A DNA stretch of 64,000 bases from Isurus oxyrinchus (lineage: Eukaryota), in the NCBI GenBank assembly GCA_026770705.1, contig JANJGN010000189.1:682001-746000 (forward strand), given 5' to 3'. How positions within the stretch are numbered: position 1 is the stretch's first letter; each line of letters starts with the position of its first letter. The notes beneath the pieces are model-generated. The model made no database searches and was not told the origin of the DNA. It saw only the letters and a list, made by a program, of their open reading frames with translations. A program made the translations under genes and the position numbers. Below, piece after piece: positions 1-64,000 of this stretch.

Positions 1-666
1 TCTGAGAACTTAAAACTCTGCAGCAGATCAGAGACAATCATGATCACTCAGGATATTTGACAGTTTTACACACAGACAGCTTTACCTTCCTTCTCTCTTT
101 CAGTTATCTTGCTCCCTTATTGAAGTATCTAGCAAGGTGAGAATGGACAGGAAGTGTGACACTGAACAGCCTGTCTATTCTAGGAGCTGCTGTGTTGTCT
201 TCATGGGAAATTCTGACAAAATCAGCAAAAGACACAAAATTTCAGGGCATTGTTATCCGAGTCCCAGCATCAGGATAGACTTCATCCCCCAGTTGGTGTT
301 CCTGATTCTCTATTCAGCCGATCGCTCCCCTGTCACTGGCTGACCTACACTGGCTCCCAGTCCAGCAATGACTCAAATTTCAAATTCTCATCATCGATTT
401 CTTACCCCACCATCCCCCCTCTGCACTCCCGATCCCTGTAACCTCCTCCAACCCTAAAACCCTCTGAGATCTCTGCTCTCCTCCAATTCTGCTGTCAGAC
501 AGGGAATCAGTGTATATCAGTGAGCACAGGGGTGATGGGTGAATGGGACTTGGTGTCAGTTTGTACACTGGCTCACTGCTGAATCGGTTCCCAATCACAC
601 TCAATAAGAATGATCTTTTACAAAGACTATTAGCCATAAACCTGTCCGAGCTGACGATGTTATTAC

Positions 667-706
667 CTTGGAGAAGTGACAGGAGGAAGTAAGATTTCCC
701 GATCAT
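667..706 (-). CDS. Gene A signal-peptide (leader) exon, coding part MIGKSYFLLSLLQ(G); the rest of the gene lies left of the window
   Basis: ATG at 706, 13 codons +1 nt, then a GTAAT donor (phase 1). Near-identical to the leaders at 30926-30965, 39134-39173 and 46896-46935. An upstream non-coding exon donor (G|GTAAGT) lies at ~1157. Confidence 0.8.
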
Positions 707-1156
707 TGTCCACTCCCAAATATTTCATAAGCTTCTGACTCTCAAACTCTGAAAGAGAAAGGAGTTAATGAGACCTCACCTCTTGTCCGACAGCTCTCAA
801 GAGATCAGAACTGTTTTTGGACAATGTCTTGACAGACTAATTTGATTCTCTGTGGGATGATAGGTGCTCTGCAGAGAGTTACAAGGCTTTAAGAAAGAAA
901 AACATTGAAGGATTTGCATTTCTATAGCACCTTTCACCACCTCAAGACGTCCCAAAGCTCATGTCTCTGCACTTCCCTCATCCCTTGAGCTAGAAAGATG
1001 TTCTGTGCAACAGACTTGAGTCTCACACCCAGATCTCAATAATCAGTAGAAATCTTTCAAAGGCATCAATCATTGGAATCTGTCTTTATAAAGTCACAAC
1101 ATCAACAAAGGACGGTGTTGGTCGTGGAAGTGAATTCCAATCGTTCCGTTACTTAC

Positions 1157-1300
1157 CCAGGACTTGTCCGACTGCTCGCCTGGGGAGGAACTGCCCACAC
1201 GCTCTGCTTGGGCTGAATGACCTCTTCCTGTGCTGCTCCCTCTGTGTGTTTAATTAGAAAGGGTTGATGTGTCACTGTGAGATAAAATGAGGAAGTGGGT
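1157..1300 (-). promoter_or_regulatory. Gene A putative promoter and non-coding exon 1, with PU.1/ETS box (AAAATGAGGAAGTG, 1284-1297)
   Basis: Block conserved in front of all four leaders. It matches the PU.1 consensus and has a second ACAGGAAG ETS core and a canonical donor. Confidence 0.55.
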
Positions 1301-1524
1301 AACCAGTGAGAAGATCGAGGATGTTTTGTGCTCTCAGCAAAACGTTTACCATGTGATGATCTGTCAGCTCATATTTGGGCAGCTGTAGTCATCAAGCTTC
1401 TCCATTGGCTCCGTGGGATTAGACTCCTCCCCCTCACCTCGGAGGCTGAAACTCAGGCGATAAGAGTTCCCAATACAGGTCTCTGGCCTTATGATACATT
1501 TCAACGATCCCTGTTATCATTACG

Positions 1525-3365
1525 GAGGGAGTGCTGCACTGTCAGCGGCACTGTACTGTGGGAGTGCTGCACTATCAGAGGGTCAGTAATGTGGGAGGGC
1601 TGCACGGTCAGAGAGTCAGTAATGTGGGAGTGCTGCAACATCAGAGGGTCAGTAATGAGGGAGTGCTGCACTATCAGAGGGTAAATAATGTGGGAGTGCT
1701 GAACTGTCGGTGGGTCTGTACTGAGTGGGTTCCACACAGTTGGAGGGTCAGTATTGAGGGGGTGCCGGACTGTGGGAGGGTTAGTACTGAGGTAGAGTGG
1801 AGTGTGAGGAGATATCCTTTCATGGCAGAGTTTAACTGGAATTTATTTAAACACAATTCTTGTACTGTGTGTTATTGCAAAAGAAAGGATTTGAGGAACT
1901 AAGTCTTGTTCCCATAACCCTAAAAATAATTTTCACAGATTTCAATGATTTAGCTTTGAAACTTGCCTCTTTGGGCACCAGTCTTGATTGAAACAACTCG
2001 CACAGCACAGTGGGAGGGTGAGTACTGAGGGAGTGCTGCACTGTGGGAGGGTGAGTACTGAGCGCGGGCTGCACTGTGGGAGTGTGAGTACTGAGGGAGT
2101 GCTGCACTGTGGGAGAGTGAGTACTGAGGGAGTGCTGCACTGTCAGAGGATCAGTAATGAGGGAGTGCTGCACTGTCAGAGGGTCAGTAATGTGGGAGGG
2201 CTGCACTGTCAGAGGGTCAGTAATGTGGGAGGTCTGCATTGTCAGGTGGTCAGTAATGAGGGAGTGCTGCACTATCAGAGGGTCAGTAATGTGGGAGGGC
2301 TGCACAGTCAGAGGGTCAGTAATGTGGGAGGGCTGCACTGTCAGAGGGTCAGTAATGTGGGAGGTCTGCACTGTCAGGTGGTCAGTAATGAGGGAGTGCT
2401 GCACTGTCAGAGGGTCAGTAATGTGGGAGGGCTGCACTGTCAGAGGGTCAGTAATGTGGGAGTGCTGCACTGTCGGAGGGTCTGTACTGAGTGAGTTCCG
2501 CACAGTTGGAGGGTCAGTATTGAGGGGGTGCCGGACTGTGGGAGGGTTAGTACTGAGGTAGAGCGGAGCGTGAGGAGATATCCTTTCATGGCAAAGTTTA
2601 ACTGGAATTTATTTAAACAGAGATTCTTGTACGGTGTGTTATTGCAAAAGAAAGGATTTGAGGAACTAAGTCTTGTTCCCGTAAGCCTAAAAATAATTTT
2701 CACGGAATTCAATGATTTAGCAAGGAAACCTCCCTCTTGGGGCACCAGTCTTGATTGAAACAACTCGCACAGCACTTCGGGAGAGTGAGTACTGAGGGAG
2801 GGCTGCACTGTGGGAGGGTGAGTCCTGAGGGAGTGCTGCACTGTGGGAGGGTGAGAATTGAGGGAGTGCTGCACTGTGGGAGGGGGAGTACTGAGGGAGT
2901 GCTGCACTGTGGGAGGGGGAGTACTGAGGGAGTGCTGCACTTCGGGTGAGTGAGTACTGAGGGAGGGCTGCACTGTGGGAGGGTGTGTACAGAGGGAGGG
3001 CTGCACTGTGGGAGGGTGAGAATTGAGGGAGTGCTGCACTGTGGGAGCGTCAGTACTGAGGGAGTGCTGAACTGTCGGAAGGTCAGTAGTGAGGGAGGGA
3101 TACAGTATCAGAGGATCAGTACTGAGGGAATGCTGCACTGTGGGTGAGTGAGTACTGAGGGAGTGCTGCACTGCCAGATTGTCATCCAAGAGGGAGTGCT
3201 GCACTGTCAGAAGGTCAGTGCTGACGGGGTGCTGCACTTGAAAAGGGTCAATAATGAGGTAGTGCAGCACTGTCAGAGGGACAGTAATGAGGGAACGCTG
3301 CACTGATGGAGGGTCAGCACTGAGGAAACGCTGCACTGTCAGTTCTGAGCGTGGTCTGCACTGTC
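1525..3365. repeat. ~30-bp minisatellite (GAGGGAGTGCTGCACTGTCAGAGGGTCAGTACT) in three blocks separated by a duplicated ~200-bp AT-rich spacer; probably SINE (Deu-domain-like) derived
   Basis: Direct tandem repetition. The spacer occurs at ~1800-2005 and ~2570-2765. The repetitive ORFs here are by-products. Confidence 0.9.
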
Positions 3366-4049
3366 CTAAGTGCATTCTAGGCACTGCCCAAGGTTCCGCC
3401 TGATGTCCGTGTAACAACAACATCATGTACACGTCGAGAATATTTCTCAGTTTGGTGCAGCAAGACAGCTTTGGAATGGCACCACCACTGGCAGGAGTGT
3501 GAAACTACAATGTGACATGTTTACATGGGAAATTTCCATTATAAAGATGGGCACAGGAATTTGTATGATAGAACAAATGTGACAACATGAAGTAATGTCT
3601 TTGAGCCAAAAATTTGGCTTCAAAATAAGAATTTTAATCTATAAATATTTACAGAACAGGCTGAGCATTTTAATCACTTGAGTAAATCAATGTAATTTTA
3701 TTCATAACACAAATGCTTCTTACAATCTATCGCAGCATGAAAAAGGTGCAGCATTCAGAAAGCACATTCCAATCAGAGAACAGAGTTTAGCAACGTCACA
3801 TTTCTGTTCATTCCTATTCGACCATGTTGGCTGCACACAGCCAGACAATGCCGTGGTTATGATGTGTCCACACAGCAGGACTGGGGAGCACCAGGTATAA
3901 GGAAAAGTTTCAGCTTGCTGAGGAGAAGAAGGAGAATCTCTCGTTGCAGGTTTCTCTCCGTACATTAAGAAGCAGGCATGCCGATGTTTCATTGCACTCT
4001 GTCTGCTGATGGGAGTCCGCTTGGAAATTGCTGTTTGTGCTGATGGAAA

Positions 4050-4680
4050 GAATAAGCTTTTCATAAATCGAGGGATTGAGTACAAACACAGGGAGGTTAT
4101 GCTGAACATTTATAAAGCTCTGGTTATGTCACAACTAGAGTATTGTGTCCAGTTCTGGTCTCCTCACTTTGGGAAGGAAGTGAGGGTCCTTGAGAGGGTG
4201 GGGAGGAGATTGAGCAGAATGGGTCCAGGGATGAGGTATTTTAGCTACAAGGTTGGGTTGGAGAAGCTGGGGTTGTTCTCCTTGGAGCAAAGGAGATTGA
4301 GGGGGGATCTGATCGAGGTGTACAAGATGATGATGGGTTTAGATAAGGCAGACAAAGAGAAGCTGTTGCCATTAGCTGATGAGACAAGGACTGGGGGACA
4401 CAGATTGAAGGTTTTGGGCAGAGGGGCGATGTGAGGAGGAACTTTTTTACACAGCGAGTGGTAATGAGCTGGAACTCGCTGCCTACGAGGATGGTGGAAG
4501 TTGAGACGATGAACGATTTCAAAAGGAAATTGGATGGACACTTGAGGGGAAATAAACTTGCAGAGATACGGGGATAGAGCGGGGGAATGGGACTGACTGT
4601 ATTGCTTTACAGAGAGGCAGCATGGACTCAATGGGCTGAATGGGCTCCCACTGTGCTGGAATGCCTCTCTGATACGAAGG
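4050..4680 (+). mobile_element. CR1-type LINE 3' fragment (RT C-terminus and 3' UTR)
   Basis: ORF contains LEYCVQFWSP...LGLFSLEQRRLRGDLIEVYK, typical of the CR1 ORF2 end. Mirror copy at ~43800-44420. Confidence 0.9.
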
Positions 4681-4779
4681 TGATTCTAACCAGGACACTG
4701 ACCAGTTTCATTACAACTTAACCCAACATCACACGTTATTTGTCCGCACTGACTGACCAGATTGTTGCTGTACAAAGCT

Positions 4780-4919
4780 TCAAACAGTCTGTCGACTTCC
4801 TTTCACTGTTTGTCTCTCCCAGACACAGACTCCAGCGATAGTGATAACCACAGCCACAAGGAATATCACAGCTCGTATTCCCAGGATCAGGATCACGTGC
4901 AGAATCTCTCCTCCACTGT
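4780..4919 (-). CDS. Gene B terminal exon: transmembrane segment with Arg and short tail, (D)SGGEILHVILILGIRAVIFLVAVVITIAGVCVWERQTVKGSRQTV*
   Basis: Pyrimidine-rich acceptor (TTCTCTAG), phase 1, hydrophobic stretch with a single Arg, TGA at 4782-4780. Not in the ORF track; translated by hand. Confidence 0.85.
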
Positions 4920-6033
4920 CTAGAGAACACACAGAAAGAAATCATCACTGACTCTCCGCTTTCAATCTCTCACTCTGGCTGAACAATCAAGCTTCATATC
5001 ACTGCAACATTTGCTGTAATATTGACCCATCCACTGGGATTCAATGTGGAATGAATGTTTTCATTGTAAACACTCTAAGAGTGGACAATCGGAACTTTCC
5101 CCTTAGCGTGGAACATTGGTGAGAATGGATCATTGTGCTGTTGGACTCCCTGTCCAATGTTTCTCTCCATCGCTGTGTACAGGATTGTGCTGTAGAAAAT
5201 TCTGGAAACGTTTAGTGCCGGGTGGAAATCCATCTCGGACGCGTGTGCGAATCGGGCAGGATCGAGATGGACTCCCCCACGGACTTACACCCCCCGCTTA
5301 ATAAACAGTTCCAATCTTTACCCAGAGAGAGGGGAGAATGTGGAACTCGCTCCCACAGGGAATGGTTGAGGTGAATAGTAGGAAATTAGGAAGTGAAATT
5401 GCTTGAAAAGCTTGGAGATGCAAGGGTTAAGTGCGACCGTGCTACCACTGGTGGGAGAGTGTAACTACAGCGTGATGTTTACATAGGCAATCCCCATTAT
5501 GAACATGGACATCATGTGAAAAATGGGCACTGGAAAGCTGAGAACTTGATGTAAGCTTTTCAGCAACAGGAATTCCCTTCCTAAACCTCTCCACTTCCCT
5601 CTTATTCTCAGATACTCAAACAAAATTTCACACAAAATCACGTAAGGAGGAATTGGGACTGGTGACTGGTCAAAGAGTTAGATTTCAGGAAGGTTCTTAA
5701 AGTAGGATAGAGAGTTCGAGAGGCAGAGAGTATCTGTGAGTATCTCTGTGCATCTGAGTGTCTGTAATAGACTTTGCAATTTCCATATTCTTCCATAAAT
5801 ATGAAAGGGAACACAAATCCCAGAATCCAGGTCAACTCTCCGGTGCAGCACTGAGGGAGGTCAGGTAATCCACAGGGGAGTATGTGCTAGTGTGTTTGTT
5901 TGTGAGTGTGTCTTTGTGTGTGCTCATAGATGTGGGATTGTGTGTCTGCAGGTGTCTATTTAAGGCTGGATATTTATGTGTGTTTCTGTAGTGTTTCAAT
6001 CTGAGAGAGATGTTGAAGTTTGTCTTAACTAAC

Positions 6034-6168
6034 GTTCCACAGTGATGGTTATGAACCCCTCCACTGCTCCATGTTCATTCTCTGAGCACACTGATAGTCT
6101 CCAGTGTCCCTGGATGTAACGTGAGGAATCACCAACCACAGCTCATTGTTGGAACTTGTTCTGTTCAT
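6034..6168 (-). pseudogene. 3' half of an Ig-domain exon (NELWLVIPHVTSRDTGDYQC), 5' half missing, with a 1-nt frameshift
   Basis: DxGxYxC motif. It is 1 nt shorter than the mirror copy at 41747-41882, and no upstream Ig half is visible. Confidence 0.7.
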
Positions 6169-6508
6169 TGTGATATTCAGATGTCAGGACCGGACTCAAC
6201 AAGACAGATTGCAGGTTTACCAACAGAAAGTGAACAACAATTTATATTTAAAGGGAAGAGAGTGCTGGTTAATCAGCAAGTGGTCTCTGATTGGAGGAGG
6301 TGTTGCCATGGAAAATAATGTGTGTGAGATGTAAAGTTTAGACAGCTTGTCTCTTCATTCAGCAACAATCAAATAAAGATCAGTTAACTTCTATCGACTG
6401 TGAAGCACTTTGAGAGGCATGAGAATGTGGACACTGAGAACGGGCTGCACTGTCAGAGGGTCAGCGCTGAGGGAGTGCTGATGTAGAATGAAGGGTGTCC
6501 GTACTTAC

Positions 6509-6805
6509 CTTGCACAGTTAGTACGAGGGTCCGCTCCGATGAAACAGATGGATATCTCACTCTGCAGCTGAGAGTGTGTCCGTGGTGTTTGAGTGATGGG
6601 ATCAGGGTCAGAACAGAAGTATAGGTCAGAGTGACACCATGCTGAGTTACAGTGTTTGAGACTGATCCAGGTACGTCAGTGGGAGTGTCCCAGGTTAAGA
6701 CAGGTGCTGCTGTTCCATTGCACGTTGTGTTGAAGGTGCAGCTTACATCCACACGCTTTCCTGCAATAATTTCAGCAGGGAATATCGTGGGTTTATCTGT
6801 GAAAT
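6509..6805 (-). CDS. Gene B C2-set Ig exon (DFTDKPTIFPAEIIAGKRVDVSCTFNTTCNG...LTW...LSCRV...LTVQ)
   Basis: AG/GT boundaries, 297 nt, phase 1-1. B-strand Cys, extra BC-loop Cys, Trp and F-strand Cys as in Siglec domain 2. Confidence 0.9.
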
Positions 6806-7533
6806 CTAACAGACAGAGAATGGATCCTTTTAGAGAAATATAACGTGAAGCATCAGTTCAAATAGAAATCACAGTCCCACAAGAAAAAGCACTTTTACAA
6901 GGATGATATCAGATCTGAGAGGTTACAATGATTAGGAGAGAATTTCCTGCTTTGAGACTTTGGTGTTTCTGTCTCTCAGCTTAATACACGTTCACTCCGA
7001 GACACTTGAACTGATAATAGTGGGTGAGGGTGGTGGAGCAGACCAGAGTTTGGAGTGCACTAACCCATCAGTCCCTCAGCGATCTAGGCCATTTTTTACT
7101 TTGCAATTTGTGGGAGCTTGCTGTGCGCAAATTGGTTGCTGTGTTTCCCACATTACAATAGTAACTAAAATTCAGGAATCAGCTCATTGGCTGTGAAGTG
7201 ATTTGGTCCATGCTGAGGTGGTGAAAAGTGCTACAGAATTGTGAATCTTTCTTCTGTCGCTAAGTCAGACTTCGAGACAGGATTAGAGAGATCGATAGTA
7301 GTGGATAACCTGATAACATTGATGGACACAGTCAATACATTTAATCATTGATATTAAAGTGAGTATTAGAGGTTGCTTTAGGAGTGAACTGGAAGCTATC
7401 ACCAGGTTATTGAGAATCAGACAGTGTGTTATAATAAGCTGTGTTTTGTGTTAATATGTAAACGTCACAGTTTGTGTTGTTTCCCATTGAGTGTTGAATG
7501 TGAATTGTTGAGTAATTATAACACAGCACTTAC

Positions 7534-7899
7534 CAGAAACGTGAACCTGGGTTACAGGGTAATAGTTATGGCTCGGACAATTGTCAAATTCTATTCTGAA
7601 AAAATAAGGTCCTGCATCTTCCCGTCTGATGTTGTTTATAATCAGGGAACAGTCACCATCTTTCAGGTCTCCAGACAGCCGGGTCCGATGGTGGAACTGT
7701 GGTAACTCGTGACTGTGATCCTTGGAGTGAAAGGCTATAGACGATGTTCTCCATTCCTCATTATTAAGCCAGACTCCACGTCGCGGTTGGTTTTCCAGAC
7801 ATGATGGATAACTATAATGACATGGAATCTGTACACAGGAACCTTCCTGCACTGTCACCTCTCGTGGAGTGTCACCTTTCCACTCTTGTGAGGGTTCAG
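7534..7899 (-). CDS. Gene B Siglec-type V-set exon (7th, membrane-proximal), Arg+ (YFFR)
   Basis: CCCAG acceptor and GTAAGT donor, 366 nt, phase 1-1. Motifs SCVQIPC, W, GDCSL and DAGPYFFR. Confidence 0.9.
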
Positions 7900-7959
7900 C
7901 TGGGGAGAGAAATCTCAATATTTAACTCTGAATGGTTTGTGGATCCACTGAACCCGATA

Positions 7960-8750
7960 TTTACAGATGAGGCTGAATTGGGGGGATGGTCAATACTGAG
8001 GAGAATGGCAACAAATTATATTGTCAGGAAGAATAGAAAAACAGGATATAATTTAAATGGTGACAGGCTGCAGTATGCAGTACAGAGGGATCTGGGTGTC
8101 CTGGTACATGAATCACAGAAAGTCAGCATTCAGGAACAACACGGAATGAGGAAGGCAAGTGGAATGTTGGCCTTTATTGCAAAGGGATGGAGTATAAAAG
8201 GAGGGAAGTCTTGCAACAGCTACACAGGGCGTTAGTGAGATTGTAACAGGATCATTGTGTACAGGCAGTTCAGAGAAGCTTCACTGGGCTGATTCCTGGG
8301 ATTAAAGGGTTTGTCCTGTGAGGAAATGTTGAGCAGGTTGGGCCTGTATCCATTGGAGTTTAGAAGAATGAGGGGTGACCTTATTGAAACATATCCGATT
8401 CCGAGGGGGCTTGACAGGGTGGATGCTGGGAGGATGTTTCCCCCTCGTGGGGGAATCTAGAACCAGGGAGCACAGTTTCGGAATGAGGACTCTCCCATTT
8501 AAGACTGAGATGAGGAGGAATTTCCTCTCTCAGAGGGGCGCTAGCCTGTGGAATTCTCTTCCCCAGAGAGCAGTGGAGGCTGGGCCATTGAATAGACTCA
8601 AGGCTGAGTGAGGCAGGTTTTTGATCGACAAGAGAGTCAAGGGTTTGGGGGACAGGCAGGAAAATGGAGTTAAGGCCACAACCAGATCAGTGAGAGCAGG
8701 CTGGAGGGGCCGAATGGCCTGCTCCTGTCCCTATTTCTTATGTTCCTACA
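7960..8750 (+). mobile_element. CR1 LINE fragment, repeated in each 2.3-kb unit and at ~54830-55640 (-)
   Basis: QRDLGVLVHESQKVS...RKASGMLAFI and FKTEMRRNF...WNSLPQRAVEA peptides, with frameshifts. Confidence 0.85.
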
Positions 8751-9835
8751 TTCTTACCTTCTTAAAATATTAAAGCTGCAGAAAAAACATGCAAGTGACT
8801 GACCCGCTCGACCCACCTTCCATCTGGGGGTCCCATGGGGAGGACCCTTCCTGAGCCAGATCCACCAGCCAACATGGTCTGGATCCGAGCACAGGAGACA
8901 CGGGGGGGGAGTGACTAACAGGCTCCTTGTGACAGGCCCCGTCTGTCCAATGGCTGGCTTTCAGCTGCCAAGGCCAGAGTTGTCCTTGCTAAAACCGGCT
9001 CAGGACAGGCCAGGACCCCTGTGCAGACCCCCTCCAGCGCTGCAGCCTCTGTACAAACCCCTCATGCGCTTGTGGAGAGACACAAACAAGGCTGCTCATT
9101 ACCGAGGAGAATCCCCTCTACAGACTAAGGTGCTGACTCATCACCCTAAACTCGGCAAATGAGGAGGCTCTCGCTCGGTATCGGGGCTTGGCATTCGCTC
9201 AATAAAAATAATCAAATGACATTTTGGTCAGAAATCTAAGGAGGTTGTACATTCCCTCAAAAATAAGACTCGATCTGGGGTCGAGAGTCAAAGGGCAACA
9301 ACTTATATTTTCACAACAACTTTAACATGACAAATCACTCCAAGGTGCTACACAGGAGCGTCATAAAACAAAGTATGTCACCCAGACACGTGGAGATATT
9401 AGCGACAGCTGACCAGAAGAGGTCGGTGTTATGGAGAGACAGAGAGAAAGAGACAGAGAGAGAGAGAGAGAGAGGGAGAGGAAGAGGGAGAGGGAGAGGT
9501 TTAGGGTGGGAAGTCTAGGGTGGTGAAAGGCGCTGTAGAAATGTAAATCTTTCTTCTGTCGATATGTCAGACTTCAAGACAGGATTTGAGAGATTGATGG
9601 GAGTGGATAAACTGATAACATTGATAGACACAGTCAACACATTTAATCATTGATATTAAAGTGAGTATTAGACATTGCTTTAGGACTGAACTGGAAGCTA
9701 TCACCAGGTTATTGAGAATCAGACAGTGTGTTATAATAAACTGTGTTTTGTGTTAATATGTAAACGTCACAGTTTGTGTTAATTCCCATTGAGTGTTGAA
9801 TGTGAATTGTTGAGTAATTATAACACAGCACTTAC

Positions 9836-10201
9836 CAGAAACGTGAACCTGGGTTACAGGGTAATAGTTATGGCTCGGACCATTGTCAAATTCTATTCTG
9901 AAAAAATAAGGTCCTGCATCTTCCCATGTGATGTTGTTTATAATCAGGGAACAGTCGCCATCTTTCAGGTCTCCAGACAGCCGGGTCCGATGGTGGAACC
10001 GTGGTAACTCGTGACTGTGATCCTTGGAGTGAAAGGCTATAGACGATGTTCTCCATTCCTCATTATTAAGCCAGACTCCACGTCGCGGTTGGTTTTCCAG
10101 ACATGATGGATAACTATAATGACATGGAATCTGTACACAGGAACCTTCCTGCACTGTCACCTCTCGTGGAGTGTCACCTTTCCACTCTTGTGAGGGTTCA
10201 G
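9836..10201 (-). CDS. Gene B V-set exon (6th), Arg+
   Basis: Canonical splice sites, 366 nt, open frame. Confidence 0.88.
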
Positions 10202-12136
10202 CTGGGGAGAGAAATCTCAATATTTAACTCTGAATGGTTTGTGGATCCACTGAACCCGATATTTACAGATGAGGCTGAATTGGGGGGATGGTCAATACTG
10301 AGGAGAATGGCAATAAATTATATTGTCAGGAAGAATAGAAAAACAGGATATAATTTAAATGGTGACAGGCTGCAGTATGCAGTACAGAGGGATCTGGGTG
10401 TCCTGGTACATGAATCACAGAAAGTCAGCATTCAGGAACAACACGGAATGAGGAAGGCAAGTGGAATGTTGGCCTTTATTGCAAAGGGATGGAGTATAAA
10501 AGGAGGGAAGTCTTGCAACAGCTGCACAGGGCGTTAGTGAGATTGTAACAGGATCATTGTGTACAGGCAGTTCAGAGAAGCTTCACTGGGCTGATTCCTG
10601 GGATTAAAGGGTTTGTCCTGTGAGGAAATGTTGAGCAGGTTGGGCCTGTATCCATTGGAGTTTAGAAGAATGAGGGGTGACCTTATTGAAACATATCCGA
10701 TTCCGAGGGGGCTTGACAGGGTGGATGCTGGGAGGATGTTTCCCCCTCGTGGGGGAATCTAGAACCAGGGAGCACAGTTTCAGAATGAGGGCTCTCCCAT
10801 TTAAGACTGAGATGAGGAGGAATTTCCTCTCTCAGAGGGGCGCTAGCCTGTGGAATTCTCTTCCCCAGAGAGCAGTGGAGGCTGGGCCATTGAATAGACT
10901 CAAGGCTGAGTGAGGCAGGTTTTTGATCGACAAGAGAGTCAAGGGTTTGGGGGACAGGCAGGAAAATGGAGTTAAGGCCACAACCAGATCAGTGAGAGCA
11001 GGCTGGAGGGGCCGAATGGCCTGCTCCTGTCCCTATTTCTTATGTTCCTACATTCTTACCTTCTTAAAATATTAAAGCTGCAGAAAAAACATGCAAGTGA
11101 ATGACCCGCTCGACCCACCTTCCATCTGGGGGTCCCATGGGGAGGACCCTTCCTGAGCCAGATCCACCAGCCAACATGGTCTGGATCCGAGCACAGGAGA
11201 CACGGGGGGGAGTGACTAACAGGCTCCTTGTGACAGGCCCCGTCTGTCCAATGGCTGGCTTTCAGCTGCCAAGGCCAGAGTTGTCCTTGCTAAAACCGGC
11301 TCAGGACAGGCCAGGACCCCTGTGCAGACCCCCTCCAGCGCTGCAGCCTCTGTACAAATCCCTCATGCGCTTGTGGAGAGACACAAACAAGGCTGCACAT
11401 TACCGAGGAGAATCCCCTCTACAGACTAAGGTGCTGACTCATCACCCTAAACTCGGCAAATGAGGAGGCTCTCGCTCGGTATCGGGGCTTGGCATTCGCT
11501 CAATAAAAATAATCAAATGACATTTTGGTCAGAAATCTAAGGAGGTTGTACATTCCCTCAAAAATAAGACTCGATCTGGGGTCGAGAGTCAAAGGGCAAC
11601 AACTTATATTTTCACAACAACTTTAACATGACAAATCACCTCAAGGTGCTACACAGGAGCGTCATAAAACAAAGTATGTCACCCAGACACGTGGAGATAT
11701 TAGCGACAGCTGACCAGAAGAGGTCGGTGTTATGGAGAGACAGAGAGAAAGAGACAGAGAGAGAGAGAGAGAGAGGGAGAGGAAGAGGGAGAGGGAGAGG
11801 TTTAGGGTGGGAAGTCTAGGGTGGTGAAAGGCGCTGTAGAAATGTAAATCTTTCTTCTGTCGATATGTCAGACTTCAAGACAGGATTTGAGAGATTGATG
11901 GGAGTGGATAAACTGATAACATTGATAGACACAGTCAACACATTTAATCATTGATATTAAAGTGAGTATTAGACATTGCTTTAGGACTGAACTGGAAGCT
12001 ATCACCAGGTTATTGAGAATCAGACAGTGTGTTATAATAAACTGTGTTTTGTGTTAATATGTAAACGTCACAGTTTGTGTTAATTCCCATTGAGTGTTGA
12101 ATGTGAATTGTTGAGTAATTATAACACAGCACTTAC

Positions 12137-12502
12137 CAGAAACGTGAACCTGGGTTACAGGGTAATAGTTATGGCTCGGACCATTGTCAAATTCTATTCT
12201 GAAAAAATAAGGTCCTGCATCTTCCCATGTGATGTTGTTTATAATCAGGGAACAGTCGCCATCTTTCAGGTCTCCAGACAGCCGGGTCCGATGGTGGAAC
12301 CGTGGTAACTCGTGACTGTGATCCTTGGAGTGAAAGGCTATAGACGATGTTCTCCATTCCTCATTATTAAGCCAGACTCCACGTCGCGGTTGGTTTTCCA
12401 GACATGATGGATAACTATAATGACATGGAATCTGTACACAGGAACCTTCCTGCACTGTCACCTCTCGTGGAGTGTCACCTTTCCACTCTTGTGAGGGTTC
12501 AG
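12137..12502 (-). CDS. Gene B V-set exon (5th), Arg+
   Basis: Canonical splice sites, 366 nt. Protein identical to the 9836-10201 copy. Confidence 0.88.
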
Positions 12503-14437
12503 CTGGGGAGAGAAATCTCAATATTTAACTCTGAATGGTTTGTGGATCCACTGAACCCGATATTTACAGATGAGGCTGAATTGGGGGGATGGTCAATACT
12601 GAGGAGAATGGCAATAAATTATATTGTCAGGAAGAATAGAAAAACAGGATATAATTTAAATGGTGACAGGCTGCAGTATGCAGTACAGAGGGATCTGGGT
12701 GTCCTGGTACATGAATCACAGAAAGTCAGCATTCAGGAACAACACGGAATGAGGAAGGCAAGTGGAATGTTGGCCTTTATTGCAAAGGGATGGAGTATAA
12801 AAGGAGGGAAGTCTTGCAACAGCTGCACAGGGCGTTAGTGAGATTGTAACAGGATCATTGTGTACAGGCAGTTCAGAGAAGCTTCACTGGGCTGATTCCT
12901 GGGATTAAAGGGTTTGTCCTGTGAGGAAATGTTGAGCAGGTTGGGCCTGTATCCATTGGAGTTTAGAAGAATGAGGGGTGACCTTATTGAAACATATCCG
13001 ATTCCGAGGGGGCTTGACAGGGTGGATGCTGGGAGGATGTTTCCCCCTCGTGGGGGAATCTAGAACCAGGGAGCACAGTTTCGGAATGAGGGCTCTCCCA
13101 TTTAAGACTGAGATGAGGAGGAATTTCCTCTCTCAGAGGGGCGCTAGCCTGTGGAATTCTCTTCCCCAGAGAGCAGTGGAGGCTGGGCCATTGAATAGAC
13201 TCAAGGCTGAGTGAGGCAGGTTTTTGATCGACAAGAGAGTCAAGGGTTTGGGGGACAGGCAGGAAAATGGAGTTAAGGCCACAACCAGATCAGTGAGAGC
13301 AGGCTGGAGGGGCCGAATGGCCTGCTCCTGTCCCTATTTCTTATGTTCCTACATTCTTACCTTCTTAAAATATTAAAGCTGCAGAAAAAACATGCAAGTG
13401 AATGACCCGCTCGACCCACCTTCCATCTGGGGGTCCCATGGGGAGGACCCTTCCTGAGCCAGATCCACCAGCCAACATGGTCTGGATCCGAGCACAGGAG
13501 ACACGGGGGGGAGTGACTAACAGGCTCCTTGTGACAGGCCCCGTCTGTCCAATGGCTGGCTTTCAGCTGCCAAGGCCAGAGTTGTCCTTGCTAAAACCGG
13601 CTCAGGACAGGTCAGGACCCCTGTGCAGACCCCCTCCAGCGCTGCAGCCTCTGTACAAACCCCTCATGCGCTTGTGGAGAGACACAAACAAGGCTGCTCA
13701 TTACCGAGGAGAATCCCCTCTACAGACTAAGGTGCTGACTCATCACCCTAAACTCGGCAAATGAGGAGGCTCTCGCTCGGTATCGGGGCTTGGCATTCGC
13801 TCAATAAAAATAATCAAATGACATTTTGGTCAGAAATCTAAGGAGGTTGTACATTCCCTCAAAAATAAGACTCGATCTGGGGTCGAGAGTCAAAGGGCAA
13901 CAACTTATATTTTCACAACAACTTTAACATGACAAATCACCTCAAGGTGCTACACAGGAGCGTCATAAAACAAAGTATGTCACCCAGACACGTGGAGATA
14001 TTAGCGACAGCTGACCAGAAGAGGTCGGTGTTATGGAGAGACAGAGAGAAAGAGACAGAGAGAGAGAGAGAGAGAGGGAGAGGAAGAGGGAGAGGGAGAG
14101 GTTTAGGGTGGGAAGTCTAGGGTGGTGAAAGGCGCTGTAGAAATGTAAATCTTTCTTCTGTCGATATGTCAGACTTCAAGACAGGATTTGAGAGATTGAT
14201 GGGAGTGGATAAACTGATAACATTGATAGACACAGTCAACACATTTAATCATTGATATTAAAGTGAGTATTAGACATTGCTTTAGGACTGAACTGGAAGC
14301 TATCACCAGGTTATTGAGAATCAGACAGTGTGTTATAATAAACTGTGTTTTGTGTTAATATGTAAACGTCACAGTTTGTGTTAATTCCCATTGAGTGTTG
14401 AATGTGAATTGTTGAGTAATTATAACACAGCACTTAC

Positions 14438-14803
14438 CAGAAACGTGAACCTGGGTTACAGGGTAATAGTTATGGCTCGGACCATTGTCAAATTCTATTC
14501 TGAAAAAATAAGGTCCTGCATCTTCCCATGTGATGTTGTTTATAATCAGGGAACAGTCGCCATCTTTCAGGTCTCCAGACAGCCGGGTCCGATGGTGGAA
14601 CCGTGGTAACTCGTGACTGTGATCCTTGGAGTGAAAGGCTATAGACGATGTTCTCCATTCCTCATTATTAAGCCAGACTCCACGTCGCGGTTGGTTTTCC
14701 AGACATGATGGATAACTATAATGACATGGAATCTGTACACAGGAACCTTCCTGCACTGTCACCTCTCGTGGAGTGTCACCTTTCCACTCTTGTGAGGGTT
14801 CAG
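14438..14803 (-). CDS. Gene B V-set exon (4th), Arg+
   Basis: Canonical splice sites, 366 nt. Protein identical to the two preceding copies. Confidence 0.88.
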
Positions 14804-16743
14804 CTGGGGAGAGAAATCTCAATATTTAACTCTGAATGGTTTGTGGATCCACTGAACCCGATATTTACAGATGAGGCTGAATTGGGGGGATGGTCAATAC
14901 TGAGGAGAATGGCAATAAATTATATTGTCAGGAAGAATAGAAAAACAGGATATAATTTAAATGGTGACAGGCTGCAGTATGCAGTACAGAGGGATCTGGG
15001 TGTCCTGGTACATGAATCACAGAAAGTCAGCATTCAGGAACAACACGGAATGAGGAAGGCAAGTGGAATGTTGGCCTTTATTGCAAAGGGATGGAGTATA
15101 AAAGGAGGGAAGTCTTGCAACAGCTACACAGGGCGTTAGTGAGATTGTAACAGGATCATTGTGTACAGGCAGTTCAGAGAAGCTTCACTGGGCTGATTCC
15201 TGGGATTAAAGGGTTTGTCCTGTGAGGAAATGTTGAGCAGGTTGGGCCTGTATCCATTGGAGTTTAGAAGAATGAGGCGTGACCTTATTGAAACATATCC
15301 GATTCCGAGGGGGCTTGACAGGGTGGATGCTGGGAGGATGTTTCCCCCTCGTGGGGGAATCTAGAACCAGGGAGCACAGTTTCAGAATGAGGGCTCTCCC
15401 ATTTAAGACTGAGATGAGGAGGAATTTCCTCTCTCAGAGGGGCGCTAGCCTGTGGAATTCTCTTCCCCAGAGAGCAGTGGAGGCTGGGCCATTGAATAGA
15501 CTCAAGGCTGAGTGAGGCAGGTTTTTGATCGACAAGAGAGTCAAGGGTTTGGGGGACAGGCAGGAAAATGGAGTTAAGGCCACAACCAGATCAGTGAGAG
15601 CAGGCTGGAGGGGCCGAATGGCCTGCTCCTGTCCCTATTTCTTATGTTCCTACATTCTTACCTTCTTAAAATATTAAAGCTGCAGAAAAAACATGCAAGT
15701 GACTGACCCGCTCGACCCACCTTCCATCTGGGGGTCCCATGGGGAGGACCCTTCCTGAGCCAGATCCACCAGCCAACATGGTCTGGATCCGAGCACAGGA
15801 GACACGGGGGGGGAGTGACTAACAGGCTCCTTGTGACAGGCCCCGTCTGTCCAATGGCTGGCTTTCAGCTGCCAAGGCCAGAGTTGTCCTTGCTAAAACC
15901 GGCTCAGGACAGGCCAGGACCCCTGTGCAGACCCCCTCCAGCGCTGCAGCCTCTGTACAAACCCCTCATGCGCTTGTGGAGAGACACAAACAAGGCTGCT
16001 CATTACCGAGGAGAATCCCCTCTACAGACTAAGGTGCTGACTCATCACCCTAAACTCGGCAAATGAGGAGGCTCTCGCTCGGTATCGGGGCTTGGCATTC
16101 GCTCAATAAAAATAATCAAATGACATTTTGGTCAGAAATCTAAGGAGGTTGTACATTCCCTCAAAAATAAGACTCGATCTGGGGTCGAGAGTCAAAGGGC
16201 AACAACTTATATTTTCACAACAACTTTAACATGACAAATCACCTCAAGGTGCTACACAGGAGCGTCATAAAACAAAGTATGTCACCCAGACACATGTGGA
16301 GATATTAGCGACAGCTGGCCAGAAGAGGTCGGTGTTATGGAGAGACAGAGAGAAAGAGACAGAGAGAGAGAGAGAGAGAGAGGGAGAGGAAGAGGGAGAG
16401 GGAGAGGTTTAGGGTGGGAAGTCTAGGGTGGTGAAAGGCGCTGTAGAAATGTAAATCTTTCTTCTGTCGATATGTCAGACTTCAAGACAGGATTTGAGAG
16501 ATTGATGGGAGTGGATAAACTGATAACATTGATAGACACAGTCAACACATTTAATCATTGATATTAAAGTGAGTATTAGACATTGCTTTAGGACTGAACT
16601 GGAAGCTATCACCAGGTTATTGAGAATCAGACAGTGTGTTATAATAAACTGTGTTTTGTGTTAATATGTAAACGTCACAGTTTGTGTTAATTCCCATTGA
16701 GTGTTGAATGTGAATTGTTGAGTAATTATAACACAGCACTTAC

Positions 16744-17112
16744 CAGAAACGTGAACCTGGGTTACAGGGTAATAGTTATGGCTCGGACCATTGTCAAATT
16801 CTATTCTGAAAAAATAAGGTCCTGCATCTTCCCGTCTGATGTTGTTTATAATCAGGGAACAGTCGCCATCTTTCAGGTCTCCAGACAGCCGGGTCCGATG
16901 GCGGAACCGTGGTAACTCGTGACTGTGATCCTTGGAGTGAAAGGCAATGGGAGCCCAGGGAATCTGTTTCTCATTATTAAACCAGAGTCCACCTCGCGGT
17001 TGGTTTTCCAGACACGATGGATAACTGTAATGACATGGAATCTGTACACACGAACCTTCCTGAGCTGTCACCTCTCGTGGAGTGTCACCTTTCCACTCTT
17101 GTGACAGTCCAA
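16744..17112 (-). CDS. Gene B V-set exon (3rd), Arg+, KQIPWAP loop class
   Basis: Canonical splice sites, 369 nt, open frame. Confidence 0.88.
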
Positions 17113-19048
17113 CTGGGGAGAGAAATCTCAATATTTATCTCTGGATGGTTTGTGGATCCACTAGACTCAAAATTTACAGATGAGGCTGAATTGGGGGGAT
17201 GGTCAATACTGAGGAGAATGGCAACAAATTATTTTGGCAGGAAGAATAGAAAAACAGGATATTATTTAAATGGAGACAGGCTGCAGAATGCAGTACAGAG
17301 GGATCTGGGTGTCCTTGTACATGAATCACAGAAAGTCAGCATTCAGGAACACCACGGAATGAGGAAGGCAAGTGGAATGTTGGCCTTTATTGCAAAGGGA
17401 TGGAGTATAAAAGGAGGGAAGTCTTGCAACAGCTGCACAGGGCGTTAGTGAGATTGTAACAGGATCATTGTGTACAGGCAGTTCAGAGAAGCTTCACTGG
17501 GCTGATTCCTGGGATTAAAGGGTTTGTCCTGTGAGGAAATGTTGAGCAGGTTGGGCCTGTATCCATTGGAGTTTAGAAGAATGAGGGGTGACCTTATTGA
17601 AACATATCCAATTCCGAGGGGGCTTGACAGGGTGGATGCTGGGAGGATGTTTCCCCCTCGTGGGGGAATCTAGAACCAGGGAGCACAGTTTCAGAATGAG
17701 GGCTCTCCCATTTAAGACTGAGATGAGGAGGAATTTCCTCTCTCAGAGGGGCGCTAGCCTGTGGAATTCTCTTCCCCAGAGAGCAGTGGAGGCTGGGCCA
17801 TTGAATAGACTCAAGGCTGAGTGAGGCAGGTTTTTGATCGACAAGAGAGTCAAGGGTTTGGGGGACAGGCAGGAAAATGGAGTTAAGGCCACAACCAGAT
17901 CAGTGAGAGCAGGCTGGAGGGGCCGAATGGCCTGCTCCTGTCCCTATTTCTTATGTTCCTACATTCTTACCTTCTTAAAATATTAAAGCTGCAGAATAAA
18001 CATGCAAGTGACTGACCCGCTCGACCCACCTTCCATCTGGGGGTCCCATGGGGAGGACCCTTCCTGAGCCAGATCCACCAGCCAACATGGTCTGGATCCG
18101 AGCACAGGAGACACGGGGGGGGAGTGACTAACAGGCTCCTTGTGACAGGCCCCGTCTGTCCAATGGCTGGCTTTCAGCTGCCAAGGCCAGAGTTGTCCTT
18201 GCTAAAACCGGCTCAGGACAGGCCAGGACCCCTGTGCAGACCCCCTCCAGCGCTGCAGCCTCTGTACAAACCCCTCATGCGCTTGTGGAGAGACACAAAC
18301 AAGGCTGCTCATTACCGAGGAGAATCCCCTCTACGGACTAAGGGGCTGACTCATCACCCTAAACTCGGCAAATGAGGAGGCTCTCGCTCGGTATCGGGGC
18401 TTGGCATTCGCTCAATAAAAATAATCAAATGACATTTTGGTCAGAAATCTAAGGAGGTTGTACATTCCCTCAAAAATAAGACTCGATCTGGGGTCGAGAG
18501 TCAAAGGGCAACAACTTATATTTTCACAACAACTTTAACATGACAAATCACCTCAAGGTGCTACACAGGAGCGTCATAAAACAAAGTATGTCACCCAGAC
18601 ACGTGTAGATATTAGCGACAGCTGACCAGAAGAGGTCGGTGTTATGGAGAGACAGAGAGAAAGAGACAGAGAGAGAGAGAGAGAGAGGGAGAGGAAGAGG
18701 GAGAGGGAGAGGTTTAGGGTGGGAAGTCTAGGGTGGTGAAAGGCGCTGTAGAAATGTAAATCTTTCTTCTGTCGATATGTCAGACTTCAAGACAGGATTT
18801 GAGAGATTGATGGGAGTGGATAAACTGATAACATTGATAGACACAGTCAACACATTTAATCATTGATATTAAAGTGAGTATTAGACATTGCTTTAGGACT
18901 GAACTGGAAGCTATCACCAGGTTATTGAGAATCAGACAGTGTGTTATAATAAACTGTGTTTTGTGTTAATATGTAAACGTCACAGTTTGTGTTAATTCCC
19001 ATTGAGTGTTGAATGTGAATTGTTGAGTAATTATAACACAGCACTTAC

Positions 19049-19417
19049 CAGAAACGTGAAGCTGGGTTACAGGGTAATAGTTATGGCTCGGACCATTGTC
19101 AAATTCTATTCTGAAAAAATAAGGTCCTGCATCTTCCCGTCTGATGTTGTTTATAATCAGGGAACAGTCGCCATCTTTCAGGTCTCCAGACAGCCGGGTC
19201 CGATGGCGGAACCGTGGTAACTCGTGACTGTGATCCTTGGAGTGAAAGGCAATGGGAGCCCAGGGAATCTGTTTCTCATTATTAAACCAGAGTCCACCTC
19301 GCGGTTGGTTTTCCAGACACGATGGATAACTGTAATGACATGGAATCTGTACACACGAACCTTCCTGAGCTGTCACCTCTCGTGGAGTGTCACCTTTCCA
19401 CTCTTGTGACAGTCCAA
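19049..19417 (-). CDS. Gene B V-set exon (2nd), Arg+, KQIPWAP loop class
   Basis: Canonical splice sites, 369 nt, open frame. Confidence 0.88.
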
Positions 19418-21129
19418 CTGGGGAGAGAAATCTCAATATTTATCTCTGGATGGTTTGTGGATCCACTAGACTCAAAATTTACAGATGAGGCTGAATTGGG
19501 GGGATGGTCAATACTGAGGAGAATGGCAACAAATTATTTTGGCAGGAAGAATAGAAAAACAGGATATTATTTAAATGGAGACAGGCTGCAGAATGCAGTA
19601 CAGAGGGATCTGGGTGTCCTTGTACATGAATCACAGAAAGTCAGCATTCAGGAACACCACGGAATGAGGAAGGCAAGTGGAATGTTGGCCTTTATTGCAA
19701 AGGGATGGAGTATAAAAGGAGGGAAGTCTTGCAACAGCTGCACAGGGCGTTAGTGAGATTGTAACAGGATCATTGTGTACAGGCAGTTCAGAGAAGCTTC
19801 ACTGGGCTGATTCCTGGGATTAAAGGGTTTGTCCTGTGAGGAAATGTTGAGCAGGTTGGGCCTGTATCCATTGGAGTTTAGAAGAATGAGGGGTGACCTT
19901 ATTGAAACATATCCAATTCCGAGGGGGCTTGACAGGGTGGATGCTGGGAGGATGTTTCCCCCTCGTGGGGGAATCTAGAACCAGGGAGCACAGTTTCGGA
20001 ATGAGGACTCTCCCATTTAAGACTGAGATGAGGAGGAATTTCCTCTCTCAGAGGGGCGCTAGCCTGTGGAATTCTCTTCCCCAGAGAGCAGTGGAGGCTG
20101 GGCCATTGAATAGACTCAAGGCTGAGTGAGGCAGGTTTTTGATCGACAAGGGAGTCAAGGGTTTGGGGGACAGGCAGGAAAATGGAGTTAAGGCCACAAC
20201 CAGATCAGCGAGGGCAGGCTGGAGGGGCCGAATGGCCTGCTCCTGTCCCTATTTCTTATGTTCCTACATTCTTACCTTCTTAAAATATTAAAGCTGCAGA
20301 ATAAACATGCAAGTGACTGACCCGCTCGACCCACCTTCCATCTGGGGGTCCCATGGGGAGGACCCTTCCTGAGCCAGATCCACCAGCCAACATGGTCTGG
20401 ATCCGAGCACAGGAGACACGGGGGGGAGTGACTAACAGGTTCCTTGTGACAGGCCCTGTCTGTCCAATGGCTGGCTTTCAGCTGCCAAGGCCAGAGTGGT
20501 CCTTGCTAAAACCGGCTCAGGACAGGCCAGGACCCCTGTGCAGACCCCCTCCAGCGCTGCAGCCTCTGTACAAATCCCTCATGCGCTTGTGGAGAGACAC
20601 AAACAAGGCTGTACATTACCGAGGAGAATCCCCTCTACGGACTAAGGGGCTGACTCATCACCTTGAACTCAGCAAATGAGGAGGCTCTCGCTCGGTATCG
20701 GGGCTTGGCATTCGCTCAATAAAAATAATCAAATGACACTTTGGTCAGAAATCTAAGCAGGTTGTACATTCCCTCAAAAATAAGACTCAATCTGGGGTCG
20801 AGGGTCAAAGGGCAACAACTTATATTTTCACAACAACTTGAACATGACAAATCACCCCAAGGTGCTACACAGGAGCGTCATAAAACAAAGTATGTCACGC
20901 AGACACATGTGGAGATATTAGCGACAGCTGACCAGAAGGGATCGGTGTTATGGAGAAACTTAAAAGAGGGATGAAATGGTTAGTGAGAGAGAGAGAGTGA
21001 GTGTGAGGGATGGAGAGGGCTTAAGGGAGGGTATTACGGAGCTCGGTCCCCAGGCAGCTGAAGGCATGGCCACCAATGTTAGAGTGTTGAGATCGGGGGA
21101 TGGTCAAGAGGCTGGAATTGGAGGAGCGC

Positions 21130-21590
21130 AGAGACCTCTGAAGGTTGGTGGGTCTGGAGGAGGTTACAGAGATAGGGAGGGTTGTAGGGGCTGGAGGAGG
21201 TTACAGAGATAGCGAGGTTTGTAGTGATTGGAGGAGTTATAGCGATAGGGAGGTTTTTAGGGGCTGGAAAAGTTAAGAGAGATTGGGAGAGTGTAGGGTC
21301 TGGAGGAGTTTGCAGAGGTCGGGAGGGTTGTAGTGACTGGGGCAGGTTACAGGGGCAGGGAAAGTTGTCGGGACTGGAGCAGGCTACAGAGATAGGGAAG
21401 CTTTTAGGGGCAGGAGGAAGTTACAGAAATAGGGAGGTTTGTAGTGGCTGGAGGAGGTTGCAGAGATTGGTAGGTTTGTTGGGCAGGATGAATTTACAGA
21501 TATAGGGAAGCGGTAGAGGCTTGAAGAGGTTACAGAGAATGGGATGGTTGTAGGTACTGGAGGAGGACGAGAAGATTACAGGGATAGTGA
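21130..21590. repeat. ~35-bp degenerate minisatellite (GGAGGAGGTTACAGAGATAGGGAGGGTTGTAGGGGCT-like) within a LINE 3' region
   Basis: Tandem repetition. A longer mirror copy lies at ~53820-54750. Confidence 0.8.
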
Positions 21591-21599
21591 GGAAACAAA

Positions 21600-22560
21600 G
21601 ATGAAAATTTGGACGTTGACATTTTGCTTGACCAGGAGCCAGTCTCGGTCATCGAGCAGAGCGGGTGATAAGGGAACGGGACTTGGTGTGAGTAAGGACG
21701 TGGTCAGCAGTTTTGGATGGCCTCAAGTTTATGGAGTGTAGAGCGTGTGTTGGAACAGTCGAGACTGGAGGTAATGAAGGCGTGGATGAGGGTTTCAGCA
21801 GCAGATGAGCTGAGACAGGGTGACGTCGTGCGATGTTACGGAGGTGGAAATAGACGGTGTTAGTGAGGGCGCAGATAGGAGGCCGGAAGCTCATCTCAGG
21901 ATCAAATGGGACAACAAAGCTGTGAACAGATTGGCTTCAATCTCAGAGAGCTGCCAGGGAGAGGAATGGAGTTGGTAGCGAGGGAACAGAGTTTGGAGCG
22001 GGGAATGAAGACAATGGCTTCAGTCTTTCCAATATTTAATTGGAGGGAATTTCTGCCCATCCAGTACTGGATGTCGGATAAGCAGCCTGATAATTTAGCA
22101 GCAGTGGAGGAGTCGAGAGAGGTGGTGGTGAGGTAGAGCTGGGCATCCTCAGTGGACAGGTGAAAACTAACACTGTTCAGATGATGCTGCAAAGCCATTG
22201 CAAGTGATTCTCTGGCTACGATGAGATGGATAAGAATGGAGCCAGGGGAGAGCAGTCCCACCCAGCTGGACCACAGTGGAGAGGTGTTGGAGGAGGATGG
22301 TGTGGTCGAGCGTGTCAAAGGCTGCAGACAGATCGAGAAGGACGAGGAGGGAAAGTTGACCTTTGTCACAGTCACACAGGATGCCATTTGTGACCTTGAT
22401 AAGAGCTGTTTCAGCACAGTGGCTGGGGTGGGAACCTGATTGGAGGGATTCAAACATGGAGTTCCGGGAAAGATGGGAACAGATTCGGGAGATGGAAACA
22501 GGTTGCAGGACTTTGGAGGGGAAAGAGAGGCTGGAGATGGGACGGGGGTTTACACGGACA
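21600..22560 (-). mobile_element. L2/CR1-clade LINE reverse transcriptase fragment
   Basis: ETALIKVTN...LLDLSAAFDTLDHTILL and LQLNIGKTEAI motifs. Mirror copy at ~52860-53800 (+). Confidence 0.88.
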
Positions 22561-22821
22561 GTGTGAGGGGTGGAAGGTGTAGTGGGGAGGAGATACTTCA
22601 CTCAGGGGGGAGGTGTCATCACCCCTCAGCTCGGTTTACTTTACAGCTATGATGTGGATTCAATCACACACAATAAGCTTATGGATCTGGGAGCAGAAAT
22701 AGACAAATCATTAAAAATAGTGGCGCTGGTTAACACGGCCAAAAAACAAGCAAATCAAACACTATTATTTCCCATTGAGTGTTGGATGTGAATTGTTGAG
22801 TAATTATAACACAGCACTTAC

Positions 22822-23196
22822 CAGAAACGTGAAGCTGGGTTTCAGGACGGTCGTTGTATCTATTCCTGTTGTCAAATTCTAGGCTGAATAAATAATATCC
22901 TGCATCTTCCCGTCTGATGTTGTTTATAATCAGGGAACAGTCGCCATCTTTCAGGTCTCCAGACAGCTGGGTCCGATGGTGGAACTGTGGTAACTCGCGA
23001 TTATGATCCTTGGAGTGAAAGGCTATAGACCGTTCATTCCATTTTTCCCAATTCCTTCTCATATACCAGATTCCGACTGGTGATCTCGCTACTAAATATG
23101 ATGGATAACTGTAATTACATGGAATCTGTACACACGAACCTTCCTGCGCTGTCACCTCTCCTGGAGTGTCACCTTTCCACACTTGTGATAGTCCAA
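22822..23196 (-). CDS. Gene B N-terminal V-set exon, essential Arg replaced by Ser (DAGYYLFSLEF)
   Basis: CCCTAG acceptor and GTAAGT donor, 375 nt, phase 1-1, open frame. Confidence 0.88.
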
Positions 23197-23599
23197 CTAG
23201 GGAGAGAAATATCAATATTTAACTCTGAATGTTTTCTCAATCCACTAGACTCAATATCCACCCCCTCCATCACTGGGGCACACAGGCTGCAGTCTGGATA
23301 ATCCACAGGTCACACAATGAATGCCCCAAGGTTTCACAACAGATTGAAGAGAATTCCGGACACAGGAGTGGACAAGTTCATTCTAAATTGGCTCATGACC
23401 CTCAGGTACCTATTTAGTGAAGTCAGTCTGCCACCCAACACAGTGTCTACAAGACACACTAATTGAAGTGAGTTCACTGCTGATTTACAACGTAGGACAA
23501 TGGATTAGGAGCCTTCAGAATTCCCCCATTATCACCATCATGAATCATGAATTGGCCTAGCTGTCCTAGATCCTCAGTGTCTAAGGCAGTGGTTCCTAT

Positions 23600-25846
23600 T
23601 GTGATGTAAGTATAATAATTTTCATAATATTTTATAGTATATTGTGAAGTAGGTTTATGGGGGTACGCATGATGGGTCTGCATGTGATTTAAGTACATTT
23701 GGAGTTAATTAGATTGGAAGTTTAAAATGATCAAAAGGAGCTAGGTGCTTGACATGCTATTGAGGAAACATGGATGCTGCTTAGCATGGAAGGTATGAAG
23801 AGAATTTGCATTTTTCTATCAATGAAGGGGTTGTTGGATTTCAAAGGAATCTTAGCTTGTTTACAACTAGCCAGATAAGCAAGACTAAGGAATGTGTTTA
23901 TTTTTCTCAAAGGCTCCTGGCAATATGGGCACCACGAAAGAGTTTGTTATGAGGAAGATACAGTTTCAAAAACATTTGGAACAATAGAATTTTCATGTTA
24001 CAAAGAGAGAAATATATATCTATCAGGGAGAATGAAAGGCTATGTGTCAGAATGCCATGTAAGATCTAACACGAGTGTGTGATATAGTCTTAATGAAACC
24101 TCTAGCATTTGTGCACAAGCCTGCTATCCAACAGAACTGAAGTTGGGGAAAAGCCACTTGGAATTCCTCTGTGCAGGGTATTGCTTTTATATTGTGTTAA
24201 CTTGCTGGGTTTGTTTTAAATATAAAGTCTATTTTTGGACCGTTGCCTTAAAGGGAGTGTAACTGGGAGTCAGTTTAATTCAGAATTTTAAGAATTATTA
24301 TAGTGGTAATTGTAGAGTTATGTATGTGCTTCAAATCATTTATTTTGAGAGCAAGTATTTTAATTTAATTTTCAAATCGCTAAAGGTCTTTATGTAATTA
24401 TTGCTTCTGAATTCAGTGCACACATCTCATAATAAATACAAATTGCAAAATCATTATGATCATGTGACCATCTTTCTCTCATGGACTTGGTCTGCCTGGC
24501 ACACATCACCTGCCAAGTGATAACACTGTTGTAATATGCCTTTCAGGGACAGCAGCATGACATCACTCGAGGGGAAGTGTGTCATGTGATTTTAGGAATT
24601 GGGTATAGCTTAAGTAAGTTCTATGTGTATTTGTGTGTGTTAGGGATAAGGTATATGTTTAAGTTCAAGTTTAGTTTGATTTCTGTATTTGTGTGTTAAG
24701 AAAGGGGGAAACTTCAGTTTTGGTTTCATTTTCGTTTAGCAATCTAATGGGGTTTGATGTCTCTTGAAGGAAAGTCAAAACAAACACAAGGTGTAAGAAA
24801 CTGTGCTATTGCTAAGCAACAGTGATCCAGAGGGACGGACCCATAGAGACAGAGAAAAACAGAAATGTGCTTTCAGTTTGGTTGAAAGGAGTTGCCAGGA
24901 GAAGCAGCAAAGGAGCGGGACAGATAGTCAGTCCCAAAGTAAAGAAGAAGCCAAAACCATCGAGTGGAACAGGAGAAAGAGCCAAGAAGACCTTCTACTC
25001 CAAAGAAGATCAGGAATCTGAAAAAGGTCCTGTTAAGTCGAGATAAGATTGAGGAGCAGAGGAGGGATCCAAGCTAAAAGAGAAAAAGCAAAAGGACACA
25101 GACCTAAAGCAAAAAAGGCTGATTAGAAGCCAGAAGATCATAGGAGACAGCCAAATGTTGATGTCTTCTTACTATGACCATGTGAAGCCATGGTGTTCCA
25201 TTGGCATGACTGAGCATTGGAGAGACAACGCGTAGAAGGAAGGCTGAATGCATGTGGCGATCCAGGGGGCAGGAACATGGGAAGGAGAGTTTGAAATCGT
25301 GGAAGTGGACCCTTGTGGAAGGTCTCTGAGTGAAAGTGTCATGTTAGAGAAGATTCCAAAGAGAGCACTTGACGAGTAGAGATTGGAAACTCTCATGTGA
25401 AAGATACAGTTTTGTAAGACCAGTTGCCTCATGGTGAAACAAGTGTCTGGAGTCAGTTGAGCTGAAACCCATAGCATTTGTTCCAATTGGGGTCTATCAC
25501 TTGGTTACAGAATGTGGTGTCCCTGACACCAGGTCGTCTATTGGTTTGCATGAACTGTGTACTTAGTGTGAACATGAGAGTATAAGATAGTTATTGTAAC
25601 TTGTATTCTACTTATGAATCTGTAAAGGTATAGGTCTGGGTGAAGGAGTAATGTAATATAGTTTGTCTTTCCTAGTTTAATAAATGTTTTATTCTTTTGT
25701 TAGAAGGTCATCAGATGATTCCTGTGACTCTGTTCAGTAGCTGCACTCCACATTCCTAAATAAAAAATAAAAGTTAGGACCTATCAAGCTGAGTTCCACC
25801 CTGGGATCTGACTTGCCCAGTAGTAACATCAGCTGGGATGATAACA
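23600..25846. mobile_element. Two adjacent LTR-like elements (~23600-24525 and ~24530-25846)
   Basis: Each starts TGT and ends GATAACA. The second has an AATAAA near its end. Mirrored at ~50300-51970. No target-site duplications confirmed. Confidence 0.45.
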
Positions 25847-26029
25847 CCATCCAGTCCAAGTTTCACTTTGGCCTGTGAGCAGAACACAGCTCACACAGTT
25901 TGGCTGCAGGTGTCTCCCAGCTTTCTATCCTTGTATATCTGTTCTCATGTCCCCATTCTAAATAACTGAACCCACAATGTATTTACCCAATTCCGTATCA
26001 GTGGCTGGTGCCTTTATATCATTATAAAA

Positions 26030-29000
26030 ACACAACATGGTGATCAGCGGTGGCCAAACATTCTGGCCGCAAGATTCAGTACAGGTATGACATGGTGAAC
26101 AGCCTGAGATCGAGCTACATGACATGAGACGACCCTTGACGCTTTGGTCAGACCACAACAGAGACACAGCATCAGAGAGGGTTGAAATCGCAGTGTACTG
26201 ACTGCTCAGGAAACCTTTGAAGACACAGTGACGGGAAAGAGCTCAAGTAATGAGCTGGGGAGCAGACGGATCCCTCGTGGTGAGATTACAGCACACGGCC
26301 TGTAGGTCAGTGAGTGGGACAGTGTGTATCGCCAGGACCAGCAGCGGGTTAGCTCAGTCAGGGAAGGCGAGGGACCCGGGTGTGGGCTGGATCGATAGTG
26401 AGCGAGGGAGAGTCAAACACACAAAAACCATTATAAAAATCAGCCCAGAGAAGTTAGTGATTATAACGGGCGGCTTCGAGATTGCTGAACAGCAAATTGA
26501 ATAAAAAACAAAGACTCCATTACTCCGTGGTGTGTTCCTGCCACAACCCATCTTCGTGGGCGGAGCTTCGGAAAAGCGCACGAAAGGGGCTAAAGCGACA
26601 CTCATCCCAGGTCCTGTAGGAGAAGGAAGGTCAAAGGAATATTGTCAGAATGTCCATGAAATTCCCCAGTTTGAACTGGGATGTAGCTGACCGACTATCT
26701 GAATTCAGAATGTTTAAACAGCGTACAGAGCTCTGGTTTCCTGATTCAGGTGTGACTGAACCAGACGAACAAGCCATAAAAATTCACCTCGTGATTGGGA
26801 ATGAAGGTCTACACAGGCTGAACACGTCAGGATTAACAGCAGAAGAGCGAAAGGATCCCCAATAGATATGGACGATATTGGAAGACAGGTTCAGAATCAG
26901 GTGAAACTCCATATTCATCAACTAGAGTTTATGTCATTTCATCAGCCTACACAATCCATAGACCACTTCATCAGCCGATGTAGAGAAAAGGGTACGCACT
27001 GTGATTTCAAACACAGAGCCTGCAGACACAGTTGTTGAGTTGGTGATCGCATCCACTCCCATGGAAGCCTTCCAGAAAGATCTGCTAGATAAGACCAAAA
27101 CCTATAGCATTGAAGAGCTACTCAAGGATGGACATAAATACGAAGTGATCCTCGCAGGTCAACGAAGCTTACAGGTCCTCAGTACAACATCAATTGTTGA
27201 CACACTCACTAGAACATCCAAACCTAGTGAGACGTGTGGAAGGTGTGGCCTTCTGCAGGCACCAAGGAAATGCCCAGCTTTCCACCAATCCTGCAAGGCT
27301 TGTGGCAGAAAGGGCCAGTGACAGCGGCAGAGCACTAGAGCAAAGGCTGATGCAGCTGCAAAGAGCCGTGCGCTGATCCAAACAGACCCTACACAACGGG
27401 GAACCTTCAATCAATAAGAATGACCATCCACTATCCCATCAGGAACATATACATGTGGTGACTGACAAACCAGGAAATGGCGATGATGTGCACGGCGAGA
27501 CGAGGTGCGGTGATCGATATTCCACCTCTCACACATATCCTGTCGTGGCTTGTCAATAAATTGTAGATTGTTGTCCATAGTGATCTCTCTGGGCACATCA
27601 AATAAACTGAAAATGTCCCATAGTGGTAGGATTTTCTGGCCCCACCCACTGCCAGGATTGTCCGGTCCGGCCGAAAGCCAATGGATTTATATTTGTCCCA
27701 ATCTCCCAAGGCAGGTCCCACCATGACCGGGCCGGAAAACCCCGGCCTAGAGTTTGTGCAACATTTGTGCTCAACGTTTTGTGCAATTGTTGAACAATTT
27801 CACACCTTTTACACCATCGATCTCACGGAGAACAGATGCTGTCACATCACCCGCACTATTGGCCAAGATTCCAATTATCTGCCCTGAGAAAGTGGCTACC
27901 TCCCCTTTATTGGCCAAGAGTGACACAAGGGCAAGTGCCAACATTCCCCTCCCCCAGCCCACCCCAGCAAATTTTCAAAGACATATATCCAAGGACATGG
28001 AAGTCCATGGGGAAACCTACTGCTGTGTACAACACTTCACCAACTCCATGTGCGGAATACATAGTCCTGGGGTGCAAGTACAATCAATCCTCCTGGGTGT
28101 CACAGATGTTCTACATTGTGGAGACTAAAGGCTGAGCAATTGCAAGTCTACCGGCATGCGGTGACCTCACACTAGTGACTATCCATGGAATCTGTCAGAC
28201 CTGACATGGGTCAACCTCAGAAACTACCCCATCAACTCAGTTCATGGACATAACATTGAAATATGCAGAAAGTTTCAACAGTATTTGTAGTTTCAAGGGA
28301 GCTGCAACATTACACCTGCAGGAGAATGCAAGTCTGTCAATTGATCCAGTACATTTAGCACAACAGAAATGCCAGCAGCTACAAGAGGGAACAGTGAAAA
28401 ATTCTACAGGAACTGTGGAAATATCATTGAAAGGGTGGCTGATTCAACTTGACGTCATCAGGATAAGTGAGGCATCTCCCAGGGAGTCATTTTTAATGGC
28501 AGGCATCGCATCATACCGGAACCTTTGTGATGATATATTCTTCAACAACTTCATCCCTCACACATGGGCACAGATCAGACAGGGAGACTCACAAGAGATA
28601 CAGTCACTGGCCGGGTATGAACAATGACCTTGAAGTCGTTGTAGGGAAGTTTGAGGCTTGTCAAGAGGATGAGCCAAGTCAACACAAAGAACCACTGATT
28701 CCACAGGAAATTCCTGCCTATTCTTAGTCCAAATTCACATCTGAATCCTTTCATGTCCATGTCACTGACTTCATCGTCATCGTAGACAGCTTTACCAGAT
28801 ATCCCGTTATTCAAAAATAACACAACACACCGAGCACTACTGGCGCACACATTCTAAGCACTATTTTCAGTTTATTTGGTGAGCCTAGGGACATGAGTAC
28901 ATATAATCTGGAATATCAATCACACAACTTCTTCTCCTCATTACCCCAGATCTAACGGCCTAGCTGAATGAATGATTCACACCAGTGAAATCCCTAATTC

Positions 29001-29900
29001 TCAAATGTAGACAGACCAAGCAAGATCCACACATTGCAATGTTACATCTGAGATCAACACCTACAACTGCAACTTTGTTAAATTCATTCATGGGATGTGG
29101 GAGTCACTGGTCAGGCCAGGATTTATTACCCATCCCTAATGTAAGAGTCAACCACATTGACGTGGAGTCTGGAGTCACATGTCGGCCAGGCAATTTTGTT
29201 CCCTAAAGGGCACTGGTGAACCAGGTGGGATTTCCAACAATGGTTTTGTGGTCATCACTAGACTTTGAATTTCATCTTTTTATTAAATTCAAATTCCATC
29301 ATCTATTATGACAGGATTTGAACTCATATTTTCAGGACATTACCCTGGGTCTCTGAATTACTCGTCCAGCAACAATACCACTACACCATCACCTCACCTT
29401 ATTGCATCACTGACAGAGATCATGTTTGGTGGGCCAGTAGTGACCAATTTCGCTATTCTTACCCATTCTACTCTCTCAGAAACCAGAGGGCAACTTTTAA
29501 AACTACAAGAGAAGATAAGGAATGTTCATGATAAAAATGGAGGTGCACAGTTGCCAAGTTTACAGTTGGGACAAGTTCACATCCAGGATCCCACAGAAGG
29601 TTCATGATCACCAGCCGAGGTGACAAGGATTTGTTCAGAACCAAGGGCCTATGGAGTCAAACACACAAGGGCACAGCGGTGAGGCGGAACTGAGGATAAA
29701 TCAGATCCATTCCCGCTCCTATTCCATCGAGGAGAAGATCCCACATGAAATCAGGAACAACATCCAAGGGTGACAATCCCACAGATCACTGTGAGCAGTT
29801 AAAGACACCTCCAGACAAGGTAACCAGCACAAGATCTGGGTGTACCAGAAGGTTAAATCCACACTTTAGAGACTCAAATATTCAACAGTTCCATGCACTT
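26030..29900 (+). mobile_element. Degenerate Ty3/Gypsy-like LTR retrotransposon internal region (gag, zinc knuckle, integrase pieces; one internal fragment inverted)
   Basis: CGRCG...CPA...CKACGRKG knuckle and integrase-like WPGMNNDLE and MLHLRSTP fragments, with many stops. Partial mirror at ~47900-50120. Confidence 0.75.
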
Positions 29901-30925
29901 ATGTAATTGTCAATAAATATGAACATGATATGAGAAACCGCTTGCTCCCTGCCCTTCTGAAAGATCCATTCCTGCAGCAGGAGCCTGGAGAGTTATTGAA
30001 AAGGGATTAAATTTATCGGATTGTAGAATGATCCGGAACAGAAGGAAGACATTTGGCCCATCGAGCCTGTGCTGGGCCGTTGAAAGATCTGTCCAATTAT
30101 TCCCACTCTCACCTCTGCTCTTTCCTCCACAACCCTGCAAAATTTCCCCTTCAAGTATTTATCCAGTTCCCCTTCTGAAAGTTCCTGTTGAATCTGCTTC
30201 CACCGCCCTTTCAGGCAGTGAGTCAATGGTCTCTCTCTGAGCTGCAAAGTGATAAGTTTCAATGAAATATAAACTCTGCAGCAGATCAGAAACAATCATG
30301 ATAACTCAGAATATTTGACAGTTTTACATACAGACAGCTTTGCCTCCCTTCTCTCTATCAGTTATCTTGCTATCTTATCGAATTTTCTAGCATGGTGAGA
30401 ATGGACAGGAAGTGTGACGCTGAACTGCCTGTCTAATCTAAGAGCTTCTGTGTTGTCTTCATGGGAAATTCTGATGAAAATCAGCAAGAGAGAAACATTT
30501 CAGGGCATTGATATCGGAGTGCTTGCATCAGGATAGACTTCATCCCCCAGTTTTTATCCCTGCTTCTCTATTCAGCCGATCGCTCCCCTGTCACTCGCTG
30601 ACCTACACTGGCTCCCAGTCCAGCAATGACTCAATTTTCAAAATCTCTTCATTGATTCCTTATCCCTCCATCCTCCCTCTCCACTCCCTATCACTGTCAC
30701 CTCCTCCAGCCCTGAAACCCTTTGAGGTCTCTGCTGTCCTGCAGTTCTGCTGTCAGACAGGGAGTCAGTGTATATCAGTGAGCACAGGGGTGATGGGTGA
30801 ATGGGACTTGGTGTGAGTTTGTACACTGGCTCACTGCTGAATCAGTTCCCTATCACAGCTCAATAAGAATGATCTTTTACAAAGACTATTAGCCATAAGT
30901 CTGTCCAAGTTGACGATGATATTAC

Positions 30926-30965
30926 CTTGGAGAAGTGACAGGAGGAAGTAGGATTTCCCGATCAT
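30926..30965 (-). CDS. Gene B leader exon, coding part MIGKSYFLLSLLQ(V)
   Basis: ATG at 30965, 40 nt, GTAAT donor, phase 1 compatible with the V exons. Confidence 0.82.
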
Positions 30966-31415
30966 TGTCCACTCCCAGATATTCCTTTAGCTTCTGACTC
31001 TCAAACTGTGAAAGAGAAAGGAGTTAATGAGACCTCACCTCTTGTCCGACAGCTCTCGAGAGATCAGAACTGCTTTTACACATTGTCTACACAGACTAAT
31101 TTGGTTCTCTGTGGGATGATAGGTGCTCTGCAGAGAGTTAAAAAGCTTTAAAAAAATAAATCAATGAAGGACTTGCATTTCTATATCGTATTTCAGCACC
31201 TCAGGATGTCCCAAAGCTCATGTCCCTGCACTTCCCTCATCCCTTGAGCTAGAAAGATGTTCTGTACAACAGACTTGAGCCTCACACCCAGATCTCAATA
31301 ATCAGTAGAAATCTTTCAAAGGCATCAATCATTGGAATTTGTCTTTATAAAGTCACAACATCAACAAAGGACTGTGTTGGTCGTGGAAGTGAATTCCAAT
31401 CGTTCCATTACTTAC

Positions 31416-31560
31416 CCAGGACCTGTCCGACTGCTCGCCTGGGGAGGAACTGCCCACACGCTCTGCCTGGGCTGAATGACCTCTTCCTGTGCTGCTCCCT
31501 CTGTGTATTTAATGAGAAAGGGTTGATGTGTCTCTGTGAGACAAAATGAGGAAGTTGGAT
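31416..31560 (-). promoter_or_regulatory. Gene B putative promoter and non-coding exon 1, with PU.1/ETS box (31543-31556)
   Basis: Homologous to the other three promoter blocks, with a G|GTAAGT donor at 31416. Confidence 0.55.
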
Positions 31561-31784
31561 CAAAGTGACAGAACAGCTCGTGTTTTGAGTTTTTTGAAGC
31601 TGTTAACCCTTGACGTTCTGGACTTGTGATGATATTTCTGCTCAAAAGTGGAAAGTCATTGACCAGGAATTTCTCCTGTGTGTCACTGGATTTCGAACCC
31701 TCTCTCTCTCTGAGTGAGAAGGTCGTCAGTTCGAAATTCATTTGGCAAAATTCAGACCGGCACTCGGTGTCAGGACTGAGAGTC

Positions 31785-32080
31785 CTGCACAGTCGGAGGG
31801 TCAGTGCTGAGGGAGTGCTGCACTGTTGGACGGTCAGCACTGACTTAGTGCTGCACTGTCGGAGGGTCTGTACTGCGAGTGTTGCACTCTGGGTGTGCCA
31901 GTGCTGAAGGAGTGCTGCACTGTCAGATGGTCAATGCTGAGGGAGCGCTACACTTTTCGAGCATCAGTACTTAGGGGCTGCTGCACTATCAGGGGCTCAT
32001 GACTAAGGGACCACTGCACAGTCGGAGGGTCCGTACCCAGGGAATGCTGCACTGTCGCAGGCTCAGTACCGAGGGAGTGC
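31785..32080. repeat. Degenerate 30-bp minisatellite, same family as 1525-3365
   Basis: GTGCTGCACTGT...GTCAGT units. Confidence 0.8.
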
Positions 32081-32109
32081 AAACTAAAGTAGTGACAAGG
32101 GTTGAATAA

Positions 32110-34745
32110 ACTGGCGATGAGGTGAATAACAAGGAAGAAAAAGCAAGGAATGAGAGCAAGGGAACCGAAATCCGGCTGTGCCTCACGCAACGATTATAAA
32201 TATAATTTCCATCCTAATAACCGAAGCAGTCCCCTCGAAGAATGCTGCAGTTTGGAAGAGTTGATCCTTTCGACCCAACGGTGGGCGATTGGTCTCATTA
32301 TGGTGAACTCCTCGCGTTCTTTTTCCAAGTGAATGACATTGATGGGGAGGAGAAGAGGCGAGCGACCCTCTTATCCACGTGTGGGAGTAAGATTTAGGGA
32401 TTGATGCGAACTTTAATGTCACCCGGTGCCATGGATTCAAAAAGTTTAGATGATATAGTGAACCTTGTGAAGATTCCTTCCCAGCCCCAGCCCTCGGTAA
32501 CGATGCAACGGTCCAAATTTAACTCAAGAAATAGAGTCCCAGGGGAGGCAGCTGCATGTTATGTGGAAAGTCTGAAAGAGTTAATAGGACATTGTGAGTT
32601 TGGTAAATCTATAAATAATATGCTGAGAGATCAACTGGTGTGCAGTATAAATGAAGATGCGATTCAGAAGAGATTACTGTCTGAAACAGATTTGGATATT
32701 CAGAAGGTGCTGGGAATAGTGCTGGCTATGGAAAGAGCAGTGAGGGACTCGAAAAACATATGGAGAGTGCAAAATGTCACCGTCCTCATGTTGGGTGAGG
32801 AGCCTCAGCCAAGAAGTGCGGGAAAATGTACAGCTCTGATGAGAAACGGGAAACCTCCACCACTAGCAGCAAATAAAAAGGAATGACTTAGCAGAGAAAA
32901 CATGGAATAATGTGAACAGAGGTGAAGCAGACAACCTCGTAGTGAATGGAACTTTAAAAAAATCAATTGTTTTTACTGTCATCGAAACAGAGAGCCCATG
33001 AGAGATTGCAAGGATAGAATCAGGCAGAGTTTCAACCAAGAGAGAAAACCCTGTGAGATCCATAACATAGAAGAGCCTGAAGTAACAGATTCAGATAGTT
33101 ATTCATTGTATAATTTAAAGGTAGGAAGAACAGAGCCAATCTATGTAACAGTGAGGGTGAATGATAGAGCTCTCAGAATGGGGGTGGACACAGGAGCTAA
33201 CATTACGCTAATTGGGGAGCATACTTTCAAATACTGGAATCATGGGGAAAGTCAATTAAATTTGGAAGAAACAAATGACTAATTGAAAACTCACACGGGA
33301 GAAGACATTCAAGCCAAAGACATAAGCAGGGTTGTTATACAGTATGGAAGTCAATCAGTAAAATGACCCTTGATGATGGGAGCTGGTGAGGGACCAAGCC
33401 TCCTTGGACGAAACTGGCTGAAAGATATTAAACTGGATTGGTCTGAGATCTTCCAACTGAGAGCCAGTGGGCTACCTGAGCTACTACAAAAATACATCTC
33501 AGTTTTCCAAGATGAACTCGGGGAGATCCAGGGGCTGCAAGCAAAAATTCATGTGGATCCAGACTCTACCCCTCTGATTTATGAAGGCACGGCCAGTACC
33601 TTATGCAATGTGGGAAAAGGCAGATGCTGAATTGGGCAGGTTCTAGAAACTGGGAGGGATACAATCTGTGCTGCCCTCAGAATGGGCAGCACCAATAGTC
33701 CCTGGACCTGAGCCTGGCCAAAGTGTTTGAATTTGTGGAGATGACAAGAATTGACTGGAACGGCCTACACGGAGCTGATATGAGCCATGCTTATCAACAA
33801 TTGGAGTTCGAGAAGGCCTCCCAGAAGTTTGTCACAATTAATACACACAAAGGGTTGTATCAATAAACCGGTTTGCCTTTCAGAGTCTCCTCTGCAGGAT
33901 CACAGAGTCTTAATGGCACAGCAGGAGGCCATTCAGCCCATCGTGTCTATCCCAGCTCTCCAAATGAGCATCATGACCTAGTGTCATTGCCCTGCCTTTC
34001 CCCATGCCCCTGCACCTTTTCTCTATCCAAATAACCATCTAATGCCCTCCTGAATGCCTCGATTGAACCTGCCTCCACAACACTTCCAGGCCGTGCATTC
34101 CAGGCCCAAAACTTAGTTGTGTGAAAAAGTTTTTTCTCACGTCACATTTGCAACATCAGTCATGCTAAATGTCAGCGGGAAGGTGGAAAGGAGGCCAGGA
34201 AGACAGGAAACTGGACATGACTGGCATAGTCATGACAGGAAGCTGACCGTAGGAGAGACGGTATATGTGAAGGATTTTAGAGAGGGGCCAAAGTGGTCAC
34301 CGGGTGAAATAAATGCAGCGATTGGAACTCTTTCTCACCATGTGAAAGTGGAAGACCGAGTCATATGGAGACATGTGGGTCATATAAGGAGGAGAGAAAC
34401 AAAGTACCAAGAAACAATCCCACCAGTCTTCACGGCTGCGTCTATGTCTCCTGTTGAAAGAACTCAGCTGAGAACAGATGTGTCTGAAGGGTCCGTTGGA
34501 CCTGCAAGAGTTGAGGAAACAGGTTTGCAGGTGTCCACCGAAGAAGCTGGTGTTGGGACAACATCAGAAAAGGAGACTCCTGACAAAGCATCTGAAGCTG
34601 TGGATCTGAGACGTTCCAGACGCATAAGGAAACCCCCCAGAAAGACTGAATTTGTAAATTACTGATCTGTGTAAATCATCTGATACTTTGAGAAAATGGT
34701 AAAAGTAAGTGTAAAATGTATTTCTGAGTAAAGGGGGAGGGTGGT
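32110..34745 (+). mobile_element. Degenerate Ty3/Gypsy LTR retrotransposon (gag, protease, partial RT, integrase C-terminus) with a LINE-tail insertion at ~33900-34140
   Basis: PBS-like TGGCGATGAG at ~32112, gag LRDQLVC..IQKRLL, protease VDTGA and LLGRNWL, terminal LRRSRRIRKPP, and a polypurine tract at ~34730. Confidence 0.85.
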
Positions 34746-35581
34746 GGTAATCTGATGTGTGATGTACCTTTAAGAAGAAGGTTACAATGGAAGATAACAT
34801 GAGCTCAGTGTTGTGGTGTGTTCTCAGAATCAACCTCAGGCCTGGCTAAAAACAGAACTCTACCCATTACAGGGAAACCATCTTTTTTGTTCACAGAGTT
34901 AGTCACGTACACATTGGGTTATTTAAATTCAAATCTTGTCAGTACATAATCACATAATAAGCAGTTGTTCCCAGTCCCAGGTACATATCTGCTCCTTACC
35001 CAAGCAAGAACTGTTTATCTCGTTCGAGCCTGGTGCTGTTTGCCTTTACCTTATCTGTTTACCCTCAGCATCTCTTTATGTCTCTTCTCGAGTTAATCCC
35101 TCGTGATCTTCAATGCCTTTCTGGAGAGTTCTGCTGATGTCAGCCCCATGGTGCACAAGGTTCACCTGGAGAATTCTGCTGACCTTTGGTTTTCACTAAT
35201 AGAAGTCCCTGTTTAACTCTTATATCAGTGTCCAACAGCCGAGTGGCGCAGGTACCTCAGTAGTCGGTCACCTTTAGTTAGAGCCTGTAATGCAGAGACA
35301 GGGCTTGAGTTGAAAGCACACGAGTGTAGCTGCTGAGTTCCTTTGTAAATAAGCAGAATGTGTTTCATCTAAGAACTGTCTGCTGATCTACTCTGTCTAT
35401 TGTACCTACTCAGCCTCTCCAAAACAAGCCTGGATCCATAAGTCCCAACAAACTCGTGAGCAGCATCCAACAGTATCAATAATTAATGTATCTATTGTGG
35501 GTGGAATTTTCAATTTGGATCAATAATACTAAACACTGATCACTCTGAATGTCACTCTGATCATTTCTGTTTCTATTACAG

Positions 35582-35698
35582 AAGAAAGATGAGAAGGATC
35601 TGGAAATGAAATCTAACCGCGGAGTCAATCCTGATACAGATGATGATATTTACGCAAACTGTGAATTTGCTGAGGATTCTGTTTATGGGAATTTATAA
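35582..35698 (+). other. Orphan receptor cytoplasmic terminal exon, KKDEKDLEMKSNRGVNPDTDDDIYANCEFAEDSVYGNL*
   Basis: Acceptor TTTCTGTTTCTATTACAG, phase-0 open frame of 38 codons with two acidic-context YxN motifs, ending at TAA. No upstream partner exon identified in the window. Confidence 0.6.
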
Positions 35699-37034
35699 AC
35701 TGAGCAAGAATGAGACACACACAGTGTGGGGAGAATACAGAACGGGAGAATCATTCAAAACTCCAATTTACCTTCCTAATATCCACAGGAACTCACTCCC
35801 AGGAAATAGATTTAAACCTCTTGTTACAATCTGATGGAATTTCTTTGGAATGATCTATCCAGGATGATTGTCTGTGGGTTTCAATTCGAACATCCTCCTT
35901 CAGATTTGTCCCTCACTGTTGGAAACATCCTTCTCTCCAATCTGATTGTAAATGTCTTTAGATATCGTTCGATGATGTACCAGGACAGAACGGACAAATT
36001 CAATCCCGTGTCCTTGATTATGAGTTAATTTTCATTCTGTTATTCACCTTCCTGTCTGTCAGTGTTTACAGAATATTCATCAGCCAGTGTAGACTTCATG
36101 AAATGCAGGATCGGTGGATAATTGGAGCAGAGGAGATTGGTAAAATTTACTCAGCATTTTGTAGTCAAATGTATTTTCAGATATATATTTGGATTTTACA
36201 CTTCATCGTTAAAGAGCAAAACCATCAGCAATCCCGGAAACAGGGAAACAATTTGATTGGAGATTTGAGAAATTCTCTGCAGCTCAGAGGATAACAGATG
36301 TGCTACAGTGCCACCACTGGTGGCAGGACATCATTTCAGCGTGACATGTTTACATTGATGTTGCCAATGAACATAGGAAATTATGATGTGAAAAATTGGT
36401 TGCAGGTTTACCTTCTTCAATATGTCATGGATGGATGAGACAGCTTTGACAACAGAATGAGATATAGCTGCAATAAACCATCATTTTTGTCTTTCACACT
36501 TGGAGAGTACAATGAGCATCCATCCTGAAGGCTGAGTGGATGGGTGGACTGTGCGATGTGTTACAGATCACAGAGACCAACATCCTTGATCCTGGTTCTG
36601 CTCTGTGTTTGATGAGATACTTGGATAAAAGATTGGGAAAATAAATAATCCTCCTGCATTGATCTGTAACTGGTCTCTCCTTCTGTCAATGTCCTGAGGA
36701 CAGAATTGGGTTCGATGTCCAAAATCAGACATTCTTTGACTGCCCATTGAATAGGAACAGGAGGAGGCCATTCAGCCCCCTCGAGCCTGCTACACAGGAA
36801 CAAGAGGGCACCTGATACAAAAACAGAAAATGCTGGAGAAACTGAGTAGGTCTGGCAGCATCTGTGGAGAGATAAACAGAATTAACATTTCGCGTCCATA
36901 TGACCCTTCTTCAGAGTCTATAAGCAAGAAGTCTGTTTCTCTCTCCACAGCTGCTACCAGACCTGCTGAGTTAATGCAGCATTTTCTGTTTTTATTTCAG
37001 ATTTACAGCATCTGCAGTATTTATTTTTAATGAC

Positions 37035-38450
37035 AGGAGGACATTCAGCCTCTTGATCCTGTTACACAGGAACAGCAGGAGGCCATTCAGCCCCCTCGAG
37101 CCTGTTACACAGGAACAGGAGGAGGCACATTCAGCCCCTCGAGCCTGTTACACAGGAACAGGAGGAGGCCCATTCAGCCCCCTCGAGCCTGTTACACAGG
37201 AACAGGAGGAGGCCATTCAGCCCCCTCGAGCCTGTTACACAGGAACAGGAGGAGGCACATTCAGCCCCTCGAGCCTGTTACACAGGAACAGGAGGAGGCC
37301 CATTCAGCCCCCTCGAGCCTGTTACACAGGAACAGGAAGAGGCCCATTCAGCCTCTTGATCCTGTTACACAGGAACAGCAGGAGGCCATTCAGCCCCCTC
37401 GAACCTGTTACACAGGAACAGGAGGAGGCCCATTCATTCCCTCGAGCCTGTTACACAGGAACAGGAGGAGGCCCATTCAGCCCCCTCGAGCTTGTTACAC
37501 AGGAACAGGAGGAGGCCCATTCATTCCCTCAAGCCTGTTACACAGGAACAGGAGGAGGACCATTCAGCCACTCAAGCCTGTTACATGAGGACAGGAGAAA
37601 GCCCATCAGCCTCTTGAGCCTATTATACAGGAACAGGAAAAGGACATTCAGTCCCTCAACACCCTTCCACAGGAACAGGAGAGAGTCTCAGCTCCTCGAG
37701 CCTGTTACCCAGGAACAGGAAGAGGACATTCAGTCTCTCAACCCACTTACACAGGAATAGGAAACCCATTCAGTCCCTCGTGCCTGTTACACAGGAAAAG
37801 GAGGAGGCCCATTCTGTTCCCTCGAGCCTGTTACACAGGAACAGGAGGAGGCCCATTCTGTCCCCTTGAGCCTGTTACACAGGTACAGGAGACCCATTCA
37901 GCCTCCACAAGCTTGTTACACAGGAACATTAGGGGCTCCATTTAGCCCCATCAAGCCTGTTACACAGGAACAGGAGGAGGCCCATTCAGCCACTCAAGCC
38001 TGTTAGATAGGAACAGGTGGAGGCCCATTCAGCCCCATGATGCTGTTACACAGGAACAGGAGGAGGCCCATTCTGTCCCCTTGAACCTTTTACACAGGAA
38101 CAGGAGGTGGCCCATTCAGACCATCTAACCTGTAACACAGGAAAACAAGGAGATCCATTCAGCCTCTTGAGCCTGTTACACAGGAACAGGAGGAGGCCTA
38201 TTCGGACACTCGAGCCTGTTACACAATGACAGGGGGAGGGCATTCAGCACCTGGAGCCTGTTACACAGGAACAGGAGGAGGCACATTCAGCCCTGCCAAA
38301 GACTGTTACACAGGAACAGGGGGAGGCTTAATCAGCCACACAATCATGTCACACTGGAACAGGAGGAGGCCCATTTAGACCCCTCGAGCCTGTTACACAG
38401 GAACAGGAGGAGGCCCATTCAAACCCTCGAGCTTGTTGCATATGAACAGT
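37035..38450. repeat. ~43-44-bp minisatellite (CAGCCCCCTCGAGCCTGTTACACAGGAACAGGAGGAGGCCCATT), CR1-tail derived
   Basis: About 30 tandem units. The unit resembles the GGAACAGGAG..GGCCATTCAGCCCCTCGAGCCTG end of local CR1 copies. Confidence 0.9.
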
Positions 38451-38539
38451 CGATGGCCCTTCAACCACATTATTGGCACGCAAAGGGTTAACAGTTTTCT
38501 AACAGTGCGAGGCAAAGAGTTGCTTTCTCACTTGGTACC

Positions 38540-38683
38540 AAGCACTTCCTCATTTTGACTCACAGTGACACATGCACCCTTTTTAATTAAACACAAATAG
38601 GGAGCAGCACAGGAAGAGGTCATTCAGCCCAAGCAGAGCGTGTGGGCAGTTCCTCCCCAGGCGAGCAGTCGGACAGGTCCTGG
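38540..38683 (+). promoter_or_regulatory. Gene C putative promoter and non-coding exon 1, with PU.1/ETS box (38543-38556)
   Basis: CACTTCCTCATTTT and ACAGGAAG motifs, with a G|GTAAGT donor after 38683. Confidence 0.55.
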
Positions 38684-39875
38684 GTAAGTAACGGAACGAT
38701 TGGAATTCACTTCCACCACCAACACTGTCCTTTGTTGATGTTGTGACTTTATAAACACAGATTCCAATGATTGATGCCTTTGAAAGATTTTTACTGATTA
38801 TTGAGATCTGGGTGTGAGACTCAAGTCTGTTGTACAGAACATCTTTCTAGCTCAAGGGATGAGGGAAGTGCAGAGACATGAGCTTTGGGGTGTCCTGAGA
38901 TAGTGAAAGGTGCCATAGAAATGCAAATCAATCATTGTTTGTCTTACTTAAAGACTTGTAACTCTCTGCAGAGCACCTATCATCCCACAGAGAATCAAAT
39001 TAGTCTGTGAAGACATTGTCTAAAAGGAGTTCTGATCTCTCGAGAGCTGTCGGACAAGAGGTGAGGTCTCATTAACTCCTTTCTCTTTCACAGCTTGAGA
39101 GTGAGAAGTGGATGGAATATCTGGGAGTGGACGATGGTCGGGAAATCTTACTTCCTCCTGTCACTTCTCCAAGGTAATATCATCATCAGCTCGGACAGAT
39201 TTATGTTTAACAGTCTTTGTAAAAGATCATTCTTATCTCTTTATCTCTGTAACCTCCTGCAACTCACCCAAACAACTTCCCAGATCTCTGTGCTACTCCA
39301 ATTCCGGCCTCTTGACCATCCCCCGATTCCCATCACTCCAATACTGGTGGCCGGGCCTTCAGCTGCCTGGGGCCTGAGCTCTGGAATTCACTCCCTAAAC
39401 CTCGGGATGGAGGAGATCAGAGGGTTTCATTTTACTGAGAATCACCACGACCACATCACAGCTGCAGTCAGAATAGACAGAGAGTCCAGCCCTCACACTT
39501 CCTGCACAGTTTCACCATAGCAACCACAATATGGAAATTTAAAAATACTGAAAGTTAAACTGAAGCTCAAACCAGTCAGTGTAGAGAGATGAGATGTTTA
39601 CATAGTTTCCCTGTGTGTCTTGTAGACACTGTGTTGGATGGAAGACTGGCTTCACTAAACAGGGTCCTGAGGACCATGAGCCAATGTAGAATGAACTTGT
39701 CCACTCCTGTGTCCAGGATTCTCTTCCCTCCGTTGTGAAACCTTGGGGGGTTCTTTGTGTGTCCTGTAGATGGTCCACACTGCAGCCACTGTGCCCCAGT
39801 GATGGAGAGGGTGGATATCGAGTCTAGTGGATCTACAAACCTTCCAGAGTTAAATATTGACATTTCTCTCCATAG

Positions 39876-40250
39876 TTGGACTGTCACAAGATTGAAAAGG
39901 CGACACTTCACGAGAGGTGACAGCGCAGGATGGTTCGTGTGTACAGATTCCATGTCATTACAGTTACTTATCAAATTTCGTAGGGAGATCACGTGTCGGA
40001 ATCTGGTTGAAAGGAATAGATGGGAACCCACAGCCGAAATGGTCTATAGCCTTTCATTCCGAGGGTCACAGTCACAGGGATCAAAGATTCCACCATCGGA
40101 CCAGGCTGTCTGGAGACCTGAAAGATGGCGACTGTTCCCTGATTATAAACAACATCAGACGGGAAGATGCAGGACCTTATTTTTTCAGAATAGAATTTGA
40201 CAATGGTCCGAGCCATAACTATTACCCTGTAACCCAGCTTCACGTTTCTG
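39876..40250 (+). pseudogene. Gene C V-set exon (Arg+) with premature stop
   Basis: VGLSQD*KGDTSREVTAQDGSCVQIPC...YFFRIEF...LHVS, 375 nt. Confidence 0.85.
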
Positions 40251-41109
40251 GTAAGTGCTGTGTTATAATTACTCAACAATTCACATCCAACACTCAATGG
40301 GAAATAACACAAACTGTGACGTTTACATATTAACACAAAACGCAGCTTATTATAACACACTGTCTGATTCTCAATAACCTGGTGATAGCTTCCAGTTCAG
40401 TCCTAAAGCAACCTCTAATACTCACTTTAATATCAATGATGAAAAGCATTAACTGTATTATCAGGTTATCCATTCCCATCAATCTCTCCTGTCCTGTTTA
40501 AAAGTCTGACGTATCGTTAAAAGAAAGATGTGCATTTCTGCAGCGCAATTTACCACCTCAGGAGGATCCAAATCCCTTCACAGCCAATGAAATTATTCCT
40601 GAATTGTAGTCACAGATGTAAAACACAGCAGGCAGTTTGTGCACAGCAAGATCCAACAAACCACAAGGTGATAAATCACCCAGATCACTGAGGAAATTAG
40701 AAGCCAGTGAACTCAAACCTCTGGTCTGATGAAGAGTCATACGGACTCGAAACGTTAACCCTGTCTTCCTCTCCACTGATACTGTCAGACCTGCTGAGTC
40801 TTTCCAGCAATTTTTGTTTTTGTTTCAGATTTCCAGCGTCCACAGTATTCTGCTTTTAACTCCAATCTCTGGTCTGAGCCTCTTCTCTCATCCAGTATTC
40901 TCAATTCACATGTCTCGGAGTGAACGTGTATTAAGCTGAGAGACAGAAACACTACTGCCAAAGAGCAAGAAAATCTCTCCTGATCATTGTAACCTCTCAG
41001 TTCTGATATCATCCTTGTAAAAGTGCTTTCTCTTGTGGGACTGTGGTTTCTATTTGAACTGATGCTTCACGTTATATTTGTCTAAAAGGATCCATTCTCT
41101 GTCTGTTAG

Positions 41110-41406
41110 ATTTCACAGATAAACCCACGATATTCCCTGCTGAAATTATTGCAGGAAAGCATGTGGATGTAAGCTGCACCATCAACACAACGTGCAATGG
41201 AACAGCAGCGCCTTTCTTAACCTGGGAAACTCCCACTGACGTACCTGGATCAGTCTCAAACACTGTAACTCAGCATGGTGTCACTCTGTCCTATACTTCT
41301 GTTCTGACCCTGATCCCATCACTCAAACACCACGGACACACTCTCAGCTGCAGAGTGAGATATCCATCTGTTTCATCGGAGCGGACCCTCGTACTAACTG
41401 TGCAAG
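41110..41406 (+). CDS. Gene C C2-set Ig exon (open frame)
   Basis: 297 nt, AG/GT, mirror of 6509-6805. Confidence 0.8.
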
Positions 41407-41746
41407 GTAAGTACATACACCTTTCATTCTACATCAGCACTCCCTCAGCGCTGACCCTCTGACAGTGCAGCCCGTTCTCAGTGTCCACATTCTCAGACCT
41501 CTCAAAGTGCTTCACAGTCGATTGAAGTTAATTGATCTTTATTTGATTATTGCTGAATAAAGAGACAAGCTGTCTAAAGTTTACATCTCGCACACACCAT
41601 TCTCCATGGCAACACCTCCACCTATCAGAGACCACATGCCAACCAATCAGCACTCTCTTCCCATTAAGTATAAATTGTGGTTCACTTTCTGTTGGTAATC
41701 CTGCGAACGGGCTTCTTGATTCCTGCCCTGACATCTTAATGTCCAA

Positions 41747-41882
41747 ATGAACAGAACAAGTTCCAACAATGAGCTGTGGTTGGTGATTCCTCCCATTACA
41801 TATCGGGACACTGGAGACTATCAGTGTGTGGCAGAGAATGAACATAGAGCAGTGGAGGGGTTCATAACCATCACTGTGGAAC
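41747..41882 (+). pseudogene. 3' half of an Ig-domain exon (NELWLVIPPITYRDTGDYQCVAENEHRAVEGFITITVE)
   Basis: DxGxYxC motif and GTGAGT donor. The 5' half is replaced by non-Ig sequence with an in-frame stop upstream. Confidence 0.75.
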
Positions 41883-43553
41883 GTGAGTGTACACAGACAT
41901 CAACATCTCTCTCAGATTCAAACATTACACAAACACACACAAATATACAGAACTAAATAGACACATGCAGACACACATGTATGAGCAATTACAAAGACAC
42001 ACTCACGAACAAACACACTAGCACACACTCCCCTGTGGCTTACCTGAGTACTGCACTGGAGAGTTGGCCTGAATTCTGGGATTTGTGTTCCCAATCATGT
42101 TTATGGAAGAATATGGAAATTACAAAGTCTATAACAGACAGTCAGATGCATAGAGACACTCACAGATACTCTCTGCCTCTCCAACTCTCTCTCTCCCTTT
42201 AAGAAGCTTCCTGAAAGCTAACCCTTCGAACAATCACCGGCCCCAACTCCTCCTTATCTGATTCTGTGTGATTTTGTTTGTGTATCTGAGAGTAAGAGAG
42301 AGGTGGAGAGGTTTAGTTAGAGAATTCCTGCTGGTGAAAATCTTACATCATTTACTCACCTTTCCAGTGCACATATTTCCCAGTATGTCCAATGCCCCTG
42401 TTTATAATGATGACTGCCTATGTAAACGTCACGCTGTAGTTACAGTCTCCCACCAGTGGTGGCATTGTAGCACTTAATCCTTGTGTTTCCCAGCTTTTCA
42501 AGCAACTCCACTTCCCAGTTTGCTACACAAGCTGTGAGTTCATCAGAATTAAATTATTTCTCAAATGATAGATTTGATAATTCATTTTATTGAAAACTTC
42601 CTCAGTGCCTCCCTGAAGGGTTTACACTCTCTGGGAAGCAGGAATAGGCTGGATGTTGGGGAGTTCATCTTTTCCCAGAGAGTAGGGATCCTTGAGAATG
42701 TGCTGTCAGTGGGTGTGGTAGTTCCTGTTTCTCTGTCGCCTTCAAGAGGGATCTGGAGTGGTTACTAACTGGGGGAGAGATCATGGAAGCGGAGAATGAT
42801 ACAGCACAGGAGGAGGCCATTCGGCCCACTGTGCCTGTGCCAGGTCTTTCAATGTTCTATCCAATCAGATCCACTAACCACCACTCCACTTTACCCCATC
42901 TTCCTCCTTCAAGTGTTTATCCAATTTCCCTTTTGAAAGTTCCTATTGAATCTGCTTCCACCGCCCTTTCAGGCAGCACCTTCCAGATCACAACAACTCG
43001 CTCTGTCAAAACAAATTCTCCTCATCTCCCCCTCCAGTTGGTCAATCTGTGTCCCTCTGGTTACCGACCCTCCTGCCCCTTAAATACATCGATACTGTTC
43101 ACCTCAACCACTCCCTGTGGGAGTGAGTTCCACATTCTCCCCTCTCTCTGGGTAAAGATTGGAACTGTTTATTAAGCTGGGGGTGTAAGTCCGTGGGGGA
43201 GTCCATCTCGATTCTGCCCGATTCGCACACGCGTCCGAGATGGATTTCCACCCTGCACTAAACGTTTCCAGAATTTTCTACAGCACAATCCTGTACACAG
43301 CGATGGAGAGAAACATTGGACAGGGAGTCCAACAGCACAATGATCCATTCTCACCAATGTTCCACGCTAAGGGGAAAGTTCCGATTGTCCACTCTTAGAG
43401 TGTTTACAATGAAAACATTCATTCCACATTGAATCCCAGTGGATGGGTCAATATTACAGCAAATGTTGCAGTGATATGAAGCTTGATTGTTCAGCCAGAG
43501 TGAGAGATTGAAAGCGGAGAGTCAGTGATGATTTCTTTCTGTGTGTTCTCTAG

Positions 43554-43693
43554 ACAGTGGAGGAGAGATTCTGCACGTGATCCTGATCCTGGGAATACGA
43601 GCTGTGATATTCCTTGTGACTGTGGTTATCACTATCACTGGAGTCTGTGTCTGGGAGAGACAAACAGTGAAAGGAAGTCGACAGACTGTTTGA
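43554..43693 (+). CDS. Gene C TM exon with Arg (codon 43598-43600) and short tail
   Basis: SGGEILHVILILGIRAVIFLVTVVITITGVCVWERQTVKGSRQTV*, mirror of 4780-4919. Confidence 0.8.
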
Positions 43694-43799
43694 AGCTTTG
43701 TACAGCAACAATCTGGTCAGTCAGTGCGGACAAATAACGTGTGATGTTGTGTTAAGTTGTAATGAAACTGGTCAGTGTCCTGGTTAGAATCACCTTCGT

Positions 43800-44420
43800 A
43801 TCAGAGAGGCATTCCAGCACAGTAGGAGACCATTCAGCCCATTAAGTCTATGCTGTCTCTGTGTAGAGCAATCCACTCAGTCCCATTCCCCCGCTCTATC
43901 CCCGTATCCCTGCAAGTTTATTTCCAAGTGTCCATCCAATTTCCTTTTGAAATCGTTCATCGTCTCCACTTCCACCATCCTCGTAGGCAGCGAGTTCCAG
44001 CTCATTACCACTCGCTGTGTAAAAAAGTTCCTCCTCACATCCCCCCTCTGCCCAAAACCTTCAATCTGTGTCCCCCAGTCCTTGTACCATCAGCTAATGG
44101 CAACAGCTTCTCTTTGTCTCTCTTATCTAAACCCATCATCATCTTGTACACCTCGATCAGATCCCCCCTCAATCTCCTTTGCTCCAAGGAGAACAACCCC
44201 AGCTTCTCCAACCCAACCTTGTAGCTAAAATCCCTCATCCCTGGACCCATTCTGCTCAATCTCCTCCCCACCCTCTCAAGGACCCTCACTTCCTTCCCAA
44301 AGTGAGGAGACCAGAACTGGACACAATACTCTAGCTGTGACCTAACCAGAGCTTTATAAATGTTCAGCATAACCTCCCTGTGTTTGTTCTCAATCCCTCC
44401 ATTTATGAAAAGCTTATTCT
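43800..44420 (-). mobile_element. CR1 LINE 3' fragment, mirror of 4050-4680
   Basis: Same RT C-terminal peptide. Confidence 0.9.
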
Positions 44421-45124
44421 TTCCATCAGCACAAACAACAATTTCCAAGCGGACTCCCATCAGCAGACAGAGTGCAATGAAACATCGGCATGCCTGCTTC
44501 TTAATGTACGGAGAGAAACCTGGAACGAGAGATTCTCCTTCTTCTCCTCAGCAAGCTGAAACTTTTCCTTATACCTGGTGCTCCCCAGTCCTGCTGTGTG
44601 GACACATCATAACCACGGTATTGTCTGGCTGTGTGCAGCCAACATGGTCGAATAGGAATGAACAGAAATGTGACATTGCTAAACTCTGTTCTCTGATTGG
44701 AATGTGCTTTCTGAATGCTGCACCTTTTTCATGCTGCGATAGATTGTAAGAAGCATTTGGGTTATGAATAAAATTACATTGATTAACACAAGTGATTAAA
44801 ATGTTCAGCCTTTTCTGTAGATACTTATGGATTAAAATTCTTATTTTGCTGCCAGATTCTTGGCTCAAAGACATTATTTCATGTTGTCACTTTTTCCAGT
44901 CAGATGAATTCCTGTGGCCATCTTTATAATGGAAATTGTCAATGTAAACACGTAACATTGCAGCTGCACACTCCTGCCAGTGGTGGTGCCATTCCAAAAC
45001 TGTCTTGCTGCACCAACACAGTGAGAATTATTCTCGACATGTACATGATGTTGTTGTTACACAGACATCAGGCGGAATCTTGGGCTGTGCCTAGAATGCA
45101 CTTAGGACATTGCAGACCACGCAC

Positions 45125-46080
45125 AGAACTGACAGTGCAGCGTTTCCTCAATCCTGACCCTCGGTCAGTGCAGCGCTCCCTCATTACTGTCCCTCTGACA
45201 GTGCTGCACTACCTCATTATTGACCCTTTTCAAGTGCAGCACCCTGTCAGCATTGACCTTCTGACAGTGCAGCACACCCTCATGGCTGACAATCTGACAG
45301 TGCAGCACTCCCTCAGTACTCATCCACCCACAGTGCAGCACTCCCTCAGTACTGATCCTCTGACACTGTATCCCTCCCTCACTACTGACCTTCCAACAGT
45401 TCAGCACTCCAACGGTACACACCTTCTGACAGTGCAGCACTCCCTCAGTACTCACCCTCACACAGCGCAGCCCTCTCTCAGTACTCACCCTCCCACAGTG
45501 CAGCACTCCCTCAGTACTCACCCTCCCACGGTGCTGTTCGAGTTGATTCAATCAAGACTGGCGCCCAAAGAGGGAGGTTTCAATGCTAAATCATTGAATC
45601 GGTGAAAATTATTTTTAGGCTTACGGGAACAAGACTTAGTTCCTCAAATCCTTTCTTTTGCAATAACACACAGTACAAGAATTCTGTTTAAATAAATGCC
45701 AGTTAAACTTTGCCATGAAAGGATATCTTCTCACACTCGGCTCTACCTCAGTACTAACCCTCCCACAGTCCGGCACCCCCTCAATACTGACCCTCTGACT
45801 GTGCGGAACTCACTCAATACAGACCCGCCGACAGTTCAGCACTCCCACATTACTGACCCTCTGACAGTGCAGCACTCCCTCAGTACTGAACCTCTGACCG
45901 TGCAGCACTCCCTCATTACTGACCCTCTGACAGTGCAGCACTCCCACATTACTGACCCTCTGACAGTGCAGCACTCCCTCATTACTGACCCTCTGACAGT
46001 GCAGCACTCTCCCATTACTGACCCTCTGATAGTGCAGCACTCCCACAGTAGAGTCCCGCTGACAGTGCAGCACTCCCTCC
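45125..46080. repeat. 30-bp minisatellite, shorter mirror of 1525-3365
   Basis: Reverse-complement units with only one copy of the AT-rich spacer. Confidence 0.9.
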
Positions 46081-46299
46081 GTAATGATAACAGGGGTCGT
46101 TGAAATGTATCATACGGCCCGAGACCTGTATTGGGGACTCTATCGCCTGAGTTTCAGCCTCTGTGGTGAGGGGGAGGAGTCTAATCCCACGGAGCCAATG
46201 GAGAAGCTTCATGACTACAGCTGCCCAAATATGAGCTGACAGATCACACATGGTAAACGTTTTGCTGAGAGCGCAAAACATGCTCGATCTTCTCACTGA

Positions 46300-46445
46300 T
46301 TACCCACTTCCTCATTTTGTCTCACAGTGACACATCCACCCTTTCTAATTAAACACACAGAGGGAGCAGCACAGGAAGAGGTCATTCAGCTCAAGCAGAG
46401 CGTGTGGGCAGTTCCTCTCCAGGCGAGCAGTCGGACAGGTCCTGG
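46300..46445 (+). promoter_or_regulatory. Gene D putative promoter and non-coding exon 1, with PU.1/ETS box (46305-46318)
   Basis: Mirror of the gene A promoter, with a donor after 46445. Confidence 0.55.
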
Positions 46446-46895
46446 GTAAGTAACGGAACGATTGGAATTCACTTCCACGACCAACACTGTCCTTTGTTGA
46501 TGTTGTGACTTTATAAAGACAGATTCCAATGATTGATGCCTTTGAAAGATTTCTACTGATTATTGAGATCTGGGTGTGAGACTCAAGTCTGTTGTACAGA
46601 ACATCTTTCTAGCTCAAGGGATGAGGGAAGTGCAGGGACATGAGCTTTGGGACGTCTTGAGGTGGTGAAAGGTGCTATAGAAATGCAAATCCTTCAATGT
46701 TTTTCTTTCTTAAAGCCTTGTAACTCTCTGCAGAGCACCTATCATCCCACAGAGAATCAAATTAGTCTGTAAAGACATTGTCCAAAAACAGTTCTGATCT
46801 CTTGAGAGCTGTCGGACAAGAGGTGAGGTCTCATTAACTCCTTTCTCTTTCACAGTTTGAGAGTCAGAAGCTTATGAAGTATCTGGGAGTGGACA

Positions 46896-46935
46896 ATGAT
46901 CGGAAAATATTACTGCCTCCTGTCACTTCTCGAAG
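46896..46935 (+). CDS. Gene D leader exon MIGKYYCLLSLLE(V)
   Basis: ATG at 46896, 40 nt, GTAAT donor. Confidence 0.8.
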
Positions 46936-47899
46936 GTAATAACGTCGTCAGCTCGGACAGTTTTATGGCTAATAGTCTTTGTAAAAGATCATTCTTATTG
47001 AGTGTGATTGGGAACCGATTCAGCAGTGAGCCAGTGTACAAACTGATACCAAGTCCCATTCACCCATCACCCCTGTGCTCACTGATATACACTGACTCCC
47101 TGTCTGACAGTAGAATTGGAGGAGTGCAGAGATCTCAGAGGGTTTTAGGGTTGGAGGAGGTTACACAGATAGAGAGTGTAGAGGGGGGATGGTGGGGTAA
47201 GAAGTCGATGATGAGAATTTGAAATTTGAGTCATTGCTGGACTGGGAGTCAGTGTCGTTCAGCCAGTGACAGGGGAGCGATCCGCTGAATAGAGAATCAG
47301 GAATACCAACTGGGGGATGAGGTCTATCCTGATGCTGGGACTCGGATAACAATGTCCTGAAATTTTGTGTCTTTTGCTGATTTTGTCAGAATTTCCCATG
47401 AAGACAACACAGCAGCTCCTAGAATAGACAGGCTGTTCAGTGTCACACTTCCTGTCCATCCTCACCATGCTAGAAACTTCAATAAGGGAGCAAGATAACT
47501 GAAAGAGAGAAGGAAGGTAAAGCTGTCCGTGTGTAAAGGTGTCAAATATTCTGAGTTATCATGATTGTTTCTGATCTGCTGCAGAGTTTAAAGTTCTCAG
47601 AACATTAGCACTTTGCAGCTCAGAGAGAGACCATTGACTCACTGCCTGAAAGGGCGGTGGAAGCAGATTCAACAGGAACTTTCAAAAGGGGAACTAGATA
47701 AATACTTGAAGGGGACATTTTGCAGGGCTGTGGAGGAGAGAGCAGAGGTTAGAGTGGGACTAATTGGACAGATCTTTCAAAGGCCCAGCACAGGCTCGAT
47801 GGGCCAAATGGCATCCTTCTGTTCCGGATCATTCTACAATCTGAAAAATTAAGCCCCACATCAGTAACTCTTCAGGCTCCTGCTGCAGGGATGGATCTT

Positions 47900-50120
47900 T
47901 GAGAAGGACAGGGAACAAGAGGTTCCTGGTATCATTTGCATATTTCTTGACAATTATATAAGTGTATAGATCTGTTGAATATTTGAGTCTCTAAAGCGTA
48001 GAGGTAATCTGCTGTTATATCGAGATCTTGTGGTGGCAAAATTGTCTGGAGGTTTCTTTAATTGCTCACATTGATCTGTGGGATTGTCATTCTTCGATGT
48101 TGTCCCTGGTTTCAATTGACATTACACCCTTGATGCAACTGAGGAGGCTTTAAACTAATATGGCAGGGGATCGGATCCCGAGAGGAGGTTCAACAGAGAG
48201 AGATGCACGGCCAAAATTAGAAGAGAGAGCAAATGAAACTGGAAGGCATAGAAATTATTGGCCATTTAAGGCTCAAGATAGCGTGGCAAAGTTGGATTGT
48301 ATTAATTTTAATGCAAGGAGTCTGACAGACTTGCATTCTCCTGCAGGTGTAATGTTGCAGCTCCCTTGAACCTGCCAATATTGTTGAATCTTTCTGCATA
48401 TTTCAATGTTATGTCATGAACTGAGCTGATGGGATAGTTTCTGAGACTGGGACAGACATAAATCCATTGGCTTTCGGCCGGACCGGACAATCATGGAAGT
48501 GGGTGGGGCCAGAAAATCCCACCCCTATGGGAACATTTTCAGTTAATTTGATGTGCCCAGAGAGATCAATAAAGACCACAATCCACAATTTATTGGCAAG
48601 CCACGTCAGGATATGTGTGAGAGGTGGAATATCGATCACCGCTCCTAGTCTCGTCGTGTACATCATCGCCATTTCCTGGTTTGTCAGTCACCACATGTAT
48701 ATGTTCCTGATGGGATAGCGGATGGTCATTCTTATTGCTTGAAGGTTCCCCGTTGTGCAGGGTTTGATTGGATCAGCGCACGGCTCTTTGTAGCTGCATC
48801 AGCCTTTGCTCTCGTGCCCTGCCGCTGTCAATGGCCCTTTCTGCCACAAGCCTTGCAGGATTGGTGGAAAGCTGGGCATTTCCTTAGTGCCTGCAGAAGG
48901 CCACACCTTCCACACGTCTCACTAGGTTTGGATGTTCTAGTGAGTGTGTCAACAATTGATGTTGTACTGAGGACCTGTAAGCTTCGTTGACCTGCGAGGA
49001 TCACTTCGTATTTATGTCCATCCTTGAGTAGCTCTTCAATGCTATAGGTTTTGGTCTTATCTAGCAGATCTTTCTGGAAGGCTTCCATGGGAGTGGATGC
49101 GATCACCAACTCAACAACTCTGTCTGCAGGCTCTGTGTTTGAAATCACAGTGCGTACCCTTTTCTCTACATCGGCTGATGAAGTGGTCTATGGGTTGTGT
49201 AGGCTGATGAAATGACATAAACTCTAGTTGATGAATATGGAGTTTCACCTGATTCTGAACCTGTCTTCCAATGTCGTCCATATCTATTGGGGATCCTTTC
49301 GCTCTTCTGCTGTTAATCCTGATGTGCTCAGCCTGTGTAGACCTTCATTCCCAATCGCGAGGTGAATTTTTATGGGTGGTTCGTCTGGTTCAGTCACACC
49401 TGAATCAGGAAACCAGAGCTCTGTACGCTGTTTAAACATTCTGAATTCAGATAGTCGGTCAGCTACATCCCAGTTCAAACTGGGGAATTTCGTGGACATT
49501 CTGACAATATTCCTTTGACCTTCCTTCTCCTACAGGATCTGGGATGAGTGTCGCTTTAGCCCCTTTCGTGTGCTTTTCCGAAGCTCCGCCCACGAAGACG
49601 GGTTGTGGCAGGAACACACCACGGAGTAATGGAGTCTTTGTTTTTTATTCAATTTGCTGTTCAGCAATCTCGAAGCCGCCCGTTATAATCACTAACTTCT
49701 CTGGGCTGATTTTTATAATGGTTTTTGTGTGTTTGACTCTCCCTCGCTCACTATCGATCCAGCCCACACCCTGGTCACTCGCCTTCCCTGACTGAGCTAA
49801 CCCGCTGCTGGTCCTGGCGATACACACTGTCCCACTCACTGACCTACAGGCCGTGTGCTGTAATCTCACCACGAGGGATCCGTCTGCTCCCCAGCTCTTT
49901 ACTTGAGCTCTTTCCCGTCACTGTGTCTTCAAAGGTTTCCTGAGCAGTCAGTACACTGCGATTTCAACCCTCTCTGATGCTGTGTCTCTGTTGTGGTCTG
50001 ACCAAAGCGTCGAGGGTCGTCTCATGTCATGTAGCTCGATCTCAGGCTGTTCACCACGTCATACCTGTACTGAATCTTGCTGCCAGAATGTTTGGCCACC
50101 ACTGATCACCATGTTGTGTT
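47900..50120 (-). mobile_element. Gypsy-like remnant, mirror of 26030-29900 with an internal deletion
   Basis: Near-identical gag peptides (48828-49148, 49284-49499). Confidence 0.75.
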
Positions 50121-52216
50121 TTTATAATGATATAAAGGCACCAGCCACTGATATGGAATTGGGTAAATACATTGTGGGTTCAGTTATTTAGAACAGGGAC
50201 ATGAGAACAGATATACAGGATAGAAAGCTGGGAGACACCTGCAGCCAAACTGTGAGCTGTGTTCTGCTCACAGGCCAAAGTGAAACTTGGACTGGATGGT
50301 GTTACCATCCCAGCTGATGTTACTACTGGGCAAGTCAGATCCCAGGGTGGAGCTCAGCTTGATAGGTCCTAACTTTTATTTTTTATTTTGGAATGTGGAG
50401 TGCGGCTACTGAACAGAGTCACAGGAGTCATCTGATGAACGTCTAACAAAAGAATAAAACATTTATTAAACTAGGAAAGACAAACTATATGACATTACTC
50501 CTTCACCCAGACCTATACCTTTACAGATACATAAGTAGAACACAAATTACGATAACTATCTTATATTCTCATGTTCACACTAAGTACACAGTCCGTGTAA
50601 ATCAATAGACGACCTGTGGTCAGGGACACAACATTCTGAAAGCAAGTGGCAGAGCCCACTTGAAACAAATTCTATGTCTCATCTGACCCCAGACGCTTGT
50701 TACACTGTGAGCCAACCAGTCTCACTGAACTGAGATATCCATATGAGGATTTCCAATCTCCACTCTCCAAGAACTCGCTTTGGAATCTTCTCCAACATGA
50801 CACTTTCACTCAGACACCTTCCACAAGGGTCCACTTTCACTATTTCAAACTCTCCTTCCCATGTTCCTGCCCCTTGGATCGCCACGTGCATTCAGCCTTC
50901 CTTCCACGCCCTGTCTCTCCAATGCTCAGCCGTGTCAATGGAACACCATGGCTTCACATGGCCGTAGTAATGAGTCACCAACCTGTGGTGTCTCCTAGGA
51001 TCTTCTGGCTTCTCACAAGCCTATTTTGCTTTAGGCCTGTGTCCTGCTGCTTTCTCCCTTTATGCTTGAAGCCTTCTTCTGCTCCTCACTCTTAACTTCA
51101 CTTAACAGGGCCTTTTCCAGATTTGACTAGAACGTCTTCTTGGGCCCTTTCTCCTGTCAAACTCTATAGTTTTGGCTTCTTCTTTACTTTGGGACTGACT
51201 ATCTGTCCCGCTCCTTTGCTGCTTCTCCTGGCAACTCCTTTCAACAGAACTGAAAGTACTTTTCTGTTTTTCTCGGTCTCTGTGGGTCCTTCCCTCTGGA
51301 TCACTGTTGCTAGGCAACAGCATAGTTTCTTACACCTTGTATTTGTTTTGACTTCCCTTCAACAGTCATAAAACCTCAATGGAATGCTGGCTTCTTTTTA
51401 ACTCAAGTTCCCCCTTTTCTCAACACCCAAATACAGAAATACAAACTAAACTTGAACTTAAAGATAGACCTTTTGCCTAACACACACAAATACACATCGA
51501 ACTTACTTAAGCGAACACCAGTTCCTAAAAATAACATGACACACTTCCCCTCGAGTGATGTCATGCTGCTGTCCCTGAAAGGCATATTACAACAGTGTTA
51601 TCACTTGGCAGGTGATGTGTGCCAGGCAGACCAAGTCCATGAGAGAAACCTGGTCACACTATCATAATGATTTTGCAATTTGTATTTATTATGAGATGTG
51701 TGCACTTAATCCAGAAGCAATAACTCCACCAATACCTTTAGAGATTTAAAACAATAAATTAACATATTTGTCATCAAAATAAAGGATTTCAAGCACATAC
51801 GTAACTACAAGACTGCTATCATAACTCCTAAAATTCCTAATTAACCTGACTCCCAGTTACAGTCCCTTAAAGGCAACAGACCAAAAATAGATGTTAGATT
51901 TAAAACAAAATCAGCAAGTTAACCCAATGCCCCGGACATTGGAATTCCAAATGCATTGTCCCCAACTTCAGTTCTGTTGGAGAACAGGCTTCTGCACAAA
52001 CAGGGTCCTGAGGACCATGAACCAATGTAGAATGAACTTTTCCGCTTTTGTGTCCAGGATTCTCTTCCATCCGGTGTGATACCTTGTGGAGTTCATTGTG
52101 TGTCCTGTAGATGGTCCACACTGCAGCCACTGTGCCCGAGTGATGGAGGGGGTGGATATCGAGTCTAGTGGATCAACAAAACATCCAGAGTTAAATATTG
52201 ATATTTCTCTCCCCAG

Positions 52217-52594
52217 TTGGATTGTCACAAGAGTGGAAAGGTGATACTCCACGAGAGGTGACAGCGCAGGAAGGTTCGTGTGTACAGATTCCATGTCATT
52301 ACAGTTATCCATCAGATTTGATAAAGAAACCACAGGTCGGAATCTGGAAAATGAGAAGATACATACGGAACAAATGGTCTAAATGGTCTATAGCGTTTCA
52401 CTCCAAGGGTCACAGTCGCGAGTTACAACGGTTCCGCCATCGGACCCGGCTGTCTGGAGACCTGAAAGATGGCGACTGTTCCCTGATTATAAACAACATC
52501 AGACGGGAAGATGCAGGACATTATTTTTTCATGATAAAATTTGTCAATCGTCCGAGCCATAACGTTTCCCCTGTAACCCAGCTTCAGGTTTCTG
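52217..52594 (+). CDS. Gene D N-terminal V-set exon, essential Arg replaced by Met (DAGHYFFMIKF)
   Basis: CCCCAG acceptor and GTAAGT donor, 378 nt, open frame. Confidence 0.9.
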
Positions 52595-52859
52595 GTAAGT
52601 GCTGAGTTATAATTACTCACCAATTCACATCCAACACTCAATGGAAAATAATAGTGTTTGATTTGCTTGTTTTTTGGCCGTGTTAACCAGCGTCACTATT
52701 TTTAATGATTTGTCTATTTCTGCTCCCAGATCCATGAGCTTATTGTGTGTGATTGAATCCACATCATAGCTGTAACGTAAACCGAGCTGAGGGGTGATGA
52801 CACCTCCCCCCTGAGTGAAGTGTCTCCTCCCCACTACACCTTCCACCCCTCACACTGTC

Positions 52860-64000: not shown

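What the first reader, a model, noticed from the sequence alone, without database searches (positions are those of the whole stretch)
4780..31560. Activating Siglec-like receptor with seven tandem V-set domains, six with an intact sialic-acid-binding Arg
Seen: one leader, seven open phase 1-1 V exons with canonical splice sites, one C2 exon and one Arg-TM exon. Joined, they give 3054 nt (1017 aa plus stop). Known: Siglecs normally have a single N-terminal V-set ligand domain (SIGLEC12 has two) and gain length through C2 domains. Inference: exon amplification has produced either a polyvalent high-avidity sialoglycan sensor coupled to an ITAM adaptor, or a cassette system in which symmetric exons are used combinatorially. 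This is the best candidate for an undescribed system in the window.
Basis: partly seen in the sequence, partly recalled or inferred. Interest (0 to 1): 0.92.

Follow-up and report, generated by a model that had tools for sequence, protein, structure and literature searches.

The report
Shark Siglec gene with seven V-set exons
A shark immune-receptor gene of the sialic-acid-lectin (Siglec) family really does carry seven in-frame lectin-domain exons, six of them in a very young 2.3-kb tandem repeat, ahead of an activating-type membrane anchor; many-lectin-domain Siglecs turn out to be widespread in sharks and rays, but whether all seven domains reach one protein is still open.

Summary
On the minus strand lie a leader (30965-30926), seven open phase 1-1 V-set exons, one C2 exon (6805-6509) and an Arg-bearing TM/stop exon (4919-4780). 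Exon lengths sum to 3054 nt. Six V exons keep the Siglec YFFR arginine; the leader-proximal one has Ser.

The six inner V exons sit in a 2.3-kb unit repeated six times. Each unit is told apart by substitutions shared among subsets of units, so the array looks real, but no independent read depth was obtained.

RNA contigs from two related species show V->C2 and C2->TM splicing at the predicted sites. No V->V junction was among the joints shown, and the contig layout hints that V->C2 is the usual continuation.

The architecture is not unique. Public elasmobranch models already hold 2-5 tandem Siglec V domains, and one catshark model has five V domains plus the same Arg-TM. Non-first V domains carry an extra BC-loop Cys at the position C2 uses for the interdomain disulfide.

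A neighbouring inverted inhibitory-type paralogue shares a ~540-bp, 98-100% identical tract with units 5 and 6, as in Siglec-5/14 pairs.

Verdict: a new variant of a known kind, and the largest V array found. The scan noted similar amplified Siglec exons elsewhere in this genome.

The parts
31416..31508 (-). Upstream exon-like element (candidate non-coding exon 1) ending in a GTAAGT donor. It is related in sequence to a cytoplasmic exon of other shark Siglecs.
   Evidence: The same element lies about 410-510 nt upstream of all four leaders in the window: 1237-1157(-), 38579-38683(+), 46365-46445(+).
30926..31005 (-). Leader exon. The acceptor follows 'cacag' at about 31005. The ATG is at 30965 and the CDS runs 30965-30926 (MIGKSYFLLSLLQ plus 1 nt, phase 1, donor GTAATA).
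   Evidence: The signal peptide is identical to that of Carcharodon and Rhincodon models P0001-P0003. The block is conserved among the paralogues in the window.
22822..23196 (-). V7, the outer V-set exon, 375 nt, phase 1-1. The canonical Arg is replaced by Ser (YYLFSLE) and there is no BC-loop Cys.
   Evidence: (V-set E 2e-13); tree (outer-V clade with Cetorhinus P0007 d1 and Carcharodon P0163 d1).
19049..19417 (-). V6, an inner V-set exon of the VGLSQ type, 369 nt, with Arg intact.
   Evidence: 94% to domain 2 of Carcharodon P0163.
16744..17112 (-). V5, an inner V-set exon, 369 nt. It differs from V6 at 1 nt.
14438..14803 (-). V4, an inner V-set exon of the AEPSQ type, 366 nt, with Arg intact and an NIT sequon.
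12137..12502 (-). V3, with an exon sequence identical to V2 and V4.
9836..10201 (-). V2, with an exon sequence identical to V3 and V4. RNA contigs join a V 3' end laid here to the C2 exon.
   Evidence: (joint 9836->6805 in X3 and X19).
7534..7899 (-). V1, the inner V exon next to C2. It has 5 substitutions against V2-4, one of which adds an extra Cys (DNCPSH).
7132..20950 (-). Tandem array of six 2301-2309-bp units. Each unit holds one V exon plus an intron containing high-copy interspersed repeat.
   Evidence: Outside an exon-centred patch of about 620 bp, units 2-5 differ by 4-8 substitutions per 1.6 kb. Unit 6 diverges near its upstream edge. The variants are shared among subsets of units.
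6509..6805 (-). C2-set exon, 297 nt, phase 1-1, with three Cys including the BC-loop Cys.
   Evidence: C2-set_2 E 2.6e-9; aligns to MAG and CD33 domain 2, both N-terminal Cys matched; both splice sites used in RNA.
6034..6183 (-). Relic 3' half of a stalk Ig exon with a broken frame. It is skipped in the X3 and X19 contigs, but its donor is joined to the TM exon in one organism-B contig.
   Evidence: tblastn and translation; joint 6034->4919 in X17.
4780..4919 (-). TM and tail exon: SGGEILHVILILGIRAVIFLVAVVITIAGVCVWERQTVKGSRQTV followed by the stop codon.
   Evidence: (joint 6509->4919 in X3 and X19); the same TM and tail occur in catshark models P0009 and P0085.
55353..56480 (+). Inner-V unit of the neighbouring inverted inhibitory-type paralogue (gene C), the partner in the inferred gene-conversion tract.
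   Evidence: From -300 to +300 around the exon start it is 98-100% identical to unit 5. Beyond that it is 95-97% identical, while units 2 and 5 are identical to each other.

Best explanation
Gene A is a real member of an elasmobranch-wide group of Siglec-like receptors with several V-set domains, and it is of the activating type. The basic layout is leader, an outer V, one or more inner V, a C2 domain and then the TM. In gene A, unequal crossing-over has very recently multiplied the inner V exon together with its intron to six copies. Every copy is still open, in phase 1-1 and has consensus splice sites, so any number of them can be included in frame.

The V domains carrying the canonical Arg are inferred to bind sialylated glycans. 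The Arg in the TM is inferred to recruit an ITAM adaptor of the DAP12 type.

Inner V domains carry a Cys in the BC loop, at the place where the C2 domain carries its interdomain Cys. Consecutive domains could therefore be linked head to tail by disulfides, which would make the V module chainable (inferred).

The gene sits beside an inverted inhibitory-type paralogue with which it exchanges V-exon sequence by gene conversion. This is paired-receptor behaviour as in Siglec-5/14.

Shown here: the exon anatomy, the family identity, the array structure, V->C2->TM splicing in RNA, and the conversion tract. Not shown: how many V exons one mRNA holds. The RNA contigs hint that it is usually fewer than seven.
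For: Anatomy and splice sites.

Family identity: Pfam V-set (E about 1e-12 to 1e-13), Ig_CD22 (E about 1e-10 to 3e-9) and C2-set_2. Best PDB matches are Siglec-5 (E 1.6e-13), Siglec-8, CD33, Siglec-10, Siglec-7, MAG and sialoadhesin, with YFFR aligned. The C2 cysteines align with MAG domain 2.

Array: six units, each with its own combination of substitutions that are shared among subsets of units.

RNA: joints 6509->4919 and 9836->6805 with GT..AG ends, in X3 (organism A) and X19 (organism B).

Public models: 2-5 tandem Siglec V domains in Scyliorhinus, Mustelus, Cetorhinus, Carcharodon, Hypanus and Mobula. S. torazame P0159 has 5 V plus a partial V, C2 and the same Arg-TM.

Tree: the four V positions of the ray proteins are each orthologous between Mobula and Hypanus, so the multi-V layout is old and maintained.

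Cysteine: the BC-loop Cys is present in 28 of 38 non-first V domains against 6 of 117 first V domains.

Neighbour: gene C has an uncharged TM and a LLYANPQV/TEYAQIRF tail. The conversion tract is shown. The paired-receptor precedent is PMC6288428.
Against: No V->V junction appears among the 15 joints listed, and 95 more were not shown.

In X3, one contig (depth 473) passes from an inner-V 3' end into the first 18 nt of C2. It merges with a second path into the C2 contig (depth 660). That is not what a V->V majority would give. So long V chains are not dominant in that RNA, or that animal has fewer units, or paralogues supply the signal.

Copy number was not checked with independent raw reads, because all runs laid were contigs.

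V7 has lost the Arg and V1 has gained an odd Cys. A relic exon sits in the last intron, and neighbouring gene B has a stop codon in its V exon. The locus is therefore in flux, and part of it may be decaying.

Ligand binding, adaptor pairing and the disulfide chain are all inferences.
Confidence: 0.6

Rival explanations
1. All seven V exons are normally spliced into one mRNA. The product would be a receptor of about 1017 residues with six sialic-acid sites in series, long and polyvalent. Its size would vary with array copy number, as apolipoprotein(a) does with its kringle IV-2 repeats.
For: The splice sites are identical, strong and symmetric, and the introns are nearly identical, so by default every exon should be included. 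Catshark models include 4-5 near-identical V domains in series. The cysteine count is even for any outer-V plus n inner-V plus C2 chain.
Against: No V->V joint was listed in the RNA contigs. The X3 and X19 contigs run straight from a V 3' end into C2. Summed V word depth is only about 1.4-2.7 times that of C2, not 6 times; the tool itself warns that this measure is weak.
Confidence: 0.2
2. The array is over-expanded or otherwise mis-assembled, and the animal really has one to three inner V units.
For: V2, V3 and V4 are identical in their exons, and their units differ by only 4-6 substitutions in 1.6 kb. No independent depth or spanning-read check was possible. The RNA contigs do not need more than one inner V.
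Against: Each of the six units has its own combination of substitutions in complex sequence, and several are shared by non-adjacent units. Two exon types stand in an ordered layout. Comparable arrays occur in other elasmobranch assemblies.
Confidence: 0.12
3. The extra V exons are a neutral or decaying by-product of unequal crossing-over in an unstable gene cluster. The working product is the ancestral two-V or one-V receptor, or the gene is on its way to becoming a pseudogene.
For: V7 has lost the Arg and V1 has gained an unpaired Cys. There is a relic half-exon. Gene B next door has an in-frame stop in its V exon, and gene C's outer V has also lost the Arg. dN/dS among the V types is 0.4-1.1, with no sign of positive selection. 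Many other exon amplifications are noted in this genome.
Against: All seven exons and all fourteen splice sites are intact. RNA shows the C2 and TM exons spliced as predicted. The units are so young that intactness says little in either direction.
Confidence: 0.15

Closest known systems
Human/primate Siglec-12 (Siglec-XII)
   Same: It is a CD33-related-type Siglec with more than one V-set domain before the C2 domains (PMC6288428). One of its V domains lacks the sialic-acid Arg in some lineages.
   Different: Siglec-12 has two V domains and an ITIM tail. Here there are seven V exons, six near-identical, the Arg is lost in the outer domain only, and the gene ends in an Arg-TM with a short tail.
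Siglec-5/Siglec-14 and Siglec-11/Siglec-16 paired receptors
   Same: In each pair an activating member (basic residue in the TM, DAP12-coupled) and an inhibitory member keep their ligand-binding exons alike by repeated gene conversion (PMC6288428). Here gene A units 5 and 6 share a tract of about 540 bp, 98-100% identical, with inhibitory-type gene C.
   Different: The pair here is in a shark and in inverted orientation. The converted exon is only one or two of six repeats. Opposite signalling is inferred from sequence motifs only.
Scyliorhinus torazame model P0159 (named 'polymeric immunoglobulin receptor-like'), S. canicula Siglec-12 isoform X1 (P0158), and the four-V models P0005 (Hypanus) and P0177 (Mobula)
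   Same: They have the same leader, an outer V followed by near-identical inner V domains of the AEPSQEWKG type with a BC-loop Cys, and the same C2 domain. P0159 also has the same Arg-TM.
   Different: These are automatic models with 4-5 V domains, while the window has 7 V exons. Inner V domains group by species in the tree, so the amplifications are independent or homogenised. None is described in the papers I could search.
Sialoadhesin (Siglec-1)
   Same: It is a very long Siglec. By established knowledge its length is thought to lift the binding site above cis ligands.
   Different: Siglec-1 gains length through 16 C2-set domains behind a single V. Here length would come from the V-set lectin domains themselves.
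LPA kringle IV-2 repeat (from my own knowledge, not tested here)
   Same: A young tandem repeat of exon-plus-intron units inside a gene, with all copies in frame and copy number setting protein size.
   Different: It is an unrelated protein family, and inclusion of all copies is proven for LPA but not here.

Membership tests
Siglec (I-type sialic-acid lectins) | V-set Ig domain of the Siglec type at the N-terminus | tested here: met
   Pfam V-set E 2e-13 to 4e-12 and Ig_CD22 E 1e-10 to 3e-9 for V1, V4, V6 and V7. Best PDB matches are Siglec-5, -8, CD33, -10, -7, MAG and sialoadhesin.
Siglec (I-type sialic-acid lectins) | Conserved F-strand arginine that salt-bridges the sialic-acid carboxylate | tested here: met
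   YFFRIE in V1-V6 aligns with YFFRVE of Siglec-5 and YFFRLE of Siglec-8. It is not met in V7 (YLFSLE).
Siglec (I-type sialic-acid lectins) | Siglec cysteine pattern: CxxxxC at strand B, a Cys in strand E, and an extra Cys in the BC loop of the following C2 domain for an interdomain disulfide | tested here: met
   SCVQIPC and GDCSL occur in every V and align with LCVLVPC and NCSL of Siglec-5. SCTFNTTC in C2 aligns with SCMVPDNC of MAG domain 2. The bonds themselves were not tested.
Siglec (I-type sialic-acid lectins) | Binding of sialylated glycans | not testable with these tools
   Needs glycan arrays with Arg-to-Ala controls.
CD33-related Siglecs | Orthology or clade membership with the mammalian CD33-related genes | tested here: inconclusive
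   The best PDB matches are CD33-related members, but MAG and sialoadhesin score nearly as well. No tree including mammalian Siglecs was built.
Activating, DAP12-type-coupled Siglecs (Siglec-14, -15, -16, -H) | Basic residue inside the TM helix and a short tail without ITIM or ITSM | tested here: met
   ILHVILILGIRAVIFLVAVVITIAGVCVW is followed by ERQTVKGSRQTV and the stop; the tail has no Tyr. RNA contigs splice this exon to C2.
Activating, DAP12-type-coupled Siglecs (Siglec-14, -15, -16, -H) | Physical association with an Asp-bearing ITAM adaptor | not testable with these tools
   No adaptor gene lies in the window. Needs co-precipitation.
Paired activating/inhibitory receptors kept alike by gene conversion | A neighbouring gene with the opposite signalling end and a tract of raised identity limited to the ligand-binding exon | tested here: met
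   Gene C has an uncharged TM and a TEYAQIRF tail. From -300 to +300 around the exon start, unit 5 is 98-100% identical to gene C, against 95-97% beyond that.
Polymeric immunoglobulin receptor (the name given to the catshark five-V homologue) | Four or five pIgR-type V-set domains, without the Siglec Arg and Cys pattern and without a C2-set domain 2 | tested here: not met
   pIgR chains match only residues 65-103 at E about 1e-6, against E 1e-13 for Siglecs over the whole domain. The Siglec Arg, the Siglec cysteines and a Siglec-type C2 exon are all present.

The most novel reading that the evidence does not exclude
The seven exons are spliced into one receptor in which V-set lectin domains are strung together by a chain of interdomain disulfides. 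Each domain's strand-B Cys would bond to the BC-loop Cys of the next domain. This would give six sialic-acid sites on one activating receptor. Length and valency would vary between individuals with array copy number. It would be a modular, copy-number-tunable lectin unknown among Siglecs.
Probability: 0.2. Interest if true: 0.8.

Novelty: new variant of a known kind. Interest (0 to 1): 0.55.

Why it matters
Textbook Siglecs have one V-set lectin domain (Siglec-12 has two) and lengthen through C2 domains. This locus, together with the public shark and ray models it led to, shows that in elasmobranchs the lectin domain itself is a repeatable module. Two to five such domains are annotated elsewhere, seven are encoded here, and the module carries a cysteine that seems made for chaining.

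The locus also suggests that activating/inhibitory Siglec pairs kept alike by gene conversion are not a primate peculiarity. I found no paper in the searchable library that describes either point.

If the long form is made, it offers a natural series for testing how valency and reach shape sialoglycan sensing. If it is not made, the locus is a clean example of how unequal crossing-over feeds raw material into immune-receptor genes.

Tried and rejected
Leader at 31560: there is no ATG-led signal peptide there. A scan with a hydrophobicity filter missed the true leader. It was found from homologues' N-termini.

C2 acceptor: first placed at 6796, then corrected to 6805 by the RNA joints.

Copy number and exon use from depth: all four runs laid were contigs, so depth is one figure per contig and the tool warns against using it. 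The 'DNA?' run X6 gave figures I could not interpret, so I draw no copy number from it.

The joint 7742->10103 in X3 is not a splice. It is a V5/V6-like contig whose divergent C-C' loop segment did not align.

Positive selection: dN/dS among V types is 0.4-1.1 on few changes, which gives no case.

Intron ORFs: Pfam found nothing for the repeat-derived ORFs.

Literature: six searches found no description of multi-V Siglecs in cartilaginous fish.

pIgR reading: rejected (see the membership test).

Everything was done exon by exon by reference. The N run 56811-57925 was not filled.

Full report
**What is there.** The gene reads on the minus strand.
- The true leader is at 30965-30926. It encodes MIGKSYFLLSLLQ plus one base and has a GTAATA donor. 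This is the same signal peptide as in white-shark and whale-shark Siglec models.
- Seven V exons follow: V7 23196-22822 (375 nt), V6 19417-19049 and V5 17112-16744 (369 nt each), and V4 14803-14438, V3 12502-12137, V2 10201-9836 and V1 7899-7534 (366 nt each). Each is open and in phase 1-1. Each is preceded by a pyrimidine tract and AG and followed by GTAAGT.
- The C2 exon is 6805-6509 (297 nt). I first placed its acceptor at 6796, and the RNA joints moved it to 6805.
- The last exon, 4919-4780, encodes SGGEILHVILILGIRAVIFLVAVVITIAGVCVWERQTVKGSRQTV and the stop.
The boundary codons read from the exon ends are GTT, GTT, GTT, GCT x4, GAT and GAC, none of them a stop. I did not build, search or fold a joined sequence.
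- The stretch near 31560 is not the leader. About 31508-31416 is an exon-like element ending in GTAAGT, and the same element precedes every leader in the window by about 450 nt. It is probably a non-coding first exon.

**What family.**
- The V exons match Pfam V-set (E 2e-13 to 4e-12) and the CD22-type first Ig domain. The C2 exon matches C2-set_2.
- Against solved structures, the best matches are Siglec-5 (E 1.6e-13), Siglec-8, CD33, Siglec-10, Siglec-7, MAG and sialoadhesin. YFFRIE aligns to YFFRVE/YFFRLE, so the sialic-acid arginine is in place in V1-V6. V7 has Ser there.
- The Siglec cysteine pattern is present in the V domains. In the C2 exon, both N-terminal cysteines align with those of MAG domain 2.
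- pIgR, the name given to a catshark homologue, matches only a 39-residue stretch at E about 1e-6.

**The array.**
- Six units of 2301-2309 bp run from about 7132 to about 20950.
- Outside an exon-centred patch, units 2-5 differ by only 4-8 substitutions in 1.6 kb. The exons of V2, V3 and V4 are identical, and V1 differs from them at 5 sites.
- The differences are substitutions in complex sequence. Several are shared by subsets of units, including non-adjacent ones. That pattern fits real paralogous units shuffled by unequal exchange, and it does not fit an assembler copying one unit.
- Units 5 and 6 differ from units 1-4 by about 7% in the exon and about 6% in the 258 bp upstream of it, yet by only about 0.5% elsewhere. 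Most amino-acid changes fall in the stretch NNEEWRTSS versus NNEKQIPWAP. By alignment this is the C-C' loop region, which sets fine specificity in mammalian Siglecs (established knowledge).
- I could not check copy number independently. Every run offered was stored as contigs, whose depth cannot be used that way.

**RNA.** One call of read laying was allowed, on 4700-10300.
- In X3 (same organism as the window by its code) and X19 (a close relative), contigs join 6509 to 4919 and a V 3' end to 6805, with GT..AG ends. So V->C2->Arg-TM splicing is real in two species.
- In X3, exon bins stand 10-40 times above most non-repeat intron bins, so the run is RNA.
- No V->V joint is among the 15 joints printed, and 95 others were not shown.
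- In X3, a contig of depth 473 has 18 letters on its C2 side and the rest on the V exon. The C2 contig (depth 660) reaches 12 letters into V and stops exactly where V1-5 and V6/V7/gene C differ. In X19, one contig runs 158 nt of V straight into 100 nt of C2.
- If most inner V ends were followed by another V, these paths should break at the exon end. I read this as moderate evidence that long V chains are not the main form in those samples.
- Three things could weaken that reading: paralogues sharing the same words, a shorter array in those animals, and graph clean-up.
- A relic half-exon of a stalk Ig domain (6183-6034) is skipped in these contigs, but one organism-B contig joins it to the TM exon.

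**Relatives.**
- A full-library search with one V exon found many elasmobranch proteins with several matching stretches.
- Counting full-length V matches gives five in S. torazame P0159, four in S. canicula P0158, Mobula P0177 and Hypanus P0005/P0157, three in Mustelus and Scyliorhinus models, and two in Cetorhinus P0007/P0187 and Carcharodon P0163. None has more than five.
- P0159 reads leader, outer V, four AEPSQEWKG-type V, a stretch that looks like read-through, a partial V, C2, and the same Arg-bearing TM. It is the catshark counterpart of gene A.
- In a tree of V domains, V7 falls in an outer-V clade. V5/V6 fall with the second V of Carcharodon and Cetorhinus and with gene C's inner V. 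V1-V4 form their own clade near the catshark inner V domains.
- In the two rays, each of the four positions pairs with its counterpart in the other species (support 95-100). The four-V layout is therefore old and kept position by position, which is hard to explain unless multi-V proteins are made.
- In sharks the inner V domains group by species, so the amplification is repeated or homogenised.

**A chainable module.**
- Inner V domains read CVQIPCHYSYPSC. The third Cys lies seven residues after the strand-B Cys, in the BC loop. The C2 domain has its extra Cys six residues after its own strand-B Cys.
- Among distinct V domains of the public models, 28 of 38 non-first domains have this Cys, against 6 of 117 first domains. 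The sequences are related, so the Fisher P of 8e-17 overstates independence.
- In gene A, V7 lacks this Cys and V6-V1 have it.
- I infer that each domain's first Cys bonds to the next domain's BC-loop Cys, whether the next domain is V or C2. This would give an even cysteine count for any chain length. V1's extra Cys (DNCPSH) is the one misfit.

**Neighbourhood.**
- The window holds three more family members.
- Gene B (plus strand, leader about 39134) has one V exon with an in-frame stop, then a C2 exon, a stalk exon and the same Arg-TM.
- Gene C (plus strand, leader about 46896) has an outer V (Arg to Met), an inner V, an assembly gap where C2 is expected, an uncharged TM, and a tail with LLYANPQV and TEYAQIRF. 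It is an inhibitory type.
- A fourth leader lies at 706-668 on the minus strand.
- Gene C's inner-V region is 98-100% identical to unit 5 from -300 to +300 around the exon start, but 95-97% beyond. There, units 2 and 5 are identical to each other. This is a conversion tract between an activating and an inhibitory gene, as described for Siglec-5/14 and Siglec-11/16 (PMC6288428).

**How it most likely works.** Part of the following is inferred.
- It is a type I receptor on leukocytes whose Arg-bearing V domains bind sialoglycans.
- The TM Arg pairs with the Asp of a DAP12-type adaptor and signals through Syk.
- It acts as the activating counterpart of gene C.
- Unequal crossing-over changes the number of inner V exons, and symmetric phases keep every version in frame.
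- My odds: about 0.8 that the array is real; about 0.6 for the whole account above; about 0.2 that the seven-V form is the main product; about 0.12 that the array is an assembly artefact; about 0.15 that the extra exons are neutral or the gene is decaying. These readings overlap.

**Novelty and limits.**
- Six literature searches found no account of multi-V Siglecs in cartilaginous fish. The architecture is visible only in automatic annotation.
- Earlier notes of this scan list several other amplified Siglec exons in this genome, including a second seven-V locus of nearly the same span on another piece. I did not check these.
- The N run in gene C was left as it is.

Noticed in passing
window 39875-40249 (+): Gene B is a head-to-head paralogue with the same Arg-TM tail (about 43556-43690). 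Its only V exon has an in-frame stop (VGLSQD*KGD), so it is probably a pseudogene or the exon is skipped.
   Followed up: partly
window 52216-52593 (+) and 22822-23196 (-): Both outer V exons in the window have lost the sialic-acid Arg, by different changes: FFMIKF in gene C and LFSLEF in gene A. The white-shark and basking-shark counterparts keep FFRIEF.
   Followed up: partly
window 31508-31416 (-), 1237-1157 (-), 38579-38683 (+), 46365-46445 (+): An element encoding SSTGRGHSAQAERVGSSSPGEQSDRSW, homologous to a cytoplasmic exon of other shark Siglecs, stands about 410-510 nt upstream of each of the four leaders. In gene A it ends in a GTAAGT donor. It may be a recruited non-coding first exon.
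   Followed up: partly
window 35582-35695 (+): An orphan ITIM-type tail exon (DIYANCEFAEDSVYGNL) lies between the promoters of genes A and B and has no nearby Ig exons on its strand.
   Followed up: no
window 6034-6183 (-): A relic 3' half of a stalk Ig exon (NRTSSNNELWLVIPHVTSRDTGDYQC...) with a broken frame sits in the C2-TM intron. One organism-B contig joins its donor to the TM exon.
   Followed up: partly
window 56811-57925: Two N runs (199 and 913 bases) fall where gene C's C2 exon would be expected.
   Followed up: no
window 1404-3339, 31769-32080, 45129-46079, 61900-62186; 21143-21566, 53872-54749; 37035-38449: Satellite arrays with periods of 33, 37 and 43 bp recur between the Siglec genes, on both strands. 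The 33-bp unit also occurs at 6444-6480 inside gene A and is very abundant in all runs laid.
   Followed up: no
window 8066-8813 and the matching part of each unit: The intron of every unit holds a very high-copy interspersed repeat, with word depths in the thousands in all four runs. Its ORFs had no Pfam match.
   Followed up: partly
V2-V4 exons (9836-10201, 12137-12502, 14438-14803): V2-V4 carry an N-glycosylation sequon (NNITWED) just before the F strand. V1, V5, V6 and V7 lack it (NNIRRED).
   Followed up: no
run X20: A coral metatranscriptome holds 8% of the sampled words of the stretch.
   Followed up: no

Follow-up and report, generated by a model that had tools for sequence, protein, structure and literature searches.

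In a very large family of Siglec-like paired receptors of a shark, the outermost V-set domains often lack the F-strand arginine (essential Arg), whereas the V domains beneath them keep it. Among 314 full V exons fetched from the genome of Isurus oxyrinchus, this Arg is absent from 76 of the 147 exons that encode the outermost of several V domains (tips) and from 0 of 166 inner or single-V exons; the resulting share of 52% Arg-less tips is not a genome frequency, since the sample is enriched for tips like those of genes B and D (B1- and D1-like). Loss of the F-strand essential Arg abolishes canonical sialic-acid binding in Siglecs. We propose, with a probability of roughly 45%, that the tip V domain has been released from canonical sialic-acid binding and would sense anionic non-self surfaces as a variable cationic domain, carried by a predicted disulfide-linked stalk of Arg-keeping V domains.

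Results

The window, i.e. the whole 64-kb stretch of DNA that was analysed, holds genes B, C and D of this family, which comprises hundreds of genes (Table 1). Gene B is ordered as leader, tip exon V1, six inner V exons, C2, a broken C2 remnant and a transmembrane (TM) exon, with every splice phase equal to 1. Its inner V exons sit in a 2.3-kb tandem unit with one V per unit, and the C2 remnant is probably skipped in splicing. The Arg in the membrane segment and the short Tyr-less tail suggest that gene B is of the activating type. Gene D is ordered as leader, V1, V2, uncharged TM and tail exons, whose two Tyr motifs we take, by consensus, to be ITIM- and ITSM-like; no C2 exon of gene D is visible within the window and there is no C2 match in its two closest paralogues. 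In gene C the V exon directly adjoins the C2 exon, so that its V domain is not a tip above other V domains. The Trp-to-stop change of this exon recurs in 6 of the 13 C-type single-V exons listed, which shows that the C-type pseudogene was itself amplified; intact C-type copies exist too.

Table 1. Exons of genes B, C and D in window coordinates
Feature	Position	Strand	Characteristics
Gene B leader exon	31005-30926	-	ATG at 30965; phase-1 donor
Gene B tip V-set exon V1	23196..22822	-	375 nt; phase 1-1; AG/GT ends; stop-free; F strand YLFSLEF, Ser codon AGC at 22885-22883 replaces essential Arg; BC and CC' loops cationic/aromatic; BC-loop Cys absent
Gene B V2	19417..19049	-	Arg retained; extra BC-loop Cys at 19319-19317
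Gene B V3-V7	17112-16744, 14803-14438, 12502-12137, 10201-9836, 7899-7534	-	Arg and BC-loop Cys in all
Gene B first C2-set exon	6509..6805	-	CD33-like extra Cys six residues past B-strand Cys
Gene B second C2 exon remnant	6044..6183	-	5'-truncated and frameshifted
Gene B TM exon	4780..4919	-	Arg inside membrane segment; short Tyr-free tail
Gene C single V exon	39876..40250	+	Arg present (YFFRIEF); in-frame TGA at 39893-39895, sixth codon region
Gene C C2 exon	41112-41405	+	directly after single V exon
Gene C TM exon	43556-43690	+	activating type
Gene D tip V exon V1	52217..52594	+	F strand YFFMIKF; Met (ATG at 52531-52533) replaces Arg; Lys at +2
Gene D V2	55712..56080	+	Arg and BC-loop Cys both retained
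Gene D uncharged TM exon and tail exons	59719..62578	+	Tyr motifs LLYANP and TEYAQI

All five V exons scanned pass the Pfam V-set and Ig_CD22 cut-offs. In the PDB, gene B V1 is most similar in sequence to sialoadhesin, Siglec-5 and MAG; the Ser of its F strand aligns with the F-strand Arg in the motifs NFRFE of sialoadhesin and FFRVE of Siglec-5. Siglec hallmarks are also present outside the V domains, namely a C2 domain and an Arg-bearing TM in gene B and a TM with a Tyr-motif tail in gene D. Among named proteins, Siglec-like models of Carcharodon and Cetorhinus come closest, with at most 77% identity. An AlphaFold model of the homologue P0011 (pLDDT 77.7, pTM 0.57) has CD33 and MAG as its best fold matches and agrees with our strand and loop assignment, since in the model the respective segments lie between B and C and between C and C', while strand F bears the Arg.

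The earlier note on this DNA had singled out positions 22822..23196, which match exactly one exon, V1 of gene B. The loop sequences it quoted for the first domains of genes B, C and D are correct, and the losses in B and D are indeed different substitutions, to Ser (AGC) and to Met (ATG). Its statement that the first V domains are devoid of the Arg holds for B V1 and D V1 but not for C V1, which retains it, and thus for two of the three genes.

Genome-wide, at least 301 leader exons match a strict leader pattern exactly (reversed control: 0) and a search for V exons returned 1029 first-look candidates on contigs of 0.15-4.2 Mb; these totals may count both haplotypes. The sampled DNA consisted of a contiguous 380 kb around the window and of 140 targeted 8.5-kb stretches picked from searches with B1, D1 and C1. 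It yielded 332 V matches, and removal of 18 partial ones left the 314 full exons. First and inner exons were told apart by their intron flanks, with a clean separation: 147 tips, 35 single/first, 119 + 9 inner, 3 second exons with an unclear flank and 1 unclassified exon. Genes of the family encode 1-7 V domains. Copies occur in near-identical bursts, as illustrated by 19 exons that are 98-100% identical to B1, and 14 of the 147 tip exons are broken. A second, distant class of V exons (~30% identical) is interspersed in the cluster (C189:559940, C189:627530, C189:774953 and C189:815001), and in the one copy seen in full, Tyr (YYFYVD) occupies the position of the essential Arg. A member with leader, single V and C2 on a 19.9-Mb contig (L240, C34:15186039) is a possible synteny anchor.

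In the Arg column of the 147 tips we found R in 71, T in 41, S in 21, M in 7 and G in 7. A contiguous 444-kb tile, which is unbiased, gives the same picture, with 6 of 7 tips Arg-less compared to 0 of 20 other V exons. An assembly artefact or haplotype duplicates were rejected as the main cause of the pattern: contig C52 alone has 28 of 54 tips without Arg versus 0 of 63 other exons, and the copies differ. Searching the genome for the canonical F-strand context returned 540 AGN (100 of the 540 among the matches listed), 7 GGA and 6 AAG codons. All 7 GGA matches are tips of one family, while of the AAG (Lys) codons 4 are in inner and 2 in single-V exons; one further Ser case outside tips is a single-V pseudogene. 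Arg losses thus occur outside tips as well, though seldom, and most of them are conservative. As 28 of 122 columns are invariant among inner exons, the invariance of their Arg alone is unremarkable.

The codons suggest that Arg was lost in tips on at least four occasions, by separate routes: one led to Ser, Gly arose in each of two backgrounds, and Thr/Met arose where Lys had already been gained at position +2; the near-intermediate YLFRLEF survives in the family. The 76 Arg-less copies are hence not independent but represent only ~4-5 mutational events, and on the tree the Arg column takes 15 parsimony changes for ~5 mutations. Exons are intact in 71 of 76 Arg-less and 62 of 71 Arg-keeping tips, and at the exon level this count led us to reject pseudogene decay as the cause of Arg loss. 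Annotated first V domains of other sharks have R in 24 of 25 cases and K in one, so the losses look recent, with the reservation that other shark assemblies hold few copies; collapsed shark assemblies probably conceal how large the family is.

A second feature separates inner V domains from all others. A Cys seven residues past the B-strand Cys, in the BC loop, is present in 127 of 128 inner exons (119/119 + 8/9), in 0 of 147 tips and in 0 of 35 single/first exons. Counted by position, 126 of the 130 V exons situated below another V carry it, the exceptions being three second V exons with His and one gap; further exceptions are one inner exon with Phe and one pseudogene first exon with Cys. 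Proteins of other elasmobranchs (sharks and a ray) follow the same rule: the Cys is present in 37 of 47 inner V domains, in none of the 25 that come first of several and in 1 of the 43 single ones, and several of the Cys-less inner cases fall in apparently fused gene models. All 147 tips retain the conserved first Cys. The extra Cys of the C2 domain, six residues past the B-strand Cys, matches CD33, and in the V2-C2 pair of P0011 all six V and C2 cysteines as well as the F-strand Arg align with CD33; the Cys positions also align with MAG. The Siglec cysteine pattern of intra-V and V-C2 bonds is thus found as an alignment of Cys positions. According to the accessible part of PMC10122656, Siglecs bridge the V domain to the domain below by a disulfide. 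Based on this bridge, the inner-only Cys and the CD33-like Cys of C2, we predict a V-V disulfide from the BC-loop Cys of the lower V domain to the conserved first Cys of the V domain above, which would copy the V-C2 bond. Among the 11 tandem-V proteins listed from other vertebrates, primate Siglec-12 included, no inner V domain has a BC-loop Cys at +7.

The surface of tips also differs from that of other V domains. The mean charge of the BC and CC' loops is +4.5 in tips, +0.9 in single-V exons and -0.6 in inner exons, and all six tip families are positive (+2.4 to +6.6). Tip loops contain about twice as many aromatic residues and are rich in Trp and Tyr; the length of CC' ranges from 10 to 20 residues. 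The 71 Arg-keeping tips of the sample have the same cationic loops, so the change of the loops does not need the loss of Arg. Arg-bearing tips of a similar kind occur in Carcharodon and Cetorhinus proteins. The G-strand Tyr two residues past the aromatic ligand position is much less constant in tips, where 69 of 147 exons have it, than in single-V exons (35 of 35) and inner exons (118 of 119).

Selection was analysed on 107 unique intact tips of the 147, on 79 unique intact inner exons of the 119 and on 96 unique C2 exons, using a purpose-written codon model and leaving out the gapped CC' columns. Exon-wide dN/dS (M0) is 1.02 for tips and 0.74 for inner exons. On a single tree of the tips, M2a beats M1a (2dL 60.7) with an omega of 2.9 at 18% of sites, and fixed-region omega amounts to 0.77 for the framework, 1.73 for BC, 1.05 for CC' and 1.68 for F-G. 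Since recombination was significant (site incompatibility near vs far 0.20 vs 0.31 in tips and 0.16 vs 0.42 in inner V; permutation p 0.003), the site test was repeated on segment trees. Here, the C'-E (p 0.0005) and EF-G segments of tips (p 3e-6; posterior of the Arg site 0.92) were significant, whereas the A-C segment that holds the BC loop was not (p 0.54). One of three inner V control segments (p 0.016) and two of three C2 control segments (p 0.007-0.009) passed as well; the site test thus yields false positives on these data, even if the tip signal, with 2dL of 25 and 15, is larger than that of any control segment (at most 9.9).

Counts of distinct variants, which are insensitive to recombination, place no region of the tips significantly above 1 and give a framework dN/dS of 0.57 (p 0.02). 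Change in tips is nevertheless non-uniform. Tip codons have 1.8 distinct nonsynonymous variants on average, and shared nonsynonymous variants amount to 2.75 per codon in the BC loop and 1.9 in the F strand, compared to 0.64 in the framework. Shared amino-acid variants in tips versus inner exons number 22 vs 3 in BC, 15 vs 1 in the F strand and 46 vs 34 in the framework. A tip-specific excess is seen in two of the five regions tested (Fisher p 0.007 for the BC loop and 0.005 for the F strand) and is not significant in C'-D, FG and CC'. FG-loop types differ as much at synonymous (pS ~0.55) as at nonsynonymous sites, so they appear to be old modules being reshuffled, and identical 3' modules are found on different tip families. 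In the framework, by comparison, pN between tip families is 0.03-0.06 and pS is 0.06-0.15. Flanking introns were discarded as a neutral yardstick on account of their patchy divergence of 0.02-0.30. Overall, the earlier note was right that change concentrates in loops on a conserved framework, but the signs of the diversifying selection that it read from this are mixed: non-uniform change and the better fit of M2a speak for it, whereas the exon-wide M0 value, the passing controls and the variant counts do not. Positive selection on tips is plausible, not proven.

Tip exons are included in transcripts, as V1-V2 and leader-V1 joints were found in one sample. A GT-AG joint between V1 and V2 (19417-22822) is present in runs X2 and X3, with short sides of 29 and 20 letters and contigs at 97% likeness, and loose ends in run X1 match leader-V1, V1-inner V and V-C2 junctions. 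These joints could stem from any near-identical paralogue; none of the runs is recorded as RNA, and it is the spliced joints themselves that indicate RNA. Leader-to-V2-type joints in runs X3, X5, X6, X8 and X12 were rejected as proof of V1 skipping: single-V paralogues 98% identical to B2 exist, and the Cys codon is replaced by one for His in the contigs of X5 and X12. Two further observations concern gene B. In its first intron, positions 25628-26615 have a higher depth of X1-X3 contigs, with a loose end at 26615 whose sequence corresponds to the leader exon, which points to a cryptic or alternative exon spliced to the leader. In another joint, the acceptor is an alternative site within V2 (19329).

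The same tip families occur on Arg-TM genes with short tails and on genes with Tyr-motif tails, with activating and inhibitory signalling predicted from these modules. Thr/Met tips were found on 8 activating-type, 4 inhibitory-type and 5 third-type genes; the Ser tips, on genes with 3-7 V domains, belong to the Arg-TM activating type in all 9 resolved cases of 21. The TM Arg is located near the outer end of the helix, presumably more like FcR-gamma-coupled than DAP12-coupled receptors. Near-identical ectodomains on opposing predicted signalling modules and gene conversion between members were both found; judged by sequence, the layout is that of paired receptors such as Siglec-5/14, as described in the accessible parts of PMC6288428 and PMC13358205.

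Several further elements accompany these genes. An orphan tail exon of the third receptor type with two Tyr motifs (35582-35695) lies upstream of gene C, its own TM and ectodomain exons not being nearby. Nearly every leader exon is preceded, at a distance of ~400-500 bases and in the same orientation, by a copy of a cytoplasmic-tail exon (cytY), for example in the window in the 483-564 region and in paralogues at 31416-31496, 38603-38683 and 46365-46445; these copies may have been co-opted as 5' untranslated exons or may mark the duplication unit. In several inhibitory-type genes a two-exon Tyr-motif tail unit is tandemly duplicated (window 60787-62578 and 63736-63816, also L041, L056 and L072), giving alternative or doubled tails. 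Degenerate LTR-retroelement gag/pol-like stretches are found between and within genes (32398-33750, 48425-50190 and 25961-27800).

Discussion

We tentatively favour a reading in which the outer V domain repeatedly lost the sialic-acid Arg, left canonical sialic-acid binding and would now be a variable domain, positively charged and aromatic, that senses anionic non-self surfaces, with loop modules being exchanged patchwork-fashion between tips. The inner V domains keep the Arg, would bind sialic acid and would form the predicted disulfide-linked stalk. The putative ligands of the tips, suggested by the character of their loops, are anionic microbial or membrane surfaces. The near confinement of Arg loss to tips (76/147 vs 0/166), the cationic Trp/Tyr-rich tip loops, the inner-only Cys and the sharing of tip types by both kinds of tails argue for this reading. 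On the other hand, 71 of the 147 sampled tips combine the same loops with an intact Arg, and R is kept in 24 of 25 first V domains of other sharks' annotated proteins. Moreover, the ~4-5 loss events could arise from relaxed constraint, given 1.8 nonsynonymous variants per codon, the signal of positive selection is not robust and the FG types are apparently old reshuffled modules.

Relaxed constraint combined with birth-and-death evolution is the strongest competitor, although we regard it as rather unlikely. V2 would have made the tip Arg redundant, segmental duplication would have multiplied a few neutral losses, gene conversion would have spread or erased them, and the diversity of the loops would be old. 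The exon-wide dN/dS of 1.02 and the variant counts, with no region significantly above 1, are what such a process would leave behind, as are the strong recombination with 15 parsimony changes for ~5 mutations at the Arg column, the burst of 19 exons 98-100% identical to B1 and the 14 broken tip exons; the step from Thr to Met fits a CpG transition. However, the framework of tips is still under purifying selection (dN/dS 0.57; pN 0.03-0.06 vs pS 0.06-0.15), change is concentrated on the ligand face, the loops are cationic in six of six tip families and the 2dL of two tip segments exceeds every control.

It is somewhat less probable still that the tip remains a glycan binder of shifted specificity, in which Lys at +2 and Arg/Lys of the CC' loop hold sialylated, polysialylated or sulfated glycans or glycolipids. 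Lys at +2 of the F strand is present in 48 of 48 Thr/Met tips and the A-strand Trp in 147 of 147 tips. There are also precedents: the accessible parts of PMC10122656 and PMC8161119 report glycolipid binding by Siglec-6 independent of the canonical Arg and the use of a second Arg for sulfate by Siglec-8. But position +2 is Glu in Ser and Gly tips, many tips deviate in the G-strand motif, and mutation of the canonical Arg abolished binding of Siglec-1, -5, -9 and -10 (PMC10122656, accessible part).

An adaptive loss of function, in which the tip dropped its Arg to escape sialic-acid-mimicking pathogens or self-activation and became a cap or shield over the inner binding domains with no new ligand, could draw on the primate precedents of human Siglec-XII (SIGLEC12; sialic-acid binding lost through R122C) and great-ape Siglec-5 without the Arg (PMC6288428, accessible part), on the argument that pathogens imitate host sialic acid (PMC13358205, accessible part) and on the 9 of 9 resolved Ser tips on activating-type genes, where self-binding would harm, but it is improbable, as the inner domains of the same receptors retain the Arg, 34 resolved Arg-keeping tips are likewise on activating-type genes and the diverse cationic loops would be left unexplained.

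Several components of the system have been described before, namely loss of the Arg, two V domains, pairing through gene conversion and the binding of proteins or non-canonical ligands by Siglec V domains; in the accessible part of PMC11323535, for example, a bacterial protein binds the V domain of Siglec-5/-14. Primate Siglec-12/Siglec-XII shares two tandem V-set domains and an Arg-type loss with the shark genes. However, it is one gene with one fixed loss, compared to hundreds of genes with 1-7 V domains and apparently at least four tip-only losses in the shark, and V2 of Rhinopithecus Siglec-12 has no Cys seven residues past the B-strand Cys, unlike the shark inner V domains. Siglec-5/Siglec-14 and Siglec-11/Siglec-16 carry near-identical V domains on inhibitory and activating tails via gene conversion as in the shark, but they are two-gene pairs with a single V domain, whereas many tip families are distributed over three TM types in the shark. 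The V-C2 module of CD33, MAG and sialoadhesin provides the best sequence and fold matches of the shark domains; this likeness is one of best-hit similarity, and with one V domain these proteins have no V-V junction, unlike the shark stack. Unreviewed gene models of frogs, turtles, lynx and arowana contain two to three adjacent V-set domains, with a mixed Arg status between domains (P0096, P0108, P0124, P0156 and P0177 from frogs, P0185 and P0208 from turtles, P0207 from lynx and P0205 from arowana). Tandem V domains may have arisen repeatedly. In a literature search that left subscription journals mostly outside, we found no paper on this shark family, its size, the split between tips and inner domains or the inner Cys; in the accessible part of the whale-shark genome paper (PMC8455134), Siglecs are mentioned once, as a jawed-vertebrate family.

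Going beyond the preferred reading, one may picture a lamniform germline-encoded combinatorial innate repertoire of several hundred Siglec-built genes, with a rigid, disulfide-stacked and sialic-acid-binding V column of variable height, a hypervariable cationic tip for microbial polyanions and loop modules shuffled by gene conversion onto activating or inhibitory tails. 'Non-self' would then be read at the tip and 'self' along the stalk. We consider this broader picture speculative and somewhat unlikely as a whole.

Siglec biology is built on a single N-terminal V domain with a single essential Arg. If the tandem V domains of the shark receptors have separate roles, a self-glycan sensor could have become a diversified non-self sensor without surrendering its old site. 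The inner-only Cys provides a concrete structural prediction, and with natural Arg-plus and Arg-minus tips that are only a few residues apart the role of Arg-less Siglecs such as Siglec-XII and ape Siglec-5 would become directly testable.
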